A DNA stretch of 64,000 bases from positions 1,760,001-1,824,000 of the forward strand of contig CBDCXR010000004.1 in the NCBI GenBank assembly GCA_965223845.1, read 5' to 3'. The stretch comes from Planctomycetota bacterium (GTDB taxonomy: Bacteria; Planctomycetota; UBA8108; SXIK01). How positions within the stretch are numbered: position 1 is the first letter of the stretch; each line of letters begins with the position of its first letter. Made by a program: the position numbers and the translations under genes. This document shows, one piece after another, positions 1 through 64,000 of this stretch. The notes beneath the pieces are model-generated. The model did no database searches, was not told where the DNA came from, and saw only the letters and a list, made by a program, of their open reading frames with translations.

Positions 1-1078
1 TCGGGCCCGTTCCCTGAAAGCTCGAGAACAGTCGCGTGAAGCCTTCATTCTCGTAGTCGACGAATGCTGCGAGGGTCCACTCGCTCCCGAGCTCGGCCGT
101 CTCGGGAAACTCGATCGTACTGAAGAGCTGCGGCGGCGTGGGTAACTCGAGTCGAGCGGACTGCGCCCCGAAGAGCGGGTGCGCGCGGTTCGGATCGATC
201 GCGACGCGATTGCGCACCACTCCGTTCTGCGCGCCGTCGGCGTCGAATCGATCGGTGATGGTCGTCCCGGCGTCGGGGCTCTCGAAATCGTAGTAGACGG
301 CAAAGACGCCGTCGCCCGGCGTGAAGTTCCCCTCGACGCCGGAGTCCGCGATGGCTGCTATCTCTGCCGGTGAGAGCGCCTGTCCGACGACGATGAGATC
401 GTCGACGTTGCCGAGGAACTGCTCGTTTGCCGCGCCGCCGCCGTCGTGGGGATCCTCACCGAAGCGGAGGTTCACCGGCGCAAACGCGCTCGTCGCTTCG
501 AACTGATCGCGGTCCATCGCGACCGGGACACCGTTCAGATAGACAGCGATCTCTCCCAGCTCGAAGGTGACGGCGACGTGCTTGAATCCCGCCTCGCTCA
601 GCTCGGGCGGAACGACGGTGGACGTCGCTCCGTCCGAGCCGACGAGAAGGCGAATCCCGTTGATGGCGGCACCCGAGGGGTCGAAATCGAGAATGACTCG
701 ATTGGGTTCGACCGCACCCGTCCCCTGGTAGCTCGAAAAGAGTCGCGTGAATCCCGTGTTCTCGTAGTCGACAAAGGCGGCGAGAGTCCACTCGTCGCCC
801 AGCTCCGTCGAATCGGGGATCTCGATCGTGCTGAACTGCTCTGGCGGCCCGACGGGAGTGGGGGGAGAGAAGCGCGACGCTCGGTCTCCGAAGGGAACAT
901 CGTCCGACTGGATCTCGACGTTTCCGAGGAGGGTTCCGTCCTGAGCGCCGTCCTCGCTGAGCTTGTCGGTGGCGGTAGATCCGGAGTCGCCCTCGAAGTC
1001 GTAGAAGATCTCGATCGCCACGGCCGGAAGCGGCAGCAGTGACCCTACTGCGATCGCGCAAGCGTACAGCGTCCGCAT
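1..1078 (-). CDS. Secreted LamG/concanavalin-like jelly-roll repeat protein (3' end runs off the window)
   Basis: Not in the ORF track; read by hand. ATG at 1078 follows GGAGGGTGAGAC. Signal peptide MRTLYACAIAVGSLLPLPAVA. LamG-like motifs FYDFEG, FKHVAVTF..YLNG and FLGNVDDL. Internal repeat FSTIE.P..ELG.EWTLAAFVDYEN.GFTRLFSS occurs twice. Confidence 0.8.
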   Translation of the reverse strand, partial: MRTLYACAIAVGSLLPLPAVAIEIFYDFEGDSGSTATDKLSEDGAQDGTLLGNVEIQSDDVPFGDRASRFSPPTPVGPPEQFSTIEIPDSTELGDEWTLAAFVDYENTGFTRLFSSYQGTGAVEPNRVILDFDPSGAAINGIRLLVGSDGATSTVVPPELSEAGFKHVAVTFELGEIAVYLNGVPVAMDRDQFEATSAFAPVNLRFGEDPHDGGGAANEQFLGNVDDLIVVGQALSPAEIAAIADSGVEGNFTPGDGVFAVYYDFESPDAGTTITDRFDADGAQNGVVRNRVAIDPNRAHPLFGAQSARLELPTPPQLFSTIEFPETAELGSEWTLAAFVDYENEGFTRLFSSFQGTGP

Positions 1079-1177
1079 GTCTCACCCTCCAGTCTGCACT
1101 TCCACACGCGCCGAGAGTTCGACCGCTCGTCGACCGCGTGCCTCGATCCTACCCGAACTCCTCTGGGGCACGCACGA

Positions 1178-4100
1178 TCAAGGTGCGCAAAGGTCGGGAC
1201 AGCCGGGAATCCGCACGCACTCCACCCCGAGTGCAGGCGGCCTGCCGTCGCCGAAGAGAAAATTGAGAATGCTGATGACGTCGGAAATATCGACCGATGC
1301 ATCTCCGTTCACGTCCGCGACGAGAGCGCTCGCACCTTCGGTGATCAACGCGTCACCGCACGGCGTCGCGAGGACGGGGCCGCCACCGAACAGATCGCGA
1401 ATCAGCCGGAGGGCGTCGGCGATGTTGAGTCCTCCGTCCTGATTCGTGTCGCCGGGAATCTGCGTTCCCGCATCCTCCGGATCCGCGTCGACGACGCCCG
1501 GCGTACCTCCGATTGCAGCGCTCGGTCGCCACGCGTCTTCGTCGCCCCACGCGGACGCGGGTCCCCCTGGATCTTCGGCGATGAGCGAGAAGCCGGGTCC
1601 GTCGGTGATCGCGTACCACTCGTCGTCGTACTCGAACTCGAGAAGAGGTTCGTCGACGGGTCCGAAAAGAATGAGCGTTTCGCCGCCGTTACTGAGTCGT
1701 CCGTCGAACTCGCCGACGACCGCGCCCAACGCGTCGGGGTAGCGCTCTCCAAACGCCTCTTCGTTGTGGACGACGACGACGGCCTCGCCGGGATCGAGTA
1801 CGCGAGCCGGAAACTCGAAGCGGATTCCTCCGTCGATGCGGAGCCCCTCGAGGTTGAACTCCGCGCCCGTCATGTTCGCCACCTCGACGAACTCGAACGC
1901 GTCTTCGAGCCAGGGGGAATCGTCGGGCGGCTCGGCCGGATGGTAGAGGATCTCGGTGATGCGAACGCCGAGATCGAAGAAGTAGAGCGCGTCCCGACGA
2001 GCGCTCCAACTGTTGCCGTCGCGCGCGCGAGCGAAGACTCGCGCCGGAGCCTCCACGACGAACGCGGCGCTCCCTTCGCCTTCGACCGCGTCCGGGGACA
2101 CCTCTCCTCCCGGAAGTCGGGGGTCGGTGCCGTCGGTCGTGAAGACGACGGTCGCGTTCGGCGCGGTGATCGTGATCTCCGTTCCCGGCGCGACGGAGCC
2201 CTCGGGAAGACTCAGACTCGGCGGGGGAAGAGGAGGGTAGAGTCCGCGTCGACGAAACTGGTCGAGGACGATGTCTGGTCGCCGAGGAAAGAATGTTTCG
2301 ACGATCCACCGACGCTGGCTCTCCCACCGGCCGTCGGGAACGTCGGGCGGTTCGCGCCGGACGTCTCCCCAGCGCGCGGACTCTCCGTGAAGCGCGGCGA
2401 AGATTTCGTCCGTGCGCCGGCCGTACAGCTCGATTGCGTTTTCGGGCGCTAAGACTCCGCCGTCGACGATGTGTTGCTGAAGACGATCGGCGAATCGGAC
2501 GCGGAAGTCCGCGTGACCGCGGAAGCGGTTGTAGATCTCGCCGGGTCCGTTCGCGAGCGCGGATGCCGATACGTCCGCCCGCGAGCCGGTGAGATCGACG
2601 GTGAGAACGTTCGGGCGGATCGGGCCGGGGATGTTGACGTCGAGCCCTAGGCCGACTTCTGCGTCCCATACGACGAACCGGAACTTCTCGTCGAGTGCGC
2701 GCCTGCGGACTGCGTGCCAGTTGTGATCCGGCCAATCCCAGTTCCCGGTGAACATGTTGACGAGCATGTAGTCGATGAAGTTGTCGACATCGAGAAGCTC
2801 GGTCACGCCCGGGTAGTCGTTCGCGCGCACTCGCTGAATCAGCGTGCTCCACGCCCGCGTGTCGCCGCTGAACGCCGCGCGATCGATGATGACATCGTAG
2901 TCCTCGGAATCTCCGCCGAAATGCTCGGCCGCGAACGACTCGTCGACGCGCTCGACGAGGTTGTAGAGGCCCCAGTAGAGTCCGTTCAGATAGAGGTGAA
3001 CGAAGATTCCGGCGACGTGCTCGTGTCCCATGTCGCGGTGAACGTCGCGGGCCCACTGGTCGCGGATGAACTGGGCGTTCTGGCCGGTCGCGAGATTTGC
3101 GCTCGTCCAGTTGTCGCTCGAGCTCGCGCTGAGGACGAGGGTGTCGAAGCGGTCGACGGAGCTGTCGTCGAAGAGCGCAAAGTCGAGTTTCGGAGCGCCG
3201 TACTCGCTTCGAAAGTGGAGCCGGAGCGAATGCTGAGGGGTGATGCTCGGATCGCGGCTGCTTCCACCGTGGGCTCGCAGTCCGGCGTCGATCTGAAACT
3301 CTCCCGGTCCTGCGTCACCAAAGAGCTCGACCGAACACTCGCGCTCCCAGGCGCGCCCGCGCTGCGTCGGATTCGAGTAGACGCCTTCGGGGCCAAAGAG
3401 ATCTTCGACGGGCGCGACGACGCTCACGGTCGGGATCGCCTGGAGATCGTGTGCGAGGCGATCGGAGTACCTCGCGTCGTCGACGACGTTCGGGTCCATC
3501 GCGTAGTCGGGACGCGTGCCGTTCCAGCTCGCGGGGAATCCCGCGCCCGTCTGCTCTATGACTTCCTCGGGGAAGAGATACGTCTGCGTGTCGACGTTCG
3601 TCGGAAAAAACCCGGGCCGAGTCGCGCAGGCGCGGAGCACCGTCGTACCCGTAATCGTGATCGGTCCGGTGTAGAGACTTGCGGCCGGTCCCCGGGGATC
3701 GCTTCCGTCGAGCGAGAAGTGGATCGCCGCGCCGTTCGTGTCGCTCTCGATCTCCACCTCGAACGGTTCGGAGAAGAAACCGCGATCGACGGTGAATCGC
3801 GTGTCGCCGACGAACCCGAAGAGCCCGGGCCCGTTCGGCGCCCCCGGCGTCGGTCGGGGAAAATAGAGCCGTCGACTGGTCTCGCGAGGCTCGAGCCCGA
3901 TATCGAGGAGGAAATCGGGGCTGTCCGGACCGTCGTTCAGCGCGTGCACCCCGAGGACGTTCCGTCCCGGGACGAGCGCGTCCAGGTGGCCGCCGATGTC
4001 GATCGTCTCGACTCTCAGCGCATCGAGACGGGGGCGATCACTCTCGGCAGCCGAACTCGAGTCGAGAACTGCGGGCGCGTTTCGGCGGACGACCTCACGC

Positions 4101-5584
4101 CCGTTGAGATAGAGAGCGCAGCCGTCGTCGTAGCGAAGATGAACGAGGAGGGACTCGAGGCCGCCGGGGTCGTCGATCTCGAACGTGAACCGGGCGTAGA
4201 GTGACGAGCTCACACCGCGGAGCTCGGTCTCGACGTCAGTGCGAACGATCTCATCGAAGCCGCGGGGCTCGATCCCGGCCGCGAAATGATCTGCGATCTC
4301 AGCGGGGCCGAGCGCGCGCCGATAGATCGCTACCTCGTCCAGTCCACCGCGATACCTCTGACTCGTCCCGAACGGGCGATCGCCGATCCGAAGAAGCGAC
4401 GATGGCTCGACCCCCCGCTCCTCGAGCTCGGCCGCTGCGACGAGATCGCCGTTTACGTAGAGCGCCAATGACTCCGCGGCGAGATCTTGGATACCGACGA
4501 CGTGAAACCAGGTGTCACCATCGAAGGTGTAGGTCGCTGGAGACGTCAAGACGTTCGCGAGCCCCTGAGTGATGAAGCGAAACTGATCCGCGCTCGTGAT
4601 GCCGAGCAAGAAGTCGGTGGCGGAAGCACTCGAACCTTTGGCCGTGATCCACTGAAAGCTGCCGCCCGACAACGGCTTCACCCACGCTTCGATCGAGATC
4701 GACTCTCCGATTGCGGTCAGGTCCCCGGCGTCCGAGATGTCGAGATAGCCGCCCGCGAGCTCGGCCGCGGGATCATCGTCTCCGACGAGCGCGCCGGCGG
4801 CGCCGAGCGACACGTCGCCCTGATACTCGCCCGGGTAGCGGCCGGTTTCGTCAGCCGCGGCATCCGGTTCTGAGTCGCCGAGTCGCCAGTAGGCGCCGAG
4901 TCGATCGCTCGCGCGCACGATGGCTGCGTATACGCTCACGCCTTCGACCTCGCCGTCGGCTTCGTACCCGAGGGGTAGCGCCGCTCGAGTGCCGCTCGGA
5001 GCGTGCGACCAGCTCGAATCGTCGAATTCGATCGCCGTCCACTCGAGGTCCGCGTCACCGGGGACGGGGACCAGCCACGAGAGCCCGCCATCGATCGGCT
5101 CCGGCGCGTCTGGCCGGCCGAGGCCGTAAGAGATGTCTTCCCGCTGGGGTGGATAGCTCGGCGCAAATTCATGCGCGAGTTCCCCATTCGGACGAACGAG
5201 CGCGAGATGTTCGCCGGCGCTCCGCAGACTGAAGCTCGCGTGAAGCTCGCCGAACGCCGGACTCCGATCTTTTCCCGACGCGAAGACGACGAGGTAATCG
5301 CCCGGACTGAGAACGCGCTCCGGGAACACCCACGGTTCGCCGCGGTCGTCGACGATCGCCCAGCCGGCTAGGTCGACGTCGCCGCCGCTTCGATTGCAAA
5401 TCTCGATCCAGTCGGAGGCGTCGCCGTCCTCGTCCTCGATGCCGCTCCGGTTGGACGCGAGAAGCTCGCTGATCACGAGGTCTTCCGGGAGACCCGCGCG
5501 CGCTTCTGTTCCGACCGACACCCACGCCATCGTCGCGATCGCGAACGCGAGGAGACCGGGCGAGTGCATCGAGGAACGGATCAT
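1178..5584 (-). CDS. Secreted lamin-tail-domain / LamG / CotH-kinase-like protein with C-terminal dockerin-like domain
   Basis: Signal peptide. LTD motifs ISELLASN..DWIEI and ITEILYHP..FEFVEV. LamG domain. CotH-like YLNGLYWGLYNLVE, NWDWPDHNW and WDAE. C-terminal DTNQDG..I.D / DVNGD..DISD repeats. Start set at ATG 5584 with GGAG upstream. Confidence 0.85.
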   Translation of the reverse strand: MIRSSMHSPGLLAFAIATMAWVSVGTEARAGLPEDLVISELLASNRSGIEDEDGDASDWIEICNRSGGDVDLAGWAIVDDRGEPWVFPERVLSPGDYLVVFASGKDRSPAFGELHASFSLRSAGEHLALVRPNGELAHEFAPSYPPQREDISYGLGRPDAPEPIDGGLSWLVPVPGDADLEWTAIEFDDSSWSHAPSGTRAALPLGYEADGEVEGVSVYAAIVRASDRLGAYWRLGDSEPDAAADETGRYPGEYQGDVSLGAAGALVGDDDPAAELAGGYLDISDAGDLTAIGESISIEAWVKPLSGGSFQWITAKGSSASATDFLLGITSADQFRFITQGLANVLTSPATYTFDGDTWFHVVGIQDLAAESLALYVNGDLVAAAELEERGVEPSSLLRIGDRPFGTSQRYRGGLDEVAIYRRALGPAEIADHFAAGIEPRGFDEIVRTDVETELRGVSSSLYARFTFEIDDPGGLESLLVHLRYDDGCALYLNGREVVRRNAPAVLDSSSAAESDRPRLDALRVETIDIGGHLDALVPGRNVLGVHALNDGPDSPDFLLDIGLEPRETSRRLYFPRPTPGAPNGPGLFGFVGDTRFTVDRGFFSEPFEVEIESDTNGAAIHFSLDGSDPRGPAASLYTGPITITGTTVLRACATRPGFFPTNVDTQTYLFPEEVIEQTGAGFPASWNGTRPDYAMDPNVVDDARYSDRLAHDLQAIPTVSVVAPVEDLFGPEGVYSNPTQRGRAWERECSVELFGDAGPGEFQIDAGLRAHGGSSRDPSITPQHSLRLHFRSEYGAPKLDFALFDDSSVDRFDTLVLSASSSDNWTSANLATGQNAQFIRDQWARDVHRDMGHEHVAGIFVHLYLNGLYWGLYNLVERVDESFAAEHFGGDSEDYDVIIDRAAFSGDTRAWSTLIQRVRANDYPGVTELLDVDNFIDYMLVNMFTGNWDWPDHNWHAVRRRALDEKFRFVVWDAEVGLGLDVNIPGPIRPNVLTVDLTGSRADVSASALANGPGEIYNRFRGHADFRVRFADRLQQHIVDGGVLAPENAIELYGRRTDEIFAALHGESARWGDVRREPPDVPDGRWESQRRWIVETFFPRRPDIVLDQFRRRGLYPPLPPPSLSLPEGSVAPGTEITITAPNATVVFTTDGTDPRLPGGEVSPDAVEGEGSAAFVVEAPARVFARARDGNSWSARRDALYFFDLGVRITEILYHPAEPPDDSPWLEDAFEFVEVANMTGAEFNLEGLRIDGGIRFEFPARVLDPGEAVVVVHNEEAFGERYPDALGAVVGEFDGRLSNGGETLILFGPVDEPLLEFEYDDEWYAITDGPGFSLIAEDPGGPASAWGDEDAWRPSAAIGGTPGVVDADPEDAGTQIPGDTNQDGGLNIADALRLIRDLFGGGPVLATPCGDALITEGASALVADVNGDASVDISDVISILNFLFGDGRPPALGVECVRIPGCPDLCAP

Positions 5585-5677
5585 AGTACTCTCCGAAGCG
5601 GGAGGTCTCACTCCATCGTAGCACTAAGCATTTCCGGTCCGCCGTCCTTTCCCCCGCGATCCGAAGAGCGATCCCGC

Positions 5678-6469
5678 ATGAGAAAAAGCCGCATTCTGCC
5701 GAAGCTGCGTCGGGACGAGCCGGTGCTCCTCACCCAGCTTCACTTCACCGACGAGTCCGTATGGGAGCTCGCGAGTGGAATGGGGTTCGACGGGATCTGG
5801 ATGGACCTCGAGCACCACTTCTACAGTGCGGAAACCGCGGCGCGGCTGATGCGGGCGACGCGGGTGGGGGACTGCGACGTCGTGGCACGCGCGGCGCGCG
5901 GCGAATTCATGCGATTCGCGCGACTACTCGAGGCGGGCGCGACTGGCGTGATGTATCCGCGCTGTGAGAGCGCGGACGAGGCGGTCGAGATCGTCCGGAA
6001 CGCGAAGTTCGCCCCGGAAGGCGTCCGAGGATTTGACGGCGGCAATCCCGATATGCCGTACTGCTCGATGCCGATCGCCGAGTACGTGAAGGAGGCAAAC
6101 GCGGAGACTTTCGTCGTCGTTCAGATCGAGAGTCCCGCTGCGCTCGAGAATGTCGAAGCGATCGCCGCGGTCCAAGGTGTCGACGTGATCTTCTTCGGGC
6201 CGGCCGACTTCTCGGTGCTTGCGGGAATCCCGGGGCAGTTCGGCCACGAGCGGATCCGGTCGGCGGTCGACCGGGTGGCGAACGCCGCCCGTTCTGCGGG
6301 GAAGCACTGGGGAACGCCCTGTTTCTCTGTCGACCACGCGCGTGAGCTCGTGGATCGCGGCGCGCGGTTCCTGTGTCACTCGGCGGACCTGATTCTCGTC
6401 AAGGAGGGGTTCGAATCGATCCGCGACGAGTTTGCCGCAATCGGTGTCGGCTCTCCGCGCGCGGAATGA
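5678..6469 (+). CDS. HpcH/HpaI-family class II pyruvate aldolase
   Basis: Motifs WMDLEH, GATGVMYP, GVRG, VQIE and FGPADF. Start set at ATG 5678. Confidence 0.9.
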   Translation: MRKSRILPKLRRDEPVLLTQLHFTDESVWELASGMGFDGIWMDLEHHFYSAETAARLMRATRVGDCDVVARAARGEFMRFARLLEAGATGVMYPRCESADEAVEIVRNAKFAPEGVRGFDGGNPDMPYCSMPIAEYVKEANAETFVVVQIESPAALENVEAIAAVQGVDVIFFGPADFSVLAGIPGQFGHERIRSAVDRVANAARSAGKHWGTPCFSVDHARELVDRGARFLCHSADLILVKEGFESIRDEFAAIGVGSPRAE

Positions 6470-6490
6470 CGAGCGCCCTCGTGCGGGCTC

Positions 6491-7207
6491 TTAGTTCCGG
6501 GTCGCCGACGAGCGTGCCTTGTCGTACGCCGCTTGTAACTCCGGGTCTACCGTGGTGTGACGACCGCGGTACACGACGACGATGCTCCGTCGCGCGCGTT
6601 CGCTCCGATTGGGGTGGCTGCGGTGAATGATCTGCGAATGATGGAGGAGCGCGTCTCCAGGTTCGAGCTCGGGCTGATACACCTCGAATCGGTTCGCCGG
6701 CGGTTCGTTCGCAAGTGCGAAAGAGTTGCCGCGGACTCCCGACGCCCGGTGGGGCTCGAGCTCGCGATGGGATCCTAGCAGGTACTCGACGGCGCCGTTC
6801 TCACGCGTGACGCGGTCGAGCGCGATCCAAAGCGTCACCACATCCGCAGGGCGCCGACAGAAGTACGCGTTGTCCTGGTGGTAGGGAACGACGGACCCCA
6901 CGCGCGCCGGCTTCCAGAACGTCTCGACACCGAGAGGTTCCGGCTCGCCCACGAGTTCGGCCGCGAGCTCGAGAAAGCTCGGCTGCACCATCCACCGCCG
7001 GAAGTACGGATCGTGCTTGTCCATGCGCCAAAAGTTCCGCACGCTCTCACCGTCTGATTCGAGAACGTAGTCGTCTTCCGGGAGTCGGGGGAGAACCTCG
7101 CGCCGGTAGCGATCGAGCGCGGCTTCGAGCTCGGCGACCGCGCCTGTGTCGAGGAGTCCCCGCTGCAGCACGACGCCGCGGCGATCGTAGTCATCTCGGA
7201 TTCGCAT
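6491..7207 (-). CDS. Phytanoyl-CoA dioxygenase (PhyH)-family Fe(II)/2-oxoglutarate oxygenase
   Basis: YHQDN...WIALD..T.ENG...GSH...IIHRS.PN.S..RRS (HxD...H facial triad). Start follows GGGAGGG. Confidence 0.88.
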   Translation of the reverse strand: MRIRDDYDRRGVVLQRGLLDTGAVAELEAALDRYRREVLPRLPEDDYVLESDGESVRNFWRMDKHDPYFRRWMVQPSFLELAAELVGEPEPLGVETFWKPARVGSVVPYHQDNAYFCRRPADVVTLWIALDRVTRENGAVEYLLGSHRELEPHRASGVRGNSFALANEPPANRFEVYQPELEPGDALLHHSQIIHRSHPNRSERARRSIVVVYRGRHTTVDPELQAAYDKARSSATRN

Positions 7208-7255
7208 CGGTCCCTCCCGGCGCTGATCCAATCGGCTCGCGGAGGGACGCGGCGG

Positions 7256-8596
7256 TCACAAGACCTCGCGACGCGTCGGTCGGATCTTTCTCGACCGCCC
7301 TCGCGTCGCGCGTCGTGCCTCCCGACTCTCCCACTCGCGAAGCGCGGGAAGATTCTCCTCGAGCTTCGTGAAGATCGACGCGAGACGGCGCATGCGACCG
7401 GCGTCCTGCCGGATGAAGTTCCATTCCATGTCGAGCGACTTCGAGATCTTCTCTTCGCAGGCCGGAAAACGCTGACCGCGAAAGCGCACGCGAGCGTCGC
7501 GAAGGTGCTTCGTCCAAATCGTCTTCGGCCCACGATAGCCACTCGCGCGAAGTCGCTCCCAATGCGGAATCGGTGCGGGCACGTAGCCGCCGACCTCGAG
7601 ACCCTCCGCTGCGAGCGCACGGATGTACGTCTCTCGGCGGATTCCGGCCGCAGCCTCGTCGAAATTGAGGCTCAGGGTGTAGTAGCCCGGCTTCTCGTCG
7701 GCACGAAAGTCTGGAAAGCGAACCGCGCTCACGCCGGCGAGGAGTCGTTTGAGCCGGGCGACGTTCTTTCGTCGACCTTCGACCTCGCGGTCGACCTTCT
7801 TCAGTTGCTCCGTGAGGAGCACGGCGGCCACGGGCGACAAACGATACGAGTAGACGAGCGAATCGACGTAGGGGAGAAGCGCGCGCGGGAAACCGGGATC
7901 CGGCGATCGACCCATGTGCTGACAACAGAGTGCGGCCTTCCAGTACACGTCTTCCTGCTTCGTTAGGAGATATCCCGCCTCGAGTGTCCCGAGGAGCTTG
8001 AATCCCATGCAGCTGAATCCCGCCGCATCGCCGAACTCTCCGACCTTGCGACCGCGCACCTCCGCTCCGTGGGCTTGACTTCCGTCCTCGACCACGGGGA
8101 TGCCGCGCTTTCTCGCGACGCGGAGAATCGCCGGCATGTCGCAGGGGTGGCCGTGGATGTGGACCGGGAGGATCGCCTTCGTGCGCCGCGTAATGAGCGG
8201 CTCGATCGTCGCTGGATCCATGACTCCGGTGTCGGGATCGACGTCCGTGAACACCGGGACCGCACCGCAGTGGAGGATGCAGGAGACCGACGCCCCCCAG
8301 GAATACGGGGTCGTGATCACTTCGTCCCCCGGCTCGATCTCGAGGCCGACGAGGGCCATCTGAAGCGACGCATGACCCGACGAGAGAACCATCGCGTGCT
8401 TCGCGTTCTGCCACTCGGCGATGGCTTCTTCCGCTTCGCGAATGATCGGGTGATGCTTCCCGAGACCGACCGTCATGCCGGTTTCGAGGAGCTTGGTCGC
8501 TCGCGCGATCGCACGACGGCTGAATTCCGGGTGTTGATCGGGATCGATCGAGCCCACCGGATCGCCGCCGAGAAGAGCGGCCTTGTTGTCAGTCAC
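7256..8596 (-). CDS. DegT/DnrJ/EryC1/StrS-family PLP aminotransferase
   Basis: SSGHASL, GDEVITT, VEDGSQAHG, and FSCMGFKLL with the PLP lysine. GTG start follows GGAGGG. Confidence 0.9.
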   Translation of the reverse strand: MTDNKAALLGGDPVGSIDPDQHPEFSRRAIARATKLLETGMTVGLGKHHPIIREAEEAIAEWQNAKHAMVLSSGHASLQMALVGLEIEPGDEVITTPYSWGASVSCILHCGAVPVFTDVDPDTGVMDPATIEPLITRRTKAILPVHIHGHPCDMPAILRVARKRGIPVVEDGSQAHGAEVRGRKVGEFGDAAGFSCMGFKLLGTLEAGYLLTKQEDVYWKAALCCQHMGRSPDPGFPRALLPYVDSLVYSYRLSPVAAVLLTEQLKKVDREVEGRRKNVARLKRLLAGVSAVRFPDFRADEKPGYYTLSLNFDEAAAGIRRETYIRALAAEGLEVGGYVPAPIPHWERLRASGYRGPKTIWTKHLRDARVRFRGQRFPACEEKISKSLDMEWNFIRQDAGRMRRLASIFTKLEENLPALREWESREARRATRGRSRKIRPTRREVL

Positions 8597-8734
8597 GGAT
8601 CTCTTCCCTCCTTTGCGCGATCGGCGGATCACACCCGTCGGGCGGGCGCATCGCCGACTCGCCGGTGTGCGTTCGCCCGCCGACGAAGCTCGATCATCGA
8701 ATTCTCCGCACCGCCCGCTCGAGCGTCAACGGTG

Positions 8735-9229
8735 TCAGGCGGGAGGCTTCGAGAGCGCCCGGACAAACGGCGTCCGTCCGAGCCGGGAGAGTCCGAGAAT
8801 CGCGGCGCACACGATCGCCGCCGCGATCGCCTCGTCGATCTCGGCCTTGACGGCGCAAGAGCCCGCGAGCGAGGCGACGTAGACCGAGAGGTTGGGCGCG
8901 AGACTCGACGCGGATTGTGCCTCCATGTCTTCGACGGCCTGGACGAGCGGGCCGAACACCGCCGCGGGGAGCTGCGGATCGGTCCGCTCGAGGTCGTCGA
9001 AGAAACTCTCGATGGACGCCTCCGGGTTCTCCTCGAACCAGTATCGCTCCGGCACGGTACGTCCGCCCGGAGGACCGGAGAGAAACTGCCTCACCGCGTC
9101 GCACCCGAGCCGCGCTCGTTCCGACGTGTCTCGAGCTTCGTGGTAGGCCTTGAGCACGAATTCGCGCAAGGCTTCCTCGTCGACAGCGAATCCGTTCCCC
9201 GCGGGAACGTTCTCTTCACCTTCCGTCAC
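8735..9229 (-). CDS. Hypothetical helical protein
   Basis: Codon usage matches real genes. Starts directly after the E1 stop codon with AAGGAG upstream. No recognised motif. Confidence 0.6.
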   Translation of the reverse strand: MTEGEENVPAGNGFAVDEEALREFVLKAYHEARDTSERARLGCDAVRQFLSGPPGGRTVPERYWFEENPEASIESFFDDLERTDPQLPAAVFGPLVQAVEDMEAQSASSLAPNLSVYVASLAGSCAVKAEIDEAIAAAIVCAAILGLSRLGRTPFVRALSKPPA

Positions 9230-9231
9230 CG

Positions 9232-11697
9232 TCAAACTCCTTCTCGCTGATCGCGGAGAAGTGCGCCGTCCGTCCGGTCGGTCGTCGGCTGGTACCCCGC
9301 GAGCGGCAGCATCCGCGTGTGGATCGCGTCGAGGATCCAGTCGGCGCTCGGAAAAAACAGATCCTCGCACTCTGCTGCGGGAGTGATCCAGTTCCGCGCG
9401 CCCACGATCGTGACCGGGGCGTCGAGGTCGTCGAACGCGAGCTGCTGGATGGTCGTCGCCATGGTCTGGAGCGCGCTCCCACGTTCGCAGGCGTCGGAGG
9501 CGAGCAGAATGCGTCCGGTCTTTCTCACCGAAGCGAGGACGAGGTCGTAGTCGAAGGGGACGAGGCTCCGCGCATCGATCAGTTCGACGCTCAACCCGAA
9601 TTCTCGCTCCAGCCGATCCGCGGCTTCGACCGCGCGGTAGAGCGTCGCGCCGACGGTGAGGATCGTCAGATCGCGCCCTTCGCGCTTCACATCGGGAAGG
9701 CCGATCGGAATCGTGTAGAGCTCCGCGGGAACTTCGTCGCGAAACTGCTCGGTGACTCCGTAGGTGCGCTGACTCTCGAAAAAGACGACCGGATCGTTGC
9801 CGCGGAGGGCCGACGCCATGAGCCCCTTTGCGTCGTACGGCGTCGCCGGGAAGACGACCTTCAGACCGGGGATGTGAGCCGTGAGCGCCGTCCAGTCCTG
9901 CGAATGCTGCGCGCCGTACTTGCTACCCACGCTCACGCGGAGCACGACCGGCATGCGGAGAACTCCCGCGGACATCGACTGCCACTTGGCGAGCTGATTG
10001 AAGATCTCGTCGCCCGCCCGGCCCATGAAGTCGCAGTACATGAGCTCGACGAGAGCCCGTCCACCCTCCATGGCGTACCCGACCGCCGTACCCACGATCG
10101 CTCCTTCGGAGATCGGGGCGTTGAAGAATCGGTGGTAGGGGAGGCTCTCCGTCATTCCGCGATAGACGGCGAACGCGCCGTCCCAGTCGCGGTTCTCTTC
10201 CCCGTACGCGACGAGTCGCTCGTCGTTGTAGAAGTGGTGAACGATGGACTCGAAGAGCGCATCGCGATACGAGACCGCACGGCTTTCCGGGAGCTCGGCG
10301 CCGGTCTCGGGGTCGCGGCCCGACCGACTCTTTCCCGCGATCGCGCGAACGCGCGAGTTCTCCTCCAGCGGCTTCAAAACCGCGTCCGGACCGATTCCAG
10401 GGAGATCGCTCTCCGGCGTGTGGCAGAACATCACGCGGGCGATGTCGTCCCCCCCGAGCCGCGGTGAGATCTCGAGATCGATCGCGAACCGGTACGCGCG
10501 TTCGAGCTTTCCGTCCACGTAACTTCCCGCGCGGTCGATATCCTCGTCGGAGGCGCATCCCGCCGCGAGAAGCTGTTCGGCGAACTCCTTGATCGGGTCG
10601 ACTTCGCGCCAGAGGGCGATCTCTTCCCGCGTCCGATAGGCACTCGCGTCGCTTGGCGAGTGACCGCTCTGCCGGTAGGTGAGGATGTCGAGCAGCACCG
10701 GCCCATCGCCGCCTTGGATGACCTCGATCTTGCGTCGGAACGCGTCTGCGACCGCGAGAGGGTTATTCCCGTCGACCGTCTCCGCGTGCAGGTTGAACCG
10801 ATTGAGCCCCGCCGCGATGCACGCGAGGCGCGCGAACCCCATCGTTTCGCCCTGAGTCTGGCCGCCCATGCCGTAGAAGTTGTTCATGAAGGCGAACACG
10901 ATGGGTAGTCCGCCGCGGTAAGGATCTTTCCAGAGGCTCCAGAGCTGCCCCATCGTCGCAAAATTGAACGACTCCCACACGGGACCGCAGCCGGTCGATG
11001 CATCGCCGATGTTCGCCACCGCGATCCCCGGCGCGCGTCGGACCCGCTTGTAGAGCGCTGCGCCCGTGGCGATATCGGCGCTGCCGCCGACGAGAGCGTT
11101 GTTCGGGAAAACGCCGAAAGGCGGAAAGAACGCGTGCATCGATCCGCCGAGTCCGCGATTGAACCCGGGGCTGCGCGCGAAGATCTCGGCGAGAAGTCCG
11201 TAGACGAGATAGTCGACGGCGCGGTCGCGGATGCTCTCGACCCGTTCTCGCTCGATCACTCGCAGGACGTCTCCGCCGAGGTACGACGTCATGATGCGCT
11301 CGAGGCTCGAGTCGTCGAGGGTCTCGATCGCGCGCATTCCCTTCGCGAGAATCTCGCCGTGGCTGCGGTGGCTTCCGAAGATGTGGTCGTCGACCGTCAG
11401 ATGAAAAGCTTCACCGACGGCGGCGGCCTCCTGGCCGACCGAGAGGTGCGCCGGGCCCTTGTGATCGTAGGCGACGCCGCCGAAGCTGCCGAGCTTCTTC
11501 ACCTCGCCGAGCATCTCCTCGAAGCGCCGGATGAGAAGCATGTCGCGGTACATGCGCAGCGCGTCGCCGGCGGAGAGCGCGCCGGCCGCGATCTCGTCCG
11601 CGAGCGATCTCGCGTACTGATTGACCGGAATCGATCCGAGCTCGACCTGTGTCGAACGGCGGACCTTGCTCGGATCTACGAGGATCTCTTTAACCAT
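9232..11697 (-). CDS. Fused alpha+beta 2-oxoacid/acetoin dehydrogenase E1 component (ThDP-dependent)
   Basis: Alpha-part motifs HLSVGQEA, SHRSHG, GGSMH, GDA...NN and TYRQSGHS. Beta-part motifs FNAPISE, ELMYCDF, QHSQ, DAKGL and ELIDARSL. Confidence 0.92.
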   Translation of the reverse strand: MVKEILVDPSKVRRSTQVELGSIPVNQYARSLADEIAAGALSAGDALRMYRDMLLIRRFEEMLGEVKKLGSFGGVAYDHKGPAHLSVGQEAAAVGEAFHLTVDDHIFGSHRSHGEILAKGMRAIETLDDSSLERIMTSYLGGDVLRVIERERVESIRDRAVDYLVYGLLAEIFARSPGFNRGLGGSMHAFFPPFGVFPNNALVGGSADIATGAALYKRVRRAPGIAVANIGDASTGCGPVWESFNFATMGQLWSLWKDPYRGGLPIVFAFMNNFYGMGGQTQGETMGFARLACIAAGLNRFNLHAETVDGNNPLAVADAFRRKIEVIQGGDGPVLLDILTYRQSGHSPSDASAYRTREEIALWREVDPIKEFAEQLLAAGCASDEDIDRAGSYVDGKLERAYRFAIDLEISPRLGGDDIARVMFCHTPESDLPGIGPDAVLKPLEENSRVRAIAGKSRSGRDPETGAELPESRAVSYRDALFESIVHHFYNDERLVAYGEENRDWDGAFAVYRGMTESLPYHRFFNAPISEGAIVGTAVGYAMEGGRALVELMYCDFMGRAGDEIFNQLAKWQSMSAGVLRMPVVLRVSVGSKYGAQHSQDWTALTAHIPGLKVVFPATPYDAKGLMASALRGNDPVVFFESQRTYGVTEQFRDEVPAELYTIPIGLPDVKREGRDLTILTVGATLYRAVEAADRLEREFGLSVELIDARSLVPFDYDLVLASVRKTGRILLASDACERGSALQTMATTIQQLAFDDLDAPVTIVGARNWITPAAECEDLFFPSADWILDAIHTRMLPLAGYQPTTDRTDGALLRDQREGV

Positions 11698-12026
11698 GGA
11701 GTTTGATTCTGCCTTGTCGCGATGCCGCGTGCTGCTCGGAGGAGCCGGTCACGACGGAGGACCGTCACCTCGGTCGCCCGTCCGCGCTTCGCGTCGCTGA
11801 CCTGGACCCGGTCAACATCGGCTTCGGCCGGTGTCTCGAACCGGCTCCCAGCGCGGGAGTGGGACTTATCCGAGTGCACCGCCGTAAATCGGTGACGCGC
11901 TCGAGAATCCCGTAGTGTAGGAACTGAGGCGCGACGCGACAAGAGAGGACCGCCCCGTGACGGGCCGAAGATGCGGGAATTGGGCCGCTGTTCGCCGAAC
12001 CAGACCCGCGAGCGCTCGATCGCCCG

Positions 12027-12659
12027 CTACCGCCCTAGGACCAGCGTGCGCTCCGGCACCGTGAGTCCGCTCACGTACTCGAAGCGGCTGACGTTCGCGA
12101 GGCGGTTGATGCCGACGCTATCGATCGAGTTCACCGCCAGTCGCTCGAGCTCAGCGGCGAGATCGATCACCAGCGTGCGCGCATCGCGCCAGGCGAGCGA
12201 ACCGGGGCTCGCGCGGGCGAATCCGTGCTCGAGCTCGCGCGAGTCGAGTCGGAGATTCTCGCCCCGCCGACGAGTGTCGTCCGGGAACTGCACCTCGATC
12301 ACCGTTCGGCCGTGCCGGTCGACAACGACGCTAGCGGTGAAGTCGGTTCCCCGGATGCGATCGCCGATCTCCGGGTAGACGACCTGAACGAGCCAGGGCG
12401 CGCAGAGGAGCCCCGAAAGTACGGCGACGGGAAACGCGATCCACGCGAGCGTCGTCGCCGGTTCACGGCGCGCGCTCTGGCGGACGACGACTTCCCACGC
12501 GAGCCCGGAGACAAGCGCGAACCCCGCTGCCCAACCGAGCGGGACGAGAACGCGCTCCGCCGGGGTTCCCGTTGCGACGTGAACGAGACCGACCAGCGCG
12601 GCGACGACGACGAGCAGTCCGAGCGCTCGCGAGTACCGCCGCGACGCCGCGGACGTCAA
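12027..12659 (-). CDS. Hypothetical membrane protein (about three N-terminal TM helices plus a soluble domain)
   Basis: Hydrophobic segments ALGLLVVVAALVGLVHV, LVPLGWAAGFALVSGLAW and LAWIAFPVAVLSGLLCAPW. TTG start overlaps the upstream stop (TTGA). Confidence 0.6.
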   Translation of the reverse strand: MTSAASRRYSRALGLLVVVAALVGLVHVATGTPAERVLVPLGWAAGFALVSGLAWEVVVRQSARREPATTLAWIAFPVAVLSGLLCAPWLVQVVYPEIGDRIRGTDFTASVVVDRHGRTVIEVQFPDDTRRRGENLRLDSRELEHGFARASPGSLAWRDARTLVIDLAAELERLAVNSIDSVGINRLANVSRFEYVSGLTVPERTLVLGR

Positions 12660-13114
12660 TCGCCGATCCGCCGGAGCGTCCACCGTCCCTCGACGACCAG
12701 ATTCTCGTACTCGAGCGCCCGCGCGAGGAATGCGCCGCCGGTGACGGTCTGAGGATCGGCGACGACGCCGCTCATGCGCCAAAACCAATCTTCGCTCCGG
12801 TGCTCGACCAAGACGACGGTCGCCGGCTTCTCTCCGTCGCGAGACTTGGCCGTCTTGACGTCGCCGTAGAGGGGCGGAATGCCCGGAGCCGTCAGCTCGA
12901 TGAGCTCGTTCTTCTCACCCCAGCCGATCCGCAGGTCGACGTCTCGATCCTCGATTGGAAACGGGAGGAGGTTTTGACTCCGCTGAAGGTGAAAGCTGAG
13001 GCGCCACTTTCCGGGTTCGAGGCTGTGCGACGCGCAACCGGACGATCCGAGCGCGATCGCTGCGAGAACGAGGCCTCGAGAAATCCAGACAGAATTCGTG
13101 TGCGTTCGTTCCAT
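12656..13114 (-). CDS. Hypothetical lipoprotein
   Basis: ATG at 13114. Hydrophobic core plus a lipobox-like GSSGC; beta-rich mature region. Confidence 0.65.
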   Translation of the reverse strand: MERTHTNSVWISRGLVLAAIALGSSGCASHSLEPGKWRLSFHLQRSQNLLPFPIEDRDVDLRIGWGEKNELIELTAPGIPPLYGDVKTAKSRDGEKPATVVLVEHRSEDWFWRMSGVVADPQTVTGGAFLARALEYENLVVEGRWTLRRIGD

Positions 13115-13356
13115 AGTATTTCGTTTATCGGTGGGGCCGCCGCGGAATCTCCACCCAATCGGTAAAGAATGACGAGGTCCGGCTGCGGGAAGGAGGAGGG
13201 ACCTCTTTCGTACCACGAAGACGCCCCGAATCAAGCTCGTCGCCCCTTGTGCACGTCCCTTTCAGATCGCTCCCGCTGTGGTATCGTGCGGGCGCGAAGC
13301 GAGTTCGAAGAGCGGGATCGCGGACTCGAGCTTCTCGGCCCGCCAAGGATGAAGGC

Positions 13357-14142
13357 ATGGACCAGGACGAACTCGATCGAAGGCGGAGCCTGGCGGAAGC
13401 CGCGGCGGTCGACGCCGGACGGATCACCCTCCGCTACTTTCAGTCCGCGGATCTCGAGACCGAGCTCAAGGCGGACGACACCCCGGTGACCGTCGCTGAC
13501 CGCGAGGCCGAGGCGCTCCTCTTCGATCGCCTCCTCGGTGAATTCCCCGCGGATGCCTTCCTCGGCGAGGAGCGGGGGGATCGCCCCGGAACCTCTCCCT
13601 ACCGGTGGATCGTCGATCCGATCGACGGCACGCGATCGTTCGTGCAGGGCGTTCCCCTGTACGGTGTTCTCGTCGCTCTGGTGGACGCGAGCGGCGAGCC
13701 TCTCATCGGCGTGGCGCACTTCCCGGCGCTCGACGAGACGGTTTCGGCCGCTAAGGGACGCGGCTGTCGCTGGAATGATCGACCGGCGCGCGTCTCGGAC
13801 ACGAGAACGCTCGACGAGGCTTGCGTTGTTTTCACGGGGCTCGAGACCGTTGCCGAAGGAGATGCGAACGCGGCCTTCGACGCGGTCAGCCGGCGTGCCC
13901 GACTGGTCCGCAACTGGGGTGATTGCTACGGCCACATCCTCGTCGCGACCGGCCGCGCCGAAGTGATGCTCGACCCGGTCCTCTCCGACTGGGACTGCGC
14001 CGCGCTGCTTCCGATCCTCGAGGAAGCCGGTGGATCCTTCACCGATTGGCGCGGCGCGCGGACCGTGTTCGGAAAGAGCGGAATCTCGACGAATGCTCGC
14101 GTCCGCGCCGAGATCTCGCACCTGCTCGAACCGCCGTCGTGA
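13357..14142 (+). CDS. hisN: Histidinol-phosphatase, inositol monophosphatase family
   Basis: KADDTPVTVAD, GEE, WIVDPIDGT, WGDCYG and WDCAA..PI.EEAGG are typical of the HisN subgroup. Confidence 0.8.
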   Translation: MDQDELDRRRSLAEAAAVDAGRITLRYFQSADLETELKADDTPVTVADREAEALLFDRLLGEFPADAFLGEERGDRPGTSPYRWIVDPIDGTRSFVQGVPLYGVLVALVDASGEPLIGVAHFPALDETVSAAKGRGCRWNDRPARVSDTRTLDEACVVFTGLETVAEGDANAAFDAVSRRARLVRNWGDCYGHILVATGRAEVMLDPVLSDWDCAALLPILEEAGGSFTDWRGARTVFGKSGISTNARVRAEISHLLEPPS

Positions 14143-14157
14143 CCCGGTCGAGTCGCT

Positions 14158-14244
14158 ACCCGGTGATTCAACCCCGGTTATTCAACCCCGGTTATTCAAC
14201 CCCGGTTATTCAACCCCGGTTATTCAACCCCGGTTATTCAACCC
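14158..14244. repeat. Tandem repeat, 14-bp unit ACCCCGGTTATTCA, 5 perfect copies (14171-14240) plus partial flanking copies
   Basis: Read directly from the sequence. Lies between the convergent stops of hisN and the DksA/TraR gene; the last unit overlaps that gene's GTT GAA TAA end. Confidence 0.97.
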
Positions 14245-14647
14245 TGTCGACGAGGCTCGACGTGACGTCCGCCTGGCGCTGACAGTCGATGCACAGCCGA
14301 GCGAACGGAAGAAACTCGAGTCGTGCGGGGGCGATCGCGCCGCCGCAGTCCTCGCACCGGCCGTAGGTGCCGGCCGCGATCTTCTCGAGAGCGGAATCGA
14401 TCTGATCGATGTTGCTCGCACCGAGATCGACGATGGCGCAGAGCGAATCGGCGTCCGACGAGTCGCCGGACATCTCCTCGAGATCGGCGATGTGGTGTCG
14501 GTCGGCGCTCCGCAGAGCGCTCAACTGACTGTTTTGCTGCTGCACGAGCTGCTCACGGCGCGCGAGCAGCGCACCGCGGATGGACTTCAACTGCGACGCG
14601 GTGAACGACGGTCCCGAGTCGTTCCCTGACTCATTCTTTCTCGTCAC
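14234..14647 (-). CDS. DksA/TraR-family C4 zinc-finger protein
   Basis: Coiled coil with HIADLEE, then IDSALEKIAAGTYGRCEDCG..I..ARL..LP.ARLCIDC. GTG start at 14647 is estimated. Confidence 0.88.
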   Translation of the reverse strand: MTRKNESGNDSGPSFTASQLKSIRGALLARREQLVQQQNSQLSALRSADRHHIADLEEMSGDSSDADSLCAIVDLGASNIDQIDSALEKIAAGTYGRCEDCGGAIAPARLEFLPFARLCIDCQRQADVTSSLVDRVE

Positions 14648-15001
14648 TGATTTCTCGTTGGCTGACGTTGTGCTCGAAGCTTCTACGTCTTCTCGACGTC
14701 TCGGTTCGAAGCCTTGAGTGTTGCTCTTCGATTCGAATCCCGGTTCTGCGGTGGGATTTCGGAGAGCCCTCTCGAGTTCCTCGCTCGATGACACTCTCCA
14801 GCCTACCACCGCCGAGACACTCTCGCACTTTCTCCGGCCGGCGCGATGCGGGGAAGTGGTTGTAACGATGTCCGAGGGAAAAACCCAGTCGCAATCTCGC
14901 GCGAAGTGTGCTTCCTCTCGCCGTCGACTTCGATCGGGTGGCGGGCGAGAATGTGTTCGTCGTGGCGATCGCGCCGTCCCCCATCTCGACGAACCGACTC
15001 G

Positions 15002-16924
15002 ATGTCCCGGAAACGAAGCTCCGTTCCAACTCACGATCGCGATGCCCGCGAATTCTTTCACGCGCAGGCCAACGCACCACTCGCCGCGCGAATGCGTCCG
15101 CGCACGCTCGAGGAGTTTGTCGGTCAGCGCCATATTCTCGGATCTGGGATGCTGCTCCGCCGCGCGATCGAAGCGGATCGACTCGGTTCTCTCGTCTTCG
15201 CCGGCCCACCGGGTTCCGGGAAAACGACGCTCGCGCGCGTGATCGCCGGGACGACGCACGCGGAGTTCGAGAGTCTGAACGCGGTGTTCGCGGGCGTGAA
15301 GGACATCCGGGAAGTCGTCGCCCGCGCGAAGGAGCGCCTCGAAACGGGCCTCGCCGGCTCACAGCGAACGATGCTCTTCGTCGACGAGGTGCACCGATTC
15401 AATAAGGCGCAGCAAGACGCCCTCCTCCCGCACGTCGAGAACGGCACGCTCACGTTCGTCGGCGCGACGACGGAGAACCCGTACTTCGAAGTCAACAAAG
15501 CGCTCGTCAGCCGCTCGCGCGTCTTCGAGCTTCGACCGCTCAGCGATGACGAAGTCGGAGAGGTTCTTCGTGCGGCCCTCGCCGATTCCGATCGCGGGTA
15601 CGGCTCACGTTCGGTCGAGCTCGCTTCCGACGCCCTCCGGCACCTCGCTCTTATGGCGCAGGGCGACGCTCGGAACGCCCTCAATGCGCTCGAGCTCGCC
15701 GTCGAGACGACTCCGGAGAACGAGGCCGGGGTGATCGAGGTGACTCTCGCCGTGGCGGAGGAGTCGATTCAGCGGCGGGCGCTCCTTTACGACAAAGACG
15801 GCGACGCTCACTACGACATGGTGAGCGCCTTCATTAAGAGCCTGCGGGGTTCCGATCCGGACGCGGCCCTCTACTGGATGGCGCGCATGCTCGCCGCCGG
15901 CGAAGACCCGCGCTTCATCGCCCGTCGACTCGTCATCTTCGCGAGCGAGGACGTCGGCCTCGCAGATCCGGGGGCCCTCGCGGTCGCGACCGGGGCGGCG
16001 CACGCGGTCGAGTACGTCGGAATGCCGGAGTGCCAGTGGTCCCTCTCGCAGGCTAGCCTCTACCTCGCGCTCGCGCCCAAATCGAACAGTACCGCGGGCT
16101 ACTTCGCCGCCCGGCGCGCGGTGGAGGAAGGAGCCTCGGACGAGGTTCCGAATCACTTGAAGGATCCTTCGCGCGATCGGCACGGTCTCGGACACGGGAA
16201 GGGATACCGGTATCCGCACGCGTTTCGCGAGCACTGGGTGCCGCAGCAGTATCTTCCCGGCGAGCTCCAGGGGGCGCGGTTTTACGAACCGGGGCGCATC
16301 GGCCGGGAGCGCGAGCTCGCCGACGGGCTGGATGGGCGCCGAGAGCGTCAGGGCGTAGCGCTCCCAGCCGCGGCGCGCCTCGACGCCGAACGCGATCGGG
16401 TCGAGCGGGCGATGCGCGATCTCGCGAGCGAGTTCGGTAAGGGCGCAGTCGAGCTCGCCGGTGAGCTCGCGCGTTCGATCGCCCTCGATCGCGCCGATCG
16501 CGTGCTCGTCCTCGGACGAGAGCGACTCCTCGCGTGGGCACTCGCAGCCGAGAACCCCCTCGTAAAGATTTATGGGACACAATCCGAGATGGAGGAAGCG
16601 AAGGCGCAGCGGTCCCGACTCGCGCGGGAAGGCGTTGATCGACTCGTTCGGTACGTGGTCGATCGAACCGGAACGCAGTGCTTCCGAGCGGCAGGCATCG
16701 ACGCGGTCGCCGGCTGGAGGCTCGTCGGAGCACGATCTGATCGAGTCCGCGTGTGTGCCGAGCTCGCCCGGATCCTCGCGCCGGGCGGCGAGCTCGCGCT
16801 CGCCGAGCGAAGCACGGAGAGCGACGACCTCGAGCGCGTCGTTCGCGAGAACGGAGCGTTCGAGTCCGTCGAGGTACACAAAAAGGGCGGCGCGCTTCTT
16901 CTCTGGGCGCGAAAATCAGAATGA
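15002..16924 (+). CDS. rarA: Replication-associated recombination protein A (RarA/MgsA AAA+ ATPase) with C-terminal methyltransferase-like domain
   Basis: PLAARMRP, Walker A GPPGSGKTT, FVDEVHRFNKAQQD, GATTENP, KSLRGSDPDAA and LAPKSN. Extra ~190-aa tail ends ARILAPGG. Confidence 0.93.
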   Translation: MSRKRSSVPTHDRDAREFFHAQANAPLAARMRPRTLEEFVGQRHILGSGMLLRRAIEADRLGSLVFAGPPGSGKTTLARVIAGTTHAEFESLNAVFAGVKDIREVVARAKERLETGLAGSQRTMLFVDEVHRFNKAQQDALLPHVENGTLTFVGATTENPYFEVNKALVSRSRVFELRPLSDDEVGEVLRAALADSDRGYGSRSVELASDALRHLALMAQGDARNALNALELAVETTPENEAGVIEVTLAVAEESIQRRALLYDKDGDAHYDMVSAFIKSLRGSDPDAALYWMARMLAAGEDPRFIARRLVIFASEDVGLADPGALAVATGAAHAVEYVGMPECQWSLSQASLYLALAPKSNSTAGYFAARRAVEEGASDEVPNHLKDPSRDRHGLGHGKGYRYPHAFREHWVPQQYLPGELQGARFYEPGRIGRERELADGLDGRRERQGVALPAAARLDAERDRVERAMRDLASEFGKGAVELAGELARSIALDRADRVLVLGRERLLAWALAAENPLVKIYGTQSEMEEAKAQRSRLAREGVDRLVRYVVDRTGTQCFRAAGIDAVAGWRLVGARSDRVRVCAELARILAPGGELALAERSTESDDLERVVRENGAFESVEVHKKGGALLLWARKSE

Positions 16925-17089
16925 ACGAACCGGGGCTCGCTCGGAGGATTCTCTGCGATCCCGACCGAGTGCAGCGAGTCCGAACCGCATCCGCGAACGA
17001 GGCATCCCGACACACGACACCGACGCGATCGTCCAGTCGCGACCGAAGGGACGCGAGGGTCTGAGCTCGTCCGGCGAAGGGAGAGTGCA

Positions 17090-19474
17090 ATGATCAAGAA
17101 AGCCGCCGTCATCGGCGCCGGAACGATGGGAGCGGGCATCGCCGCTCAACTCGCCAACACGGGTGTGTCCTGTCTCCTCCTCGACATCGTGCCACCCGAC
17201 CTCCCGGATGCGGCGAAGAGCGATCCGCGCGCGCGCTCGAAGTTCGCGATCGACGGTGTCGATCGGATGGCGAAGGGAAGGCCGCCGGGGTTCATGACGG
17301 CCGCTCAGCGCGACCTCGTCGACGTCGGCAACATCGATGACGATCTCGAGCGGATCTCCGACTGCGACTGGATCGTCGAAGCGGTGACGGAGAACCTCGA
17401 GATCAAGCGTTCGCTCTACGAGAAGATCGCGCGCGTGAAGCGTCCGGACGCCGTTGTCTCTTCGAATACGTCGGGGCTCGCGCTCCGCCTGCTGACCGAA
17501 GGCTTCGATGAGACCTTCCGCAAGAACTTCCTCATCACGCACTTCTTCAACCCGCCGCGGTACATGCACCTCCTCGAGATCGTTCCCGGTCCCGAGACCG
17601 CTCCGGAAGTCGTCGCGGAGATCGAGCGATTCTGTGACGTCCGGCTCGGGAAGGGGGTCGTCCACTGCAAGGACAGTCCGAACTTCATCGCGAACCGCAT
17701 CGGCGTCTACGTCATGGGAGTGGGCGCCCAGCTCATGGCGGAGGAGGGCCTCAACATCGAGGAGATCGACGCGATCACCGGTCCGGTGCTCGGCCGCCCC
17801 AAGACGGCGTCGTTCAAGCTCCAGGATCTAGTCGGAATCGATGTGTCGGTCCTCGTCATGGAGAATGCGAAGCGTCTGCTGCCGGACGACGAAAGCCTCG
17901 CCGGATTCGAAGTGCCCGAGATTCTTCGCCGGCTCGTCGACGCGGGACGTCTCGGCCGAAAGAGCGGGGCCGGCTTCTACAAGAAAGTAGGGCGCGACAT
18001 TCTCGTTCTCGATCTCGAGACGTTCGAATACCGCGAATCGAAGCCGGTGGAGTTCGCAAGCCTCGCTGCCGCGTCCAAGGTGCGGACGCCGGGCGAGCGG
18101 ATTCGAGCGCTCGTCGGTGGCGACGATGCCGCGGCGCGTTACGCCTGGAAGTTGCTCGCGGCTACGCTTCTCTACTCGGCGCGGCGCATCCCGGAAATTT
18201 CGGACGATCTTGTCAGTGTCGACCGCGCGCTTCGCTGGGGATTCAACTGGGAGCTCGGCCCGTTCGAGACGTGGGACGCGATCGGTGTCCGTGAGTCTGT
18301 CGAGAGGATGCGAGCCGACGGTCACGACATTCCCCCTCTCTGCACGCAGCTTCTCGACGCCGGACACGAGTCGTTCTACGGCTACATCGAGAGTTCGTCC
18401 GGAAAGACGCGCTCGGTCTTCGATCCCGGTACGAGAGAGTTTGCGCCGATAGAGGAACGGCCAGGCGTCCTCTCCCTGACGGCGCTGCGCGATCGTAGTC
18501 GACCGATCGACGGCTGTGACGACGCGAGCATCTGGGATCTCGGGGACGGAGTCCTCGGCGTCGAATTCCACTCGAAGATGAACTCGATCTCAGGCGACAC
18601 GCTCGACACGATTCAGCGCGCCGTCGAACTGGCCGAGACGGGTGGATACGAGGGCGTCGTGGTGGGGAACGAGGCTCCGCACTTCTCGGTCGGAGCGAAC
18701 CTCAAGCAAGTCGTCGCGGCGATGGACCAGGAACAGTGGGATGGAATCGACGCGATGATCCGCCGTTTCCACCGAACCGCACTCGCGATGCGATACTCCG
18801 CGGCGCCGGTCGTCGTTGCGACGCAGGGCATGGCGCTCGGCGGCGGCTGCGAGATCGCGCTCGCGGGCACTCGGGTCCAGTCGGCGGCAGAAACCTACAT
18901 GGGCCTCGTCGAGCTCGGCGTCGGATTGATCCCGGCGGGCGGAGGAACGCGCGAGCTCGCGTGCCGCGCGCATGAACGCGCACCGGGAAAGTCGCCGAAC
19001 GCGGTGTTCGCGTATCTCCAAGAGTTTTTCGATACGGTGGCGAACGCGAAGACTTCGAGCAGCGCCGATGACGCCCGAGCGCTCGGGTTTCTCGAGCGCG
19101 AGGATGCCGTCACGATGAGTCCGGATCGCGTCATCGCCGATGCGAAGGCGCGCGTCCTCGCACTCGCCGCGACGGGATACCGTCCGCCTCTCCCCCGACG
19201 TTCCGTGCGCGTTGCGGGTCGTCCCGGATGGGCAGAGTTCAAGGTTCTCCTTCACCAGTACCGCGAGGGAGAGTTCATCAGCGACTACGACCTCCACCTC
19301 GGAAAGAAGTTCGCCTACGTCCTCTGCGGCGGAGACATCGACCACGAGTTCACGGTCTCGGAGGAGTACTTGCTCGACCTCGAACGCGAGGTGTTCCTCG
19401 AACTCGTCCGGGAAAAGAAAACTCAGGAGCGCATCGCGCACACGCTGAAGACCGGAAAACCGCTCCGGAATTGA
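17090..19474 (+). CDS. fadN: 3-hydroxyacyl-CoA dehydrogenase / enoyl-CoA hydratase fusion (FadN-type, dehydrogenase first)
   Basis: GAGTMGAG, EAVTE, SNTSG, HFFNPPRYM and FIANRIG, then crotonase motifs FSVGANL, ALGGGCE and VELGVGLIPAGGG. Ends KTGKPLRN. Confidence 0.9.
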   Translation: MIKKAAVIGAGTMGAGIAAQLANTGVSCLLLDIVPPDLPDAAKSDPRARSKFAIDGVDRMAKGRPPGFMTAAQRDLVDVGNIDDDLERISDCDWIVEAVTENLEIKRSLYEKIARVKRPDAVVSSNTSGLALRLLTEGFDETFRKNFLITHFFNPPRYMHLLEIVPGPETAPEVVAEIERFCDVRLGKGVVHCKDSPNFIANRIGVYVMGVGAQLMAEEGLNIEEIDAITGPVLGRPKTASFKLQDLVGIDVSVLVMENAKRLLPDDESLAGFEVPEILRRLVDAGRLGRKSGAGFYKKVGRDILVLDLETFEYRESKPVEFASLAAASKVRTPGERIRALVGGDDAAARYAWKLLAATLLYSARRIPEISDDLVSVDRALRWGFNWELGPFETWDAIGVRESVERMRADGHDIPPLCTQLLDAGHESFYGYIESSSGKTRSVFDPGTREFAPIEERPGVLSLTALRDRSRPIDGCDDASIWDLGDGVLGVEFHSKMNSISGDTLDTIQRAVELAETGGYEGVVVGNEAPHFSVGANLKQVVAAMDQEQWDGIDAMIRRFHRTALAMRYSAAPVVVATQGMALGGGCEIALAGTRVQSAAETYMGLVELGVGLIPAGGGTRELACRAHERAPGKSPNAVFAYLQEFFDTVANAKTSSSADDARALGFLEREDAVTMSPDRVIADAKARVLALAATGYRPPLPRRSVRVAGRPGWAEFKVLLHQYREGEFISDYDLHLGKKFAYVLCGGDIDHEFTVSEEYLLDLEREVFLELVREKKTQERIAHTLKTGKPLRN

Positions 19475-19525
19475 GAGCTGAGCTCGACTCGACGGCGAGA
19501 CGGCGATGCACGGAGGAATCGACTC

Positions 19526-20704
19526 ATGAAAGAAGCAGTGATCGTCAGCGGTGCACGGACCGCGATGGGAAAGGGACGCAAGGGAACGCTGCGGACAGTG
19601 CGACCCGACGACCTCGCCGCGGCGGTGATCCGCGAGTGCGTCGAGCGCGCCCCCGGGCTCGAGCCGAAGGATGTCGGTGACGTTCTCCTCGGGTGCGCGA
19701 TTCCCGAGCAGGAGCAAGGGATGAACGTCGCGCGCATCGCGAGCCTGAGGGCCGGTCTTCCGCCCGTGGTCCCGGCGGCGACGGTCAACCGGTTCTGCTC
19801 GTCGGGGCTGCAGACGATCGCGATGGGAGTGGACGCGATTCAGTGCGGGCGTACCGACTGCGTCATCGCGGGCGGAACGGAGACGATGAGCCGCATCGAA
19901 ATGTTCGCTCGCGCGTACCCGAATCCAGAGCTGGCCGAGGCCTGGCCGGACGTGTATCTCGGGATGGGACTCACCGCCGAGAATCTCGCCAGAAAGTACG
20001 GAGTCTCCCGCGAGGACGCGGACGCCTTCGCTGTCGAGAGCCATCAGAAGGCGCTCGCGGCGATCGACGCCGGGAACTTCGATGCCGAGATCGTGCCCTA
20101 CCCGGTCGCGATTCGGCGTCCCGGCGCGGAGGGAGCGACCGTCGTCGAGACCATCGAGTTCAAGCGCGACGAATGTCCGCGGGCCGACACCTCGCTCGAA
20201 GGACTCGGACGGCTGCGGCCGGTCTTTCACCGAAAAGGGACCGTCACCGCAGGAAACGCGTCCCAGATGAGCGACGGCGCCGCGGCGGTTGCCCTTCTCT
20301 CGCGCGAGAAGGCCGACGCCCTCGGACTCAAGCCGCGCGCCGTGCTGCGGAGTTTCGCGGTCGCGGGCGTCCTCCCGGAGATCATGGGGATCGGTCCGGT
20401 CGCCGCGGTTCCGAAGGCGCTCGACCAATGCGGACTTTCGCTCGCGGACATGGATTTCATCGAGCTCAACGAAGCCTTCGCGTGTCAGGCGCTCAGCGTC
20501 ATTAAGGAGCTCGAGCTCGATCCTGAAAAGGTGAACGTCAACGGTGGGGCGGTCGCGCTCGGGCATCCTCTCGGATGCACGGGAGCGCGTCTCTCGCTCA
20601 GCGCGGTCCACGAGCTCGAGCGCCGATCCGCTCGGTTCGCCCTCGTCACGATGTGCATCGGCGGGGGCATGGGTGCGGCGGGAGTGTTCGAACGGGTCGC
20701 CTGA
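19526..20704 (+). CDS. fadA: Acetyl-CoA C-acyltransferase (3-ketoacyl-CoA thiolase)
   Basis: NRFCSSG, NEAFA, GHPLGCTG and CIGGGMG catalytic motifs; adjacent to fadN. Confidence 0.93.
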   Translation: MKEAVIVSGARTAMGKGRKGTLRTVRPDDLAAAVIRECVERAPGLEPKDVGDVLLGCAIPEQEQGMNVARIASLRAGLPPVVPAATVNRFCSSGLQTIAMGVDAIQCGRTDCVIAGGTETMSRIEMFARAYPNPELAEAWPDVYLGMGLTAENLARKYGVSREDADAFAVESHQKALAAIDAGNFDAEIVPYPVAIRRPGAEGATVVETIEFKRDECPRADTSLEGLGRLRPVFHRKGTVTAGNASQMSDGAAAVALLSREKADALGLKPRAVLRSFAVAGVLPEIMGIGPVAAVPKALDQCGLSLADMDFIELNEAFACQALSVIKELELDPEKVNVNGGAVALGHPLGCTGARLSLSAVHELERRSARFALVTMCIGGGMGAAGVFERVA

Positions 20705-20869
20705 CACCGCCGCGGATCGCCGAAAGGCCGTAGTTCGAGGGTCGGCGCGGTAGAATCCAGCCCGCGACCCGGGATAAAATCGGGCGTTTCGTCCCGCCCG
20801 AGGGGCGAGCGCGGTCGCCACCGGGCGCGCGCCAAACCCGATTCCTCTCGACCGGACAAGCATCGACCG

Positions 20870-22174
20870 GTGACCCGCGCTCACCTCGCCCGCGTCCAGC
20901 TAGCTAGACTCACCGCGCTCCTCCGCGCGCTCTGGGAGCGGAATCCGTTCTACACGCGGAAGCTGCGCGCGGCGGGATGGTCGCCTTCGGTGCTCGACGG
21001 CCCGCTCGAGCTCGACTCGCTTCTCGACTCGCTCCCGCTCACGACGAAGGCGGAGCTTCAAGCCGCGCAAGCCGAGCATCCGCCGTTCGGCGACAACCTC
21101 ACGTCGCCGCTCGAGGAGTACGTGCGCGTCCACCAGACCTCGGGATCGACGGGCGAGCCGCTCCGCTGGGTCGACACTCGCGAGAGTTGGGATTGGGTGG
21201 TCCGCTGCTGGAGCGAAGTCCTCCACGGAGCGGCGGTCACCCCCGGTGATCGCGCCCTATTCCCGTTTTCATTCGGTCCGTTTCTCGGGTTCTGGGCTGG
21301 CTTCGAAGCGGCGGAACGACTCGGAGTGTTCGTGATCGCCGGCGGCGGAATGCGATCGACGCAGCGGCTCCGATGCATCGTCGATCAGGATGTGTCCGTC
21401 ATCGCTTGTACGCCGACTTACGCGCTCCATCTGGCGGAAGTCGCGCGCGACGAGGGGATCGAGCTCGCGCAGTCGAGTGTACGCGCGGTAATCGTCGCCG
21501 GTGAGCCGGGCGGTTGCATTCCCGCGACGCGAAGCCGCATCGAGGAATCATGGGGTGCGCGCTGCTTCGATCACTGCGGCATGACGGAGGTCGGACCGTT
21601 TGGTGTCGACGATGGCTCGCGCGGGCAGTGCCTTCGCGTCCTCGAGGATGAGTTCATCGTCGAAGTGCTCGCGCCCGATTCGCAATCGCGCGCCGCAGAC
21701 GGTGAAGGCGAACTCGTCATCACCAATCTCGGTCGAACCGCGAGCCCCGTCGTTCGCTACCGAACGGGCGACTCGGTCCGCTGGGTCACGGGAACCGGTG
21801 ACGACGGCTCGGCGTGCGGCTGGCTCGATGGTGGGATCCGGGGGCGCATCGACGAGATGGTGATTGTGAAGGGAAACAACGTATACCCGTCGGCGATCGA
21901 ATCCGTGCTGCGCGAGTTCGACGACGTCGCCGAGTATCGCGTCCGCGTTCTCCCGAGTGGAGAAATGGCGGAGCTTGTCGTAGAGATCGAGCCTCGAGCG
22001 GGATCTAAGCGGTCGGTTTCGCATCGAGGCGAGCTCGCGGCCGCAGTGGCCGCGAGGCTCGAGACGCGCCTCCTCTTCCGCGCGGAAGTGAAGGAAGTGT
22101 CCCCGGGCTCGCTCCCGAGATTCGAGCTCAAGGGACGGCGCGTCGTCCGTGAATCCTCGGGAGAGAATCAGTAA
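20870..22174 (+). CDS. Phenylacetate-CoA-ligase (PaaK)-family aryl-CoA ligase
   Basis: QTSGSTG P-loop, CTPTYALHL, GEPG, GMTEVG, RYRTGD and GRIDEM..VKGNNVYP. Confidence 0.88.
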   Translation: MTRAHLARVQLARLTALLRALWERNPFYTRKLRAAGWSPSVLDGPLELDSLLDSLPLTTKAELQAAQAEHPPFGDNLTSPLEEYVRVHQTSGSTGEPLRWVDTRESWDWVVRCWSEVLHGAAVTPGDRALFPFSFGPFLGFWAGFEAAERLGVFVIAGGGMRSTQRLRCIVDQDVSVIACTPTYALHLAEVARDEGIELAQSSVRAVIVAGEPGGCIPATRSRIEESWGARCFDHCGMTEVGPFGVDDGSRGQCLRVLEDEFIVEVLAPDSQSRAADGEGELVITNLGRTASPVVRYRTGDSVRWVTGTGDDGSACGWLDGGIRGRIDEMVIVKGNNVYPSAIESVLREFDDVAEYRVRVLPSGEMAELVVEIEPRAGSKRSVSHRGELAAAVAARLETRLLFRAEVKEVSPGSLPRFELKGRRVVRESSGENQ

Positions 22175-22277
22175 GGAACACGCGCCGGAAGTGGATCCAA
22201 CCTCTTCTGCGTGGGATGCAAACTGGACGGTAGACACCCTCTCCGACGGTGATCACCGACGGAGGGGAAGGAGATCG

Positions 22278-24518
22278 ATGGTGATACCTAAAGTGGCTCG
22301 AGCGAAGACCGAAAGTCCGCGGACTCGCAGTGTCGCGATCGGAGCGGTAAGCGTCGTCGCGGCGCTCCTCAGTGTTTCTGCGTTTGCCGGTGACTGGCCC
22401 AACTGGCGAGGCCCCGAGAACAACGGCGCGGCGCGAGAGACGAAGCTGCCCGGTGAATGGGAGCTGCGCTGGAAGGCGCCCTTCGGAGGTCGTTCGACCC
22501 CCGTCGTGCACAACGGGCGCGTCTATGTTCTCAACCGGGCTGGTTCGGGTGTGAACGAGCAGGAGCGGGTCCTTTGCGTCGACGCCAAGAGCGGCGATGT
22601 CCTCTGGGAGCACCGCTTCGGCGTCTACCTCACCGACATCCCTTCGACTCGCATCGGATGGGCGAGTCCGGTCGTCGATCCGGAGACAGGACACGTTTAC
22701 GCGCACGGCGTCCAGAACACGTTCATCTGTCTCGACCGCGACGGCAAAGTCATTTGGCGTCGCCAGCTTCACGAAGAGTACGGGACGATCAACGGGTACG
22801 GTGGTCGCACGCATACTCCCATCATCGACGAAGACCGCGTCGTGATCAGCTTCCTCAACTCGAGCTGGGGACCGCAGGCACCGGGTCGACATCGCTATGT
22901 CGCTTTCGACAAGCGCACCGGCGCCGTGCAGTGGTGGGCGACGCCCGGGGGGCCTCCCCTCGACACGACCTATTCCGTTCCGGTCGTCGCCGTCGTCGGC
23001 GGCGTGCGACAACTCATCGCGGGAAACGCCGATGGCAACGTCTACGGTATGGAGGCGCGCACCGGCCGTCGGCTGTGGACATTCCGCGTGTCGAAGCGAG
23101 GCATCAATGCCTCGCTGGTCGAGTGGAACGGGAAGGTCTTCGTCTCGCACAGCGAGGAGAACATCGACGAAGCTTCGATGGGGCGCGTGATCTGCATCGA
23201 TGCGACCGGACGCGGCGACATCACGAAGACTCACGAAGTGTGGCGCCAGGACGGAATCACGGCCGGCTACGCCTCTCCAGCGATCTCGAATGGACGATGC
23301 TACGTCGCGGACAACTCCGCGAATCTTCACTGCTACGATGCAACGACCGGAACTGAACTCTGGGCGATCAACTTCGGCACGGTTGCCAAGGGGTCGCCCG
23401 TCGTCGCGGACGGGAAGATTTACATCTGCGAAGTCAACGGCAAGTTCCTGATCCTCGATGCGGGCGAAACGAAGAGCAAGATTCTGAGCACCAAGGAGTT
23501 CCACACCGACGACGGCGTCGTCGAAATGTTCGGATCACCGGCGATCGCGGGCGGCCGCATCTACTTCAACACGCGCGACGAGCTCTACTGCTTGGGCGCG
23601 AAGGAATGGGACGGAAGCACCGCCGAAGCCCCCGCCGCGCCGACCGAGGTCGCTTCCGCGGATGCGAAGGCGACTCTGCTTCACGTCGTGCCGGCGGACG
23701 TCGTCCTCGAGCCCGGTCAGTCGATCGCGTTCGGAACGAAGGCGTTCGACGACACCGGCCGCGCCGTCGAGCTCTCGGGCGAGGCGGAGTGGTCGGTCGT
23801 GGGGGTCGAGGGTGAAATCTCCGCAAGCGGGAAGCTGACGGTGTCCGCCGCGAATTCCTTCGGGCAGGGCTTCGTCGTCGCGAAGCTCGGAGATCTCGAG
23901 GGGCGCGCACGGATTCGTACGACGCCACCGATCCCATTCAGCGTGGACTTCTCGGGGGTGGCTGCGACGAAGCCGCCGGCGGGTTGGGTCGGTGCAGGGA
24001 TCAAGTTCGTCGGCGCAGAGTACAAGGGCGAAGCGGTTCTCACAAAGCCGGGGACTCGCTCTAAGTTCATGGACGCCGAGACGTTCTTCGGACTGTCGAC
24101 GTGGCGCAATTACACCATCGAAGCCGATGTGCTCGCGATCGAGCGCAAGCGGAATCTGCCCAACATCGGCGTGATCAACTCCGGATACGAGTTCGTGCTG
24201 ATGGGAAACCATCAGCGCCTCCGCATCGTGTCGTGGGTGCCGCAGCCGCGCATCGAGAAGAAGGTGCGCTTCAAGTGGGACCCGGAAGTTTGGTACCGTA
24301 TGAAGTTTCGTGTCGCGGAGAAGGGGGGAGTCGCGACCCTTCAGGGAAAAGTCTGGAAGCGCGACGATGCCGAGCCGGAAGCGTGGACGGTCGAACTCGA
24401 AGACCCGAACCCGAACGGGGGCGGGGCTCCGGCTCTCCACGGTTACTCGGCGGGGGCGCGAGCCAAGTCGGCGGGCGCTCAGATTTATTACGACAACGTC
24501 AAGGTGACGCGAAATTGA
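22278..24518 (+). CDS. Secreted BamB/PQQ-like beta-propeller protein with Ig-like and C-terminal jelly-roll domains
   Basis: ATG 22278 after GGAGGGGAAGGAG. Signal peptide ends AFA. DWPNWRGP plus repeated D..TG...W and SP.V..G.IY blades. Confidence 0.88.
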   Translation: MVIPKVARAKTESPRTRSVAIGAVSVVAALLSVSAFAGDWPNWRGPENNGAARETKLPGEWELRWKAPFGGRSTPVVHNGRVYVLNRAGSGVNEQERVLCVDAKSGDVLWEHRFGVYLTDIPSTRIGWASPVVDPETGHVYAHGVQNTFICLDRDGKVIWRRQLHEEYGTINGYGGRTHTPIIDEDRVVISFLNSSWGPQAPGRHRYVAFDKRTGAVQWWATPGGPPLDTTYSVPVVAVVGGVRQLIAGNADGNVYGMEARTGRRLWTFRVSKRGINASLVEWNGKVFVSHSEENIDEASMGRVICIDATGRGDITKTHEVWRQDGITAGYASPAISNGRCYVADNSANLHCYDATTGTELWAINFGTVAKGSPVVADGKIYICEVNGKFLILDAGETKSKILSTKEFHTDDGVVEMFGSPAIAGGRIYFNTRDELYCLGAKEWDGSTAEAPAAPTEVASADAKATLLHVVPADVVLEPGQSIAFGTKAFDDTGRAVELSGEAEWSVVGVEGEISASGKLTVSAANSFGQGFVVAKLGDLEGRARIRTTPPIPFSVDFSGVAATKPPAGWVGAGIKFVGAEYKGEAVLTKPGTRSKFMDAETFFGLSTWRNYTIEADVLAIERKRNLPNIGVINSGYEFVLMGNHQRLRIVSWVPQPRIEKKVRFKWDPEVWYRMKFRVAEKGGVATLQGKVWKRDDAEPEAWTVELEDPNPNGGGAPALHGYSAGARAKSAGAQIYYDNVKVTRN

Positions 24519-24595
24519 GTGTCTCGGGAGACTCCCGAACGCTCGCGCGAGCACGGAACGAATTCATCAACCCACGAGAAGAGATCAGCGAAGCA

Positions 24596-26215
24596 ATGAG
24601 GTATCTCTCGAGTCGCACCGTCGGTGGCTGGATCGCCGCCGCTCTGGTTTTCGCGGTGGCCATCGGCTGCCATTCGTCGGCGAGCGTCGAGGATGTCGAC
24701 GCGGCCGAGTCCGCGTCCGAGTCGGCCGGCGATGGCGATGCGGAATCGGCGGCCGTCGAGGTCGCTTCCGATGCCGCTTCTTCGAATTCGGCCGGCGGGA
24801 CCAACGCCGAACCGGAGCCCACCCCTGAACCTGCTCCCGCGCGAACGGACTGGACGATGTGGGGTGGCACACCCGGGCGGAACATGATCAACACCGTCGC
24901 GAAGAACATCCCCGCCGAGTGGGACCTCGAATCGAAGAAGAACATCCTCTGGGCGCAGGCGCTCGGCTCGCAGTCCTACGGGAACACGGTCGTTCACGAC
25001 GGCAGGATCTTCATCGGCACGAACAACGAAGGCCACCGGAACCCGGAAATCAAGGGCGACAAGGGCGTGATCATGTGCTTTCGGGAGAAGGACGGCGAGT
25101 TCCTTTGGCAGATGGTGCACGACAAGCTGGAAGCGGGGCGAGTGAACGACTGGCCGGAGCAGGGGATTTGCTCGTCACCGGTTTGCGAGGACGGCCGGAT
25201 CTACTACGTGAGCAACCGCGCCGAGGTCGTGTGCGCCGACGTCGAGGGGTTCCTCGACGGCGAAAACGATGGACCCTACAAGGACGAAAAGTACACGAGC
25301 AAGATCGACGGAGACGCCATCTGGGTCTTCGACATGATGGACGAGCTCGGAGTCTTTCCTCACAATCTCGCGACCTGCTCTCCGCTCGTCATCGGTGACC
25401 TCATCTTCGTGATCACTTCGAACGGAGTCGAGCGCGACCACATTACGATCCCGAACCCGCGCGCGCCGAGCCTCCTCGCGCTCGATAAGAATACGGGCGA
25501 GCTGAAGTGGGATCGCGCCGATCCCGGCGAGGACATCCTGCACGGGCAGTGGTCGGCACCCTCCTTCATTCGAGCGGGAGGGAAGGACCAGATCATCTTC
25601 CCGGCGGGAGACGGCTGGGTCCGCAGCCACAAACCGGAAGACGGCGAGATCATTTGGGAATTCGATACCAACCCGAAAGACTCCGTGTGGGAGCTCGGAG
25701 GTCGCGGCACCCGCAACAACTTGATCTCGACCGCGGCGTGCGTCGACGGAGTGGTCTACATCGCGGTCGGACAGGATCCCGAGCACGGTGAGGGAATCGG
25801 CCATCTCTACGCGATCGACGCATCGAAGACGGGCGATATCACCGAGTCCGGAAAGCTCTGGCACTACGGGGGCAAGGAGTTCAAGCGAACGATCTCCTCG
25901 TTTGCGGTCGCGGACGGCCTCGTCTACGCGGCGGACTTGAGCGGATTCCTCCACTGCATCGACGCGTCGACCGGCCGTCCGTACTGGATTCACGATACCT
26001 TCGCCGCCGTCTGGGGCTCGCCGACGGTCATCGACGGCAAGGTGTTTCTCGGCGACGAGGACGGCGACGTCGTCGTGCTGCGCCACAGCAAGGACGCGAA
26101 GGAAGTCCTCTTCGAGACGAACATGGAGGACTCCGTCTACACGACACCGATCGTCGCCAACGGAATCCTCTACATCTCGACGCGTACGCACCTGTACGCG
26201 ATCGGAGCGAAGTAG
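24596..26215 (+). CDS. Lipoprotein with BamB/PQQ-like beta-propeller
   Basis: ATG 24596. Lipobox-like VAIGC, an acidic Ala/Ser linker, DWTMWGG..RN and repeated propeller blades. Confidence 0.88.
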   Translation: MRYLSSRTVGGWIAAALVFAVAIGCHSSASVEDVDAAESASESAGDGDAESAAVEVASDAASSNSAGGTNAEPEPTPEPAPARTDWTMWGGTPGRNMINTVAKNIPAEWDLESKKNILWAQALGSQSYGNTVVHDGRIFIGTNNEGHRNPEIKGDKGVIMCFREKDGEFLWQMVHDKLEAGRVNDWPEQGICSSPVCEDGRIYYVSNRAEVVCADVEGFLDGENDGPYKDEKYTSKIDGDAIWVFDMMDELGVFPHNLATCSPLVIGDLIFVITSNGVERDHITIPNPRAPSLLALDKNTGELKWDRADPGEDILHGQWSAPSFIRAGGKDQIIFPAGDGWVRSHKPEDGEIIWEFDTNPKDSVWELGGRGTRNNLISTAACVDGVVYIAVGQDPEHGEGIGHLYAIDASKTGDITESGKLWHYGGKEFKRTISSFAVADGLVYAADLSGFLHCIDASTGRPYWIHDTFAAVWGSPTVIDGKVFLGDEDGDVVVLRHSKDAKEVLFETNMEDSVYTTPIVANGILYISTRTHLYAIGAK

Positions 26216-26275
26216 CGCTGATCCTGTCCTCGAGAACACCTCCTTACGGCGCGCCCGCCGCCTCCCGAGTACATC

Positions 26276-27379
26276 ATGACGAATGACGTTAGAGAACTGA
26301 CGGCTCCCGCGTCCGAGGAGCAGATCCGTACCGCCCGGGAACGCCTCGACGCTTGGGTTGTCGAGGTCGTCGACTGGCACTTCGATCCCGCGACGGGCTG
26401 TCCGTTTTGGCTCGACTACGCATCGAAGCTCGATTGGGATCCGCGAAAAGAGGTGCGCTGCTTCGCCGATCTCAACAAATTCGACGAGTTCGAGGACGAG
26501 TGGCTCCGAGGCGGTCCGGTCCAGCGCTGGGTTCCGAAGGGACTCGAAGGAAAACCCGTCTACGTGTTCGAAACGGGTGGGACGACCGGCGTTCCGAAGT
26601 CACGCATCAACATCGAAGACTTCCGCACCGACTACTCGATGTTCAGTGAGACGCTCTCGGACGACGGCTTCCCGCGCGGCGCCGATTGGCTGTCGCTCGG
26701 GCCGACCGGTCCACGGCGACTTCGCCTCGCGGTCGAGCACCTAGCCCAGGTGCGCGGAGGCATCTGTTTCTGCCTCGACATGGACCCACGCTGGTTCACG
26801 AAGTGTCTCAAGCGAGGCTGGCTCGACGTCGCCGAGGCGTACAAGACTCACGTGATCGACCAAGCTCTCACGCTTCTCAAGGCGCACGAGAACATTCAGT
26901 GTCTCTTCACGACGCCGAAGCTGCTCGAGGCGCTCTGCGAGAAGATCTCGCTCAAGCAGGTCGGCATCAAAGGCATATTCTGCGGCGGCACGCAGATGAC
27001 TCCCCAGTTCCATCGTTTCGCGCGAGAGGAGCTCCTCGAGGGCGTCGAGTTCGTCCCGACCTACGGGAACACGCTCATGGGGCTCGCGTGTCACAAGCCG
27101 TACATTCCGGAGGACGACTACGCGATCATCTACTTCCCACCGCATCCGCGAGCCGTTCTCTCGGTGGTGGATCCCGACGATCCGAAGCGCGACGTCGATG
27201 TGGGCGGAGTGGGCCGCGTGAAGCTCACCACGCTCACCAAGGAGTTTTTCGTACCGGGCTTTCTCGAGCGCGACGAAGCCGAACTCGTCGGACCGATCGC
27301 AAGATACCCCTGGCCGGGAGTGAAGAACGTCCGTCCGTTCTCCCGCTTCCAAACGGCCGTGATCGAGGGAGTTTACTGA
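26276..27379 (+). CDS. Atypical ANL adenylating enzyme, EhpF/LuxE-like
   Basis: WHFDPATGCPFW N-terminus, ETGGTTG.PK P-loop, TTPKLLE, GGT, YGNTL and LERD. Lacks the C-terminal ANL lid, as EhpF does. Confidence 0.75.
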   Translation: MTNDVRELTAPASEEQIRTARERLDAWVVEVVDWHFDPATGCPFWLDYASKLDWDPRKEVRCFADLNKFDEFEDEWLRGGPVQRWVPKGLEGKPVYVFETGGTTGVPKSRINIEDFRTDYSMFSETLSDDGFPRGADWLSLGPTGPRRLRLAVEHLAQVRGGICFCLDMDPRWFTKCLKRGWLDVAEAYKTHVIDQALTLLKAHENIQCLFTTPKLLEALCEKISLKQVGIKGIFCGGTQMTPQFHRFAREELLEGVEFVPTYGNTLMGLACHKPYIPEDDYAIIYFPPHPRAVLSVVDPDDPKRDVDVGGVGRVKLTTLTKEFFVPGFLERDEAELVGPIARYPWPGVKNVRPFSRFQTAVIEGVY

Positions 27380-27382
27380 GCG

Positions 27383-28801
27383 ATGCTTCACATTCCGATC
27401 CTCCGCGGCGGCCGGCCCTACGAGAGTATCGACAAGACCGAAGTGCGGGACTACCGAACGGGCGAGCCCGTCGCGATGCTCAGCGTCGCGAACGGTGGGC
27501 TCATTTCGCGTGACCTCCGCGACCAGAGCATCGCGACGAGCCCACTTCGCCACGTGTCGACGACCGAGCTGATCTCCCGCACGCAGGAAGCGGCGGAGCA
27601 TTTCCTTCACGGTGAGCTTCCGCTCGGGGACTCCACGCAGAGCTACGACGACTACATCGAGCAGCTCTCGTGGACGACGGGATTGCCGAAGACTCTCTGC
27701 CGAGCGAATGCGGAAAAGATCTACCATGTGATGGCGAAGATCGACGAGGTGCTCGGAGGGCTCACGCGAGGCCTTGACCTCTCGATCCTCGATCGCGGCT
27801 TCGGCGAGCAGAACGGACGGACTCTCTGCTTCATGCAGCAGGCGCGCACGCTCGGTGCGGTTCTTCCGAGCAACTCGCCCGGAGTTCATTCGCTGTGGGT
27901 GCCGGCGATCGCTCTCAAGGCGTGCCTCTGCCTGAAGCCGGGGCGGGAGGAGCCGTGGTCTCCGTACCGAGTGCTCCAGGCCTTCCTCAAGGCGGGGATC
28001 CCGGGCGATGCGTGCGGTTTCTATCCGACGACGCACGACGGTGCGCGCGAGATTCTCATGCGTTCCGGTCGCGCGATGGTGTTCGGCGACGCGTCGACGA
28101 CCCGACAGTGGGAAAACAATCCCGCCGTCCAGGTTCACGGACCTGGTTTCAGCAAGGTGATCTTCGGGCCGGATACCGCCGCGAGTTGGCGCGAGCATCT
28201 CGATGTCCTCGCCGAGTCGGTGGCCCTCAACGGCGGACGCTCCTGCATCAATGCCTCGGCGATCTGGACGCCTTCGCACGGACGCGAGCTCGCCGCTGCG
28301 CTCGCCGAACGCCTGGCGTCGATCGCGCCGCGTCCGGCAGACGATCCCGCCGCGGAGCTCCCGGCCTTCGTGAACCCGAAGTTCGCGGAGATGATGGACG
28401 CCGCGATCACGGCTGGTCTCGGAACGCCGGGCGCCGAGGACTTGTCGCTCGCTCACCGGCCGGAGCGCCTCGTTCGACAAGACGGCTGCACGTATCTACT
28501 CCCAACGGTGATTTGGTGCCGCGATCGCGAGCATCCACTGGCGGGGAAGGAGTTTCTCTTCCCGTACGTCGCGGTCGTCGAGTGTCCACCGGAGGACATG
28601 CTCGAAAGCATCGGCCCCACTCTCGTCGCGACCGTCATCACGGATGATCCCGCGCTGAAGGCCGCTCTCATGACTTGCCCGCACGTCGACCGCCTCAACA
28701 TCGGCCCTCAGCCGACCTGCCGCATCAGCTGGGATCAACCGCACGAAGGGAATCTCTTCGAGCACCTCTACCGCCAGCGCGCGTTCCAGTACGTGGCGTA
28801 G
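27383..28801 (+). CDS. ALDH-fold acyl reductase, EhpG/LuxC-like
   Basis: LPSNSPG, LKPG, NGGRSCINAS (catalytic Cys) and EFLFP. HGPGFSK replaces the ELGGK general-base motif. Confidence 0.75.
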   Translation: MLHIPILRGGRPYESIDKTEVRDYRTGEPVAMLSVANGGLISRDLRDQSIATSPLRHVSTTELISRTQEAAEHFLHGELPLGDSTQSYDDYIEQLSWTTGLPKTLCRANAEKIYHVMAKIDEVLGGLTRGLDLSILDRGFGEQNGRTLCFMQQARTLGAVLPSNSPGVHSLWVPAIALKACLCLKPGREEPWSPYRVLQAFLKAGIPGDACGFYPTTHDGAREILMRSGRAMVFGDASTTRQWENNPAVQVHGPGFSKVIFGPDTAASWREHLDVLAESVALNGGRSCINASAIWTPSHGRELAAALAERLASIAPRPADDPAAELPAFVNPKFAEMMDAAITAGLGTPGAEDLSLAHRPERLVRQDGCTYLLPTVIWCRDREHPLAGKEFLFPYVAVVECPPEDMLESIGPTLVATVITDDPALKAALMTCPHVDRLNIGPQPTCRISWDQPHEGNLFEHLYRQRAFQYVA

Positions 28802-28825
28802 ACGAAGCCCGAGTACGCCGCACCC

Positions 28826-29989
28826 ATGTCGAAATCGATTCTCGATCGCCTCCACTTCCAGTACGCACCGAGGACGCGGATCCTCTTCGGGAACGGAACG
28901 ATCGACGAGCTCGGTCCGACGGCAGTACTCGAAGGCGGGACGAGCGTCCTCCTCGTCACCGACCCGGGAATCGAACGCGCCGGCCACGTCGCCCGCGCCG
29001 TCGCCAGCCTCGACGCGGCGGGGGTTCGCACGCGCGTCTTCAGCGGAGTCGCGGAGAATCCGACCTCGAATCACGTCGCGGAAGGCGTCCAGTTCGCGCA
29101 GCGAGAGGCGTTCGACATGATCGTCGGACTCGGTGGCGGAAGCGCGATGGATTGCGCGAAGGGGATCAACTTCATCCACTCGTGCGGCGGCACGATGCGC
29201 GATTACCTCGGGGTCGGCAAGGCGACCGGACCGATGCTGCCGATGATCGCCGTGCCGACCACCGCCGGAACGGGGAGCGAGTCCCAGTCCTTCGCCCTGA
29301 TCTCCGATCCGGACACGCACCAGAAGATGGCCTGCGGCGACTCACGGGCGGCATTCCGAGTCGCTATCCTCGATCCTCTGCTGACGTTGTCGCAACCGAA
29401 CGCGGTCACGGCAGCGACCGGGATCGACGCACTAGCGCACGCGGTCGAGAGCTTCGTGACGACGAAGCGCACCCCGTTCTCAGAGGTGTTTTCGCGAGAA
29501 GCCTTCCGGTTGATCGCGGGGAGCCTCGAGCGAGTCCTCGAAGCACCCGATGACGTGGACGCCCGCGGCCGGATGCAGCTCGGCGCGACGTTCGCCGGCA
29601 TCGGAATCGAAAACTCGATGCTCGGGGCAACCCACTCGGCCGCGAATCCCGTCACGGCGCATTACGGCACCGTGCACGGCGTTGCGATCGGAATTCTTCT
29701 TCCTCACGTCGTCCGCTACAACGCGCCCGACGTCGGCGAACGCTACGCCGAGCTCGCGGCGCTCGCCGGGGTTCAAGTCGACGAGCTCGGGGCCGGCGCG
29801 GCGCTCGCGGGGCTTCTCGAGCGCATCCACGGGAGGACCGGACTTTCAGCGCGACTCGGTGATTGCGGGGTGACGGCGGACGCCGTCGCCGCGCTCGCCG
29901 CGGAGGCCGCGACGCAGTGGACGGCGCAGTTCAACCCGCGTCCGATCTCGAGTCCCGATTTCGAGGAGATCTATCGATGCGCTCTGTGA
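28826..29989 (+). CDS. Iron-containing (group III) alcohol dehydrogenase
   Basis: ENP, GLGGGSAMD.AK, PTTAGTGSE, and metal ligands in DALAH, THSAAN and HG. Confidence 0.92.
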   Translation: MSKSILDRLHFQYAPRTRILFGNGTIDELGPTAVLEGGTSVLLVTDPGIERAGHVARAVASLDAAGVRTRVFSGVAENPTSNHVAEGVQFAQREAFDMIVGLGGGSAMDCAKGINFIHSCGGTMRDYLGVGKATGPMLPMIAVPTTAGTGSESQSFALISDPDTHQKMACGDSRAAFRVAILDPLLTLSQPNAVTAATGIDALAHAVESFVTTKRTPFSEVFSREAFRLIAGSLERVLEAPDDVDARGRMQLGATFAGIGIENSMLGATHSAANPVTAHYGTVHGVAIGILLPHVVRYNAPDVGERYAELAALAGVQVDELGAGAALAGLLERIHGRTGLSARLGDCGVTADAVAALAAEAATQWTAQFNPRPISSPDFEEIYRCAL

Positions 29990-31443
29990 ATCGTTGCGCC
30001 CGGATCTGGATCGCGGGTCTCTGGCTCGCCGGTGGTGCGGGGATCTCCATCGCTCTTTCCTGCGGCGAGAGCGCTCCGCTCGTCGAACCGGCGGACGATC
30101 GACCCGAGCGCGAATCTACCGGTGCGAAGTCGGATGCCGGCGCCGCGTCGAGTCTCTTCGCGGGGGCCGAACCCTACACGGCCGACTGGCCGACGTTTCG
30201 GGGCGACCCGATGCTGCGCGGGTATCGCACCGGCCGCGTCGCGCGCGAACCGAAGCTTCTCTGGACATACGAGATCGACACCTACATCGAGTCGACGCCA
30301 GCCATCGTGGGGGACACCGTCTATGTCGGCACCGACGACCAGGGTCTACTCGCCCTCCGCCTTTCGCCGACGTCGAAGAGCGGCGAGCTCCGTTGGAAGT
30401 ACCCGGTCGAGCTGTCGATCCGCTCGTCTCCTTCGGTCCGCGACGGACGAGTGTACGTGACCTGCGACGAGGGATATCTCCACTGCGTCGATGCCGACTC
30501 CGGGGAACGGATCTGGCGCTTCGATACGGAGAGCGGAACGGAGACCCCGTCGTCTCCTCAATTCGCGGGCGACCTCGTTCTTTTCGGTTCGTACGACGCG
30601 TATCTCTACGCCGTGAACGCGACGAGCGGAAAGCTCGCGTGGAAGGTCGAGACGCTCGGTCCGATCCACTGCACTCCCGCCATCGCGAACGGCTACACCT
30701 TCGTCGCCGGCTGCGACGAGTCGCTCCGGGTGATTTCCTTCGCCGAGCGCGCTTGCGTCGGCGCGGCTCCGCTCGGTGCCTACAGTGCTGCGTCGCCGGC
30801 GATTCTCGGTGACCGCTTGTTCGTCGGAACCTACGCCAACCAGTTCGTCGCAGTCGACTGGAGGCGCGAGGGGAAGATCACTCTGCCCCCTCCGGAGGAC
30901 GATTTCGCCGTCGCGAGCACGTCGAACTCCGCCTCGGACGAACGCCCGTCGACGACCCCAGCACCCAGTCCGTCTCCGGCTCCGGCCCCCAGTCCCGCTC
31001 CGGCCCCGACCGCGGAGAAAGCCACACCGGACGTCTCGTCTCCCGTCGCGTGGGTCTACGAGCACGCGCGGCGCAAGTTCCCCTACCACGCGAGCGCCGC
31101 GATCGCTCCGATCGCGACCGCAGAAGGCGCGCCCGCGCGGACCGTCGTGATCGCGCCGGGACGGGACAAGCTCGTTCACTGCCTCGACGCGAACACCGGC
31201 GACCACCTCTGGGACTTTCCCACTCGGGCCCGCATCGACGCCTCTCCGGTCATCGTCGGGGAGACGGCGATCGTGTGTGGACTCGACGGGCGCGTCTACT
31301 TCCTCTCGGCGCGTTCCGGCGAGCTCGAATGGAGTTTCAACGCGGGGTCCCCTTTCCGGGCCTCGCCGGCCGTCGCGAGAGGTCGGCTCGTCGTCGCTTC
31401 GGACGAGGGACTCATCCACTGCTTCGATCTCACACCGCGTTGA
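29977..31443 (+). CDS. Lipoprotein with BamB/PQQ-like beta-propeller and a Pro/Ala-rich insertion
   Basis: Lipobox-like ALSC, DWPTFRGD and S(T/S)P.I....VY blades; PAPSPSPAPAPSPAPAP insertion near 30960-31010. Confidence 0.85.
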   Translation: MRSVNRCARIWIAGLWLAGGAGISIALSCGESAPLVEPADDRPERESTGAKSDAGAASSLFAGAEPYTADWPTFRGDPMLRGYRTGRVAREPKLLWTYEIDTYIESTPAIVGDTVYVGTDDQGLLALRLSPTSKSGELRWKYPVELSIRSSPSVRDGRVYVTCDEGYLHCVDADSGERIWRFDTESGTETPSSPQFAGDLVLFGSYDAYLYAVNATSGKLAWKVETLGPIHCTPAIANGYTFVAGCDESLRVISFAERACVGAAPLGAYSAASPAILGDRLFVGTYANQFVAVDWRREGKITLPPPEDDFAVASTSNSASDERPSTTPAPSPSPAPAPSPAPAPTAEKATPDVSSPVAWVYEHARRKFPYHASAAIAPIATAEGAPARTVVIAPGRDKLVHCLDANTGDHLWDFPTRARIDASPVIVGETAIVCGLDGRVYFLSARSGELEWSFNAGSPFRASPAVARGRLVVASDEGLIHCFDLTPR

Positions 31444-31477
31444 CGCCGTCCGCAGAGCGAGGGTGGACTCGCGAACG

Positions 31478-32830
31478 ATGAACATCGCTCTCGTAGCGGC
31501 CGGAGCGGCCGGGATGTACTGCGGCAGTTGCCTCCGCGACAACGCGCTCGCGCTCGCGCTCGTCGATCTCGGTCACGGCGTCACCTTCGTTCCGACGTAC
31601 ACTCCGCTCCGTGTCGACGGACGAGCGGCGCCGGCGGAGCGCGTGTTCCTCAATGGACTGCAGGTGTACGCGGAAAACTCGCTCGGAATCGCTCGACGCG
31701 CAGGGTGGTTCCGCCGTCTTCTCGGCTCGAACGCGCTTCTCCGCTGGGTGTCGCGGCTCGCCGTTGACAACGATCCACGGAAGCTCGGCTCGCTCACGGT
31801 TTCGATGCTCCGAGGGACGGACGGGAACCAGCGAACGAGCTGTCTCGAGCTCGTCGACTGGCTCGCGGCAAACGTCCGCGCGGACGTGATCCACCTCAGC
31901 AATCTTCTCCTCACCGGCCTCGCGCCGGCGCTTCGGGCCCGGCTCGGGGTACCGATGACCTGCGGACTCACGGGCGAGGATCAGTTCGTCGAGAACATTC
32001 CCGCGCCGCACCGCTCGCTCGCGCTCGATCTCATTCGTGCGAACGGGCGCTCCGTGGACGCGTTCCTCGCACCGAGTCGCGCCTACGCCGATCACATGGA
32101 GAAGTGGGCGGGTCTCGATCCGGACCGGATCGCGGTCGTCGAACCGGGCGTCGCGCTCTCTACCTCGAACGCGCCCGCAGACCCCGAGCGAAGTCTGCGG
32201 CGCGAGGACGGCGTGCTCGCGATCGGCTTTCTGTCGAGAATGGCGCCGGAAAAGGGACTCCATCTCCTCGTCGATGCATTCGTTCGCCTGGTGCAAACGG
32301 GCGATGTCCCCGGCCTCCGGCTTCGCATCGCAGGGTATTCGAGCCGCCGGAGCAGCGCCTACGTCCGCGCGCAGAGGCGGCGCGTCGATGCGGCGGGACT
32401 GAGCTCCCAGGTCGAGTTCCTCGGTACGCTCGACGGCGCAGCAAAACGCGACTTTTTTCGCTCGATCGACGTTTTTGCGATGCCTTCGGTCCACGTCGAA
32501 TCGAAGGCTCTCCCGGTCCTCGAGGCGCTCGCCCACGGAGTTCCGGTGGTCGTTCCGGCGGCCGGCTCGATCCCGGAGTGGATCCATGCGACCGAGGGAG
32601 GGCTCCTCCACTCACCGGATTCGACGGATGAGCTCACCGCCGGCCTGCGTAAGCTACTTCGCGACGCGGAGCTCCGCCGCAAGCTCGGAGCGAGCGGCTC
32701 GCGCGTCGTCCGCGAGCGCTTTGGCTCGCAGCACATGGCAGAGCGTGCCGTCGCCGTTTGGTCACGACTCGGCGAGTCACGCTCGGGTCCCGCCTCGTCT
32801 TCGGACTCGAAAAGGCCCACGATCGAATGA
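31478..32830 (+). CDS. Glycosyltransferase family 4 (GT-B) with N-terminal YCGSC motif
   Basis: FLSRMAPEKG and ES.ALPVLEALA.G.PVV (ExxxxxxxE). ATG 31478. Confidence 0.88.
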   Translation: MNIALVAAGAAGMYCGSCLRDNALALALVDLGHGVTFVPTYTPLRVDGRAAPAERVFLNGLQVYAENSLGIARRAGWFRRLLGSNALLRWVSRLAVDNDPRKLGSLTVSMLRGTDGNQRTSCLELVDWLAANVRADVIHLSNLLLTGLAPALRARLGVPMTCGLTGEDQFVENIPAPHRSLALDLIRANGRSVDAFLAPSRAYADHMEKWAGLDPDRIAVVEPGVALSTSNAPADPERSLRREDGVLAIGFLSRMAPEKGLHLLVDAFVRLVQTGDVPGLRLRIAGYSSRRSSAYVRAQRRRVDAAGLSSQVEFLGTLDGAAKRDFFRSIDVFAMPSVHVESKALPVLEALAHGVPVVVPAAGSIPEWIHATEGGLLHSPDSTDELTAGLRKLLRDAELRRKLGASGSRVVRERFGSQHMAERAVAVWSRLGESRSGPASSSDSKRPTIE

Positions 32831-33270
32831 CTCACGAGTTTCGCCACGAGCGGCGCGTCGAGTTCGCCGACACCGACTGCGCCGGTATCATTCACTTTTC
32901 CCGCTTCGCTTGCTACGCGGAAGAAGCAGAGCACGCATTTCTCCGCTCGCTCGGACTGAGCGTCCAGATGAAACACGAAGGACACACGATCGGCTTTCCG
33001 CGCCTCGCAAGTCGCTTTGAGTACTCGCGGCCGATCCGCTTCGAGGACGTCGTCGACATCCGGCTCCGGGTCGTGCGACTCGGTGCGAGCACCGTCACGT
33101 ATCAATTCCTTTTCGAGAAGGACGGCGACGAGGTCGCTCGTGGGGAGTTTACCGTCATCGCGTGTCGTGTGTATCCTGAGGGACGCATCGAGAAGACCGC
33201 GCTCCCGAACGCGTTCACGGATCTCGTTGAAATCGCGCCCGAGGGGGCACTCGATTTTCGCGAACGATGA
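32827..33270 (+). CDS. Hotdog-fold acyl-CoA thioesterase (4-hydroxybenzoyl-CoA thioesterase/YbgC family)
   Basis: RVEFADTDCAGIIHF..F..Y.E motif. ATGA overlap with the GT4 stop. Confidence 0.88.
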   Translation: MTHEFRHERRVEFADTDCAGIIHFSRFACYAEEAEHAFLRSLGLSVQMKHEGHTIGFPRLASRFEYSRPIRFEDVVDIRLRVVRLGASTVTYQFLFEKDGDEVARGEFTVIACRVYPEGRIEKTALPNAFTDLVEIAPEGALDFRER

Positions 33271-33312
33271 CCCCGATCGACGGATCGACCGAGCGAGACG
33301 CCGGAGGATCGA

Positions 33313-34032
33313 TTGCCCGAACTCGAAGTTCACGCCCTCTCTAAGGAATACCCCACCCCGGCCGAGCCGCTCGTCGTCCTCGATGGCGTCGAGTTCGAGC
33401 TCGAGATCGGCGACGCGGCGGCGATCACCGGTCCGTCCGGATGCGGGAAGAGTACCCTGCTCCACATCCTCGGCGCTCTCGACACGCCGACATCCGGTCG
33501 CGTCACACTCGGAGGCGAGGACCCGTCGACTCTGAACGAGACGGATCTCGCGCGCTTTCGCGGCGAGAAGATCGGATTCGTCTTCCAGGACCATCATCTT
33601 CTGCCGCAGTGCTCGGCGCTCGAGAACGTGCTCGTACCGACGCTCGTCGAGCGAAGTGCGGCCGCGTCGGGCGAGAAGCGCGCGCGCGACCTTCTCGAGC
33701 GTGTCGGACTCTCGGACCGCAGCGACCACCTGCCGTCCGAGCTCTCGGGAGGTGAGCGGCAGCGCGTGGCCATCGCTCGCGCGCTCATTCGGTCGCCGCA
33801 GCTTCTCCTTTGCGATGAGCCGACCGGGAACCTCGACCCGGCGAGCGCGCGCCACGTCGGAGACCTCTTTCTCGAGCTCGCGGGATCGCGCGACCACGCG
33901 CTCGTCGTCGTCACGCACAGCGTCGAGCTGGCCGAGCGTTTTCCCCGCCGCTTCGTTCTCGACGACGGGAAGCTCCGAGCAGTGGGCGACGAGGCCCGTC
34001 GCGACGCTCCGCGAGCGCCGACTGCGACATGA
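33313..34032 (+). CDS. ABC transporter ATP-binding protein, LolD/MacB-like
   Basis: GPSGCGKST, FVFQDHHL, LSGGERQR, CDEPTGNLD and VTH. TTG start follows GGAGG. Confidence 0.93.
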   Translation: MPELEVHALSKEYPTPAEPLVVLDGVEFELEIGDAAAITGPSGCGKSTLLHILGALDTPTSGRVTLGGEDPSTLNETDLARFRGEKIGFVFQDHHLLPQCSALENVLVPTLVERSAAASGEKRARDLLERVGLSDRSDHLPSELSGGERQRVAIARALIRSPQLLLCDEPTGNLDPASARHVGDLFLELAGSRDHALVVVTHSVELAERFPRRFVLDDGKLRAVGDEARRDAPRAPTAT

Positions 34033-37000
34033 GCTCCGGGCGTGCGTTCGATCTCCGCGCGCTCGCGCTCCGCGGACTCCGGTGGCACCGCCGCTCGTAT
34101 CTCGCTTCGGTAGCGATGATCGCCGTCGCGACGGCGGTCGTGACCGGCGCCCTACTCGTCGGTGATTCGGTGCGGGGAAGCCTGCGCGACCGCGCGCTCG
34201 AGCGTTTCGGCGCCGTCGACTTCGCTCTCTCGAGTCGCACGGGTTTCTTCCGCGAGGAGTTGCTGCGGGACGAGTCGTCTCAGGCTCGCAGCCCGGACCG
34301 TGGCGACGAGGACGGCGCCCGGGACGAGAGCTCGATCCGCGCGACGTCCGTCATCCTCCTCCGGGGGTCGGCGGTCCACGCAGAGTCGCGTCAGCGCTCC
34401 GCCCGCGTTCACATCATCGGAGTGGACTCGACGTTTTGGTCGTTCTGGGAGGAGACGGAGTCGCTCGCCGAGCCGTTTCGAGGCGAAGAAGGTCGGCGCT
34501 GGTGCTGGGTGAATCCCGCCCTCGCCGCCGCGATCGGCAGCGAAGCGACCGACACGCTCCTGCTCTCTCTCGGCAAGGCGGAGTCCGTCGCATCCGAACA
34601 CCTCCTCGGCGCGCGCGACGACGCCGTTCGCACGCTCCGAGTCGCGTGCCGCCGGGTGATCCCTGCGGCCGGTCCGGCGTACTTCCGGCTCGATCAGGGG
34701 CAGGACGATCCGCACGTCGTTTACGTTCCCCTCTCGTTTCTTCAGCGAACTCTCGAGCGAGAGGGGGAAGCGAACGTCGCTCTCATCGCGGCCGGCGGAC
34801 CACAGGACGAAGCCTCGAGCGCCCTGCGGGCGCGGATCCGCGAGAGGCTTCAGGTCGGAGATCTCGGACTCGCGGTGCGGTCGGTCGCAGCCCGGGGCGA
34901 TCCCGCGTCTCCGGAATCGGCGCGGAGCGAGCTCGTGCTCGAAAGTCGAGAGCTCGTGCTCCCGGACGCGGTCGTCGAATCCGCCGAGCAGACCGCGCGC
35001 GCGCTCGGGGCGACGACCCGCCGCGTGTTGACGTATCTAGCGAACACGGTTCGCGTCGGTGAGCGCGAGATTCCCTATTCGACGATCACTGCCGTCGAGG
35101 ATGGCGGTTCAGCGGAACGACTCTTCGCTGAAGCGGTGTCCGGACCGCTCGCCGGAGAGAGCATCGTCCTCAATGATTGGGCCGCCCGCGAGCTCGACGC
35201 GAAGGTGGGGGAGAGCGTGACCCTTCGCTACTTCGTCGTCGTCGCCGGGAATGAGCTGCGCGAAGCCGAGGCGACGTTTCAGCTCGCGGGAATCGTTCCG
35301 ATCGACGAGGGACCGTTCGACGCGTCCTGGACTCCGACCTTTCCCGGAATCTCGGACAGCGCATCGCTGCGTGACTGGGACCCGCCGTTCCCCGTCGATT
35401 TCGATCGCATCGAGGATCGCGATGAAGAGTACTGGGATGAGTACCGCGCGACGCCGAAGGGCGCGATCGCGCTCGCCGAGGGAATCGAGCTCTGGGCGAC
35501 GCGATTTGGGCGGGCGACGTCCGTGCGTGTCGACCCCGCGGAGACTGGGCTTTCGGCGGAGACGTTCGCGAGCGCCCTCCTCGATCGACTCGATCCCGGA
35601 GCGGCCGGACTTTCGCTCGACGCCGTCAAGGCTCGAGCCCTCACCGCCGCGCGCGGAGCGACGGATTTTGCGATGCTCTTCGTCGCGTTCAGCTTCTTTC
35701 TCATCGTGAGCGCCCTCGTGCTTCTCTCGCTCGTCTTTCGACTGGCGGCTGAGCTGCGCGCGCGCGAACTCGGTACGCTTCTCGCGACGGGGTTTACCGC
35801 ACGAGACGCGACGACGCTTCTTCTTCGCGAAGGGAGAGGGCTCGTGGTGATCGGCGCCATCGTCGGCGCGGTCGGCGGAGTCGGCTACGCCGCCGCGCTC
35901 GTCGCGGGCCTTCGCACGCTCTGGAGTGGGGCCGTCAGCGCGCCCTTTCTCGAGCTTCACGTCACCGCCGGCTCGATCGCGATCGGGCTCTCGGTGACAG
36001 CGATTCTCGCGTTCGCCGTCATCATCGTCGTTGCCCGGCGGATCACGAGGACTGCGCCCCGCGCTCTCCTCGCCGGTGTTACGCGCGACGACCCGGTTCT
36101 CAGGCGAACGTCGACCCGTAGCCGAGGCTTCGTCGTCGTCGCCGGCGGCGTTGCCTGCGCAGTGCTGACTCTTGTGGGGACGCTCGATGCGTGGGCCCCG
36201 GAGGCGTGCTTTTTCGGCGCGGGAGCGGCGGGTCTCGTCGCGGGACTCGCGGCGCTCGACGTCGCGCTCCGCAAGCTCGCGCCCCAGGGGTTCGCCGGTC
36301 GGGGCGTCCGCGCCCTGATCGTCCTCGGTGTGCGCAACGCGGGCCGTCGCCCGGCCCGTAGTCTCCTCACGGCGTCCGTGCTCGCCGTCGCGGCGTTCAT
36401 CGTCATCGCCGTGGCCGCACAGCGGCGCGATGTCCGGCACGACGATCCCCAGCGCGATTCCGGCGACGGCGGGTATTCGCTTGTCGCACGGTCGGCCGTG
36501 CCCCTCACACGCTCCCTCGGGTCACGCGACGGTCGGGAGGCCCTCAATCTCGTCGGCGCGGCGGATGCGCTGGTCGGTGCGGCGGAGATCCACGCGCTCC
36601 GCGTGAAGCCCGGTGACGACTCGAGCTGCCTCAATCTCTACCGACCGCAGTCTCCGCGCATCGTCGGTGTTGAGAGCTCGTTTCGCGCCGCGGGAGGTTT
36701 TCGTTGGGCGAAGACCCTCGCGGACTCCGCCGAAGAGCGCGCGAACCCGTGGCTCCTCCTAGAGCGCACGCTTCCGGACGGCGCGATTCCCGCGATCGCC
36801 GACCTCAACACCGCCCAGTGGATTCTTCACGTCGGACTCGGAGACGAGATCGAAGTCCTCGCGGAAGACGCTCGACCGGTGAAGATTCGCCTTGTCGGAC
36901 TCCTAGCTCACAGCATTTTCCAGAGCGAGCTCGTCATCGCATCGGAGACCTTCGTCCGCGCGTTTCCGCGCGAGACCGGTTGGAGTCAGTTCCTCTTTCG

Positions 37001-37523
37001 CACCGATGTCCCGAACGGACCCGCGCCCGTCGACCTTTCCGGCGCGCTCGAGTCGGCGCTCGCGGATTACGGGTTCGACGTTCGGACGACGGGGGAAGTC
37101 CTCGCGGCGTTCAAGCGCGTCGAGAACACGTACCTCTCAACGTTTCAGATCCTCGGCGGACTCGGACTCCTCCTCGGGACGCTCGGCCTCGCCGTCGTTC
37201 TCGTCCGCAACGTCAACGAGAGACGCGCGGAGATCGGGCTGCTGAGGGCGGTCGGGTATACGCCGGCCGCGGTGCGGTGGGTCGTTTTCAGCGAGACCGG
37301 CACGCTTCTGGCCGGTGGCCTCGTTGTCGGTGGCGGTGCCGCGCTGCTCGCGTCCGTGCCCGTTTTCTTGAGCGGCGCCGGCGAGGTATCGGTCTCCGGC
37401 GTGCTCGGGACGGTTGCGGTGATCGCCGCCGCCGGGCTCGGCGCCGCGGCTCTGTCCATGCAGCGCGCGCTCGCGAGCTCATCCCCGGTGGACGCCCTCC
37501 GGGGCGAGAGCCGTCCCCGCTAG
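34029..37523 (+). CDS. ABC transporter permease, duplicated FtsX/LolE-type (type VII) with two large periplasmic domains
   Basis: Two repeats of TM + periplasmic domain + R.RE.G.L.A.G(F/Y) + three TM helices. ATGA coupling to the ATPase. Confidence 0.9.
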   Translation: MSSGRAFDLRALALRGLRWHRRSYLASVAMIAVATAVVTGALLVGDSVRGSLRDRALERFGAVDFALSSRTGFFREELLRDESSQARSPDRGDEDGARDESSIRATSVILLRGSAVHAESRQRSARVHIIGVDSTFWSFWEETESLAEPFRGEEGRRWCWVNPALAAAIGSEATDTLLLSLGKAESVASEHLLGARDDAVRTLRVACRRVIPAAGPAYFRLDQGQDDPHVVYVPLSFLQRTLEREGEANVALIAAGGPQDEASSALRARIRERLQVGDLGLAVRSVAARGDPASPESARSELVLESRELVLPDAVVESAEQTARALGATTRRVLTYLANTVRVGEREIPYSTITAVEDGGSAERLFAEAVSGPLAGESIVLNDWAARELDAKVGESVTLRYFVVVAGNELREAEATFQLAGIVPIDEGPFDASWTPTFPGISDSASLRDWDPPFPVDFDRIEDRDEEYWDEYRATPKGAIALAEGIELWATRFGRATSVRVDPAETGLSAETFASALLDRLDPGAAGLSLDAVKARALTAARGATDFAMLFVAFSFFLIVSALVLLSLVFRLAAELRARELGTLLATGFTARDATTLLLREGRGLVVIGAIVGAVGGVGYAAALVAGLRTLWSGAVSAPFLELHVTAGSIAIGLSVTAILAFAVIIVVARRITRTAPRALLAGVTRDDPVLRRTSTRSRGFVVVAGGVACAVLTLVGTLDAWAPEACFFGAGAAGLVAGLAALDVALRKLAPQGFAGRGVRALIVLGVRNAGRRPARSLLTASVLAVAAFIVIAVAAQRRDVRHDDPQRDSGDGGYSLVARSAVPLTRSLGSRDGREALNLVGAADALVGAAEIHALRVKPGDDSSCLNLYRPQSPRIVGVESSFRAAGGFRWAKTLADSAEERANPWLLLERTLPDGAIPAIADLNTAQWILHVGLGDEIEVLAEDARPVKIRLVGLLAHSIFQSELVIASETFVRAFPRETGWSQFLFRTDVPNGPAPVDLSGALESALADYGFDVRTTGEVLAAFKRVENTYLSTFQILGGLGLLLGTLGLAVVLVRNVNERRAEIGLLRAVGYTPAAVRWVVFSETGTLLAGGLVVGGGAALLASVPVFLSGAGEVSVSGVLGTVAVIAAAGLGAAALSMQRALASSSPVDALRGESRPR

Positions 37524-37555
37524 CCGGAATGAAACCGCACATCCGACGGTGGAGT

Positions 37556-37584
37556 CTCCGCCGACGGCGTTCGGCGCGGCGGAG
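37556..37584. terminator. GC-rich hairpin between convergent transcripts (possible terminator)
   Basis: CTCCGCCG (37556-63) pairs with CGGCGGAG (37577-84). No U-tract. Confidence 0.3.
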
Positions 37585-37638
37585 GTCACCTGAGAGGCGG
37601 GATCCGCGCGGGCCGAGAGTCGGAAGTCTCTAGGCCGC

Positions 37639-37722
37639 TTACCGCGCGGGGCGGGTGTAGCGGAAGAGATCAGCGAAGGAGTTCAACAATCCGGCGAGAA
37701 GAGATCGCAGTGAACGCATCAT
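37639..37722 (-). CDS. Putative 27-aa amphipathic peptide MMRSLRSLLAGLLNSFADLFRYTRPAR
   Basis: ATGATG start preceded by GTGAGGTAGGC (SD-like) and an AT-rich tract; TAA stop. Below the ORF-track length cutoff. Confidence 0.45.
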   Translation of the reverse strand: MMRSLRSLLAGLLNSFADLFRYTRPAR

Positions 37723-38025
37723 GCCTACCTCACTTCTTTTCGCCCCGCCAAACAAAACACTAACCCAGACGCTCGTCCGTTCCCAGCCCAAACCTTAGGG
37801 CTCAGACCGGACCTTACGGCCCGGACCTTTACGGCACCGCGCAGCTCCGTCGAGCGGCTCGAGGCGGACATCCGTCTCGCCTGTGGGCAACGCTCGGCCG
37901 GACGCGGCGACGGCGGCACTCTTCGAACGGGATGCTCCGGATGGCCGGCGCCTCGAACCCTCTCGCCGTCCTCTGAGACCCGTGAGGACGACCCGAGCCG
38001 CTACCGTTACCGGAACTACGTTCAC

Positions 38026-38054
38026 TTGTTAAGTGTTTCACGCCCGGATGTCAA
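38026..38054 (-). promoter_or_regulatory. Putative sigma70 promoter TTGACA-N17-TAACAA facing the 27-aa ORF
   Basis: Perfect -35 hexamer at 38054-38049, 17-nt spacer, weak -10 at 38031-38026. Confidence 0.35.
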
Positions 38055-38058
38055 CCGT

Positions 38059-39873
38059 TCACCGGCTCGCCAGGCGGCCTAGCGCGCGCCGGAGGGCCGC
38101 TGCCGCGTAGACCGGAGGATAGAGGCGCTCGAAGTACCAGAGGTCGGCGAAGTAGAAGCCGATCGGGGTCGGATCCTCGAGTCCGCCCGCCTCGACCGTG
38201 CCCACGAGCCACTCGAGCCCCCGCTGGACGGCATCCTCGCCCGAGAGATCGCCGTCCGTTTCCGCCCCGAGCAACGCGTAGAGCGCGAGCGCCGACTCCT
38301 CGACGCTCGACGGCGCCCCGTGGTCGCCACCCCAGCCGCCGTCCTCGTTCTGCGCGTCGACGAGCCAACGCTGCGCGTTTCGCCGCACGGACTCCCCGAT
38401 CGGAACCTCCGCGTCCTCGAGGGCGATGAGGACCCGACTCGTCCCGTAGACGGGGCTCTCGTTCTGGGGGACGTGTTCGTTCCCGAACCAGAGCGGAAGC
38501 CACGCGCCGTCGGCCCGTTGCGTGCGCTCGAGGAATGCTCCCATCGCGCGAGTCGCCCGGTCGAGCCTCGGGGCGAGATCCGGAAACGTCCCGCGCCACG
38601 CGGAGAACGCTCGCAGGGCGTGAGCGGTCAGGTCCGCGCCGCTCCGATCGAACGGCAGCCGTCCCCAACCGCGGCAAAACGTCGGAATTCCACCGTCGCG
38701 ATTCTGCAGGTCGAGAAGCCAAGAGAGTCCCGCGGCCGAGGCGCGCCGCGACTCGGCATCGCCTTCGCCGAGGCACTTGAGAGCGAGGAGCGCACCCGCT
38801 GTATCGTCCGCGTCGGGAACGCCGCCGGGAAGATCGGTCCAAGCCCATCCCCCCGGCGCCGCCCCGGTGTACGGATGAACGGTTCGGTACTGCTGACTGA
38901 GAAGCCAACGGCGGATCGGTTCTCGGTCAGCGGGAGAGAGCGCGGACGCCCCCGCTTCAGCGAGCGCTCCAACCGCGAGCGTCGTCACCCAGGTCGCGAG
39001 ATCGGTGTCGATCGGCCAGCTTCCGTCCTTCCGTACTGAGTGCTCGAGGAACCGCGTCGCTTCGCGCACGACGGGGTGGCCCGCCGAACCGCTCGCGGCA
39101 AGACTCATCGTAACGAATGCCGTCAACGGCACCGCTTCGAGAAAACCGCCGCTCGCCGGCTGGATCTCGCGCAGAACGTTCAGCGTACGCGCGCGTGCCG
39201 CTGCGCGCGCCACTCGGGTCAAGGGATTCCGCGTGGGGCGATGGTGGTGGTGTACTTGCCCGACGGCGATCAAGGCCGGGAGGGCGTAGCTGACGACGGG
39301 AAGCCCGAGGAAACGAAACCAGCGACGGGGGAGCGCGGCGAGCTCGAACGGGAGAGACTTCACTGACCTCCAAGCATCGCGTCCCTCGCCTAGGCATCCG
39401 GCGAGGGCGCAGTGGGTGAGGATAGGCACGCTGAACGTTCGATCCTCACCGTAGACGGCGAGGATCGCCGCGGCGAGAGCGTCGGGCGAAGTCGAGCCGG
39501 CGCGCGCCGCGATCCAGTCCTCGGCACCCCGAATGGCGGACTCGACCTTCCCCTCTGACCGTGCGACCGCTCGCAGCGTCGCCCAACAGAGCGTCGTCGT
39601 GCTGATGTTGCTCCGGCTCGCCGGCGTGTCGCCCCAGCCGCCGTCCGTGTGAACGTTTTCCGCTAGCCAATGTGCTCCCCGCGCGACGAGCTCGCGGTGC
39701 TCCGGTCCACCGTGCTTCTCCACGAGTGCAAGCGCGAGAGTAGCGGTCGCGGTCGAGAGCGCACTCGTCGAGAGCTCGCCGCGCCAGTGGCCATCGGAAG
39801 TGCGTTCACCGAGCAGTCGCTGCTCGACGAGATCCGCGGCGCGCTTGAGTCTGTTGTCGAAGTCGTCCGTCAT
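38059..39873 (-). CDS. Squalene-hopene-cyclase-like class II terpene cyclase (beta-gamma didomain)
   Basis: GHWRGEL, DGGWG and GGWAW...VPDADDTA (DxDD). QW motifs QNRDGG, QRADGAW and QNEDGGWG; C-terminal IGFYF..LWY.E.LYP. Confidence 0.88.
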   Translation of the reverse strand: MTDDFDNRLKRAADLVEQRLLGERTSDGHWRGELSTSALSTATATLALALVEKHGGPEHRELVARGAHWLAENVHTDGGWGDTPASRSNISTTTLCWATLRAVARSEGKVESAIRGAEDWIAARAGSTSPDALAAAILAVYGEDRTFSVPILTHCALAGCLGEGRDAWRSVKSLPFELAALPRRWFRFLGLPVVSYALPALIAVGQVHHHHRPTRNPLTRVARAAARARTLNVLREIQPASGGFLEAVPLTAFVTMSLAASGSAGHPVVREATRFLEHSVRKDGSWPIDTDLATWVTTLAVGALAEAGASALSPADREPIRRWLLSQQYRTVHPYTGAAPGGWAWTDLPGGVPDADDTAGALLALKCLGEGDAESRRASAAGLSWLLDLQNRDGGIPTFCRGWGRLPFDRSGADLTAHALRAFSAWRGTFPDLAPRLDRATRAMGAFLERTQRADGAWLPLWFGNEHVPQNESPVYGTSRVLIALEDAEVPIGESVRRNAQRWLVDAQNEDGGWGGDHGAPSSVEESALALYALLGAETDGDLSGEDAVQRGLEWLVGTVEAGGLEDPTPIGFYFADLWYFERLYPPVYAAAALRRALGRLASR

Positions 39874-40015
39874 CGCGCGGCGGCGCCGCCCTCCTGTCGT
39901 TCGGCGAGCGACCTACGACAGGACCGCGACGACTCGTCGTAGAGCCTCGGTACGGAGGTGAGCTGCACTCGCCGGTTCGGTGTGCAGGACTCCCCGCGAG
40001 ACCGCGCGTTCGCGT

Positions 40016-40765
40016 TCAACCGCCCGCCCCCCGGATCTTCGTTCCCATCCATCCCGAACGCGTCCGCGTCGCGATCACGAGTCCCGAGCCAACTCCGCTG
40101 AGGCGCGCGACGAGTTCGCCTCCTTCGGACCAGATCGAGCTCCCGCCCGCGGTGTCGAGCGTCGTCGACGGAGCGCCGTGATTCGCGAGAACTACGGCCA
40201 TCGAGTGCTCCCGAGCGTATCCGGAGAGCTTCTCCGAGACCGACTCGAACTCCGCCGGCGAGAAGAGCACGCCCGCGAGGTACAGCGTCGCGCCGCGCGC
40301 CGCGGCACTCCGGGGATGGGACGCGTGATTCGTGTCGGCGCAGATCGCGACCGCCGCGACGTCGTGCCCGATTCGAGTGAGCGGGTCACGCTCAGCCGGA
40401 TCGAACACGTCCAGCTCGTCGCCCCCGAGGTGGCGCTTCGTGTAGATCGCCTCCCGGCCATCCGCCCCGACGATGAACGCGCCGATGTGAAGTCCCGACG
40501 CGAGCCGGATCGGCGCGCCGACGACGAGCGTCACGCCGTGCTCGGCGGCCGCGTCACGGAGCGGGGCCAGCCGGTCGTCGCGCTCGGAGAACGCGAGGGC
40601 GTCGGCGAGATCCAATTCGTATCCCGTGAGCGACAATTCGGGAAAGACGAGAAGCTGGACGTCGTGTGCCGCCGCGACCGCGACCAGTCGGATGTGACGA
40701 TCGAGGTTATCGCGAACATCTCCCCGGAGTGACTCGATCTGGGCGGCACCGACGGTCACGCTCAT
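40016..40765 (-). CDS. Carbon-nitrogen hydrolase (nitrilase/amidase superfamily)
   Basis: E-K-C triad in FPELSLTGY, YTKRHL and ICAD. Confidence 0.9.
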   Translation of the reverse strand: MSVTVGAAQIESLRGDVRDNLDRHIRLVAVAAAHDVQLLVFPELSLTGYELDLADALAFSERDDRLAPLRDAAAEHGVTLVVGAPIRLASGLHIGAFIVGADGREAIYTKRHLGGDELDVFDPAERDPLTRIGHDVAAVAICADTNHASHPRSAAARGATLYLAGVLFSPAEFESVSEKLSGYAREHSMAVVLANHGAPSTTLDTAGGSSIWSEGGELVARLSGVGSGLVIATRTRSGWMGTKIRGAGG

Positions 40766-40802
40766 CTCGCGCGTCCCTTTGTCCTTTAGCATCCGGCGCC
40801 TG

Positions 40803-41687
40803 TCAGAGACTCAAGTGACCGAGCGCGAGGAGCCCGTAGTACGTGTACTCGCAGTCGAGCGTGTCTTCGGCCCAGTGGCCGTAGAAGCTCCCGCGACTCG
40901 TCCAAAGGGTATCGATGAACTCGAGGCAATCGTCGCGAATCGAGTCGAGAGGACACTCGAGCGCAGCGAGCGCGTGGAGCGCCGTCGCCGTCGACAAGAG
41001 GTCGGGCACCGGCGTGCGCGGCCCGGCGCAGAATCCGCCGGCGCGACGGCAGCTACGGACGAGCCACTCGCCCGCCGAGGCGGGACAATCGATCCCGAGA
41101 GTCCGCGCGACGGTCACCGCGGCCGCCGTCGCGGGCGTCGCGCCCTCGGCGACGCGGGCGTCGTTCGCATAGCCTCCGTCGCTCTGCCGGCGTGCCGACA
41201 GAAACTCAGCGATCCGGGACGACGGGATTTCGCTCCCGAGGTCCTGGAGCGCACCGACGGCGAGAAAGACTCCGTAGACGTTCCCCATGTCCGCTCCGCG
41301 TTCGGTCGCGTAACCGCCGTCTGGGGTTCGGTGTCGGTCGATCTCGGCCTCGAAAGCGGCGCGGGCCGCGGTCGAAACCTCGAGCCCGCGGCTCGCCGTC
41401 GCTCGCACCGCAGAGGACAGATGGACGAGATCGAGGCTCGCGATCGTCTCCGGATCGGTGAAGGAGCACAGATACTCTCGCGTATCCGGAGGAAACTCCG
41501 TTCTCAGCGCGAGAAGGCATTCCGTGCCGAACAGCGTGTAATAGAGATCGGCCGCGCCGTCGCGATCACGAAACCCACCGTTCGGTGCGAGCTGGTCGAG
41601 AACGAACGCAGCGACGAGCTCCGTCGACTCACGCAGAAGCTGCGGCGCCAGTCTCGCGACCTGCAGCATTTCGAGTCTCATGCTCAC
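40803..41687 (-). CDS. Prenyltransferase/squalene-oxidase repeat (alpha/alpha barrel) protein
   Basis: Repeats NGGF..RDG.ADLYYT, DGGY, QSDGGY, AGGF...PDLLST and GSFYG...DCEYTYY. No DxDD. Confidence 0.82.
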   Translation of the reverse strand: MSMRLEMLQVARLAPQLLRESTELVAAFVLDQLAPNGGFRDRDGAADLYYTLFGTECLLALRTEFPPDTREYLCSFTDPETIASLDLVHLSSAVRATASRGLEVSTAARAAFEAEIDRHRTPDGGYATERGADMGNVYGVFLAVGALQDLGSEIPSSRIAEFLSARRQSDGGYANDARVAEGATPATAAAVTVARTLGIDCPASAGEWLVRSCRRAGGFCAGPRTPVPDLLSTATALHALAALECPLDSIRDDCLEFIDTLWTSRGSFYGHWAEDTLDCEYTYYGLLALGHLSL

Positions 41688-43353
41688 GGCACCAGCCCTT
41701 GATCTCGGCGTCGCCGAACATCTTGCCGATGACGCGCCGGAGGAGACCCTTCACGCTCGCGTTGCCGAGCGGCCAGAGAGACCGTATCGCCTCTTCCTTG
41801 TAGGCGTCGAAGAGCTCGCGGCAGCGAGCGACCGCGCCGAGCTCTTCCATGCGGCGCCGCACGGTGTCGGCGGGAACGGCCGCCTCGCGTCGCCAGAGTG
41901 CGTCGAAGAGCTCCCGATCGACTCCCTTCGCCTTTTCCCGCGCCACCGCGAGCGGAAGCGTCGGACGCAGAGCTTCGAGGTCGCCGGCCTCCGCCGTTTC
42001 GGCGAGATCGTCGAGGTCGTCGCGAATCTGGTACGCGATGCCGAGGGAGCGACTGAAATCCGTCACCACCTTCGCCGTCGCGTCGTCGCCGCCGCCGTAG
42101 AGAAGTCCGATCTGGAGCGCGACCTCGAATGCGGGCGCCGTCTTCTCGCGAAAGATGTTCACCACATCGATCGGCGCGAGTGGAGCGGGCCGGCGGGCCC
42201 AGCAGAGTTCTGCACCCTGGCCGCGGCAGAGCGTCCGGTGTCCTTCGGCCGCGACGCGAAGCATCGCGGCGCGCGTTTCAGGCGCCGCCTCGCACTCCGC
42301 GAGGATTCGGTACCCTTCGCCGATCAGAAGGTCGCCGACGTTGAGCGCGACCGGGACGCCGAGCTCGGCGTGGAGAGTCTCTTCGCCGTAGCGCACCGCA
42401 TCGTCGTCCTCGATGTCGTCGTGGACGAGCGATGCCTTGTGGAAACACTCGACGGCGATCGCGACGCGACGAAGATCGTCCGCGAGCTCCGCGTCGGGTT
42501 CCGCAGCGAGCGCCTGCTGCATCGCCACCGTCAGAATCGGACGCCAGCGCTTTCCGCTCCGTGCGAGCCAGGCGCGCGCGATCTCCTCCGTCTCCCCGGT
42601 CGGCTTGCCGAGAAGACGATCGAGCGACTCGCGCGTAAACCACTCGCGCACCTCGTCGCGGAGCGCGGCGAGGTCGAGGCGGCGCGTGCGATCGTCAGCC
42701 GTGAGCTGGATGACGTCCCAAATCCACTCCAGGTCGACGTTCGTATCCACGCAGTCGTCCTGCAGAAGCGGAATCGCCACGCCCGGGATCGCGGCCGCCT
42801 CCATGTACGGAAACGCGCGCTCGAGCACGCTGAGACAGCTCACCCCGACGATCGCATCGATCTTGCCGGTCTCGATGATCGACATCACGATGGGCGATCC
42901 CTCGGCGACCAGAACGGCGTAGCCGAGCCGCTCTGCCTCGGACTGGAGATCCTGAATCGAGCACATGCCGCACTTCTTGCAGAGGAGCCCGAACTCGTCG
43001 AAGGGCGCCGGACAGTGGGACTCGAGTCGGAGGCACTTCGGGAGGAGGAGAAGACGGCGCTCGAACGGAATCGTCGCGAGAGTCTCTCGCCAGAGCTCGT
43101 TGTTGAGAAGCACGCCGGTGAAGTCGACGAAGTTCTGGTCGATGCCAGTCTTCTTCAGAAGCTCGAGCGTCCTCTCACGCAGGGCGTCGATCGGAACCGG
43201 CGGAACGAGATCGTTCTCGGCGACGTAGCCGCGGACGAGTTCGCGCAGTCGCTCGCGCTCGGCGGCGGTCGCGGGGATGTTGCTCTGCGTGGGCCGACTC
43301 GGAATCTCGGCCGGCAGAGTCGGCAGCAGCTTGAGCGGAGGGGGGCTCGACAC
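41629..43353 (-). CDS. Polyprenyl-diphosphate synthase fused to an N-terminal Cys-rich DUF116-like domain
   Basis: N-terminal LLLPKCLR..CPA...CKKCG.C...GVSC...C. C-terminal GKRWRP, FARM SLVHDDIED, GD, GQ, KTA and SARM YQIRDDLDD. Confidence 0.88.
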   Translation of the reverse strand: MSSPPPLKLLPTLPAEIPSRPTQSNIPATAAERERLRELVRGYVAENDLVPPVPIDALRERTLELLKKTGIDQNFVDFTGVLLNNELWRETLATIPFERRLLLLPKCLRLESHCPAPFDEFGLLCKKCGMCSIQDLQSEAERLGYAVLVAEGSPIVMSIIETGKIDAIVGVSCLSVLERAFPYMEAAAIPGVAIPLLQDDCVDTNVDLEWIWDVIQLTADDRTRRLDLAALRDEVREWFTRESLDRLLGKPTGETEEIARAWLARSGKRWRPILTVAMQQALAAEPDAELADDLRRVAIAVECFHKASLVHDDIEDDDAVRYGEETLHAELGVPVALNVGDLLIGEGYRILAECEAAPETRAAMLRVAAEGHRTLCRGQGAELCWARRPAPLAPIDVVNIFREKTAPAFEVALQIGLLYGGGDDATAKVVTDFSRSLGIAYQIRDDLDDLAETAEAGDLEALRPTLPLAVAREKAKGVDRELFDALWRREAAVPADTVRRRMEELGAVARCRELFDAYKEEAIRSLWPLGNASVKGLLRRVIGKMFGDAEIKGWCREHETRNAAGRETGAAASA

Positions 43354-43383
43354 GGTGTTCAGTCTCCCGGTGCTTCTCTCTCG

Positions 43384-44271
43384 TCAAGAGGACTCGCCCG
43401 AAGGCGCGTCCGCGCTCCCAGTGTTCGGCCCTCGAGCTCCCGCCTCAGCGGCTCGGGCGCGAATCTCGTCCATCGACGGAAGCGACATCAGCACTTCCTC
43501 GGGGATGTCGAGATCGGACTGCAGCTTCTTCAGGCAGCGCATTCGCTCCTTGAGAGCCTTGCTCTCATCGCGCTCTTTCGAGAATCGCGACTCCGCCCGT
43601 CGATGGCGCTCCCGGAGAGCGCTGTAGATATCGCCGCCGAGTAGGGCGGAGATGTCGACCTTCATTTTCTCGCGCTCGACGTCCTCGTCACTCACGTTCG
43701 CGCCGTTGATGGGGCCGGCGCCGTATTTCGGGAAGAGGATGGCGACTTCCGGGCAAACCCGCGAGCAGGCCGGGCAGTTCGTCTTACACTTGTCCGGGTT
43801 CTTCACTTCGATCTGCGAATCCGCGTCGACCCCGTAGACGTCGAACAGGCAGAAGCTGAGGCACTGCATGCAGTTCGTGCAGCGCTCGAAGTCGATAACG
43901 GGAAACCACGGCTTCCACGCGCCCGGCTCGGGCGCACCGGCGTCTCGCGCCACGGATTCGACGAGCTCCGCCACGGCCGTCGGCTCGACCGAAGCGATGT
44001 CGTGCACTCCGTTGTGTTCGGCGGAGGATTCCGGCTTCTCGTCACGACCGTCGCGAAGAACGATCGTATCGGCCGGGAGAGCCTCGTTCCCTCCGCCCGC
44101 GAACGACGAGGCATCGCTGCCGGCGTACCGCACGGCGAAGCCCTTCTCGAGCACGGCCTTCAAGACGTCGCGCCGGCGCTCGACGGCCGCGTCCGAGTCG
44201 GCGACGGGGCCGCGCAAGAGCACGGGAACTCTCGCCCGCGAGGGGGCTGGGGTCGCTGCTTGGGGCGGCAC
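43384..44271 (-). CDS. 2x[4Fe-4S] ferredoxin-domain protein
   Basis: CTNCMQCLSFC and CKTNCPACSRVCP motifs. GTG start follows GGAGG. Confidence 0.85.
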   Translation of the reverse strand: MPPQAATPAPSRARVPVLLRGPVADSDAAVERRRDVLKAVLEKGFAVRYAGSDASSFAGGGNEALPADTIVLRDGRDEKPESSAEHNGVHDIASVEPTAVAELVESVARDAGAPEPGAWKPWFPVIDFERCTNCMQCLSFCLFDVYGVDADSQIEVKNPDKCKTNCPACSRVCPEVAILFPKYGAGPINGANVSDEDVEREKMKVDISALLGGDIYSALRERHRRAESRFSKERDESKALKERMRCLKKLQSDLDIPEEVLMSLPSMDEIRARAAEAGARGPNTGSADAPSGESS

Positions 44272-44349
44272 TGGGCTTCCTCCGACTCGGTCGGCTCCGC
44301 GGTTAGTGTTCCCGACCGAGCCGCGTCGCTCGGTCGCGCCGTCGTCGAT

Positions 44350-44721
44350 TCAGGTCTCCGCACTCGCGGGTCGCGCGGAAGGCTCGCGAAGAAGCGTCTC
44401 GACGATCGTCTTCGGATCCTCTTCGCGCATGTTGCAGATCTCGACCGGAGGTGCAGACTCCCCCTCAGCCAGCGGCGCTCCCGCCGCCTTGAAGAGCCAC
44501 TTCACCGACCGGGGAAAACAGGCCGCGATGCGAACCTCGGCGTTCGGTTCCGCCAATCGCGCGAGAGACGGGTCGCGCCGAGCCGAGAGTTCACACAGGT
44601 CGGCGACCGCCTCGAACGGTTCGCCCGAGCGGGCGAGCTCCGCGAGAACCGCATCCTTTACGCCAGGCGAGATGATCTTCGCGTAGGCGCAATGGCAGTA
44701 GAGGATCCGAGTCGGTGCCAT
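44350..44721 (-). CDS. Small Cys protein resembling the N-terminal Fe-S domain of HdrA
   Basis: YCHC...DLC...AACFPR...NMRE matches the HdrA-N pattern VCHC...MC...AACSPR...NIRE. Confidence 0.65.
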   Translation of the reverse strand: MAPTRILYCHCAYAKIISPGVKDAVLAELARSGEPFEAVADLCELSARRDPSLARLAEPNAEVRIAACFPRSVKWLFKAAGAPLAEGESAPPVEICNMREEDPKTIVETLLREPSARPASAET

Positions 44722-44779
44722 GAGAAGTACCACGAGATAAACCCCGGTCGAGGAGACGACTCTCGGGCCGAATCCCGAC

Positions 44780-44808
44780 ATGCTATCAGGATCGGCGGAG
44801 GATGTCAG
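44780..44808 (-). promoter_or_regulatory. Putative internal sigma70 promoter CTGACA-N17-TAGCAT
   Basis: 5/6 match at -35 (44808-44803), 17-nt spacer and 4/6 match at -10 (44785-44780), in the 210-nt gap before the Fe-S/terpene genes. Confidence 0.35.
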
Positions 44809-44931
44809 CTCCCGTGCCAGGGAAGCCAAGACGGGATAGGGAGTTACGTCGATTGCGCGGAGCTCGGAGCGCGCTCGGCGGCGGCCGGGCGCACGAGTCC
44901 CGAGATTCTCCTCGGGGCTTCGCTCCTCCCG

Positions 44932-46029
44932 TCATTCCTCCATGCGGTGCGTCGGCTGGGGCTCGCCCGGACGGAAGCTCTCGAGATCGTCGACCCGGAC
45001 GTCGGGGACCGAGATCTCCTCGAGGACCGACGCGACGGCTTCGCGGAGGACCGCGGGATCGGCCTCGGCGCGCAGATTGATGATCAGCTCGCCCGAACGA
45101 ATCGGGGTAGAGAGGCGCATTCCCGTCTCGGGGACGAATTCATTGCCGACGAGCTGACTCACCGCGAGCTCGCCGAGCACGGTACCGCTCGAGAGCGTGA
45201 GTTTCAGGTGCGCGATGTCGCGGACGTCACCCCGCAGGCGCTCCTGCAGCGACGCCATGATCCCGTCGACGAACGCGTTGCCGTCGAACTCTTCGGCGTG
45301 GCTCACGGTCGCGGTCGCGTTCAGCCACCCGAGGAGAGCCTCGCCCTCGCCGTAGATCGCGTAGTCGAGGTCCATCGCTTTCCCGCCCGGGAGATCCTCC
45401 GCGAGGATCCGATCGAGCCACGCGTCGAGGCCCTCGCCGCTCCGCGCCGAGACCTGAATCACGTCCGCACGCGCAAAGCGTTCCGCGAGAGCGCTCTCGA
45501 GCGCACGTCTCTCGTCCGGCGAGAGCAGATCGATCTTGTTGATCGCGATGAGGTGCGCCTCCTCGAGCTGCTTCTCGTAGATGTAGACGACTTTGCGCGA
45601 GAATTGCCGTCCGGATTCGAGCCCGAGTACCCGCATCGCTCGGCGCGGATCGACGAGCACGGTGAGCGGGGCGATCCGATAGCGCTCACCGTACATTCGC
45701 CGTAGCGGGTAACTGACCGAGGCGACGAGATCGGTGCAACTACCGACCGGCTCAGCGAGGAATACGTCGGGGCGATTCGCCGCGCTGAGATTGTCCGCCG
45801 CCGCGAGGAGGGAGCTGAACCGGCAGCAGAAACAACCGCCCGCGATCTCTTCAACGGCGTAGCCGCGCGCGCGGAGGAACCGCGTATCGACGAGGCCCTC
45901 TCCCTGATCGTTCGTGATCAATCCCACGGAGAGTCCCCGGGCGACGATCCGCTTCGCGAGCTCGGCGAGGGCCGTCGATTTACCCGCGCCGAGGAAGCCG
46001 CCGACCATGATGTAGTGTGCTCGATCCAA
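44932..46029 (-). CDS. CobW/COG0523-family G3E metallochaperone GTPase
   Basis: GGFLGAGKST, ITND.G, GGCFCC, EPVG and INKID. Confidence 0.9.
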   Translation of the reverse strand: MDRAHYIMVGGFLGAGKSTALAELAKRIVARGLSVGLITNDQGEGLVDTRFLRARGYAVEEIAGGCFCCRFSSLLAAADNLSAANRPDVFLAEPVGSCTDLVASVSYPLRRMYGERYRIAPLTVLVDPRRAMRVLGLESGRQFSRKVVYIYEKQLEEAHLIAINKIDLLSPDERRALESALAERFARADVIQVSARSGEGLDAWLDRILAEDLPGGKAMDLDYAIYGEGEALLGWLNATATVSHAEEFDGNAFVDGIMASLQERLRGDVRDIAHLKLTLSSGTVLGELAVSQLVGNEFVPETGMRLSTPIRSGELIINLRAEADPAVLREAVASVLEEISVPDVRVDDLESFRPGEPQPTHRMEE

Positions 46030-46059
46030 GGGATCCTCGAGTTTTCTCGTATCGGTGGG

Positions 46060-46566
46060 TCAGCAGTCGGCGCCACCCGCGCCGAGGTCCACTCCGCTCC
46101 GCCAGGGTTGCTCGAGCATCTTGTCGATCGTCGCGTGGAGCTGCGCGACGTATCCCTCGACGTCGACGGCCTTCGGATCGGGCGTCCCGCGGAGCGCGAA
46201 CAGCCAACCGTCGCCGTACGGATCCTTGCAGATCAGCTCGGGGTCCTCGCGGACGGCGGGATTCACGCCAGCGAATTCACCGCCCGCCACAGAATAGATA
46301 TCCGAGACCGCCTTAAACCCTTCGATCCAGCCGAGGGCCTGCGCGACCTCGACTTTTTGCCCCTCGTCGACTTCAAACTCGAACTCCACGATTTCGCCGA
46401 GCATTCGAGTTGCGAACCCGGTGAGTCCGACTCGCCACGTGGATGCGTCCTTCTCGTCGGGGCACGTGAGCCAGTAGTGCGAGAGCGTGTAGACGTACTC
46501 GCGGGGCAGTCGAGTCGAGAAGTGGTTTCGCTTGAAGCGAATCGGGCCGTCGTCCGGGGCGGTCAT
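46060..46566 (-). CDS. Glycine-cleavage H-protein-like (lipoyl-domain) carrier protein
   Basis: SHYW...RVGLT.FA..LG.I, IEGFKAVSD (lipoyl-site Lys), VN and DPYGDGWLF. No gcvT or gcvP in the window. Confidence 0.85.
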   Translation of the reverse strand: MTAPDDGPIRFKRNHFSTRLPREYVYTLSHYWLTCPDEKDASTWRVGLTGFATRMLGEIVEFEFEVDEGQKVEVAQALGWIEGFKAVSDIYSVAGGEFAGVNPAVREDPELICKDPYGDGWLFALRGTPDPKAVDVEGYVAQLHATIDKMLEQPWRSGVDLGAGGADC

Positions 46567-46580
46567 CGGTGTGACTTTTC

Positions 46581-47786
46581 TCAGCGCTCGCCGGTTGGAA
46601 GGCAGTGATCGGCGCGCGGGGCCGATCGGGGTCGAGCGCGCAGCTCGGTCACGGCCGCGATCACCGAGTCGGCGGCTCGCTCGATCTCGTCGGGCGTCGT
46701 CGTTCGTCCGAGACCGAATCGCAGCGACCCCTCCGCGGCCGCGCTCGAGCCGTAGAGCATCTGGAGGACGTAGGAGCCGGTTTGCTTCGCCGACGAACAC
46801 GCGGCGCCGGACGAGACCGCGACGCTGGGGATGGCGCGGAGGAGGTCCTCGCTGTGAACGCCGAATCCGACGCTCAGATTGTTCGGGAGACGATCCGTCA
46901 TCGTTCCGTGGAGGGTGACACCCTCGAGCCCCGTGCGCAGACGGTGCCAGAGGCGGTCCCGCAGTTTGGAGATGCGTTCGCTGTCGCGGTCTCGCTCCTC
47001 GGCGACGATCGCGGCCGCGCAGCCGAAGCCCACGATCCCCGGAACGTTGAGTGTTCCCGACCGCAGACCGCGCTCGTGTCCACCCCCGTCGATTTGCGCG
47101 CGCAGTCGCACCCGCGGCCGACGCCGGCGCACATAGAGGGCGCCGACGCCTTTCGGCCCGTACATCTTATGCGCGGAAAGCGAGAGGAGATCGACGCCGA
47201 GCTCGTCGACCCCGAGCGGAAGATGCGCTCCGGCCTGGGCGGCGTCCGAATGAAGGAGCGTGCCGTGCCGACGACAAATCGCCGAGATCTCTCGGAGCGG
47301 ATGCACCGTGCCGATCTCGTTGTTCGCGTACATGAGGGAAACGAGCGCAGTCTCGTCGCGAATCGCATTCTCGAGTCGATCGAGGTCGAGCGTTCCGTCC
47401 GCGTCGACTCCGAGATAGGTCACCTCGAACCCGTCTTCCTCGAGGCGTGCGCAGGTATCGAGAACCGCTTTGTGCTCGGTCCCACAGGTGACCAGGTGTC
47501 GTCCGCGCGCACCGGTCGCGGTCATGACGCCTTTGAGCGCGAGGTTGTTCGATTCCGTCGCGCCCGAGGTGAATACGATCTCGCGGGGATCCGCGGCGAG
47601 CAGATCGGCGACTTCCGCGCGTGCGCGCTCGACGTGGCGAGCCGCGGCCCGTCCGGCCGCGTGCTGTGCGCTCGCGGCGTTTCCGAACGTCTCCGCGAAC
47701 ATCGGGAGCATCGCTTCGACGACGCGGGGATCGCACGGCGTCGTCGCGTGGTGATCGAGATAAATCGGTGAAAATTCAGCGGCCAA
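46581..47786 (-). CDS. iscS: Cysteine desulfurase, IscS/NifS group I
   Basis: IYLDHHATTP, FTSGATESNN, EHKAV, ANNEIG, DAAQ, SAHKMYGPKG, RSGTLN and SSGAACSS. TTG start is estimated. Confidence 0.88.
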   Translation of the reverse strand: MAAEFSPIYLDHHATTPCDPRVVEAMLPMFAETFGNAASAQHAAGRAAARHVERARAEVADLLAADPREIVFTSGATESNNLALKGVMTATGARGRHLVTCGTEHKAVLDTCARLEEDGFEVTYLGVDADGTLDLDRLENAIRDETALVSLMYANNEIGTVHPLREISAICRRHGTLLHSDAAQAGAHLPLGVDELGVDLLSLSAHKMYGPKGVGALYVRRRRPRVRLRAQIDGGGHERGLRSGTLNVPGIVGFGCAAAIVAEERDRDSERISKLRDRLWHRLRTGLEGVTLHGTMTDRLPNNLSVGFGVHSEDLLRAIPSVAVSSGAACSSAKQTGSYVLQMLYGSSAAAEGSLRFGLGRTTTPDEIERAADSVIAAVTELRARPRSAPRADHCLPTGER

Positions 47787-48208
47787 GAGAGGTCCGAACG
47801 GGGACGTGGCGAGGTCGGAGAGCAGTCTCGGTGGTGGTCTACGCGGTGCCGGAGATTCTATCGCGACTCGCACGATCGATCCAAAACCGTCGGCGACGCG
47901 AGCCGCTTGGGCCGCGGCGGCCGCCCGAGCGTTTTCGGTACTTGTCGGGAGCGGTTCCCGACCGACCGCTCGCGACGAGCACCGGCGCGACTCCCGCGCG
48001 GCGGGGCGATTCCCGTCGCATCCTTCGGGCGAGGAGGATCTCAATCTTGCCCGCTCGAGTCCGAGCGCGCCTCGGCGCGCTGTGGGTCGAAATCCTTTCT
48101 TGTCCGGCAGCCGCCCTCTTATGATCACTCTGTCCCGACTTCAAACGCTGAGACAGCCGAGTCGAGTGACGTCGATTTCTCCATCTCTCCGCGACTCTCA
48201 CCAACGCG

Positions 48209-49513
48209 ATGACGACGCCCCTCTCCGAAGAAGATACCGAAGTCGGTAGTTACTTCATCTCGAACTACCCGCCGTTCAGCTTTTGGAAGCCGGAGCACGT
48301 AGATTCCGCCCGGGCGGCCATCGATCGATCGCCCGCGCCGGACGTACCGCTCGGACTCTATCTCCACATCCCGTTTTGCCGAAAACGGTGCAAGTTCTGC
48401 TACTTTCGGGTCTACACCGAAAAGAACAGCCGTGAAGTGGAGCGCTATCTAGCCGCACTCGTTCGCGAGATCGCTCTATACAGCGAGCGGCCCGTCCTCG
48501 AGGGGCGACCGTTTCGATTCGCGTATTTCGGCGGTGGAACGCCGTCGTTCCTCAGCGAGAAGCAGCTCCTCTCCCTGGTCGATCGACTGCGCGCGTCGAT
48601 CGATTGGGACGACGCCGAGGAGGTCACGTTCGAGTGCGAGCCGGGAACGCTCACCGAACGAAAGCTGCGGGCGATCCGCGAGCTGGGAGTGACGCGCCTC
48701 AGTCTCGGCATCGAGAATTTCGACGACGCCATTCTCGAAGAGAACGGACGGGCACACCGCAGTCCGGAAGTGTTTCGCGCGTACGAGTGGGCTCGGGCGA
48801 TCGGATTCCCACAGATCAACGTCGATCTCATCGCCGGGATGGTCGGTGAAACGACAGAGAACTGGCACGAGTGTGTGCGGAAGACGATCGAGCTCGCGCC
48901 CGATTCGGTGACGATCTACCAGCTCGAGCTTCCGTTCAACGCGGTGTACTCGAGCGAGCTCCGAACGGGCGGCGAAGTCTCCGTCGCGACGTGGGGGCGG
49001 AAGCGGGAGTGGGTGGCCTACGCGTTCGACGCGCTGCGCGAAGCCGGCTATTCCGTCTCGAGCGCTTACACCATGGTGAAGGACCCCGACGCCAAGTTCG
49101 TCTATCGCGATGCGCTCTGGCGCGGCGCCGACATGCTCGGGACGGGGGTCGCTTCGTTTTCGCACGTCGCCGGCGTGCATTTTCAGAATCTTGACACCGA
49201 CACGCAGTACCTGGAGTCGCTCGAGAGCGGCGAGCTTCCGATCGGACGCGCGCTTCCCGTCACGGATCGCCAACGCATGATTCGCGAATTGATCCTCCAG
49301 CTCAAGCTCGGCTCGGTGGACCCGGCGTACTTTGAGCGCAAATTCGGGTTAAGGATCACGCGAGAGTTCGGTTCGGTCTGGGACGACCTTCGTGACCACG
49401 GGTATCTCGAGTCCGGCGACCCGCCCACTTTGACGCGAGACGGGCTTTTGCGCGTCGACGCGTTCCTCCCGCGATTCTTCGAGCCGGAGCACCAAGGCGC
49501 TCGGTATACGTAA
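48209..49513 (+). CDS. HemN-like radical SAM enzyme (class C methyltransferase-like)
   Basis: LYLHIPFCRKRCKFCYF (CxxxCxxC), FGGGTPS, ECEP, RLSLG and NVDLIAG. N-terminus has SNYPP rather than the HemN PRYTSYP. Confidence 0.88.
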   Translation: MTTPLSEEDTEVGSYFISNYPPFSFWKPEHVDSARAAIDRSPAPDVPLGLYLHIPFCRKRCKFCYFRVYTEKNSREVERYLAALVREIALYSERPVLEGRPFRFAYFGGGTPSFLSEKQLLSLVDRLRASIDWDDAEEVTFECEPGTLTERKLRAIRELGVTRLSLGIENFDDAILEENGRAHRSPEVFRAYEWARAIGFPQINVDLIAGMVGETTENWHECVRKTIELAPDSVTIYQLELPFNAVYSSELRTGGEVSVATWGRKREWVAYAFDALREAGYSVSSAYTMVKDPDAKFVYRDALWRGADMLGTGVASFSHVAGVHFQNLDTDTQYLESLESGELPIGRALPVTDRQRMIRELILQLKLGSVDPAYFERKFGLRITREFGSVWDDLRDHGYLESGDPPTLTRDGLLRVDAFLPRFFEPEHQGARYT

Positions 49514-49526
49514 GTCGAATTCGGCC

Positions 49527-50084
49527 ATGACACCGACCGTTCAGCTGACGACTCTCCTCGATTCTTTCCCGGACGGTCCTTTCCGTTCGAGCGATCTAGA
49601 GCTCATCTCACCAGCCGAGGTGCCGGAGCCCTACGCGCGGCTCCTCGTCCACAACCACCACATGACGGTGACGCTCGAAGATTTCCACCGAGCGACGCTT
49701 TCTCTCCAGGTGCTTGGCGAGAAGCGGACGGACGACAGCTACACGCGGCGGCTCACGCTGAGCGTGGGCTCTCCTGAAGAAGACCGACGGGTCGTCCTCG
49801 CAGGAATCATGCGCATCGCGCTCGATCGCTGCAGCGACCGAGTACGGCACGAGATCCTCTCCGGGGCGACACCCCTCGGGCGAATCCTAATCTCGAATCG
49901 CGTTCTTCGCCGAGTCGAGTCCAACGCGTATCTTCGCGTGAAGCTGAGCGCGCCCATCCGGACGATGTTCGCGCTCGCCGATGACACCAAGGGGTTCGCC
50001 TACGGACGCATCGCGCGCATCTTCTGCGACGGTGAGCAGGCGATCGAGCTGCTCGAGATCGTTCCGCCGGAGCCGGAAGAATGA
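49527..50084 (+). CDS. Chorismate-lyase (UbiC/UTRA-fold)-like protein
   Basis: LLVH..HMT.TLE, YTRR..L, EILSGATPLGRIL, YGR and final LLEI resemble the chorismate pyruvate-lyase pattern. Confidence 0.6.
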   Translation: MTPTVQLTTLLDSFPDGPFRSSDLELISPAEVPEPYARLLVHNHHMTVTLEDFHRATLSLQVLGEKRTDDSYTRRLTLSVGSPEEDRRVVLAGIMRIALDRCSDRVRHEILSGATPLGRILISNRVLRRVESNAYLRVKLSAPIRTMFALADDTKGFAYGRIARIFCDGEQAIELLEIVPPEPEE

Positions 50085-51343
50085 ACGATCGAGTCCCGGT
50101 AGTGGTGATCGGCGGTGGGCCGGCGGGCTCGACGGTCGCGGCGCTTCTCGCGGACGCGGGAGTCGGCGTGCGGCTCTTAGAGCGTGCGACGATGCCGCGC
50201 TTTCACATCGGAGAGTCTCTCATCACGGAAACCTACTGGACGTTCGAGCGCCTCGGGGTTCTCGATCGCTTGAAGGCCTCGGACTTCCCGAAGAAGTACA
50301 GCGTTCAGTTCATCTCCGAGAGCGGGCGTGCCTCTCGTCCGTTTTATTTCTACGAGCGGGATCCGCACGAGAGCTCGATGACTTGGCAGGTCGACCGCGC
50401 GGAGTTCGACCAGATGCTCCTTCAGAACGCGGCCGCGAAGGGGGCAGATGTCCGTACCGGCTACGGAGTTCGCCGCGTCCGCTTCGACGGCGAGCGCGCC
50501 GTGGGGGTCGAAGGGACGGACTCCGCGGGCGAACCATTCGCACTCGACGCGGATGTCGTGGTCGACGCGACGGGCCTTCACGCGCTCCTCGCTCGCCAAG
50601 AAAACCTCCTCCAGCGGGACCCGCATCTCGTCAAGGCCGCCGTATTCACGCACTTCGAAGGGGCGAGGCGAGACGAGGGAATCGACGAGGGCGCGACGCT
50701 CATCATCCACACGAAGGGAAACCGCGGCTGGTTTTGGTACATCCCGCTCAGTCGGGATCGCGTGAGCGTCGGAGTGGTCGGATCATCGCGGGAACTCATG
50801 CAGGGAGGCGTGAAACCGGACGAGATCCTCGCGCGCGAGATCGAAGCCTGCGCCGCGGTCAAGGATCGCGTTGCCGGCGCGCGACGCGTCAGCGACGTCC
50901 ATGTCACGAGCGACTATACCTACCGGGCGACGCGCTGTGCGGGCGACGGTTACGTGCTCGTCGGCGACGCGTTCGGGTTTCTCGATCCGATCTACTCCTC
51001 CGGCGTCCTGCTCGCGCTGAAATCGGGAGAGCTCGCGGCGGATACGATCGCGGCAGCCCTCGCCGACGGCGACATGTCGGCCGAACGTCTCAGCGCGATG
51101 GGCGCTCCGATCGCGACGGGAATGGAAGCGTTTCGGAAGATGGTCTACGCGTTCTACACACCGGGGTTCAGCTTCGCGAATTTCGTCGCGCAGCATCCGG
51201 AACATCGCGATGCCCTCGTTCGCGTCCTCATCGGAGACGTGTTCAAGGGTGACACCGATGAGATCTTTCAGGCGATGGGCGCGATGTGCGAGCTTCCCGA
51301 GGAAGTTCCTCTCGGCGGGGAAGGACCCGAGCACCGGGCGTGA
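50081..51343 (+). CDS. FAD-dependent oxidoreductase, flavin-dependent halogenase-like
   Basis: GGGPAG, PRFHIGESL, FPKK (Lys at the halogenase catalytic position), GWFWYIP (WxWxIP) and GDA.GFLDPIYSSG. Confidence 0.8.
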   Translation: MNDRVPVVVIGGGPAGSTVAALLADAGVGVRLLERATMPRFHIGESLITETYWTFERLGVLDRLKASDFPKKYSVQFISESGRASRPFYFYERDPHESSMTWQVDRAEFDQMLLQNAAAKGADVRTGYGVRRVRFDGERAVGVEGTDSAGEPFALDADVVVDATGLHALLARQENLLQRDPHLVKAAVFTHFEGARRDEGIDEGATLIIHTKGNRGWFWYIPLSRDRVSVGVVGSSRELMQGGVKPDEILAREIEACAAVKDRVAGARRVSDVHVTSDYTYRATRCAGDGYVLVGDAFGFLDPIYSSGVLLALKSGELAADTIAAALADGDMSAERLSAMGAPIATGMEAFRKMVYAFYTPGFSFANFVAQHPEHRDALVRVLIGDVFKGDTDEIFQAMGAMCELPEEVPLGGEGPEHRA

Positions 51344-51397
51344 TCGGAAAGAGCTCGACCACAATCTGCGGAGCGGCTTCGGGCCGAGAATGAGTCC

Positions 51398-52966
51398 TTA
51401 GAGGGTCGGTCCCAGTGACCACGGGCAAAACTCTTCCTCTCCGACGCCGTGGAGCTCGCTCTTCGTTTTCTGCCCGCTCGCGACGGCCAGCATCAATTCG
51501 AAGAGTTCGTCACCAACCTCGGGAAGCGGGACGCCTTCGAGCACCTTCCCGGCGTTGACGTCCATGTCGTCCTTCATGCGCTCGTACATCGGCGTGTTCG
51601 AAGCAATCTTGATGCACGGCGTCGGGCGGCAGCCGTAGACGGATCCCCGGCCGGTCGTGAACGCGCAGATGTTGGCCCCGCCGGCAACGATCCCCGTCAT
51701 CGACGCCGGATCGTAGCCCGGTGTATCCATTACGACGAAGCCCTTCTCGACGACGGGCTCGGCATACTTGTACACCGCTCGAAGCGCCGTCGAGCCGCCC
51801 TTCGCGATCGCTCCGAGTGATTTCTCGTAAATGGTCGTGAGGCCGCCTTCCTTGTTGCCGGGCGTGGGGTTGTTGTTGATCTCTGCGCCGAAGAGTTTCG
51901 TGTACCACTCCCACCAGCGGATGCGATCGAGAAGCGCTTCGCCGACTTCGCGGCTGATCGCCCGGCGCGTGAGAAGATGCTCCGCGCCGTAGATCTCGGT
52001 AGTCTCGCCGAGGATCGCCGTACCGCCGTGAGCGACGACGAGATCGGAGGCGAGACCGACCGCCGGATTCGCGGTGACGCCGCTGTAGCCGTCCGAGCCA
52101 CCACATTCCGTCCCGAAGACGAGGTGCGACGCCGGCACTTCGACTCTCTTCTCCGCCGCGGCTCGCGGGAGGAGCTCGGTGACCGCGCGAACTCCCGCCT
52201 CGACCGTTTTCGTGATGCCGCCGGCTTCTTGAATCGTCACGACGAGCGGGACACCTGCGTTCTCACCGTGCGAGGATACGCCGTCGACTTGAACGAGACG
52301 CTCAGTCTCGACCAGGTACGAAGCCTGACCGACTTCGCAGCCGAGGCCGATCAAGATGTAGCCGGCGATGTTCGGGTGGCGGGCGAATCCAGCGAGAGTG
52401 CGGCTGAGTTGCGCGTGGTCCGGGCTGTCGTACGCCATGCCGCAGCCGGTCTTGTGTGTGAGCGGAATCACGCCGTCGACTCCGGGGTACTCACGGAGAA
52501 CGTCGTCGCGAATTCGATCGGTGACGAAGCGGCTCGTCGACGCCGAGCAATTGACGGTGCTGATCACGGCGACGTAGTTTCGGGTGCCGACTCGGCCGTC
52601 GGCGCGGAGGTAGCCCCGAAAACTGCGAGTCTCCGGCGGAGCCGCCGGCGGGGGAGGGACATCCTCGGCGAACGCGTAGTCGCGCTCGAAGGCTTCCGCC
52701 GCGCAGTTGTCGACGTGAACGTGATCCCCCGGTGCGATGTCATTCGCCGCAAACCCGATCGTATGACCGTATTTCCGAATCGGATCTCCGGCGGGGATGC
52801 GCTCGGTCGCAATCTTGTGTCCGCGCGGGACGGCGGTCGTCGTCTCGATGTCGACTCCCGCGACACTCACGCACTCGCCGGGCCGCAGGTGGCGACAAAC
52901 GACGGCGATGTTGTCGTCGTCGCGGAGTCGAATCGCGGATCGGGTCGCGGCGTCCGGTGAAGGCAT
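51398..52966 (-). CDS. uxaA: Altronate/galactarate dehydratase, UxaA family
   Basis: SAF domain DNIAV..GHKIA..KYG..IG..HV; also VGTRNY, STVNCS, GCG, GLGCE, ECGGSD, NKEGGLTTI.EKSLG and FTTGRG. Confidence 0.85.
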   Translation of the reverse strand: MPSPDAATRSAIRLRDDDNIAVVCRHLRPGECVSVAGVDIETTTAVPRGHKIATERIPAGDPIRKYGHTIGFAANDIAPGDHVHVDNCAAEAFERDYAFAEDVPPPPAAPPETRSFRGYLRADGRVGTRNYVAVISTVNCSASTSRFVTDRIRDDVLREYPGVDGVIPLTHKTGCGMAYDSPDHAQLSRTLAGFARHPNIAGYILIGLGCEVGQASYLVETERLVQVDGVSSHGENAGVPLVVTIQEAGGITKTVEAGVRAVTELLPRAAAEKRVEVPASHLVFGTECGGSDGYSGVTANPAVGLASDLVVAHGGTAILGETTEIYGAEHLLTRRAISREVGEALLDRIRWWEWYTKLFGAEINNNPTPGNKEGGLTTIYEKSLGAIAKGGSTALRAVYKYAEPVVEKGFVVMDTPGYDPASMTGIVAGGANICAFTTGRGSVYGCRPTPCIKIASNTPMYERMKDDMDVNAGKVLEGVPLPEVGDELFELMLAVASGQKTKSELHGVGEEEFCPWSLGPTL

Positions 52967-53128
52967 GAGACGCTTCCTAACGGTGAACTCGAGTGTGGGC
53001 GATGGGCATGATAGCAGAGCCGCCCGGCGGTTTCCTGTTCGGCGATCTGGCCTTCACGTCCCCGCACGGTAGAATGCCCGGCTCCGCCCGAATGGTTCGG
53101 GTTTCTTTCCAACGCACTCGAGATCACG

Positions 53129-54325
53129 ATGACTGCCGGCGACCCCGTCTCGATCCCACCCGGTCTCCGCCGGGAGGTCGATCGTACGCTCGAATTCGCG
53201 AGCGACCAACTGCGTGTCACGTGCCAGAGGTGGCCCGCCGGGCTCGCCGCCCCGGTGTATACCGTCGAAGGAAGATGGTACCGCGCTAGAGATCTTTGGA
53301 CCGACTGGACACCCGGCTTTCTCGCCGGCCAGCAATGGATTCTCGCGAAGCTCCTTCGCGACGAAGAATGGCGAACGAGCGGCGAAGAGTACTCGCGGGC
53401 GCTCCGACCCCGCCGTTTCGACCGCGATGTTCACGACCTCGGGTTCATCTTTCTCTCATCGCACGGACGATGGCTCGACGCGATCGCGCCGGACGATCCC
53501 GAGTCCGCGCGAATTCGCGACGTTCTCGTCACCGCCGGGACCGTGCAGTCGTTTCGCTGGAACGGGATCGGCGAACGCGGGTTCATCTATTCCTTCAACG
53601 GTCCGCAATCGCTCTTCGTCGACATCATGATGAACGTCCGTCTCCTCTTCTGGGCGGCGCAGAACGGCGCGGAGGAGGAGGTCGGACGCCGCGCGGTCGA
53701 GCACTGTCTGACCTCCGCCCAGTTCCTCGTCCGGCGCGACGGCCCGGGCCTCGGCGAAGAGGACGGCAACACCGTGCACGAGGCGATTTTCAACACCGAC
53801 CCCGGGCGCGGCGAATTCCGGTGCTGGTCGACCCAGCAGGGATATTCTCCCTTCACGTGTTGGTCCCGCGGTCTCGGCTGGGCGCTGTACGGCTTCAGTG
53901 AGGCGTACCGCTATACGCGCGAACGAGAGTTTCTCGCCGCGGCGGAGCGGTGCGCCAACTACTACTTCGAGCACACTCCGGATCACGGCGTTCCGTACTG
54001 GGACTACGGGGCGCCCGGCATCCCGGATGAGCCGTTCGACAGCTCGGCCGCGGCGGTGATCGGCTGCGGCCTCTTCCTTCTCGCGGAACACGCGCAGCCG
54101 GAAGCCGCCGCGCGATATCGGCGCGGCGCGCTGCGAATCGTGGAATCGCTCACGTCGGACGAATTCCTCGCCCGGGGACGGCCCGGTGAAGAAGGGATCC
54201 TCCTCCAGGGCGTCTACCACCGGCCTCGCGGGTGGGGTGTGAACGCGTCGGTCATGTGGGGCGAGTACTTTTTCCTCGAGCTCCTCGAGCGCGTCGTAGA
54301 AGCTGACTCGGAGCTCGGCTCCTAG
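53129..54325 (+). CDS. GH88-family unsaturated glucuronyl hydrolase
   Basis: WT.GFL.G..W, HDLGF, VDIMMN, QGY...WSRG.GW..YG, YWDY, DSSA.A and WGEYFFLE. Confidence 0.85.
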   Translation: MTAGDPVSIPPGLRREVDRTLEFASDQLRVTCQRWPAGLAAPVYTVEGRWYRARDLWTDWTPGFLAGQQWILAKLLRDEEWRTSGEEYSRALRPRRFDRDVHDLGFIFLSSHGRWLDAIAPDDPESARIRDVLVTAGTVQSFRWNGIGERGFIYSFNGPQSLFVDIMMNVRLLFWAAQNGAEEEVGRRAVEHCLTSAQFLVRRDGPGLGEEDGNTVHEAIFNTDPGRGEFRCWSTQQGYSPFTCWSRGLGWALYGFSEAYRYTREREFLAAAERCANYYFEHTPDHGVPYWDYGAPGIPDEPFDSSAAAVIGCGLFLLAEHAQPEAAARYRRGALRIVESLTSDEFLARGRPGEEGILLQGVYHRPRGWGVNASVMWGEYFFLELLERVVEADSELGS

Positions 54326-54355
54326 ATCGACGCGGAGACCACCGGAAGGAATCAA

Positions 54356-54937
54356 ATGCCCAGCGAGACGGTCGCGTTTCTCCGTGAGTACTTTCGCGGT
54401 CCCCGCGCAGTCGGCGCCGTCGCGCCGAGCTCACGCTTCCTCGCGCGCACGATGGTCGAGAGTGGCGATCTCGCCGCGGCAAAGACGATCGTCGAGCTCG
54501 GACCCGGCACGGGCGCGTTTACTCAGGCCATCGCCGAAGCCGTCGATGACTCGGCGACGTTCCTCGCACTCGAAATCAATCCGGAGTTCGCCGAACGCGT
54601 CCGTGAGCGAGTGCCCCGCGCGACGGTGTACAACGACTCGGCCGCGAATCTCGCGTCGTATCTCGAGAGACACGGGAAAGACGGAGCCGATTGCGTCCTT
54701 TCCGGACTACCCTGGGCGAGCCTTCCGATGAAGGTGCAGGACAGCGTGATGGCGGCGGTGGTGGACAACCTCCGACCCGGCGGAATCTTCGCGACTTTCG
54801 CGTACATCCACGCGCTCGCGCTTCCGAATGCACGCAAGTTTCGCCGGCGGCTCGAGTCGCTCTTCGGCAAAGTCGAGTTGAGCCCAATCGTGTGGCGAAA
54901 CGTTCCGCCTGCGTTCGTCTATCGTTGCCGACGGTGA
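54356..54937 (+). CDS. Phospholipid/ornithine-lipid N-methyltransferase-like SAM methyltransferase (PmtA/OlsG type)
   Basis: FLR..F..P..VGAVAPSS.FLA..M, VELGPGTG, LEIN, SGLP, F.Y and WRNVPPA. Confidence 0.8.
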   Translation: MPSETVAFLREYFRGPRAVGAVAPSSRFLARTMVESGDLAAAKTIVELGPGTGAFTQAIAEAVDDSATFLALEINPEFAERVRERVPRATVYNDSAANLASYLERHGKDGADCVLSGLPWASLPMKVQDSVMAAVVDNLRPGGIFATFAYIHALALPNARKFRRRLESLFGKVELSPIVWRNVPPAFVYRCRR

Positions 54938-54972
54938 CGGCGATGCGGCGCGAACCGAGAGGCGACCGGACG

Positions 54973-57900
54973 GTGAACTGGATTCGAACGCCGCGGCGCC
55001 TCACTCTCGCCCTCTTCGTGCTTGCATTCTCGACCGGCGCCGCGGCCGAGGACGTCACCTGGCTCGTGCGCGAAGGTAAGCCCGTCGGCGTTCACCTCGA
55101 CGCGGGGGAATGGTACCCGCGCGGACGGTTCGTTGAGGGGCGCGGCGTCGAGAACTATCTCTACGCGAAGGCGACCCCGGCGGGCGCGAATTTTCGCGTC
55201 GTTGCTCGGGTCCGCATCCTCGAGCAGCGGGGGAGTGCAGCTTCGTTCTTTCTCGGTCCGGGACACTTCGGTTTCGAGGGCGCGCGCGAGACGCTCTACG
55301 TGAACGGGGGAATCTTCGGCGGACTCTCGCTCCTCGGATCGCCGACGGAGTACTTCCCTCGCGGCGAGTGGTTCGACTTTGAGGTCGTCGGCAAAGAGGG
55401 CGAGATCGAATTTAGGCTGAACGGAAAACTCGCGCACCGAGTGACCTACGACGGATCCGGTTTCGAACGCGTCGGATTCAGCCCGTGGCGATCGCAGATG
55501 CAGATCGAGAAGTTCGTTCTCTACGGCGGGACGCGACCCTACGCGCTCCCGGCGTCGCGCGGGTACTCGGTCCCGACGCTCGATCTCTCGAGCGACCGAC
55601 ATCGTCAAATCGTCGTCGACCGGGAAGCAGGACAGTACCTCGGCCATCCCACCACGGTTCTCCTCGAGGACGGTCGAACTCTCCTCTGCGTGTATCCAAA
55701 GGGGCACGGTCGCGGCGGAATCGTCTACAAGCGAAGCCGCGACGGCGGCCGGACGTGGAGCGAGCGACTGCCGACGCCGGCGAGCTGGGCGACGAGCAAG
55801 GAGGTCCCGACGATCCATCGGGTCGTCGACGCCGCGGGGAAGAAGCGACTGATCCTTTGGTCGGGTCTTTACCCCGCCCGACTCGCTGTCAGCGAAGATG
55901 ACGGCGCGTCGTGGAGCGAGCTAGTCCCTGCGGGGGACTGGGGCGGCATCGTCGTGATGGGATTCGTCGAGAAGCTCAAAACGCCCGGGCGTTACCTCGC
56001 TATGTTCCACGACGATGGACGATTTCTTGGCGCACAGCCGAATCGTCGAAACCCGGCGCGATTTCAACTCCTCAAAACCTTCTCGGGTGACGGCGGGCTG
56101 ACGTGGTCGTCGCCCGAGGTCGTCTACGAGGACTCGAACGTGCATCTCTGCGAGCCAGGTTGCATCCGCTCTCCGGACGGCAAGCGGCTCGCGGTGCTCC
56201 TCCGCGAGAATTCGCGCCAGCGGAACTCGTTTGTGATCTTCAGCGACGACGAGGGAGCGACGTGGACGGCGCCGCGCGAACTTCCGGGATCTCTCACCGG
56301 AGATCGCCACACCGGGAAGTATCTCCCGGATGGTCGGTTGTTCGTTTCGTTTCGGGACCGCACGCACGACAGTCCGACGAAGGGGGACTGGGTCGCCTGG
56401 GTCGGCACGTTCGAGGACATCGTCGCGGGAAAGGAGGGGCAGTACCGCGTTCGGCTGATGCGGAACACGAAGGACGCGGATTGCGCGTACCCGGGAGTCG
56501 AGGTGCTCCCCGACGGGACGATCGTCGCGACGACCTACGGACACTGGACGAAGGGGGAACCTCCCTACGTCGTCAGCGTTCGGCTCAAGGTGGAAGAGCT
56601 GGACGCGCTCGCGGCGAAGCTCGAGCCCGAGCTCGAGCCCGCCGGAACGACGCGGAAGAACGTTCTGTTCATCGTCGTAGACGACCTCCGGCCGGAGCTA
56701 GGTTGCTACGGGTCGACCATCGTGAAGAGTCCAAATATCGACCGTCTCGCCCGAGAGGGAGTCCTCTTCGACCGGGCTTACTGTCAATTCGCTCTCTGCA
56801 ACCCGTCGCGCACGAGCGTGCTCACCGGGATGCGCCCCGATCGCGTGGGAGTCGTGGGAAACCACTCCCACTTTCGCGATCGGCATCCGAGCCTGGTCAC
56901 CCTGCCCGAACACTTCAAGCGGCACGGCTACGAGACGAGGGCCGTAGGAAAGATCTACCACGGAGTGTTTCCAACCGGATCGAGCGTGCAGCCGGCCGAC
57001 ACGATGGGAGATCTCGCGTCTTGGTCCGCTCGCCCCTACCGCCCAGGCCCGCGCTACTACTACACGAAAGAGGGAGTCGCGGCGGCGAAGCGGGCCTACG
57101 CGCGAATGTACCGGGTGGAAGATCCAGCGCCGCACGATTGGACCTCGCGTCTCGTCTTCGGCCCGATGACGGAAGCGCCGGATGTTCCGGACGAAGATCT
57201 CTACGACGGCGACGTCGCGCGGCGTGCAGTCGAGCTACTCCGCGAGCTTCGTGATCGACGTTTCTTTCTCGCCGTCGGTTTCATCAAGCCGCACACGCCG
57301 TTCGTCGCCCCGAAGCGCTATTGGGACCGCTACGATCCGCGGGAGATCGCGCTCGCCGCGCGAAGCACGTTGCCGGCGGACGCCGCCTCGTTCGCCGGAC
57401 ACTCGTCCGGGGAGGTGAGGCGGTACACGGATCAGCCGAAACGGGGTCCTTTCTCAGCGGAAAACCAGCGCCGGATGCGGCACGGCTACGCTGCGTGCGT
57501 TTCCTTCGTCGACGCGCAGGTCGGTCGGCTCCTCGACGAACTCGACCGTCTCCGGCTGAGAGAGAGCACCGCCATCGTTCTCTTCGGCGATCACGGCTGG
57601 CACCTCGGTGAGCACGGACTCTGGGGAAAGGTCACGAACTTCGAGCTCGCGACTCGCTCGCCGCTCATCGTGTCGGCGCCCGGACTCCCGCGGGGCGAGA
57701 AAACTCGATCGCTCACCGAGCTCCTCGATATCTATCCGTCGATCTGCGAGCTCGCGGGACTTCCGAATCCGCGGCACCTCGATGGGCGAAGCTTCGTGCC
57801 CGTGTTGCGAAAGAGCGAGTCGAACGTGAAGACGGCTGCGTTTTCTCAGATGTCTCGCGGCGGTGTCATGGGCTACTCCGTGCGAGTCGACGGGGCTCGC

Positions 57901-59544
57901 TACACGGAGTGGATCGATTCGTCGAGCGGGGCAGTTCGCGCGCGGGAACTCTATCACTATGAGGGCGGACCGGTAGAGAGCCGGAATCTCGCCGAGCAGC
58001 CGCAAAGTCGCGATCAAGTCGAGCGATTGTCGGCTCGACTGCGTGAGTCGCGGCGTCTCCCGAACGCCGGCCGTCTCTCGCTCGCACGAGTCTTTCAGGA
58101 CCATATGGTCCTCCAGCGCGATTCGCCGATTCGTGTTTGGGGTCGAGCTCCGCCGCGAGAGCGCGTGCACGTTCAGCTCGGAGAGTTGAGCCGCTCGAGC
58201 GTCGCGAACGATCGAGGAGATTGGCGCGTACAGTTTCCCGCGCTCGCAGCGAGCGACACGCCACGAAGACTTGTGGCTCGCACGAACAGCGATGCAGTCG
58301 TGATTCGAGATGTACTCGTCGGAGAGGTATGGCTCTGTGCGGGTCAGTCGAACATGGAGTGGCCGCTTTCGCAGTCGAACTCCGGACCGGCCTCGCTCTC
58401 GCAGCCTCTCAGTCCTCGCATTCGGCTCGTCGATCTGCGTGGAGCGGCGCGAGGCGGATCGGGCGTGTATTCACCCGAGACGATCGCACAGCTGAAACCG
58501 AAAGCGTTCGCTCGGGGCGCGTGGCGGGTGAGCTCGCCGCCCGCCGCTCGTGGATTCTCGGCCGTGGGTTTCTACTTCGGCCGGGCGATCGAGAGAGAGC
58601 TCGACGTGCCGGTCGGTCTCATCGATGTCTCGATCGGCGGGACGCCGATCGAGTCTTGGATTCGACGCTCGGCTATCGCCGCCGACCCCGAGCTCCGTGC
58701 GCTCGTCGATGGCGATTGGCTCGAGAACGAGCTCCTCGATGTGTGGTGTCGCAATCGAGCTCGACAGAACCTCGGTCGGGCGATGACGGCCGGGGAAGAG
58801 ATTCCGGGCGACGCTCTCGGTCCGAATCACTCGTTCAAGCCGGGATTCATGTGGTCGGCCTCCGTCGAGCCGCTCGTCCCGTTCAACGTTCGCGGCGTAC
58901 TCTGGTACCAAGGTGAATCGAACGCCGAATCCGTGGCCCAGGTTGCGCGCTACGGCCGCCTTTTTGAGCTCCTCGTCGGCGACTGGCGTGCGCGATGGGA
59001 TCGGAAGGACTTACCGTTCGCGTTTGTTCAGCTTCCCGCGCTCAGACGACCGCATTGGCCTCTGTTTCGAGAGGAACAGCGACGCGTGCTCGATCGCGTG
59101 CCCGGAACCGGCATGGTGGTGACGATGGATATCGGCGCCCCGTCGAACGTACATCCGACACTCAAGAAACCCGTTGGCGATCGACTCGCGCGGTGGGCGC
59201 TGGCGACGGTGTACGGGCGAGTGAATGCGGACGCGAACGGACCGCTCATCACATCGGCTCGCCGAAGCGGTCGACGTGTGATCCTGCGCTTTCACCAGGC
59301 GACTTCGGGACTCGATACGGCGGACGCCCGACCGCCCCGGCATTTTGAGCTTGCCGGCGAGGACGGCGAGTTCCGCGCTGCGGCGGCGCGAATCGACGGC
59401 GACGCGGTGATCGTTACCGCAGACGACGTCGCGATTCCGAAGACGGTGCGGTACGCGTGGACACCCTATCCGGAACCGCCGGTGAACTTTGTGAACGGAG
59501 ATCGGCTCCCGGCCTCCCCCTTCTCGGTCGACGTCGAGGACTGA
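54973..59544 (+). CDS. Secreted multidomain enzyme: jelly-roll + BNR/sialidase + S1 sulfatase + sialate O-acetylesterase
   Basis: Signal peptide ends GAAA. Asp boxes SRDGGRTW, SEDDGASW, SGDGGLTW and SDDEGATW. Sulfatase DDLRP, CNPSRTS and GDHGW. Esterase GQSNM, WYQGESN and VHP. Confidence 0.88.
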   Translation: MNWIRTPRRLTLALFVLAFSTGAAAEDVTWLVREGKPVGVHLDAGEWYPRGRFVEGRGVENYLYAKATPAGANFRVVARVRILEQRGSAASFFLGPGHFGFEGARETLYVNGGIFGGLSLLGSPTEYFPRGEWFDFEVVGKEGEIEFRLNGKLAHRVTYDGSGFERVGFSPWRSQMQIEKFVLYGGTRPYALPASRGYSVPTLDLSSDRHRQIVVDREAGQYLGHPTTVLLEDGRTLLCVYPKGHGRGGIVYKRSRDGGRTWSERLPTPASWATSKEVPTIHRVVDAAGKKRLILWSGLYPARLAVSEDDGASWSELVPAGDWGGIVVMGFVEKLKTPGRYLAMFHDDGRFLGAQPNRRNPARFQLLKTFSGDGGLTWSSPEVVYEDSNVHLCEPGCIRSPDGKRLAVLLRENSRQRNSFVIFSDDEGATWTAPRELPGSLTGDRHTGKYLPDGRLFVSFRDRTHDSPTKGDWVAWVGTFEDIVAGKEGQYRVRLMRNTKDADCAYPGVEVLPDGTIVATTYGHWTKGEPPYVVSVRLKVEELDALAAKLEPELEPAGTTRKNVLFIVVDDLRPELGCYGSTIVKSPNIDRLAREGVLFDRAYCQFALCNPSRTSVLTGMRPDRVGVVGNHSHFRDRHPSLVTLPEHFKRHGYETRAVGKIYHGVFPTGSSVQPADTMGDLASWSARPYRPGPRYYYTKEGVAAAKRAYARMYRVEDPAPHDWTSRLVFGPMTEAPDVPDEDLYDGDVARRAVELLRELRDRRFFLAVGFIKPHTPFVAPKRYWDRYDPREIALAARSTLPADAASFAGHSSGEVRRYTDQPKRGPFSAENQRRMRHGYAACVSFVDAQVGRLLDELDRLRLRESTAIVLFGDHGWHLGEHGLWGKVTNFELATRSPLIVSAPGLPRGEKTRSLTELLDIYPSICELAGLPNPRHLDGRSFVPVLRKSESNVKTAAFSQMSRGGVMGYSVRVDGARYTEWIDSSSGAVRARELYHYEGGPVESRNLAEQPQSRDQVERLSARLRESRRLPNAGRLSLARVFQDHMVLQRDSPIRVWGRAPPRERVHVQLGELSRSSVANDRGDWRVQFPALAASDTPRRLVARTNSDAVVIRDVLVGEVWLCAGQSNMEWPLSQSNSGPASLSQPLSPRIRLVDLRGAARGGSGVYSPETIAQLKPKAFARGAWRVSSPPAARGFSAVGFYFGRAIERELDVPVGLIDVSIGGTPIESWIRRSAIAADPELRALVDGDWLENELLDVWCRNRARQNLGRAMTAGEEIPGDALGPNHSFKPGFMWSASVEPLVPFNVRGVLWYQGESNAESVAQVARYGRLFELLVGDWRARWDRKDLPFAFVQLPALRRPHWPLFREEQRRVLDRVPGTGMVVTMDIGAPSNVHPTLKKPVGDRLARWALATVYGRVNADANGPLITSARRSGRRVILRFHQATSGLDTADARPPRHFELAGEDGEFRAAAARIDGDAVIVTADDVAIPKTVRYAWTPYPEPPVNFVNGDRLPASPFSVDVED

Positions 59545-59550
59545 GACGAA

Positions 59551-60744
59551 ATGCATCAAGACGATAAGGGAGGACGGGGCACCGCCGAGGTTCAGCGTCT
59601 GATCCGCGTCTATCGCGACGGGCTCCTCGAGGATGTCCTGCCGTTTTGGATCGAGCACTGCGTCGATCGGGAGCACGGCGGTTTTCACATGGCGCTAGAT
59701 CGCGACGGGACGCTTCTCGATACAGACAAGGGCGTCTGGCAGCAGTGTCGATTCACTTGGCTGCTCGGCGAGCTCTACAACAACGTGGAAGCGCGAAGCG
59801 ATTGGCTCGAGCTCGCGCGTCACGGAATCGATTTCATCGATCGCCACTGCTTCGATCCCGCCGACGGGCGCATGTGGTTCCACGTCGACCGGAAAGGCGC
59901 GCCGATTCGAAAGCGACGTTACGCGTTCTCCGAGAGCTTCGCGGCCATCGCTTACGGCGAGCTCGCGCGAGCGACTGGTGAAGCCCGGTACGCCGAGAAG
60001 GCGCGGAAAACGTTTCGGCGATTCATCGATCACCATCTGGAGCCGAAGAACATTTCGCCGAAATTCACGGACCTCCGGCCGACTCGAGGGCTCGGTTTCC
60101 CGATGATCACGATCAACACGGCGCAGGAACTCCGCGAGTCCATCGGACTCGAGGACGCCGACGCTTGGATCGATCGGAGCGTCGATGCGATTCGCCGCTA
60201 CCACGTGAAACCCGAGATCGAGTGTGTGATGGAGACCGTCGGCCCGAACGGCGAGCTGATCGACCATTTCGATGGTCGCACTCTCAATCCCGGACACGCC
60301 ATCGAAGGGGCATGGTTCATATTCGCCGAGGGGGAACATCGCGGAGATCGAGACCTGATCGAGCTCGGCTCTCGGATGCTCGACTGGATGTGGGGGCGCG
60401 GCTGGGACGAAGAGTACGGCGGTCTTCTCTACTTCACCGACGTCAAAGGACTGCCCGTCCAGGAGTACTGGCACGACATGAAGTTTTGGTGGCCGCACAA
60501 CGAGGCCATCATCGCGACGCTCTACGCCTACCGGCTCACGGGCGAAGAAAAGTACCGCGCGTGGCACCATGCCGTCCACGACTGGTCCTATCGCCACTTT
60601 CCCGATCCCGAGCACGGGGAGTGGTACGGTTACCTCCACCGCGATGGTCGCATCTCCGTTCCGCTCAAGGGGAATCTTTGGAAGGGTCCGTTTCACCTTC
60701 CGAGAATGCAACTGCGGTGCTGGAAGCTTCTCGAGCGCGATTGA
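59551..60744 (+). CDS. N-acylglucosamine 2-epimerase (AGE family)
   Basis: LPFW..HC.D.EHGG, DK.VWQQ.R, NPGHAIE, K.WWPHNE, EWYGYL and KGPFHLPR. Confidence 0.9.
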   Translation: MHQDDKGGRGTAEVQRLIRVYRDGLLEDVLPFWIEHCVDREHGGFHMALDRDGTLLDTDKGVWQQCRFTWLLGELYNNVEARSDWLELARHGIDFIDRHCFDPADGRMWFHVDRKGAPIRKRRYAFSESFAAIAYGELARATGEARYAEKARKTFRRFIDHHLEPKNISPKFTDLRPTRGLGFPMITINTAQELRESIGLEDADAWIDRSVDAIRRYHVKPEIECVMETVGPNGELIDHFDGRTLNPGHAIEGAWFIFAEGEHRGDRDLIELGSRMLDWMWGRGWDEEYGGLLYFTDVKGLPVQEYWHDMKFWWPHNEAIIATLYAYRLTGEEKYRAWHHAVHDWSYRHFPDPEHGEWYGYLHRDGRISVPLKGNLWKGPFHLPRMQLRCWKLLERD

Positions 60745-60760
60745 CGACGAGAACGTACGT

Positions 60761-61702
60761 TCAAACGGCGGTGGTCTCGTCCGGCTCTCGCACGCCAGAG
60801 AAACCAATGCGTTCGAGCTCTTTGGCCATCGCGTCGTATTCGTCGCGCTCCAGGGGACGGAGAGGCCGCCGCACCGGGCCGCAGTCGATTCCGGTCAGTT
60901 TCATCGCGGCTTTCATCGCTCGGTGGCCACCGTAGCGAAGAAACACATCGATGAACGACATGCTCTGTAGCTGAAGCTCCCGCGCCGTGCTCCAGTCTCC
61001 GGCCGCGAAGGCGTCGAGGAGACGGAGGTAGAGCGGAGCGGCGAACGCGTATGTGGTCCCGACGGCGCCGTCGCACCCGAAGGCGAGCCCGCTGAGCAGA
61101 ATCTCGTCGCAGCCGAAGAGGATGTTGTACCGGCCACCTTCGAGAGCGACGCACCGCGCGAGCTCCATCAGGTCGGTGTCGCTGAATTTGACGCCCGCGA
61201 GATTGGGAATCACGCTCGCACTGCGCTCTAGGAACTCGACTACGGATAGATGAACGCCACTTAGCGCGGGCAAGTGGTAGAAGTAGAATGGGAGCTCCGG
61301 CGCGCCGGCCGCCACCCCGGCGCAAAACTCGACGAGATCACTCGTGCTCGCCGGGGTGAAGAAGTACGGTGCTATGCATGCGATCGCGTCGGCGCCCACC
61401 GACTGAGCGGACTCCGCGAGCGCGCGACACTCCGCGATCGACGTACCGCCGACGTGAGCGACGATCGCGAGATCCGTTCCGGCTGCGGCGTCGACCCATC
61501 GGCGGCACACCGATCGGCGTTCATCCGCGGTGAGCGAGCTGAATTCGCCCGTCGTACCGCAGGGAAACGCGCCATTCACTCCGTCCGCCACGAGTCTCTC
61601 CGCGAGTGCATCGATCGTATCGAGAGCGAGCGAGCCGTCCGGCCGCATGGGTGTGTACGGCGCCGCGATCAATCCGGTCAGTTTTCGCTCGTATGCGCTC
61701 AT
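60761..61702 (-). CDS. nanA: N-acetylneuraminate lyase (DapA family)
   Basis: CGTTGE, AHVG, YFYHLPALSG, GVKFS (Schiff-base Lys), FGCDE and GAVGTTY; adjacent to the AGE and sialidase genes. Confidence 0.8.
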   Translation of the reverse strand: MSAYERKLTGLIAAPYTPMRPDGSLALDTIDALAERLVADGVNGAFPCGTTGEFSSLTADERRSVCRRWVDAAAGTDLAIVAHVGGTSIAECRALAESAQSVGADAIACIAPYFFTPASTSDLVEFCAGVAAGAPELPFYFYHLPALSGVHLSVVEFLERSASVIPNLAGVKFSDTDLMELARCVALEGGRYNILFGCDEILLSGLAFGCDGAVGTTYAFAAPLYLRLLDAFAAGDWSTARELQLQSMSFIDVFLRYGGHRAMKAAMKLTGIDCGPVRRPLRPLERDEYDAMAKELERIGFSGVREPDETTAV

Positions 61703-61718
61703 GTTCGTTCGGCCCACT

Positions 61719-64000
61719 TCAGGGGCAGATCTCCGGGCAGCCTGCGATGGGCACGCACGTCACGCCGCGAACGGGACGAGGGCCGCTCTGAAAGAGGTAA
61801 TTGAGTAGATAGATGACATCGGCGATATTCACGCCGTCATCGCCGTTCGCGTCAAGAAGCGCGACATTACCGGTATGCTCGAACGTGCCGTCGCCGCAGG
61901 GAACGGTGTCGTCTCCCGCGACGAAGAGTCGCTGAACGAGGAACACGGCGTCGGATATGTCGAGATTCGCATCTTGGTTCGCGTCGGAGGGAATCTGACG
62001 GCCTCCGGCCGGAGTCGGTGCGATTCCGGGCGTCCCGAGCGTTTCTCCACTCGCTCGCCACGCGGTCGAGTCGCTCCATTCGCTCGGATCACTCGTCGCG
62101 TCGACGATCTCGAGCGACGCGCCGTCTCCGTCTGCCGCCGGATACCAGTCATCGCGGTACGCAAATTCGAGGATCAACCGACCCGCGGCGTCGGTGAGCG
62201 CCACCACGTCGCCAGCGTTTCCCAGGTTACCGTCGTACTCCCCGGCTACGGATAAATCATCTCCGTAGCGGCTCTCGAACGCGGCGCGATTCTTGACGAG
62301 AAGCACGACCTCGCCTGGAGCGAGATCGTCGGCGGGGTCGGGAGAGGAGAAGCGAAATCGAATGCCGGTAAGCTCGACGCCGAACGCACTGAGCGGTTTC
62401 GCTCCTATGTTCTGGAGCTCGAGAAACTCGAATTCGTCGCGCGCGAACGGGCTGTCGGCTTGAGGAGCAGGGGGATGAAACATCAGCTCGGTGACCCGAA
62501 GTGGAGACGTATCGCCTACAAACGTCGCTTCGTTGAGCGCGCTCCAGGTTTCGCCGACGCGCGCGCGCGCACGGACGAGCGTCGTTCTTTCGAGGGAAAT
62601 TCCTCCTGCGGCGGTGCCGACAGCGACGAGTTCGGGCACGAACAATAGATCGCTGCTGTTCGCACCGGCGTTGAGCCCGTGGATCGCGAGGAGATTTTCG
62701 CCGGGGCGGAGCGCGTCGATGTGGGCGCTCACATCGACGCTTTCGAATTCGAGCGCCGCGCCGTCGGAGTGCCCGCGGGTCGCCCCTGCGTTCCAGACGA
62801 GGTCGTCCGGTGCATTTCGACTAGCCACGAGCCGACCGTTCAGATAGGCCGCGTAACCGTCGTCGTACTTCATTCGAAGAGTCAGAATCGAGAAGCCGGA
62901 GGGATCCTCGACCGAGAACGGGATGCGCACGTAAACGGACTCGTTTTGGTCGAACGCGTCCGCCTCGACGTCGAGACCGATCTCGTCTTCGAATCCGGAA
63001 GTACGTTCATAACCGACACCCGTCGTGCCGGCGATCCAACTCGCATCGTTGAACTCGATTTCCGTCCAGCTTCGACCGAGACCATCATCGCTCGGGACGA
63101 ACGCGCGCGCTGATGCACCCTCGGCAACGAGAACGAGACCCTGGTTCTCGACGCGCTGGGCTTCCGGGGAGATCGCACCGCCCTCGAGGCGTGGGTCGGC
63201 GCCGTCGAGCGTGTAGAACATCTCGCCCTCGGCCGCGTTGACCGCGAGCGCGAATCCGTTTCCGATCGGGCCGCCGTGCTGACTGAAGACCGGTGCGTCG
63301 ACGTCGGGATAGAGATCTACGCTCCGGAATTGACTGAGGACGATGTCCGTTCGGAGAGGAAAGTACCGCGTGAGCTTGTCAGCGATCACCACTTCCCACT
63401 GATCGATGCGGTTCCGGGGAGGTTCGATCCGAGTGTCGCCCCAACGCGCCGCCTCGGGATCCATCGCACGCTCGAGCTCCTCGACGATCCCGCGGAACCG
63501 CGCTGAGTTCGCTTCCGGAGTGAACGCCCCGGCGTGAAAGAAATGCCGGTGAACTCGATCCCCGAAGCGAACGCGAAACTCCGCATTGCGTCTCAGACGA
63601 TCGTAGAGAATCCCGGGAGAATGATCGACCGCGGTCGTGAGCTTTCCGCTTTCCGCGAGGCGAAACATGAAGTTTTCGGCATCCCACGAAACGAAGTGAA
63701 ATGGCTCGACGTCTTCCGCGTCCCGGATCGCGTACCAGTTGTTGTGCGGCCAGTCCTGGTTTCCGCCGAAGAGATTGAGAATCAGATAGTCGATGAAGGA
63801 ATCGAGCTCGAGGCGCTCGGATACCTCGGCGTAGACCGCATTCGAAGCGATATTGCCCTTCACAAGGGCGATCAACTCGTCCCACGCGTCGCGAGTTCCG
63901 CTCACGAGCTCCGGCGGACTCCCGTTCGCGGAGCCGCGCGGCCGCTGCTTGAGGACGTCGTAGTCCTCGGCGTCGCCGCCGAAATACGATGCCGCGAACT
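61719..64000 (-). CDS. Lamin-tail / CotH-kinase-like protein with C-terminal dockerin-like domain (5' end outside the window)
   Basis: Frame is open to the window edge (FAASYFGGDAEDYDVL). NQDWPHNNW, WDAE, RWGD, VTELMFHP..FEFLEL and DANQD/DANGD repeats. Paralogue of 1178-5584. Confidence 0.88.
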   Translation of the reverse strand, partial: FAASYFGGDAEDYDVLKQRPRGSANGSPPELVSGTRDAWDELIALVKGNIASNAVYAEVSERLELDSFIDYLILNLFGGNQDWPHNNWYAIRDAEDVEPFHFVSWDAENFMFRLAESGKLTTAVDHSPGILYDRLRRNAEFRVRFGDRVHRHFFHAGAFTPEANSARFRGIVEELERAMDPEAARWGDTRIEPPRNRIDQWEVVIADKLTRYFPLRTDIVLSQFRSVDLYPDVDAPVFSQHGGPIGNGFALAVNAAEGEMFYTLDGADPRLEGGAISPEAQRVENQGLVLVAEGASARAFVPSDDGLGRSWTEIEFNDASWIAGTTGVGYERTSGFEDEIGLDVEADAFDQNESVYVRIPFSVEDPSGFSILTLRMKYDDGYAAYLNGRLVASRNAPDDLVWNAGATRGHSDGAALEFESVDVSAHIDALRPGENLLAIHGLNAGANSSDLLFVPELVAVGTAAGGISLERTTLVRARARVGETWSALNEATFVGDTSPLRVTELMFHPPAPQADSPFARDEFEFLELQNIGAKPLSAFGVELTGIRFRFSSPDPADDLAPGEVVLLVKNRAAFESRYGDDLSVAGEYDGNLGNAGDVVALTDAAGRLILEFAYRDDWYPAADGDGASLEIVDATSDPSEWSDSTAWRASGETLGTPGIAPTPAGGRQIPSDANQDANLDISDAVFLVQRLFVAGDDTVPCGDGTFEHTGNVALLDANGDDGVNIADVIYLLNYLFQSGPRPVRGVTCVPIAGCPEICP

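Follow-up and report, generated by a model that had tools for sequence, protein, structure and literature searches.

We tentatively interpret 23 genes at positions 20870–51343 of a 64,000-nucleotide planctomycete sequence (the whole stretch analyzed, hereafter the window) as a supercluster built on a conserved core operon around an SHC-like class II terpene cyclase, with two branches serving one product or process. The genes flanking the cyclase operon here are probably for a halogenated benzoate. An initial annotation had described the region as a candidate undescribed ~30-kb system for meroterpenoid or prenylated-aromatic biosynthesis and export, an interpretation that is partly supported overall. 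The region is not a rare 30-kb biosynthetic gene cluster: its core proved to be a widespread operon, and its cyclase clade had already been flagged as "SHC-like / unknown function".

Gene content of the region

Genes were called from codon-position GC, Pfam, and NCBIfam and fall into three units: 11 genes on the + strand from a PaaK-like ligase to an FtsX permease (unit 1), nine on the − strand at 38059–48128 from IscS through the SHC-like cyclase (unit 2), and three on the + strand encoding a HemN-like radical SAM enzyme, a chorismate-lyase-like protein, and a halogenase-like flavoprotein (unit 3). This confirms the initial count of about 23 genes in three units with several ATGA overlaps; three such stop/start overlaps are present, at GT4/4HBT (32827), ABC/FtsX (34029), and lyase/halogenase (50081). 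As promoter and terminator scans gave chance-level results, the term "transcription unit" reflects strand, spacing, and overlaps only. Nearly every family assigned initially held against Pfam, NCBIfam, the PDB, and Foldseek, and the gene list was mostly right, with a GcvH-like gene and a CN hydrolase (40016–40792) omitted.

20870..22174, +, PaaK-like aryl-acid CoA ligase (AMP-binding and AMP-binding_C_2)
22278..24518, +, PQQ_2 beta-propeller 1, signal-peptide-like N-terminus (PQQ_2 E 8e-34)
24596..26215, +, PQQ_2 beta-propeller 2, lipobox-like N-terminus (PQQ_2 E 2e-22)
26276..27379, +, EhpF-like stand-alone adenylase, ANL N-domain only (EhpF 3l2k/3hgu E 2e-39)
27383..28801, +, ALDH-superfamily reductase, LuxC/EhpG-like by position (Aldedh E 4e-9; PDB ALDHs)
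28826..29989, +, Fe-dependent alcohol dehydrogenase (Fe-ADH E 8e-47)
29977..31443, +, PQQ_2 beta-propeller 3, lipobox-like N-terminus (Beta-prop_ACSF4 and PQQ_2)
31478..32830, +, GT4 glycosyltransferase, candidate member (Glycos_transf_1 E 5e-27)
32827..33270, +, 4HBT-fold thioesterase (4HBT_2 E 6e-12)
33313..34032, +, LolD/MacB-type ABC ATPase, candidate member (ABC_tran)
34029..37523, +, FtsX-type permease, 1164 aa, candidate member (FtsX E 5e-17)
38059..39873, −, SHC-like class II terpene cyclase, DADD motif (SQHop_cyclase_C and _N)
40016..40792, −, CN hydrolase (CN_hydrolase E 1e-21)
40803..41687, −, single-domain prenyltransferase/cyclase alpha/alpha-toroid protein (Prenyltrans E 1e-13)
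41629..43353, −, DUF116 fused to trans-polyprenyl diphosphate synthase (DUF116 E 2e-37, polyprenyl_synt E 3e-42)
43384..44271, −, 2x[4Fe-4S] ferredoxin-domain protein (Fer4 families)
44350..44721, −, 4-Cys flavodoxin-like domain protein (invariant Cys and predicted fold; no Pfam or NCBIfam match)
44932..46029, −, CobW/COG0523-type metallochaperone GTPase (cobW E 1e-23)
46060..46566, −, GcvH-like protein, lipoyl-lysine position kept (GCV_H E 2e-21, G-F-K-A-V-S-D motif)
46581..48128, −, IscS-type cysteine desulfurase, start codon uncertain (Aminotran_5 E 4e-76)
48209..49513, +, HemN-like radical SAM enzyme (Radical_SAM, CxxxCxxC motif)
49527..50084, +, chorismate-lyase-fold protein (AF2 model and Foldseek; no Pfam match)
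50081..51343, +, flavin-dependent halogenase homologue (Trp_halogenase E 9e-35)

The cyclase operon

The cyclase (604 aa, two domains) carries the initially noted DxDD motif, which reads D-A-D-D at residues 354–357 and is invariant in all 15 aligned homologues. It scores far below the NCBIfam cut-offs of the hopene-cyclase equivalog (122 versus 431 bits) and OSC (102 versus 851 bits) models, and its nearest structure is SHC 1gsz (E 2e-33), a match covering the C-terminal half only. All 8000 candidates scored in the homologue search reached E ≤ 0.001, the 119 non-self matches listed share 51–63% identity, and some database entries name homologues squalene-hopene cyclase. The protein fits the published "SHC-like / unknown function" clade, an assignment made on length, taxon range, context, and failure to reach the SHC and OSC cut-offs. 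In excerpts of PMC7306690 (Santana-Molina et al. 2020), SHC-like proteins of Planctomycetes retain the catalytic residues, and genomic context suggests non-squalene precursors; the excerpted text of PMC12414744 (2025) describes the function of the clade as undemonstrated and places it as sister to epoxy-polyprenyl (meroterpenoid and sesterterpenoid) cyclases. The window cyclase resembles this clade in its range across PVC and Acidobacteriota, its length of ~600 aa (550–700 in PMC12414744), its catalytic residues, and a context pointing to a non-squalene precursor, and nothing contradicts membership.

The toroid protein has profile matches to drimenyl-PP-synthase-type cyclases and RabGGTase beta (~1e-11), and shows neither an invariant Cys or His nor a DxDD motif. 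The CN hydrolase gene is inserted between the toroid and cyclase genes here only, being found in 0 of 80 cyclase loci. In the DUF116 fusion, the synthase half has both DDxxD motifs (DDIED and DDLDD); of 38 aligned synthase homologues, 37 share HKASL[IVAL]HDDI[EQ]D, the exception being a truncated fragment, and positions −5 and −4 are A and S in 37 of the 38. The top NCBIfam synthase matches are short- and medium-chain models, all below cut-off, and chain length was assigned with a rule that we take to apply. Seven Cys of the DUF116 half are conserved in 35–36 of 36 full-length homologues.

No part of the region is better conserved, or less well explained, than the Fe-S/lipoyl module of this operon, and the "complete chemical logic" first claimed for the cluster disregarded it. 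IscS models score 462–480 bits on the cysteine desulfurase, under their NCBIfam cut-offs. The 4-Cys protein falls in no named Pfam or NCBIfam family, and C10, C12, C44, and C69 are invariant across 26 sequences. Its proposed identity as an HdrA-N-like protein was not supported, as an AF2 model (pLDDT 87) yielded no significant PDB fold match (best E 0.016), with MvhD ranking 39th at E 0.13. The family counts 714 representatives, and the domain is fused to ferredoxin in many relatives: among the best 150 representatives, 65 reach a length of 230 aa or more, and Fer4 was detected in nine of ten that were scanned. Elsewhere, an LplA/B-type ligase gene adjoins the operon in two loci (L058 and L069), a dihydrolipoyl-dehydrogenase-like gene adjoins the cyclase in five, and a SPASM-like radical SAM gene, missing from the window, lies between ferredoxin and synthase in 24.

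Conservation and linkage

Neighborhoods were compared for 80 cyclase loci, drawn from Planctomycetota, Verrucomicrobiota, Acidobacteriota, and others; 39 of them extend at least 8 kb on both sides of the cyclase (full-flank). The toroid gene adjoins the cyclase in 40 of the 80 loci (27 of 39 full-flank), and nearby are the DUF116-synthase in 36 (23), ferredoxin and the 4-Cys protein in 25 each (19 each), GcvH in 20 (16), IscS in 20 (14), and CobW in 17 (13). Of the 39 full-flank loci, 15 carry at least five of these seven core genes and eight have a lone cyclase; the core-operon context is scattered over the cyclase tree.

Linkage of the aromatic genes is rarer. Co-occurrence of the three units, which the initial annotation proposed to test, holds in three distant genomes, namely L058 and L069 (two Vicinamibacterales chromosomes) and L067 (a Planctomycetota contig), and partly in L051 and L053. 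It does not extend to most complete core loci: of the 15 full-flank loci with at least five core genes, only two have any accessory gene closer than 10 kb. Directly after the cyclase, L058 and L069 encode Fe-ADH, a propeller, HemN-like radical SAM, lyase-like, halogenase-like, 4HBT, and PaaK-like proteins. In L067, EhpF-like, ALDH-like, Fe-ADH, propeller, and HemN-like genes run unbroken on one strand into GcvH, ferredoxin, and the cyclase. The cyclase, DUF116-synthase, and lyase-like genes are consecutive in L051, and a PaaK-like gene follows the cyclase in L053.

No UbiA/ABBA-type aromatic prenyltransferase was found among the window's called genes, and none formed a recurring cluster in all-against-all clustering of the loci; a crude motif scan for such enzymes picked out 2 of 5810 ORFs, in unrelated loci. 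Thus, the meroterpenoid itself is something that we infer.

The aromatic branch and envelope genes

Individual members of the aromatic branch recur near the cyclase as recognizable orthologues. PaaK models score 199–205 bits on the ligase, far under their NCBIfam cut-offs, and L053, L058, and L069 have its orthologues (49–56% identity) in the vicinity of the cyclase, with 4HBT orthologues (38–42%) adjoining the PaaK-like gene in the latter two. The EhpF-like assignment of the adenylase was borne out by phmmer against the PDB, in which residues 27–367 align to EhpF 23–366, and L067 has a 58% orthologue. The reductase was initially called LuxC-like; its ALDH superfamily and conserved Cys motif (G-R-x-C-I-N, kept in a 46% identical neighbor in L067) were upheld, and LuxC itself was not. 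Fe-ADH orthologues (53–55%) occur in L058, L067, and L069, as do HemN-like orthologues (60–63%), and HemN, ChuW, and HemW models all score below their NCBIfam cut-offs on the window's radical SAM enzyme.

The chorismate-lyase-like call is supported by fold: the AF2 model (pLDDT 94) matches 2nwi (DUF98) at Foldseek E 5e-9 and E. coli chorismate lyase 1fw9 at E 2e-5, and many homologues carry the JGI name chorismate-pyruvate lyase. The flavoprotein has true halogenase relatives, as initially suggested. Of its 24 PDB relatives, the best 14 are halogenases or flavoproteins of the halogenase family (top 8zop, E 9e-63), and it keeps the W-F-W-Y-I-P and F-L-D-P-I-Y-S-S-G motifs. Orthologues (46–48%) are present in L058 and L069, and QhpG/LodB-type cofactor-maturing flavoproteins also match it, below the NCBIfam cut-off.

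The prediction that three propellers are exported was corroborated by signal-peptide-like N-termini on all three and lipobox-like Cys on two, as read by eye. Seven loci (L074, L019, L037, L040, L058, L069, and L067) have propellers beside the core operon or the cyclase, with three in tandem in L074. Propeller 1 has a 35% match (E 5e-80) after the toroid gene in L037, propeller 2 one of 44% (E 1e-123) in L019, upstream of the core operon, and propeller 3 matches of 35–40% after the Fe-ADH gene in L058, L069, and L067. Because these phyla probably have many PQQ_2 propeller paralogues, some of this adjacency may be chance. All three weakly match PQQ-dehydrogenase and "acido-empty-quinoprotein" models, far below curated cut-offs. 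The remaining envelope genes do not recur: neither GT4 nor the FtsX permease is present in any of the 80 loci, and only generic 28–35% matches to the ABC ATPase occur, in 4 of 80. Membership of an "export system", part of the initial proposal, is therefore unsupported; the ABC ATPase family was correct, and the LolD label fell short of its NCBIfam cut-off (256.8 versus 307.75 bits).

Comparison with known systems

Among known systems, Lon15 (longestin, a C40 meroterpenoid) and AtoE (atolypenes) likewise pair a head-to-tail polyprenyl substrate with a clustered polyprenyl synthase; the longestin structure also includes an aromatic acid and a sugar. These enzymes accept epoxidized substrates, whereas the only flavoprotein here is the halogenase homologue, and they occur in Actinomycetes, whereas SHC-like cyclase loci lie in Gracilicutes with the Fe-S/lipoyl module. 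The excerpt of PMC12414744 names these epoxy-polyprenyl cyclases the sister clade of the SHC-like proteins.

The cyanobacterial merosterol route (MstE) embodies the same idea of a chorismate-derived benzoate, a prenyl chain, and class II cyclization, and employs a UbiA prenyltransferase. MstE is a beta-only enzyme of 300–400 aa with a DxD motif (PMC12414744, in part); the window cyclase, in contrast, is a two-domain protein of 604 aa with DxDD, and UbiA is absent from the window. The baaA-baaB pair of Planctomycetales strain 10988 also consists of a chorismate-lyase-like gene with a flavin-dependent halogenase-like gene directly after it on one strand in a planctomycete. In the available portion of bioRxiv 10.1101/723874, the pair is put forward as sufficient by itself for 3,5-dibromo-p-anisic acid, a route not genetically validated. 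The window pair, likened to it by description, differs in that a HemN-like radical SAM gene comes before it and a terpenoid operon lies alongside.

In Pantoea agglomerans phenazine tailoring, the EhpF/EhpG arrangement serves to convert an aromatic carboxylate into an aldehyde. The window shares full-length EhpF homology (E 2e-39) with an ALDH/LuxC-type protein directly next; phenazine genes are absent here, and the reductase is likened to EhpG by position. The Fe-ADH gene after this reductase suggests further reduction to the alcohol. Lastly, the sHdr-LbpA lipoate-binding-protein system of sulfur oxidizers also combines a lipoyl protein resembling GcvH and a dedicated ligase with radical SAM enzymes, Fe-S electron carriers, and a flavoprotein from the geranylgeranyl-reductase/halogenase superfamily. 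Here, however, Hdr subunits are absent, the module is coupled to terpenoid enzymes, and NCBIfam places the radical SAM enzymes as SPASM-like and HemN-like, not LipS-like.

Alternative explanations

It is somewhat unlikely that the region holds two or three neighboring pathways without a shared product, in which the core yields a cyclic lipid of isoprenoid origin alone, the lyase and halogenase act with the CoA and reductase genes to give a small halogenated derivative of hydroxybenzoate, as proposed for baaA-baaB, and the ABC/FtsX, GT4, and propeller genes have general envelope functions. Such a division would account for the failure to find a ring-chain joining enzyme in the window's called genes or in the clustering of loci, a further gap in the initial "logic", for the 13 of 15 complete core loci without accessory genes within 10 kb, and for the absence of GT4, FtsX, and CN hydrolase from all 80 loci; a lyase-like and halogenase-like pair has also been proposed as self-contained (bioRxiv 10.1101/723874, in part). 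Against it, accessory genes adjoin the cyclase at different tree positions (the window, the L058/L069 pair, and L067), with partial sets in L051 and L053, and in L067 they continue into the core on one strand. If the genes are single-copy, their meeting by chance within a 20-kb neighborhood of a 6–8 Mb genome would be improbable.

It is improbable that the operon is devoted not to a bulk membrane lipid but to the synthesis or maturation of a redox cofactor or a prosthetic group bound to protein, for instance a quinone-like molecule that is prenylated or cyclized, or a modified lipoyl protein. Its functional heart would be the Fe-S, lipoyl, IscS, and CobW genes, with the propellers as quinoprotein-like users, and five of the nine unit-2 genes do handle Fe-S, lipoyl, sulfur, or metal. 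LplA- and E3-like genes near other loci, the QhpG/LodB-type and PQQ-dehydrogenase matches, and cyclase identities of ~51–63% across phyla among the matches listed, suggestive of a housekeeping role, point the same way. The halogenase motifs and nearest structures, however, indicate true halogenases, every propeller match is far under its curated cut-off, neither a precursor peptide nor a quinone-ring pathway was seen, and we know of no role for class II cyclases in cofactor maturation. An ordinary hopanoid or sterol cluster, which the SQHop_cyclase domains, the DxDD motif, and some database names would suggest, is very improbable given the cyclase scores against the hopene-cyclase and OSC models, a partner that is a head-to-tail polyprenyl synthase, and the absence of squalene synthase, HpnCDE, HpnH, and HpnG from the window. 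The initial annotation had likewise excluded hopanoid and merosterol clusters, and no UbiA, SQS_PSY, or HpnCDE family member occurs among the 51 genes called and scanned across the window. The SHC-like clade is also separate in published trees (excerpts of PMC7306690 and PMC12414744).

Proposed pathway and implications

We thus lean, with reservation, toward a core operon joined by an aromatic branch, for which the simplest product would be a cyclized prenyl-aromatic lipid. From its family and motifs, the synthase half of the DUF116 fusion would extend a prenyl diphosphate, probably to medium or long chain, and the DxDD cyclase with the adjacent toroid protein would cyclize a derivative of this regular head-to-tail chain, not squalene. 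The redox/metal module (7-Cys DUF116, the 4-Cys domain with ferredoxin, lipoyl-type GcvH, IscS, CobW, and, in most other genomes, the SPASM-like radical SAM enzyme) may serve a reductive or sulfur-dependent step on the chain. In the aromatic branch, the chorismate-lyase-fold protein would produce a hydroxybenzoate, to be halogenated by the halogenase homologue and modified by the HemN-like enzyme; the PaaK-like ligase and 4HBT thioesterase would handle a CoA thioester, and the EhpF-like adenylase, ALDH-like reductase, and Fe-ADH could take the carboxyl to aldehyde and alcohol. The PQQ_2 lipoprotein propellers would work in the envelope, GT4, ABC/FtsX, and CN hydrolase are presumably genome-specific additions, and both branches may feed one physiological product or process.

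Together, these observations add operon composition and accessory neighbors to what is described for the SHC-like clade. In this respect, the region offers a concrete handle on a cyclase family whose operon is conserved across several bacterial phyla.

Gene Content and Arrangement

The region at 20870–51343 probably encodes a terpenoid or meroterpenoid pathway that includes an unusual Fe–S/lipoyl module. Genes were picked by codon-position G+C and checked with Pfam and NCBIfam; because the G+C content of the window is 65%, six-frame ORF lists are crowded with shadows. Across the whole 64-kb window, 51 genes were called and scanned, 23 of which fall within 20870–51343. The initial annotation had described this stretch as gene-packed, and the 23 genes indeed form three strand groups with ATGA overlaps at GT4/4HBT, ABC/FtsX, and the 185-aa gene/halogenase. 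Its gene list omitted the GcvH-like gene and the CN hydrolase.

Putative transcription units of the region, genes in order
20870–37523, + strand: unit 1, 11 genes (PaaK-like ligase, two PQQ_2 propellers, EhpF-like adenylase, ALDH-superfamily reductase, Fe-ADH, third propeller, GT4, 4HBT thioesterase, ABC ATPase, 1164-aa FtsX permease)
38059–48128, − strand: unit 2, 9 genes (IscS, GcvH-like, CobW-like, 4-Cys protein, 2x[4Fe-4S] ferredoxin, DUF116::polyprenyl synthase, Prenyltrans toroid, CN hydrolase, SHC-like cyclase)
48209–51343, + strand: unit 3, 3 genes (HemN-like radical SAM, 185-aa chorismate-lyase-like protein, halogenase-like flavoprotein)

The 535-base gap at 37524–38058 separates the convergent FtsX and cyclase genes and holds no coding-like ORF, Rfam match, or convincing terminator. 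Rfam and tRNA scans of the whole window returned no match, and promoter and terminator scans gave counts equal to those of shuffles. Beta-oxidation enzymes flank the region upstream and carbohydrate-active enzymes downstream. The former include a FadB-like fused 3-hydroxyacyl-CoA dehydrogenase/enoyl-CoA hydratase and a thiolase (17090–20704, + strand), ending 165 bases before the co-directional PaaK-like gene. Downstream, a 1617-aa ORF (54691–59544, + strand) combines BNR/sialidase-like, sulfatase, and SASA acetylesterase domains; with its altronate dehydratase, GH88-like, GlcNAc 2-epimerase, and DHDPS-family neighbors, it looks like a sulfated-glycan utilization neighborhood. Two large CotH-kinase-domain proteins are encoded at 1178–5611 (− strand; 1477 aa, with additional lamin-tail, Laminin_G_3, and chitobiase-C domains) and 61719–63905 (− strand).

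The Cyclase Probably Belongs to an Uncharacterized SHC-like Family

The 604-aa cyclase carries the annotated DxDD motif as D354-A-D-D357-T, which is invariant in all 15 aligned sequences. It scores far under the curated NCBIfam models for hopene and oxidosqualene cyclases, reaching 122 bits against a cut-off of 431.1 for the squalene–hopene cyclase equivalog (TIGR01507) and 127.8 against 322.7 for the squalene/oxidosqualene cyclase subfamily. Also as annotated, no UbiA, squalene synthase, or Hpn gene occurs among the 51 window genes scanned with Pfam. A hopanoid or sterol cluster was rejected on these grounds, namely a cyclase under the equivalog cut-offs and a 64-kb window devoid of SQS/HpnCDE and Hpn tailoring genes. 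An MstE-type merosterol pathway was likewise rejected: that route pairs a β-only cyclase bearing DxD with UbiA, whereas the window cyclase has two domains and DxDD, and no UbiA accompanies it in the window.

The cyclase family is very large: all 8000 scored candidates in the search were significant, and among the matches listed, 119 non-self homologues from Planctomycetota, Verrucomicrobiota, and Acidobacteriota were 51–63% identical. Homologues also occur in Sumerlaeota, Hydrogenedentales, and Methylomirabilota. The protein shares the traits of the published "SHC-like / unknown function" clade (550–700 aa, a PVC/FCB/Acidobacteriota range, and retention of DxDD), and the family of PMC7306690 and PMC12414744 is very probably that of the window cyclase, as judged from these traits. 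[quoted passage not shown] Part of the operon described below may already appear in the supplementary figure S10 and accompanying text of that study. Beyond these two papers, a literature search for "SHC-like" returned nothing functional, and searches combining cyclase, polyprenyl, desulfurase, and planctomycete, or terpene cyclase, radical SAM, and polyprenyl, found no functional study. The accessible portions of 10.1101/2025.07.29.667474 and PMC8692599 do not describe the operon.

A Core Operon Recurs around the Cyclase

A 15-member cyclase alignment was used to scan species-representative genomes, matching at least 585 stretches, 464 of which were confirmed; a cyclase relative is present in at least 464 species-level genomes. 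From the confirmed set, the best 80 loci (L001–L080) were sampled with up to 10 kb fetched on each side, and all window proteins were compared with them by tblastn. Seven partner genes of the cyclase recurred, which we refer to as the core operon. The raw 80-locus counts understate presence, since many of the contigs are short.

Core genes next to the cyclase (all loci; full-flank loci, with at least 8 kb on both sides)
Toroid: 40/80; 27/39
DUF116-synthase: 36/80; 23/39
Ferredoxin: 25/80; 19/39
4-Cys protein: 25/80; 19/39
GcvH-like: 20/80; 16/39
IscS: 20/80; 14/39
CobW-like: 17/80; 13/39

At least five of the seven core genes were present in 15 of the 39 full-flank loci, and none in eight. The operon context is scattered across most clades of an 81-cyclase tree, which covers close relatives only. 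One Verrucomicrobiota-rich clade holds lone cyclases, frequently with a DCC1-like thiol oxidoreductase gene ahead. A DCC1-like thiol-disulfide oxidoreductase gene abuts the cyclase immediately upstream in 11 loci (L001, L006, L029, L034, L038, L041, L042, L046, L054, L055, and L066), in which the toroid gene is absent or displaced upstream.

All-against-all clustering of the 5810 ORFs of the loci added a further core member, a radical SAM gene of ~400 aa whose best matches are SPASM-like and all below cut-off. It sits between the ferredoxin and DUF116-synthase genes in 24 of the 80 loci (e.g., L073:4806-6071 and L007:6252-7448). The whole 64-kb window contains no copy; the gene is either located elsewhere in the source genome or dispensable. 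The window has its own peculiarity in the CN hydrolase (40016–40792, − strand), which splits the toroid from the cyclase, two genes that lie only ~0–100 bases apart in other genomes, and which has a counterpart in none of the 80 loci. Cultured or complete-genome carriers include Chthoniobacter flavus Ellin428 (L034) and Planctomycetales bacterium ZRK34 (L007).

Synthase, Toroid, and Fe–S/Lipoyl Module

Both Asp-rich motifs are present in the synthase half of the DUF116::polyprenyl synthase, and HKASL[IVAL]HDDI[EQ]D occurs in 37 of 38 aligned homologues; only a truncated fragment lacks it. Under the chain-length rule, small residues at positions −5 and −4 give products longer than C20, and applying it points to a predicted synthase product longer than C20. 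Among NCBIfam models, those for short- and medium-chain products match best, and none of them reaches its cut-off. Because seven cysteines, CxxCxxC included, are kept in 35–36 of 36 full-length homologues, the DUF116 half is probably a metal or Fe–S domain. It had no match in the PDB by phmmer, and the papers listed in a literature search for "DUF116" held only unrelated DUF116x matches (VPS13 and others) or single passing mentions.

The 4-Cys protein has four invariant cysteines, and its relatives in the ESM Atlas form unnamed clusters only. Its domain family numbers 714 representatives at E ≤ 0.001; among the best 150 of these, 65 are at least 230 aa long, and nine of ten long relatives scanned carry a C-terminal 4Fe-4S dicluster domain. 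Since the two are fused in these long relatives, the 4-Cys protein and the ferredoxin are predicted to be one electron-transfer unit. This 124-aa protein is the one initially annotated as HdrA-N-like, and neither that label nor an MvhD/HdrA resemblance is supported: a flavodoxin-like α/β fold was modeled confidently, but no PDB fold matched at E ≤ 0.001.

The GcvH-like protein matches GCV_H (E 1.5e-21), scores 78–82 bits against equivalog cut-offs of 116–117, and retains the predicted lipoyl-Lys position in G-F-K-A-V-S-D. Next to IscS at the edge of the core operon, two Vicinamibacterales carry a divergently transcribed gene for an LplA/B-domain lipoate–protein ligase (L058:911-1861 and L069:988-1881, both − strand), which suggests a dedicated lipoylation enzyme for the GcvH-like protein. 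ORF cluster 24 was considered as a recurrent lipoate ligase and rejected, as it consists mostly of antisense shadows of IscS, with a real ligase only in those two loci. A dihydrolipoyl-dehydrogenase-like gene (350–390 bits against a 409 cut-off) adjoins the cyclase in five Verrucomicrobiota loci, four of which are mutually close relatives: at L053:9216-10622, and 0.6–1.3 kb upstream of the cyclase on the opposite strand in L071, L076, L079, and L080. On one Planctomycetaceae contig, a small CbiX-type chelatase gene (L077:13864-14277) follows the cyclase and DUF116-synthase pair; together with the CobW and HemN-like genes elsewhere, this single case hints at a metal or tetrapyrrole link.

The toroid is about as similar to single class II cyclase domains as to the β subunits of protein prenyltransferases (RabGGTase β, 5e-11). 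The latter bind Zn through Asp, Cys, and His. Across 35 toroid sequences no position is invariantly Cys or His, and there is no DxDD. The toroid stays adjacent to the cyclase even in loci with the synthase elsewhere. A search for longer proteins containing the domain, which counts as weak evidence, gave only two matches, one fused to tRNA-synthetase domains, and no recurrent fusion. Complex prediction for the cyclase and toroid returned a score of 0.00, an answerless result that weighs neither for nor against binding.

Aromatic-Acid, Propeller, and Transporter Genes

The remaining genes around the core, which we term accessory, largely bear their initial names. EhpF and EhpG act in carboxyl reduction. 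The EhpF-like adenylase aligns with EhpF structures over nearly its whole length (E 2.3e-39; residues 27–367 of 367 with 23–366 of 366) and is devoid of the ANL C-terminal domain; a literature search for "EhpF/EhpG" yielded nothing useful. For the putative LuxC-like reductase, membership in the ALDH superfamily (Aldedh E 4e-9; 1e-20 for the orthologue in L067) and a conserved Cys motif were found, but no LuxC Pfam match was returned. The 4HBT thioesterase matched its family.

The chorismate-lyase-like assignment holds at the level of fold. The best PDB matches of the AlphaFold model (pLDDT 94) in Foldseek were 2nwi (AF1396/DUF98; E 4.6e-9, TM 0.65–0.78) and E. coli chorismate lyase (1fw9; E 2.4e-5). 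Many homologues are labeled chorismate–pyruvate lyase by JGI, and the Atlas gave a further lead. GntR-type UTRA ligand-binding domains share this fold. No Pfam or NCBIfam match was found even at E ≤ 1, nor a PDB match by phmmer.

Hallmarks of flavin-dependent halogenases are GxGxxG, WxWxIP, FxxPxxSxG, and a catalytic Lys. The putative halogenase has GGGPAG, WFWYIP, and FLDPIYSSG, and a Lys in F-P-K-K-Y aligns with the Lys of the 8zop halogenase, its top PDB relative (E 9e-63). Of its 24 PDB relatives, the best 14 all belong to the flavin-dependent halogenases or to flavoproteins of the halogenase family, in agreement with the initial annotation.

All three propellers have signal-peptide-like N-termini, and two have a lipobox-like Cys, as judged by eye. 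The ABC ATPase, previously named LolD, reaches 256.8 bits against an equivalog cut-off of 307.75. With this score and a 1164-aa permease of the duplicated FtsX type, a LolCDE lipoprotein release system was rejected.

Do the Three Units Belong Together?

Accessory genes recur beside the cyclase in other genomes. On the Vicinamibacterales chromosomes L058 and L069, a co-directional series comes after the cyclase, namely Fe-ADH, propeller, HemN-like radical SAM, lyase-like, halogenase-like, 4HBT, and PaaK-like genes (in L058, the propeller and the halogenase-like gene were identified by tblastn). These genes are 32–61% identical to those of the window, a range similar to that of the core genes. 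The Planctomycetota contig L067 has EhpF-like, DUF4058, ALDH-like, Fe-ADH, propeller, HemN-like radical SAM, GcvH, ferredoxin, and cyclase genes in order. Shorter arrangements are cyclase, DUF116-synthase, and lyase-like genes consecutively in L051, and cyclase, a small gene, PaaK-like, and E3-like genes in order in L053. PQQ_2 propellers stand beside the operon or cyclase in L074, L019, L037, L040, L058, L069, and L067, with three in tandem immediately ahead of the 4-Cys gene in L074. Two of these loci contain insertions: the DUF4058 gene (L067:1779-2564) between the EhpF-like and ALDH-like genes, and GmrSD-N, RiboL-PSP HEPN, and aspartyl-protease-like genes (L058:12011-14289) in the cyclase/Fe-ADH interval.

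The main rival to a joint pathway is that two neighboring but separate products, a terpenoid and a halogenated benzoate, are made. Consistent with separate products, any accessory gene lies within 10 kb in only two of the 15 full-flank loci with at least five core genes, GT4 and FtsX recur in none of the 80 loci, and ABC ATPase matches are generic only. Searches found no aromatic prenyltransferase in the window and none that recurs among the loci. The lyase–halogenase pair would resemble the proposed, unvalidated baaA–baaB route of another planctomycete, as outlined in an excerpt of 10.1101/723874. Against this reading, the accessory genes accompany the cyclase at several distinct positions on the cyclase tree, the window, the L058/L069 pair, and L067 being separate from one another. 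Given a 20-kb neighborhood, and if the genes are single-copy, repeated chance adjacency would be unlikely. Because of this repeated co-location, the joining of an aromatic ring and a prenyl chain is the simplest reading. The FadB-like and thiolase genes upstream of unit 1 have counterparts in none of the 80 loci.

Proposed Pathway and Significance

In the joined pathway, the fused DUF116::polyprenyl synthase would make a regular polyprenyl diphosphate. The Fe–S/lipoyl module, whose composition is observed, may act on this diphosphate, and the DxDD cyclase and its toroid neighbor would cyclize the chain. A chorismate-derived benzoate would be halogenated and its carboxyl reduced by the EhpF-like, ALDH-like, and Fe-ADH gene products, and the propeller lipoproteins may act in the envelope.

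A fuller combined reading, which we regard as rather unlikely as a whole, is that the operon performs an unrecognized O2-independent, Fe–S/lipoyl-dependent conversion of a long regular polyprenyl diphosphate to the substrate of the SHC-like cyclase. The seven-Cys DUF116 domain would then represent a new reductive enzyme of isoprenoid metabolism, supplied by the 4-Cys–ferredoxin unit, lipoyl-GcvH, and a radical SAM partner. The resulting polycyclic lipids would form a new class, in some lineages bearing a halogenated benzyl/benzoate head and handled by propeller lipoproteins of the envelope. Shared by Planctomycetota, Verrucomicrobiota, and Acidobacteriota, this class would be a candidate source of orphan terpane biomarkers.

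The initial annotation was largely right about the gene content, and its interpretation is partly supported. Rather than a rare secondary-metabolite cluster, the region represents an elaboration, specific to its lineage, of a terpenoid operon that is widespread, conserved, and still uncharacterized.

Two evolutionary studies, from 2020 (PMC7306690) and 2025 (PMC12414744), single out the SHC-like clade as the uncharacterized branch whose substrate would constrain the evolution of triterpenoid cyclization. This clade can now be linked to a specific operon, in which a DUF116 domain is fused to the polyprenyl synthase and an Fe–S/lipoyl/IscS module is present unexpectedly, and its recurrent partners are named as aromatic-acid genes and propeller lipoproteins. 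With a defined operon, named partners, and cultured or complete-genome carriers, the question of the product is open to a direct knock-out or heterologous-expression test. Should the product prove to be an abundant polycyclic lipid, the finding would matter for how membranes work in the PVC group and Acidobacteriota and for how sedimentary terpanes are attributed.

Follow-up and report, generated by a model that had tools for sequence, protein, structure and literature searches.

A modular planctomycete gene system with an SHC-like terpene cyclase, an aromatic-acid arm and an exporter core, and its co-distribution with secreted propellers

Gene content of the locus

The window analyzed here is a stretch of 64,000 nt from a Planctomycetota genome (assembly GCA_965223845.1, contig CBDCXR010000004.1, positions 1,760,001 to 1,824,000). 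Between window positions 20870 and 51343 lie 23 genes, all of them real, arranged in three units: unit 1 (20870-37523, + strand, 11 genes), unit 2 (47786-38059, − strand, 9 genes) and unit 3 (48209-51343, + strand, 3 genes). ATGA overlaps join gt4 to the 4HBT gene, lolD to ftsX and ubiC to the halogenase gene, and the remaining intergenic gaps range from −53 to 210 nt, in agreement with a preliminary description of about 23 packed genes in three units with ATGA joins. Gene labels were checked against Pfam, NCBIfam, PDB sequences and the ESM Atlas; there are no Rfam matches within the window, and no RNA data set containing 41629-51343 was listed. The genes are assigned below to an aromatic, acid-reducing arm (module A), an isoprenoid arm (module B) and a core (C).

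Unit 1
20870..22174, +, PaaK-like aryl-CoA ligase (TIGR02155, E 6.5e-59, below cut-off), A
22278..24518, +, secreted PQQ-like propeller 1 (PF13360, signal-like N-terminus), A
24596..26215, +, secreted, lipoprotein-like propeller 2 (PF13360), A
26276..27379, +, EhpF-like adenylating enzyme (PDB EhpF, E 2e-39), A
27383..28801, +, EhpG/ALDH-like acyl reductase (PF00171, E 4e-9), A
28826..29989, +, iron-containing alcohol dehydrogenase (PF00465, PF25137), A
29977..31443, +, secreted propeller 3 (PF13360), C
31478..32830, +, GT4 glycosyltransferase with N-terminal CGSC motif (PF00534), C
32827..33270, +, 4HBT-type thioesterase (PF13279), A
33313..34032, +, LolD-like ABC ATPase (TIGR02211, E 1.5e-76, below cut-off), C
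34029..37523, +, double-FtsX permease, 1164 aa, MacB/LolCDE superfamily (PF02687 twice), C
Unit 2
38059..39873, −, 'SHC-like' class II terpene cyclase with DADD motif (PF13243 + PF13249), B
40016..40765, −, carbon-nitrogen hydrolase (PF00795)
40803..41681, −, alpha/alpha-toroid protein, nearest protein prenyltransferase beta subunits (AlphaFold pLDDT 97.6), B
41629..43353, −, Cys-rich DUF116 fused to trans-polyprenyl diphosphate synthase (PF01976 + PF00348), B
43384..44271, −, dicluster ferredoxin-domain protein (Fer4), B
44350..44721, −, small Cys protein, HdrA-N-like (ORF conserved), B
44932..46029, −, CobW/G3E GTPase (PF02492), B accessory
46060..46566, −, GcvH-like carrier protein (PF01597), B accessory
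46581..47786, −, IscS-like cysteine desulfurase (NF010611, E 5e-144, below cut-off), B accessory
Unit 3
48209..49513, +, HemN-like radical SAM enzyme, putative C-methyltransferase (TIGR00538, E 2e-51), A
49527..50084, +, predicted chorismate lyase, UbiC/Rv2949c-like (ESM Atlas 0.95), A
50081..51343, +, predicted flavin-dependent halogenase, PltA/CndH/ChlB4 type (PDB sequence matches), A

The text of the preliminary description leaves the GcvH-like protein (46060-46566) and the carbon-nitrogen hydrolase (40016-40765) unnamed. The hydrolase gene was found in none of 149 related loci and is probably a local insert. Three usual members of the system are sited outside the window, namely a radical SAM gene (C4:716607-717908), an SSS symporter with DUF3311 (about C4:6318929-6320615) and an EamA-like gene (about C4:1725244-1725723). 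Several flanking genes were not accepted as members because they occur in 0 of the 149 loci: fadB and thiolase on the upstream side, and the dehydratase, 53129-54325 and methyltransferase genes on the downstream side.

Predicted functions of the modules

EhpF and EhpG form a two-component acid reduction system in the griseoluteic acid pathway. Module A resembles this pair in having an EhpF-like adenylase followed by an ALDH-like gene (27383..28801), an arrangement kept in most relatives, and we take the latter to correspond to EhpG. Phenazine genes are absent from the window, however, and the pair is accompanied by a chorismate lyase, a halogenase, an Fe-ADH, an SSS importer and periplasmic propellers. 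Relatives have the gene order pqq1-pqq2-(DUF3311-SSS)-ehpF, and the PaaK-like ligase gene adjoins module A or core genes in 11 loci. In the sample used throughout, 131 Planctomycetota genomes that are related and include many fragmented MAGs, ehpF was found in 31 (E<1e-100), the hemN-like gene in the identical set of 31, and ubiC in 25, every one an A genome. Eleven EhpF matches of lower significance, with best E values between 1e-35 and 1e-51, are not counted in module A; the one such locus examined (L120) had no cluster genes around it.

The 49527..50084 product has no match in Pfam, and a PDB sequence search gave nothing useful. Its assignment as a putative chorismate lyase draws on family-level similarity, with Atlas clusters at 0.93-0.95 that contain PF04345 (17-19% of members) or PF01947 (11-13%), and on motifs invariant in 11 sequences (MTxTxE, R74, PLG, YGR and E177), to which we presumptively give active-site roles. 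PltA-type flavin halogenases are marked by GxGxxG, a catalytic lysine and WxWxIP. In the 50081..51343 product GGGPAG is present, WFWYIP corresponds to WxWxIP, and K72, conserved along with WxWxIP in 12 sequences, aligns with the lysine of FPKK/FQRK in solved halogenases; with matches to carrier-type halogenases in the PDB at E 1e-63 to 1e-41, the protein is a predicted PltA-type flavin halogenase. These checks bear out the labels EhpF-like adenylase, chorismate-lyase-like protein and halogenase-like flavoprotein of the preliminary description. A chorismate lyase gene also adjoins a flavin halogenase gene in the planctomycete baaAB locus for 3,5-dibromo-p-anisic acid, but BaaB is put at ~44% similarity to Bmp5 in that paper (bioRxiv 10.1101/723874), whereas the window halogenase is of PltA/CndH type.

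In the core, the GT4 CxxC is kept in at least 80% of 12 sequences, gt4 and ftsX occur in 39/131 and 40/131 genomes, respectively, and the propeller 3 gene adjoins gt4/lolD/ftsX both in A genomes and in genomes with an alternative module, A', described below.

The module B cyclase (604 aa; PDADDT invariant across 46 sequences) scores 122 bits against TIGR01507, missing the SHC cut-off of 431, and a canonical SHC (681 bits) lies elsewhere in the genome beside an HpnG-like gene, bearing out the earlier view that this is no ordinary hopanoid SHC. Hopanoid clusters carry an RND-type exporter. They share with the window system a cyclase fold, a radical SAM partner and a nearby glycosyltransferase and transporter, but the window system has an FtsX exporter, a head-to-tail synthase in place of HpnCD, and its true SHC and HpnG-like gene at another site. 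By length, DxDD motif, hosts (PVC/FCB/Acidobacteriota by record titles) and nearby polyprenyl synthase, the sequence fits the published 'SHC-like' clade, comprising two-domain class II cyclases of 550-700 aa that keep DxDD and occur in PVC hosts, and placed as sister to epoxy-polyprenyl cyclases in the published tree (PMC7306690; PMC12414744); the 2020 supplement records a polyprenyl synthase beside such cyclases (PMC7306690). The window cyclase is likewise two-domain, in a PVC host, with a polyprenyl synthase next door, while the toroid protein, A/A', the GT4/FtsX core and the propellers go unmentioned in the accessible parts of those papers. The cyclase gene (cyc) was found in 34 of 80 loci of the synthase gene (pps), many of them truncated.

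Across 57 sequences of the DUF116-synthase, six Cys are invariant and the two DDxxD motifs are kept. The toroid model aligns with GGTase-I beta (1n4p_B) at Z 26.6 (rmsd 2.7, 266 aligned); GGTase and FTase beta subunits rank at Z 23-27, ahead of MstE (Z 19.2, rmsd 3.3, 265 aligned), and the predicted fold is the alpha/alpha toroid of protein prenyltransferase beta subunits. The Zn ligands of those subunits follow the pattern D-x-C...H. By sequence register this pattern and any invariant Cys are missing from the toroid protein, and its invariants are D227-x-L229 and D276-x-E278-Y279. A complex prediction for the DUF116-synthase and toroid protein scored 0.00 and was counted neither for nor against. 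The fdx gene occurs in 27/131 genomes, every one a B genome, and in some relatives the small Cys protein is fused to ferredoxin. The ORF of this small Cys protein (44350..44721), already proposed as HdrA-N-like, is conserved in 47/80 loci, but the label, which we assume from its motif, has no family match in Pfam or NCBIfam. The lipoyl-position Lys of the GcvH-like protein is invariant across 43 sequences. An alternative B12-type radical SAM enzyme, which may resemble archaeal GDGT ring synthases, gave nothing useful in a PDB sequence search. GrsA homologues are reported in Phycisphaerae (PMC11868695).

Modularity across genomes and the propeller family

The core (GT4, LolD/FtsX) is present in 41 of the 131 genomes. 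Modules A and B each occur in 31, all within these 41, and together in 23 (odds ratio 33, kinship not corrected); conversely, the core accompanies all 39 A-or-B genomes and occurs in only 2/92 others. Eight of the 31 B genomes lack A (ehpF, hemN and ubiC not found), and all eight carry A', which holds no aromatic biosynthesis genes and which we infer to be an alternative NAD(P)H-to-periplasm Fe-S wire leading from a membrane polyferredoxin to a propeller. The A' marker is found in 13/131 genomes (the 8 B-only, 2 core-only and 3 A) and in 0/90 core-negative ones, and each of the 41 core-positive genomes has A or A'. Module B is missing from 10 core-positive genomes and is patchy among close relatives (9/40 at E<1e-100). 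Eight of the 31 A genomes lack it (cyc, pps and fdx not found); the radical SAM and toroid genes were each found in 0/5 A-without-B genomes tested, with no positive control.

Across 149 loci the modules are intermixed in differing orders (A+B 10, A'+B 7, A+C 12, B+C 2, A'+C 4, A'+B+C 1). The 10 loci with physically intermixed A and B genes belong to 9 other genomes, and in two genomes (G113 and G148) ubiC sits in the cyclase operon after cyc-pps, which favours a direct A-to-B link. The 23 genes are part of one widespread modular system of Planctomycetes and Verrucomicrobia, and no description of the whole architecture or of a propeller link was found in the open-access literature. The claim that the three units form one undescribed system is upheld by the identical ehpF/hemN distribution and the intermixed A/B loci. 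Independent occurrence of the units, which the preliminary description had named as evidence against it, was found in part, in 8 A-only and 8 B-only genomes, with the GT4/FtsX core kept in every A or B genome. Its single linear route from 4-hydroxybenzoate to a polyprenyl product is not upheld as a general rule: by these searches 8/31 B genomes lack A and 8/31 A genomes lack B, and a single prenyl-aromatic product cannot be general.

This genome also encodes 26 members of a dispersed family of secreted 8-bladed propellers with the motif WPxWRGP, annotated as BamB- or PQQ-like, to which propeller 1 belongs (E 1e-79; no Pfam match in its C-terminal domain). A profile made from 20 family members encoded away from the cluster (threshold E<=1e-70) matches 39/41 core-positive and 0/90 core-negative genomes. 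At least 7 matches occur in 24/41 core-positive genomes and 1-2 in 9; as in-cluster propellers 1 and 5 pass the threshold themselves, those 9 may show only the cluster's copies. The PF13360 median is 19 in core-positive versus 4 in core-negative genomes, and at least 12 matches occur in 37/41 versus 5/90, the five rich core-negative genomes having another kind. The excess is also seen within each of three genome-size bins and within 8/9 mixed families. In several genomes family ORFs lie next to cluster genes (18 ORFs, 40 loci); in this genome the neighbours of dispersed propellers are heterogeneous, with no common partner (Pfam on 95/140 ORFs). The preliminary description does not contain the propeller-family link.

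Stand-alone propellers with a signal peptide make up most of the family, and its long members carry additional sulfatase, DUF1080, ThuA-like, esterase, glycosidase or lactonase domains. The nearest folds are YxaL (Z 37.2), BamB (Z 34.5) and Rv3035 (Z 34.5), followed by tetrathionate hydrolase (Z 33.4) and PQQ alcohol dehydrogenases (Z 30.1). By fold, BamB thus sits amid YxaL, Rv3035 and tetrathionate hydrolase; the best PDB sequence match to BamB has E 2e-26, and the propellers score ~45 bits against TIGR04528 ('acido-empty-quinoprotein', cut-off 650). Few polar residues are conserved (R25, R342, S350, R402 and C329). PqqC (TIGR02111) had no match in 5/5 carriers, nor in control genomes.

A proposed isoprenoid ligand and its alternatives

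We give an even chance to the proposal that the system builds an isoprenoid-based cofactor or ligand, glycosylates it and exports it for use by the propellers, with A or A' giving reducing power. Its module-propeller association is drawn from co-occurrence, and all of its chemistry from protein families. In module B, the DUF116-synthase would make a polyprenyl diphosphate, the GGTase-beta-fold protein would move the polyprenyl group onto some non-thiol acceptor, and the SHC-like cyclase would cyclise the product for radical modification by the radical SAM enzyme and ferredoxin, with IscS, CobW and the GcvH-like protein as putative Fe-S/sulfur support. GT4 would then glycosylate the product, and LolD/FtsX would deliver the resulting lipid-like compound to the periplasm for use by the propellers as cofactor or ligand; B-less genomes would salvage it. 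A and A' would be interchangeable redox arms, A' passing electrons from NAD(P)H through a membrane polyferredoxin to a propeller. Module A would make a halogenated, methylated 4-hydroxybenzoate and use ATP and NAD(P)H to reduce this acid to its aldehyde or alcohol, the acid being recycled via the SSS importer; an aromatic head group may be a further contribution of this module. Carbohydrates would be the most likely substrates of the client propellers.

The shared distribution of core and propeller family (39/41 versus 0/90) speaks for this proposal, but it would also be expected if the propellers were non-catalytic and only bound or carried a lipid; the presence of non-enzymes among the nearest folds and the scarcity of conserved polar residues weigh against the proposal as well. 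PQQ and mycofactocin pair one biosynthetic locus with many dispersed paralogous clients, and non-makers salvage. The proposed system would work alike, with isoprenoid rather than peptide chemistry. The redox cofactor guessed at in the preliminary description is a better fit than a secondary metabolite. More tentatively, as a possibility we would not bet on, the molecule may be a cyclised isoprenoid-based redox cofactor (possibly glycosylated, halo-aromatic or sulfur-bearing) formed by the SHC-like cyclase, exported by a dedicated MacB/Lol-type transporter and passed from makers to salvagers; it would be inserted into dozens of periplasmic 'BamB-like' propellers that would be carbohydrate-active oxidoreductases, with electrons arriving via a membrane Fe-S wire or a halogenated benzaldehyde/benzoate shuttle.

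The joint presence of A and B in 23 genomes (odds ratio 33 without correction for kinship), their intermixing in 10 loci of 9 other genomes, ubiC after cyc-pps in G113 and G148, the prenyltransferase fold of the toroid protein and the intact halogenase motifs would also suit one linear route to a cyclised, glycosylated and exported prenyl-aromatic meroterpenoid, either metabolite or lipid, in which the toroid protein prenylates a halogenated and methylated 4-hydroxybenzoate-derived head before cyclisation. We consider this unlikely: by these searches 8 B genomes lack ehpF, hemN and ubiC and have A' without aromatic biosynthesis, cyc, pps and fdx are missing from 8 A genomes, and the propeller co-distribution is left unexplained. 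The merosterol route, in which prenylation is by a UbiA-type enzyme, likewise unites chorismate-derived hydroxybenzoate, a polyprenyl synthase and a class II cyclase in one region. Its MstE is monodomain, however, whereas the window cyclase is two-domain; the monodomain toroid protein shares the MstE fold but is nearer GGTase-I beta (Z 26.6) than MstE (Z 19.2), and 8 genomes do without the aromatic module. The window lacks UbiA and squalene synthase, as first described, and both families occur elsewhere in the genome (PF01040, 4 matches; PF00494, 2 matches).

LolD/FtsX exporters deal with lipid-anchored cargo, which would suit a glycolipid with a structural role in the envelope. In this view a polycyclic isoprenoid glycoside would act as hopanoid surrogate, and the propellers would have no catalytic role but would carry the lipid or anchor the hydrolases fused to them. 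BamB and YxaL among the nearest folds and the fusions with varied hydrolases agree with such an anchoring module, and a novel polycyclic triterpene is suggested in one study (PMC7306690). This too is improbable in our judgement, as most family propellers are stand-alone with signal peptides, the core is always accompanied by a redox module (A or A'), 10 core-positive genomes without B are hard to reconcile with a bulk lipid, and this genome already has its own SHC. That unrelated pathways co-occur through shared lifestyle or ancestry and are neighbours here by chance, as A-only and B-only genomes and the patchiness of B in close relatives (9/40 at E<1e-100) might suggest, is very improbable and already largely refuted by the intermixing of modules in varied orders across many of the 149 loci and their complete nesting within the core.

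The substrate of SHC-like cyclases is named as an open question for cyclase evolution and lipid biomarkers in two papers (PMC7306690; PMC12414744), and 29 'bamB' paralogs of Planctopirus limnophila are listed in a third, with no role given in its accessible parts (PMC10632474). In the essential-gene figure for P. limnophila, a possible carrier, no entries from this species were found for COG0142, 0635, 1541, 1454, 0644, 0535 or 0523; the figure includes one COG1657 gene (Plim_0306) and a COG0577/1136 pair, neither mapped to the system. Supplements for V. spinosum gave no matches. The propeller co-distribution ties the cyclase question to the planctomycete 'bamB' paralogs. If true, the proposed system would give orphan 'SHC-like' terpene cyclases a purpose, and should the propellers prove to be glycan enzymes that depend on a cofactor, major polysaccharide degraders would contain a large, misannotated enzyme family. 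Core-positive, B-negative genomes are natural auxotroph candidates, the propellers offer protein targets for ligand capture, and the module genes offer defined knockouts.

Gene content and surroundings of the cluster

The 23 genes at 20870-51343 are arranged in three units, as the preliminary description had stated; ATGA overlaps number three. Checking the family labels of the window genes against Pfam and NCBIfam left several of its assignments standing. EhpF is the sole solved relative of the EhpF-like protein encoded at 26276-27379, as judged by PDB sequence comparison. The flavoprotein described as halogenase-like has PltA, CndH, ChlB4 and halogenases of that kind as its nearest relatives, and the halogenase motifs (Lys and WxWxIP) are retained. 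The product of 49527-50084 groups with chorismate lyase clusters, although it lacks a Pfam match. Two cluster genes had been left unnamed, encoding a GcvH-like protein and a carbon-nitrogen hydrolase, the latter found in none of 149 related loci. The window also contains the following features outside the cluster:

1178-5611 (-) and 61719-63905 (-), two secreted CotH kinase/lamin-tail-domain proteins, one per window end
9232-11697 (-), fused E1 alpha/beta 2-oxoacid dehydrogenase, with genes for a DegT aminotransferase and a PhyH dioxygenase downstream
17090-20704 (+), FadB-like 3-hydroxyacyl-CoA dehydrogenase/hydratase and thiolase, same strand, immediately 5' of paaK (neither present in any of 149 related loci)
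53129-61717, region probably serving the use of sialic acid or glycans
within 53129-61717, 398-aa protein without Pfam match, presumably GH88-like
within 53129-61717, PmtA-like methyltransferase
54691-59544, long BNR, sulfatase and sialate O-acetylesterase fusion
within 53129-61717, GlcNAc 2-epimerase and NanA-like aldolase

Distribution of the modules among Planctomycetota

Each module marker was searched separately in 131 genomes of the host phylum, taken as Planctomycetota from the names of homologues; for those other than the host, completeness is 92% or more. A limited number of candidates was scored per genome, and related genomes in the sample are not independent. At a threshold of E<1e-100, which left out 11 weaker EhpF-like matches, EhpF-like and HemN-like genes occur in an identical set of 31 genomes, defining the aromatic and acid-reducing module A; chorismate lyase is present in 25 of these. 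The cyclase and the DUF116-polyprenyl synthase (29 genomes each) combine to 31 genomes that define the isoprenoid module B, 27 of them with the ferredoxin, and FtsX (40) and GT4 (39) combine to 41 that define core C. The core covers all 39 genomes with A or B, and two others. The proposal that the three units co-occur holds insofar as every genome with A or B keeps the core, but A and B, found together in 23 genomes, are each found without the other in 8. Some of the A-only genomes are near complete (G138, 100%; G120, 99%; G131, one contig). Searches of A-only genomes for further B genes, covering five genomes each and run with no positive control, found none.

B-only and core-only genomes carry an alternative operon, A', in the order propeller, NHL protein, membrane polyferredoxin (PF12801), propeller, NuoEF-like and NfnA/GltD-like flavoproteins, propeller. 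Its marker was detected in 13 genomes (8/8 B-only, 2/2 core-only and 3 with A), with no match among the 90 core-negative genomes. Because A' fills all B-only and core-only genomes, the core is always accompanied by A or A', while B is optional, being present in 23 of 31 A genomes and 8 of 10 A'-only genomes. Outside the sample, GT4 was found in 5/5 synthase carriers, four with a strong EhpF match and the fifth with A'. Genes of one module are mixed with those of another, in many different orders. The units very probably form one system, a claim with much better support than any of the chemistry.

A second ehpF copy is present in G001, G004 and G008; in the first two (loci L091 and L093) this copy and ehpG stand together outside the main operon, which has no ehpG. 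In G085, an MbnH/MauG-like di-heme protein is encoded immediately 3' of ehpF (L082:6710-9829, +).

Isoprenoid enzymes and spread of the synthase

At least 579 synthase loci were confirmed among at least 593 pattern matches; an excerpt of PMC5898192 describes DUF116 as a predicted metal-binding domain. In 80 loci taken from the listed matches, many of them incomplete, Verrucomicrobiota and Planctomycetota predominate, with some Acidobacteriota, Armatimonadota, Hydrogenedentes and Lentisphaeria. These 80 loci carry genes for the ferredoxin (51), toroid protein (51), HdrA-N-like protein (47), and cyclase, CobW and GcvH-like protein (34 each), and 57 have a radical SAM gene, typically between ferredoxin and synthase. 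In the host genome this gene lies 1 Mb from the cluster (73% identity), and an SSS symporter with DUF3311 and an EamA-like gene, usual in the non-synthase unit, are likewise displaced. The usual radical SAM protein is replaced in several A' genomes by a B12-type one; the genes for CobW and the GcvH-like protein look accessory, since neither was seen at these loci. One B12-type protein (L101:6317-7882, +; 521 aa; 845 relatives at E<=1e-20) may resemble archaeal GDGT ring synthases; homologues of GrsA are reported from Phycisphaerae (PMC11868695).

The cyclase keeps DADD and scores far under the SHC cut-off. It is consistent with the "SHC-like" or "unknown function" clade, for which PMC12414744 and PMC7306690 give the substrate as unknown. 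Elsewhere in the host genome, L190:4588-7617 (-) encodes a canonical squalene-hopene cyclase, accompanied by an HpnG-like gene. In structure model comparison the toroid protein resembles protein geranylgeranyltransferase beta more closely than it does MstE or SHC, but it lacks the Zn ligands of protein prenyltransferase beta subunits. We infer a prenyltransferase acting on a non-thiol acceptor; a second cyclase is possible. At L179:4255-6900 (+) a family propeller is fused to a squalene-cyclase-type toroid fragment (PF13243), with a comparable pairing in P0151, a longer propeller relative.

Dispersed propellers as candidate clients

The host genome encodes 26 propellers of one family (E<=1e-70), 25 of them outside the window and mainly stand-alone, with signal peptides. 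A profile (alignment A3) built from 20 copies outside the cluster matches 39 of 41 core-positive genomes (all but G047 and G119) and 0 of 90 core-negative genomes. In-cluster propellers 1 and 5 also exceed the threshold, so nine genomes with one or two matches may show cluster copies alone; seven or more matches occur in 24/41, with at most 14 candidates scored per genome. Broader PF13360 counts have a median of 19 in core-positive versus 4 in core-negative genomes, an excess that agrees in 8/9 mixed families and three size bins, with five core-negative genomes as exceptions. For Planctopirus limnophila, PMC10632474 lists 29 bamB paralogs.

In cofactor systems such as PQQ, makers are nested among users and one locus serves dozens of dispersed paralogs. 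The present system is alike in that a maker subset lies inside the user set and one locus matches dozens of dispersed paralogs. A redox role is suggested by the obligate pairing of the core, whether with an electron wire or with an ATP-driven module that reduces acids. On these two grounds we favor a role in which the system supplies the propellers with an isoprenoid-based cofactor or ligand, a reading to which we give about an even chance. The single prenyl-aromatic product proposed earlier may be made in organisms with both A and B, and ubiC lies within the cyclase operon of G113 and G148, but the 8 genomes with B and without A mean that it cannot be general, and we consider it unlikely. Equally unlikely, though possible, is a structural glycolipid whose propellers would be non-catalytic. 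Planctomycetes produce halogenated or 4-hydroxybenzoate-containing molecules, reported in bioRxiv 10.1101/723874 and PMC11848864 without link to the present cluster. No description of the whole system or the propeller link was found in the open-access literature searched.

The propeller model is 8-bladed and near YxaL, BamB, Rv3035, tetrathionate hydrolase and PQQ dehydrogenases. PqqC was not found in five carriers, in a search without a working control. The 47 longer relatives include proteins in which the propeller is fused to a sulfatase, DUF1080, ThuA-like, acetylesterase or glycosidase domain. The genes adjoining dispersed propellers are heterogeneous. A lactonase fused to a family propeller in the host genome (L184:4485-7049, -) would fit a sugar dehydrogenase yielding a lactone, in this single case. 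In G131, which is without module B, seven consecutive family propellers lie immediately 3' of ftsX (L095:5915-17182). On the host contig (G000 C4:424260-429434, -), a 1717-aa protein adjoining an ECF-sigma-like gene has, at its C terminus, a copy of propeller 2 (61% identity) and an N terminus presumably resembling an anti-sigma Ser/Thr kinase.

Follow-up and report, generated by a model that had tools for sequence, protein, structure and literature searches.

A class II terpene cyclase, a prenyltransferase-like barrel and a DUF116-polyprenyl synthase fusion at the terpenoid end of a conserved bacterial operon

The terpene genes form the 3' end of a nine-gene operon

We analyzed a 64-kb stretch of planctomycete DNA, hereafter referred to as the window. 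A preliminary description had reported a terpene core lacking squalene synthase and UbiA and consisting of a polyprenyl synthase, a single-barrel protein and a cyclase resembling squalene-hopene cyclase (SHC). We found all three genes on the minus strand, at the coordinates listed below, and a Pfam scan of all called ORFs in the window recovered no SQS_PSY, UbiA or amino-oxidase domain, in agreement with that report. The trio occupies the 3' end of an operon of nine genes, listed here with the supporting evidence.

38059..39873, minus strand: SHC-like class II terpene cyclase, two domains (beta-gamma), 604 aa, DADDT at residues 354-358 (Pfam, TIGR01507, SHC alignment, clade of 47)
40016..40792, minus strand: carbon-nitrogen hydrolase (nitrilase superfamily), 258 aa, a lineage-specific insertion (Pfam CN_hydrolase, 77.7 bits; tblastn, 0/80)
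40803..41687, minus strand: single alpha/alpha barrel, prenyltransferase-beta-like, 294 aa (Pfam Prenyltrans, AlphaFold2, Foldseek, profile alignment, hhalign)
41629..43353, minus strand: fusion protein of a Cys-rich DUF116 domain and a trans-polyprenyl diphosphate synthase, 574 aa (Pfam DUF116 and polyprenyl_synt; conservation; 1wy0)
43384..44271, minus strand: ferredoxin-domain protein, 295 aa, two 4Fe-4S motifs, C-terminal helical extension conserved (several Pfam Fer4 families; conservation across 43 sequences)
44350..44721, minus strand: orfX (Cys4 protein), 123 aa from the ATG at 44721, four invariant Cys (alignment, AlphaFold2, Foldseek)
44932..46029, minus strand: CobW/COG0523-type GTPase, 365 aa, GCFCC motif (Pfam cobW, 84.3 bits)
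46060..46566, minus strand: GcvH-like protein, 168 aa from the ATG at 46566, lipoyl-lysine motif EGFKAVSD kept (Pfam GCV_H, 77 bits)
46581..47873, minus strand: IscS-like cysteine desulfurase, start uncertain (Pfam Aminotran_5, 256.8 bits)

From 5' to 3', the order is cysteine desulfurase, GcvH-like protein, CobW GTPase, Cys4 protein, ferredoxin, DUF116-synthase, barrel and cyclase. The five further same-strand genes upstream of the trio are members of the same conserved unit as the trio. The genes of the trio are real, but the preliminary description had overlooked the fusion of the synthase to DUF116, the insertion of a hydrolase gene and the conserved upstream redox, lipoyl and sulfur genes. 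The operon genes are closely spaced or overlap, the 5' end of the barrel gene overlapping the synthase gene by 59 nt. The carbon-nitrogen hydrolase gene sits between the barrel and cyclase genes and has no tblastn counterpart in 80 related loci; it thus lies outside the conserved gene set.

The operon is conserved across four phyla

The cluster is common to many soil and water bacteria, and a relative of the barrel is encoded in at least 566 of 582 matched stretches from species-representative genomes. We compared loci among the best 80 query matches, a sample biased toward close relatives. Operon gene order is kept across Acidobacteriota, Planctomycetota, Verrucomicrobiota and Abditibacteriota. 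Within the best 80 loci, tblastn recovered the DUF116-synthase in 55, the cyclase in 50, the ferredoxin in 42, orfX in 41, CobW in 38, GcvH in 37 and the desulfurase in 29, with one strand and one order throughout. Of the 75 related loci with at least 2.5 kb downstream of the barrel gene, 48 carry the cyclase there on the same strand, and of the 65 with at least 2 kb upstream, 48 carry the DUF116-synthase ahead of the barrel; this arrangement is far beyond chance.

Conservation extends to the upstream genes. Among the 37 loci with the synthase and at least 7.2 kb upstream, 34 contain the ferredoxin and 32 the CobW GTPase. Two kinds of gene that are absent from the window itself recur in the relatives: most carry a radical SAM/SPASM gene (38 of the 42 loci having both ferredoxin and synthase), and many an adjacent LplA-family gene (19 of the 29 loci in which the desulfurase was found). 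The upstream module does not accompany the trio everywhere: in two Chthoniobacter loci (L062, L079) the trio stands without the upstream genes, and eight Verrucomicrobiota loci contain the barrel gene alone. These solitary occurrences, and the membership of the upstream genes in general families (IscS-like, GcvH, CobW, ferredoxin), would be expected if two unrelated modules travelled together, with the upstream set serving lipoate and iron-sulfur maintenance and taking no part in terpenoid chemistry. We consider this unlikely, as the cyclase, synthase, ferredoxin, orfX, CobW and GcvH genes occur together in 28 of 45 full-flank loci with order and strand kept across the four phyla, while the outer flanks show no conservation at all. 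The tight spacing of the window genes and the physical fusion of the Cys-rich DUF116 domain to the synthase also argue against it.

The synthase is fused to DUF116 and carries alanine at -5 before its first aspartate-rich motif

The DUF116 domain of the synthase ORF (residues 65-214; Pfam, 128.3 bits) contains seven conserved Cys, including a CxxCxxC motif. The polyprenyl_synt match (144.9 bits over residues 256-491) lies within a synthase domain of about residues 240-545 in which the DDIED and DDLDD motifs are intact. The first aspartate-rich motif occurs in the context HKA307-S308-LVH-DDIED, confirming the earlier observation of Ala and Ser at -5 and -4 before this motif; both residues, together with the Phe at -8 (F304), are invariant in 27 synthase sequences. 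The closest solved structure, Pyrococcus horikoshii GGPP synthase (1wy0; 135.7 bits), has Tyr at -5. None of the NCBIfam chain-length models reaches its cut-off for this protein, the best score being 125.6 against 450. Our estimate of chain length draws on mutagenesis of archaeal GGPP synthases: because Ala replaces the aromatic cap at -5, though the invariant Phe is kept at -8, the synthase domain would be expected to extend an allylic diphosphate in head-to-tail fashion past C20, probably as far as about C25-C30.

Links between DUF116 and isoprenoid genes are also known from elsewhere. The available text of PMC5898192 notes a DUF116 fusion, Psta_0175, and a Bipolaricaulota cluster brings together DUF116, IspH, SHC, HpnH and a polyprenyl synthetase.

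The cyclase belongs to a family distinct from annotated hopene cyclases

The cyclase matches SQHop_cyclase_N (82 bits) and SQHop_cyclase_C (130 bits) in Pfam, and its residues 222-596 align to Alicyclobacillus acidocaldarius SHC (PDB 1gsz/2sqc). It shares with that enzyme, and with the SHCs of plasmid loci L081, L082 and L084, the beta-gamma fold, the DxDD motif, the aligned His and Tyr and the QW-type repeats. The protonating DADDT motif and QW repeats that had been reported from the sequence are present: at least 90% of 47 family sequences retain D354-A-D-D-T, and three strict Q-x(2-5)-G-x-W/F motifs (Q238, Q452, Q508) are accompanied by looser ones. However, the match to the solved SHC scores only 76 bits, identity to annotated shc genes is 25-33% over 30-42% of the length, and the scores lie far below the curated cut-offs (TIGR01507, 122 bits against a hopene-cyclase cut-off of 431; TIGR01787, 127.8 against 322.7). 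In a quick tree, the kind of phylogenetic placement that the preliminary description had proposed, the window cyclase and 46 operon-linked cyclases fell on one side of a long branch (SH-aLRT 100), apart from four annotated SHCs and two Bacillales cyclases.

We found no squalene-synthesis genes among the window ORFs or among the ORFs in the flanks of 14 related loci (121 ORFs plus the five remaining ORFs of L022; no SQS_PSY, UbiA or amino-oxidase domain). In contrast, two annotated shc loci carry hpnC, hpnD and hpnE beside shc, and a third carries hpnD. A polyprenyl synthase also lies beside shc in the Streptomyces hopanoid locus L082, so such a pairing alone is compatible with squalene as substrate. 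A non-squalene substrate, as the preliminary description had suggested, nevertheless fits the sub-cut-off scores, the long supported branch and the lack of a nearby squalene-synthesis gene; the prenylated-aromatic form of that suggestion fares less well, there being no acceptor gene in the operon.

We weighed these data against ordinary hopanoid synthesis, in which a divergent SHC would be served by an FPP synthase feeding HpnCDE or Sqs encoded elsewhere, with the barrel as an accessory. The DxDD motif, two-domain architecture and QW-like motifs would all suit such a pathway, as would the L082 arrangement and the name 'squalene--hopene cyclase' that some sources give to family members, and within this genome our search for hpnCDE and sqs covered the 64-kb window. 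This pathway is distinctly unlikely in our estimation, given the hopene-cyclase score, the fully supported branch, the absence of hpnCDE/sqs domains from the window and the 14 sets of flanks, and the Ala at -5 in place of the aromatic residue of the closest short-chain relative. Furthermore, the available portions of PMC7306690 and PMC12414744 treat the family to which we assign the cyclase as distinct from SHC.

That family is the SHC-like clade. The available text of these two papers gives its range as the PVC group, the FCB group, Spirochaetota and Acidobacteriota and its function as unknown and notes a polyprenyl synthase as a neighbour, and a published supplement names Rhodopirellula lusitana WP_283431395.1 as a representative. 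We infer that the window cyclase is a member, as it shares the PVC/Acidobacteriota range, two-domain architecture, length of 550-700 aa, conserved catalytic residues and neighbouring polyprenyl synthase, and nothing that we observed contradicts this placement. The idea of a non-squalene substrate is therefore not new: Santana-Molina et al. 2020 (PMC7306690), in the part available, noted the neighbouring polyprenyl synthase and proposed a non-squalene precursor. As far as the accessible text of PMC7306690 and PMC12414744 extends, neither describes the barrel, the fusion of DUF116 to the synthase or the redox and lipoyl genes upstream.

The barrel resembles protein prenyltransferases but lacks most of their aligned zinc and diphosphate residues

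The 294-aa protein scores 51.7 bits against Pfam Prenyltrans (PF00432; cut-off 26.5), and its AlphaFold2 model (mean pLDDT 96.6) is a single helical barrel without a DxDD motif in its sequence, as had been described. As modeled, its fold is closest to protein prenyltransferase beta subunits: Foldseek aligned it to RabGGTase beta at a TM-score of 0.73-0.75, and RabGGTase, GGTase-I and FTase beta share the alpha/alpha barrel within this TM range at an rmsd of 3.3-3.6 Å, although at 17-18% identity. MstE-type single-domain class II cyclases are likewise single barrels of ~300-350 aa (Foldseek E about 1e-5 to 6e-7), but the barrel lacks their DxD(D) acid motif and its TM-scores to them (0.62-0.65) are lower than to the prenyltransferases. 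Hhalign against the cyclase family's beta domain (probability 83.6%) indicates that the barrel is a remote homologue of this domain, with the cyclase DADDT aligning to a loop in the barrel.

The preliminary description had asked whether a model of this protein would reveal a zinc or diphosphate site. In a profile alignment with RabGGTase beta, at positions that we take to be its zinc and diphosphate ligands, the zinc-site Asp alone is kept; an invariant Leu stands in place of the Cys and Tyr in place of the His, and the stretch aligned to RPxK lacks the Arg/Lys. No prenyltransferase alpha-subunit gene accompanies the barrel gene.

These features bear on the earlier proposal that the barrel is a soluble prenyltransferase replacing UbiA, which would attach the chain to an aromatic acceptor before an MstE-like action of the cyclase. 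The prenyltransferase-beta fold and Pfam score, and the lack of UbiA in the window and the flanks of 14 loci, favor such a scheme, and the available text of PMC12414744 (Mol Biol Evol 2025) places epoxy-polyprenyl cyclases, including the meroterpenoid cyclase Lon15, as sister to the SHC-like clade. It is very unlikely, however, as only one of three zinc ligands is kept at the aligned positions and the aligned diphosphate-binding residues are missing, no aromatic-acceptor genes were found in the operon or the 14 sets of flanks, and the conserved redox and lipoyl genes would be left unexplained. The proposal of a UbiA replacement is accordingly unsupported. To our knowledge, enzymes of this fold alkylate protein thiols and not aromatic rings.

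The upstream genes suggest a redox, lipoyl and sulfur module

The conserved redox, lipoyl and sulfur genes are ones that any mechanism must account for. OrfX, whose invariant Cys are C9, C11, C43 and C68, matches no Pfam family; its AlphaFold2 model (mean pLDDT 91.7) has an alpha/beta fold for which Foldseek gave at best a weak match, to the MvhD subunit of Hdr/Mvh (E 7e-3, TM 0.40). In L020 and L047, the orfX and ferredoxin genes form a fusion. The GcvH-like protein falls below the TIGR00527 cut-off (78 bits against 116), and its lipoyl-lysine motif is conserved across 37 sequences. The cysteine desulfurase scores 480 bits against a cut-off of 548 for NF010611 IscS; its candidate starts are a GTG at 47873 and a TTG at 47786, with the longest ORF extending to 48128.

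This gene content raises the prospect of thiol prenylation, in which the barrel would S-alkylate the dihydrolipoyl arm of the GcvH-like protein, an orfX Cys or a small thiol derived from a persulfide. Sulfur or reducing power would come from the desulfurase and FeS proteins, and the product would be a protein-bound or sulfur-linked cyclic polyprenoid. Protein prenyltransferase beta subunits are the nearest solved structures to the barrel, which is co-conserved with the desulfurase, the lipoyl-lysine-keeping carrier, the Cys4 protein and often the LplA-like ligase. The incomplete thiol-activating zinc site, the missing alpha subunit and the two loci with the trio alone nonetheless make this highly doubtful.

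A proposed pathway to a cyclized head-to-tail polyprenoid

With somewhat better than even confidence, we favor the reading that the locus forms the terpenoid end of an operon that is ancient and widely conserved and whose cyclase lies in the published SHC-like clade. Judged from sequence, the product is most likely a cyclized head-to-tail polyprenoid. The chain made by the synthase domain would be bound or handed over by the barrel, or modified by it at the head group; this role is argued from missing residues and not from a positive feature, as the barrel has neither the acid motif of the cyclase nor the zinc and diphosphate residues of the prenyltransferases. The cyclase would then protonate the terminal isopropylidene via DADDT, giving a polycyclic 'regular' polyprenoid and not a hopanoid.

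By analogy, the operon resembles the Bacillus sesquarterpene pathway (HepS/HepT, YtpB, SqhC), Lon15 and AtoE in joining a class II cyclase to a dedicated polyprenyl synthase that would supply a head-to-tail chain. It differs in lacking a YtpB-type class I synthase and a conserved epoxidase, and in a DxDD motif of the alkene-protonating type; the two Bacillales cyclases grouped with SHC and not with the operon cyclases in our tree.

Finally, the desulfurase, lipoyl-type GcvH-like carrier, CobW GTPase, Cys4 protein, ferredoxin and DUF116 domain may form an electron-, thiol- or sulfur-handling module serving one further step, possibly on the diphosphate head group. In most relatives, the radical SAM/SPASM enzyme and LplA-like ligase would join this module.

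Operon organization around the terpene genes

The DUF116-polyprenyl synthase fusion, the 294-aa barrel and the 604-aa cyclase (hereafter, the trio) lie at the 3' end of a set of nine head-to-tail genes that occupies the minus strand from 38059 to about 47873. The G+C content of this region is high, about 0.66-0.69, and codon-position G+C picked out one coding frame per gene. Neighbouring genes are separated by 10-210 nt, except that the last 59 nt of the synthase gene are shared with the barrel gene.

Genes of the operon in the window
46581-47873 (longest ORF to 48128), minus: IscS-like cysteine desulfurase (family-model match)
46060-46566, minus: GcvH-like protein (family-model match)
44932-46029, minus: CobW-type GTPase (family-model match)
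44350-44721, minus: small Cys4 protein, orfX
43384-44271, minus: ferredoxin-domain protein (family-model match)
41629-43353, minus: DUF116-polyprenyl synthase fusion (family-model match)
40803-41687, minus: 294-aa barrel (Pfam prenyltransferase model)
40016-40792, minus: carbon-nitrogen hydrolase, nitrilase superfamily (family-model match)
38059-39873, minus: cyclase (both squalene-hopene cyclase Pfam domains)

A consensus scan of 37400-48400 returned no promoters or terminators above shuffled sequence. The carbon-nitrogen hydrolase gene starts 10 nt past the barrel gene, ahead of the cyclase gene. Using tblastn, we found no counterpart of it in the best 80 related loci (0/80), either at that position or anywhere else, and we therefore regard it as a local insertion in the window. 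We conclude that the trio does not stand as its own unit in this genome. The statements that the preliminary description had made about the trio all hold at sequence level; its gene inventory included these three genes and overlooked the DUF116 fusion, the wedged hydrolase gene and the larger operon.

Conservation of the operon across phyla

Scanning one genome per species with a barrel profile, we matched at least 582 stretches, of which at least 566 encode a barrel relative. Gene content was counted in the best 80 of these loci, which come from Acidobacteriota, Planctomycetota, Verrucomicrobiota and Abditibacteriaceae, together with one Sumerlaeota record. When the window proteins were compared with these 80 loci by tblastn, every located gene was on the strand of the barrel gene and in the order seen in the window.

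Window genes located by tblastn in the best 80 loci
DUF116-synthase: 55/80
Cyclase: 50/80
Ferredoxin protein: 42/80
orfX: 41/80
CobW: 38/80
GcvH-like protein: 37/80
Desulfurase: 29/80

To allow for truncated contigs, loci were also counted by flank length. The barrel gene is followed by a cyclase gene in 48 of the 75 loci with at least 2.5 kb downstream. Of the 65 loci whose upstream flank is 2 kb or longer, 48 have a synthase gene before the barrel gene on the same strand, and in 38 the two genes overlap or abut. In the 37 synthase-bearing loci whose upstream flank reaches at least 7.2 kb, we observed ferredoxin in 34, orfX in 34, CobW in 32, GcvH in 32 and desulfurase in 25. Cyclase, synthase, ferredoxin, orfX, CobW and GcvH occur jointly in 28/45 full-flank loci. 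Exceptions are two Chthoniobacter loci, which have the synthase, barrel and cyclase only, and eight Verrucomicrobiota loci, in which the barrel gene stands by itself.

Two further genes recur in the related loci. A 398-aa radical SAM protein of the SPASM/NirJ kind is present in 38 of the 42 loci having both ferredoxin and synthase, usually between the two; tblastn found no such protein in the window (best E 1.1, which is noise). The HemN-like radical SAM gene at 48209-49513 (plus strand) was considered as the missing operon member and rejected, as it gave 23 bits in BLASTP against the radical SAM of a related locus (L022:7103-8299). A short divergent LplA-family gene adjoins the desulfurase in 19 of the 29 desulfurase-bearing loci, usually in the opposite orientation. 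Its copies reach 60-91 bits with the TIGR00545 model (cut-off 280), and the window contains none. Outside the operon genes, the flanks of 14 loci have nothing in common, and their ORFs (121, plus the five remaining ORFs of L022) encode neither squalene synthase nor UbiA nor amino-oxidase domains. What this analysis adds is how far the operon extends and how well it is conserved, and our literature search returned no published account of that conservation.

Affinities within the family were also recorded. The window synthase and desulfurase are most similar to those of the Planctomycetota loci L017 and L072 (56-66% identity), and identity to most other loci is about 40% for the desulfurase and 60% for the synthase. 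The genes that flank the window operon look acidobacterial, unlike the operon itself.

Relationship of the cyclase to the 'SHC-like' clade

The cyclase contains both Pfam squalene-hopene cyclase (SHC) domains, three strict QW-type motifs and D354-A-D-D-T, in agreement with the protonating motif and QW repeats first described for it. At least 90% of 47 cyclases retain this motif, which aligns to DVDDTA of a solved SHC. The best solved-structure match is the SHC of A. acidocaldarius (76 bits), with which the window cyclase shares the aligned DxDD, the His of 'DVTAH' and the Tyr of 'LYGT'. Scores against the models for hopene cyclase (TIGR01507, 122 against a cut-off of 431), squalene/oxidosqualene cyclases (TIGR01787, 127.8 against 322.7) and oxidosqualene cyclase (TIGR03463, 102.3 against 851) are all below cut-off. 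A plasmid collection held no member of the cyclase family, its 46 distant SHC records all being below 60% identity with none covering 80% of the query; annotated plasmid shc genes are 25-33% identical to the window cyclase over 30-42% of the query.

A quick maximum-likelihood tree combined the window cyclase with 46 other operon-linked cyclases (two truncated ones of the 48 were left out), two Bacillales cyclases and four annotated SHCs. A branch supported by SH-aLRT 100, with a very long stem, separated all 47 operon-linked cyclases from the annotated SHCs and the Bacillales cyclases. The window cyclase is nearest those of L008, L072 and L017 in this tree, and not those of the Vicinamibacterales loci. 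Of the annotated SHC loci, two have hpnC, hpnD and hpnE alongside shc and another has hpnD.

A published cyclase group, the 'SHC-like' clade, has similar features. As described in passages of PMC12414744 and PMC7306690, its members come from the PVC group and Acidobacteriota, have two domains and 550-700 aa, and keep the catalytic residues; Santana-Molina et al. 2020 (PMC7306690) report that the planctomycetal members retain these residues. The window cyclase likewise has N and C domains, 604 aa and the conserved motif, and the operon loci among the best 80 have a similar range (Acidobacteriota, Planctomycetota, Verrucomicrobiota and Abditibacteriaceae). The same paper notes that a polyprenyl synthase is usually near 'SHC-like' cyclases and considers a non-squalene precursor likely (PMC7306690); a synthase is also nearby here, at 41629-43353 in the window and in 48/65 loci. 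From these shared features, we infer that the window cyclase belongs to this clade, whose named representative in the supplement of PMC12414744 is WP_283431395.1. In the text of that 2025 cyclase survey, the function of the clade is stated as not demonstrated, and the clade is set apart as the uncharacterised group whose substrate would constrain the reconstruction of cyclase evolution (PMC12414744).

The ORFs called across the 64 kb include no squalene synthase or UbiA, as the preliminary description had claimed, and no amino-oxidase domain. Its proposal that the cyclase acts on a non-squalene substrate is reasonable, and the idea is not new, being already in print in PMC7306690.

Predicted product length of the DUF116-synthase

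The synthase ORF encodes 574 aa. Its first third is taken up by a DUF116 domain (128 bits), in which seven cysteines are conserved, some of them in a CxxCxxC motif. The polyprenyl_synt Pfam model (PF00348) scores 144.9 against a cut-off of 27. The aspartate-rich motifs are DDIED (312-316) and DDLDD (445-449), with D312, D313, D316, D445, D446 and D449 invariant. No NCBIfam chain-length or equivalog model exceeded its cut-off (best 125.6 against 450), and among solved structures the nearest are GGPP synthases of the archaeal type (1wy0, 135.7 bits; 5jfq, 123.6 bits).

The small residues that had been noted at -5 and -4 before DDIED are Ala307 and Ser308, both invariant in 27 relatives, whereas 1wy0 aligns a Tyr with Ala307. 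Position -8 is an invariant Phe304. In archaeal GGPP synthases, mutagenesis showed that a small residue at -5 allows elongation beyond C20, whereas bulk at -8 restricts any additional lengthening. Because Ala307 and Ser308 are small and Phe304 bulky, the product of this synthase might, by analogy, be longer than C20 but not very long, C25-C30, an assignment we make with low confidence.

Passages of a 2015 paper note the DUF116-synthase fusion in Pirellula staleyi (Psta_0175) and predict that DUF116 is a flavodoxin-like domain that binds metal and transfers electrons (PMC5898192). A stand-alone DUF116 gene in an isoprenoid cluster is mentioned for a Bipolaricaulota isolate (bioRxiv 10.1101/2025.11.21.689855).

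The best NCBIfam match of the synthase (125.6 against 450) is a family 2 encapsulin cargo model, and the desulfurase (46581-48128) also matches a family 2 encapsulin cargo model (117.5 against 800). A general, not shell-directed, scan of the window ORFs found no encapsulin shell-protein family.

Apparent lack of known catalytic residues in the 294-aa barrel

The 294-aa protein is a single-barrel protein without DxDD, as originally described: the Pfam Prenyltrans model scores 51.7 against 26.5, and the structural model is one helical barrel (pLDDT 96.6). Its family is large and tight, with 6395 of 8000 scored candidates under E 0.001 and about 50-55% identity between members of different phyla. 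A protein atlas search with the barrel returned its own family and unnamed relatives only. Fused or longer forms were limited to two weak matches, a result that is weak evidence, and we saw no common fused form.

The nearest solved fold is the beta subunit of RabGGTase (TM 0.73-0.75, rmsd 3.3-3.6 Å, 17-18% identity; top matches 3c72_B and 6j74_B, TM 0.75), followed by MstE-type single-domain cyclases (TM 0.62-0.65). In a profile alignment with RabGGTase beta, the Asp of 'LPDV' is kept as D229, but the Cys two residues after it is replaced by an invariant Leu231, the His of 'DPFHT' by Tyr49/50, and the Arg and Lys of 'RPEK' by non-basic residues. We take this Asp, Cys and His of RabGGTase beta to be zinc ligands and the Arg and Lys to be diphosphate ligands. 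Of the zinc or diphosphate site that was looked for through profile alignments, the Asp is kept and the Cys, His, Arg and Lys are not. The absence of two of three zinc ligands and of the basic diphosphate residues at the aligned positions leaves unsupported the earlier suggestion that this protein is a prenyltransferase replacing UbiA. The operon also contains no helical-repeat gene for a protein prenyltransferase alpha subunit, either in the window or in L022.

The alternative relationship, to class II cyclases, was considered in the same way. A profile-profile comparison shows remote homology between the barrel and the beta domain of the cyclase family next to it (probability 83.6%), with the DADDT of the cyclase falling opposite a loop of the barrel. 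The acid motif of MstE-type class II cyclases is missing: DxDD does not occur in the barrel, and the single DxD, D41-R-D43, is in a loop. Having neither the catalytic residues of prenyltransferases nor those of cyclases, the barrel appears to be without the known catalytic apparatus of either related enzyme class. A complex prediction for the full-length DUF116-synthase and barrel, run without controls, scored 0.00 and speaks neither for nor against binding.

The upstream genes and a proposed product

The lysine of the lipoyl-attachment motif of the GcvH-like protein is kept in 37 sequences. The orfX protein has four invariant cysteines and a confident alpha/beta model, whose structural match to MvhD, the 2Fe-2S subunit of a heterodisulfide reductase complex, is weak (E 7e-3, TM 0.40). 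None of 24 members gave a credible Pfam match, even at E up to 1, and the protein atlas returned unnamed clusters only; in two loci orfX is fused to the ferredoxin gene. We read GcvH, orfX, ferredoxin, desulfurase, CobW, DUF116, the radical SAM and LplA-like proteins as an electron-, thiol- or sulfur-handling set around a lipoyl-type carrier. Our literature search returned no report that links the cyclase operon to a lipoyl-type carrier, desulfurase, FeS proteins or radical SAM, and no paper joining the cyclase with CobW, desulfurase and polyprenyl, or with the three phyla and prenyltransferase.

We propose, as a long shot, that this operon is the biosynthetic source of head-to-tail polycyclic polyprenoids of the tricyclohexaprenol type, and that the FeS/lipoyl/sulfur module, coupled to the synthase via DUF116, acts on the prenyl head group in a reductive or thiol-dependent step for which there is no characterised precedent. 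According to passages of PMC9247107, tricyclohexaprenol-type lipids are postulated precursors of tricyclic terpanes, which are termed 'orphan biomarkers'. Many soil and freshwater bacteria have a cyclase of this clade, and at least 566 species-representative genomes have the barrel gene. A cyclised head-to-tail polyprenoid, if that is the product, would add a new class to the bacterial membrane lipids and would be a candidate origin of orphan hydrocarbon fossils. The operon link to redox and lipoyl genes supplies concrete, testable hypotheses, and suggests that the three 'core' genes alone may not give the natural product.

Other genes in the window and related loci

Divergent from the operon on the plus strand are the HemN-like radical SAM gene (48209-49513), an ORF of no family (49527-50084) and a flavin enzyme gene (50081-51343), whose product matches halogenase, QhpG and geranylgeranyl-reductase models, all below cut-off. 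Among the 80 loci, these three genes recur only in the Vicinamibacterales loci L026, L032, L035 and L068, where they are a few kb past the cyclase gene. On the opposite strand and close downstream of the window cyclase, 33313-37523 (plus) encodes an ABC ATPase followed by a 1164-aa duplicated FtsX-type permease, which scores 57.7 against a cut-off of 622.3 with the model for the acidobacterial permease 'ADOP'. Several PQQ/BamB-type beta-propellers (22149-26215 and 29863-31443, plus) lie among acyl-CoA ligase-like, aldehyde dehydrogenase and iron alcohol dehydrogenase genes. CotH kinase domains occur in two large proteins (1178-5611, minus; 61719-63905, minus), the first of which also has lamin-tail, laminin-G and chitobiase-C domains. 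A flank ORF in a Verrucomicrobiota locus (L075:972-1712, plus) matches the Pfam anthrax lethal factor N/C-terminal domain (E 8.5e-8, 32.6 bits).
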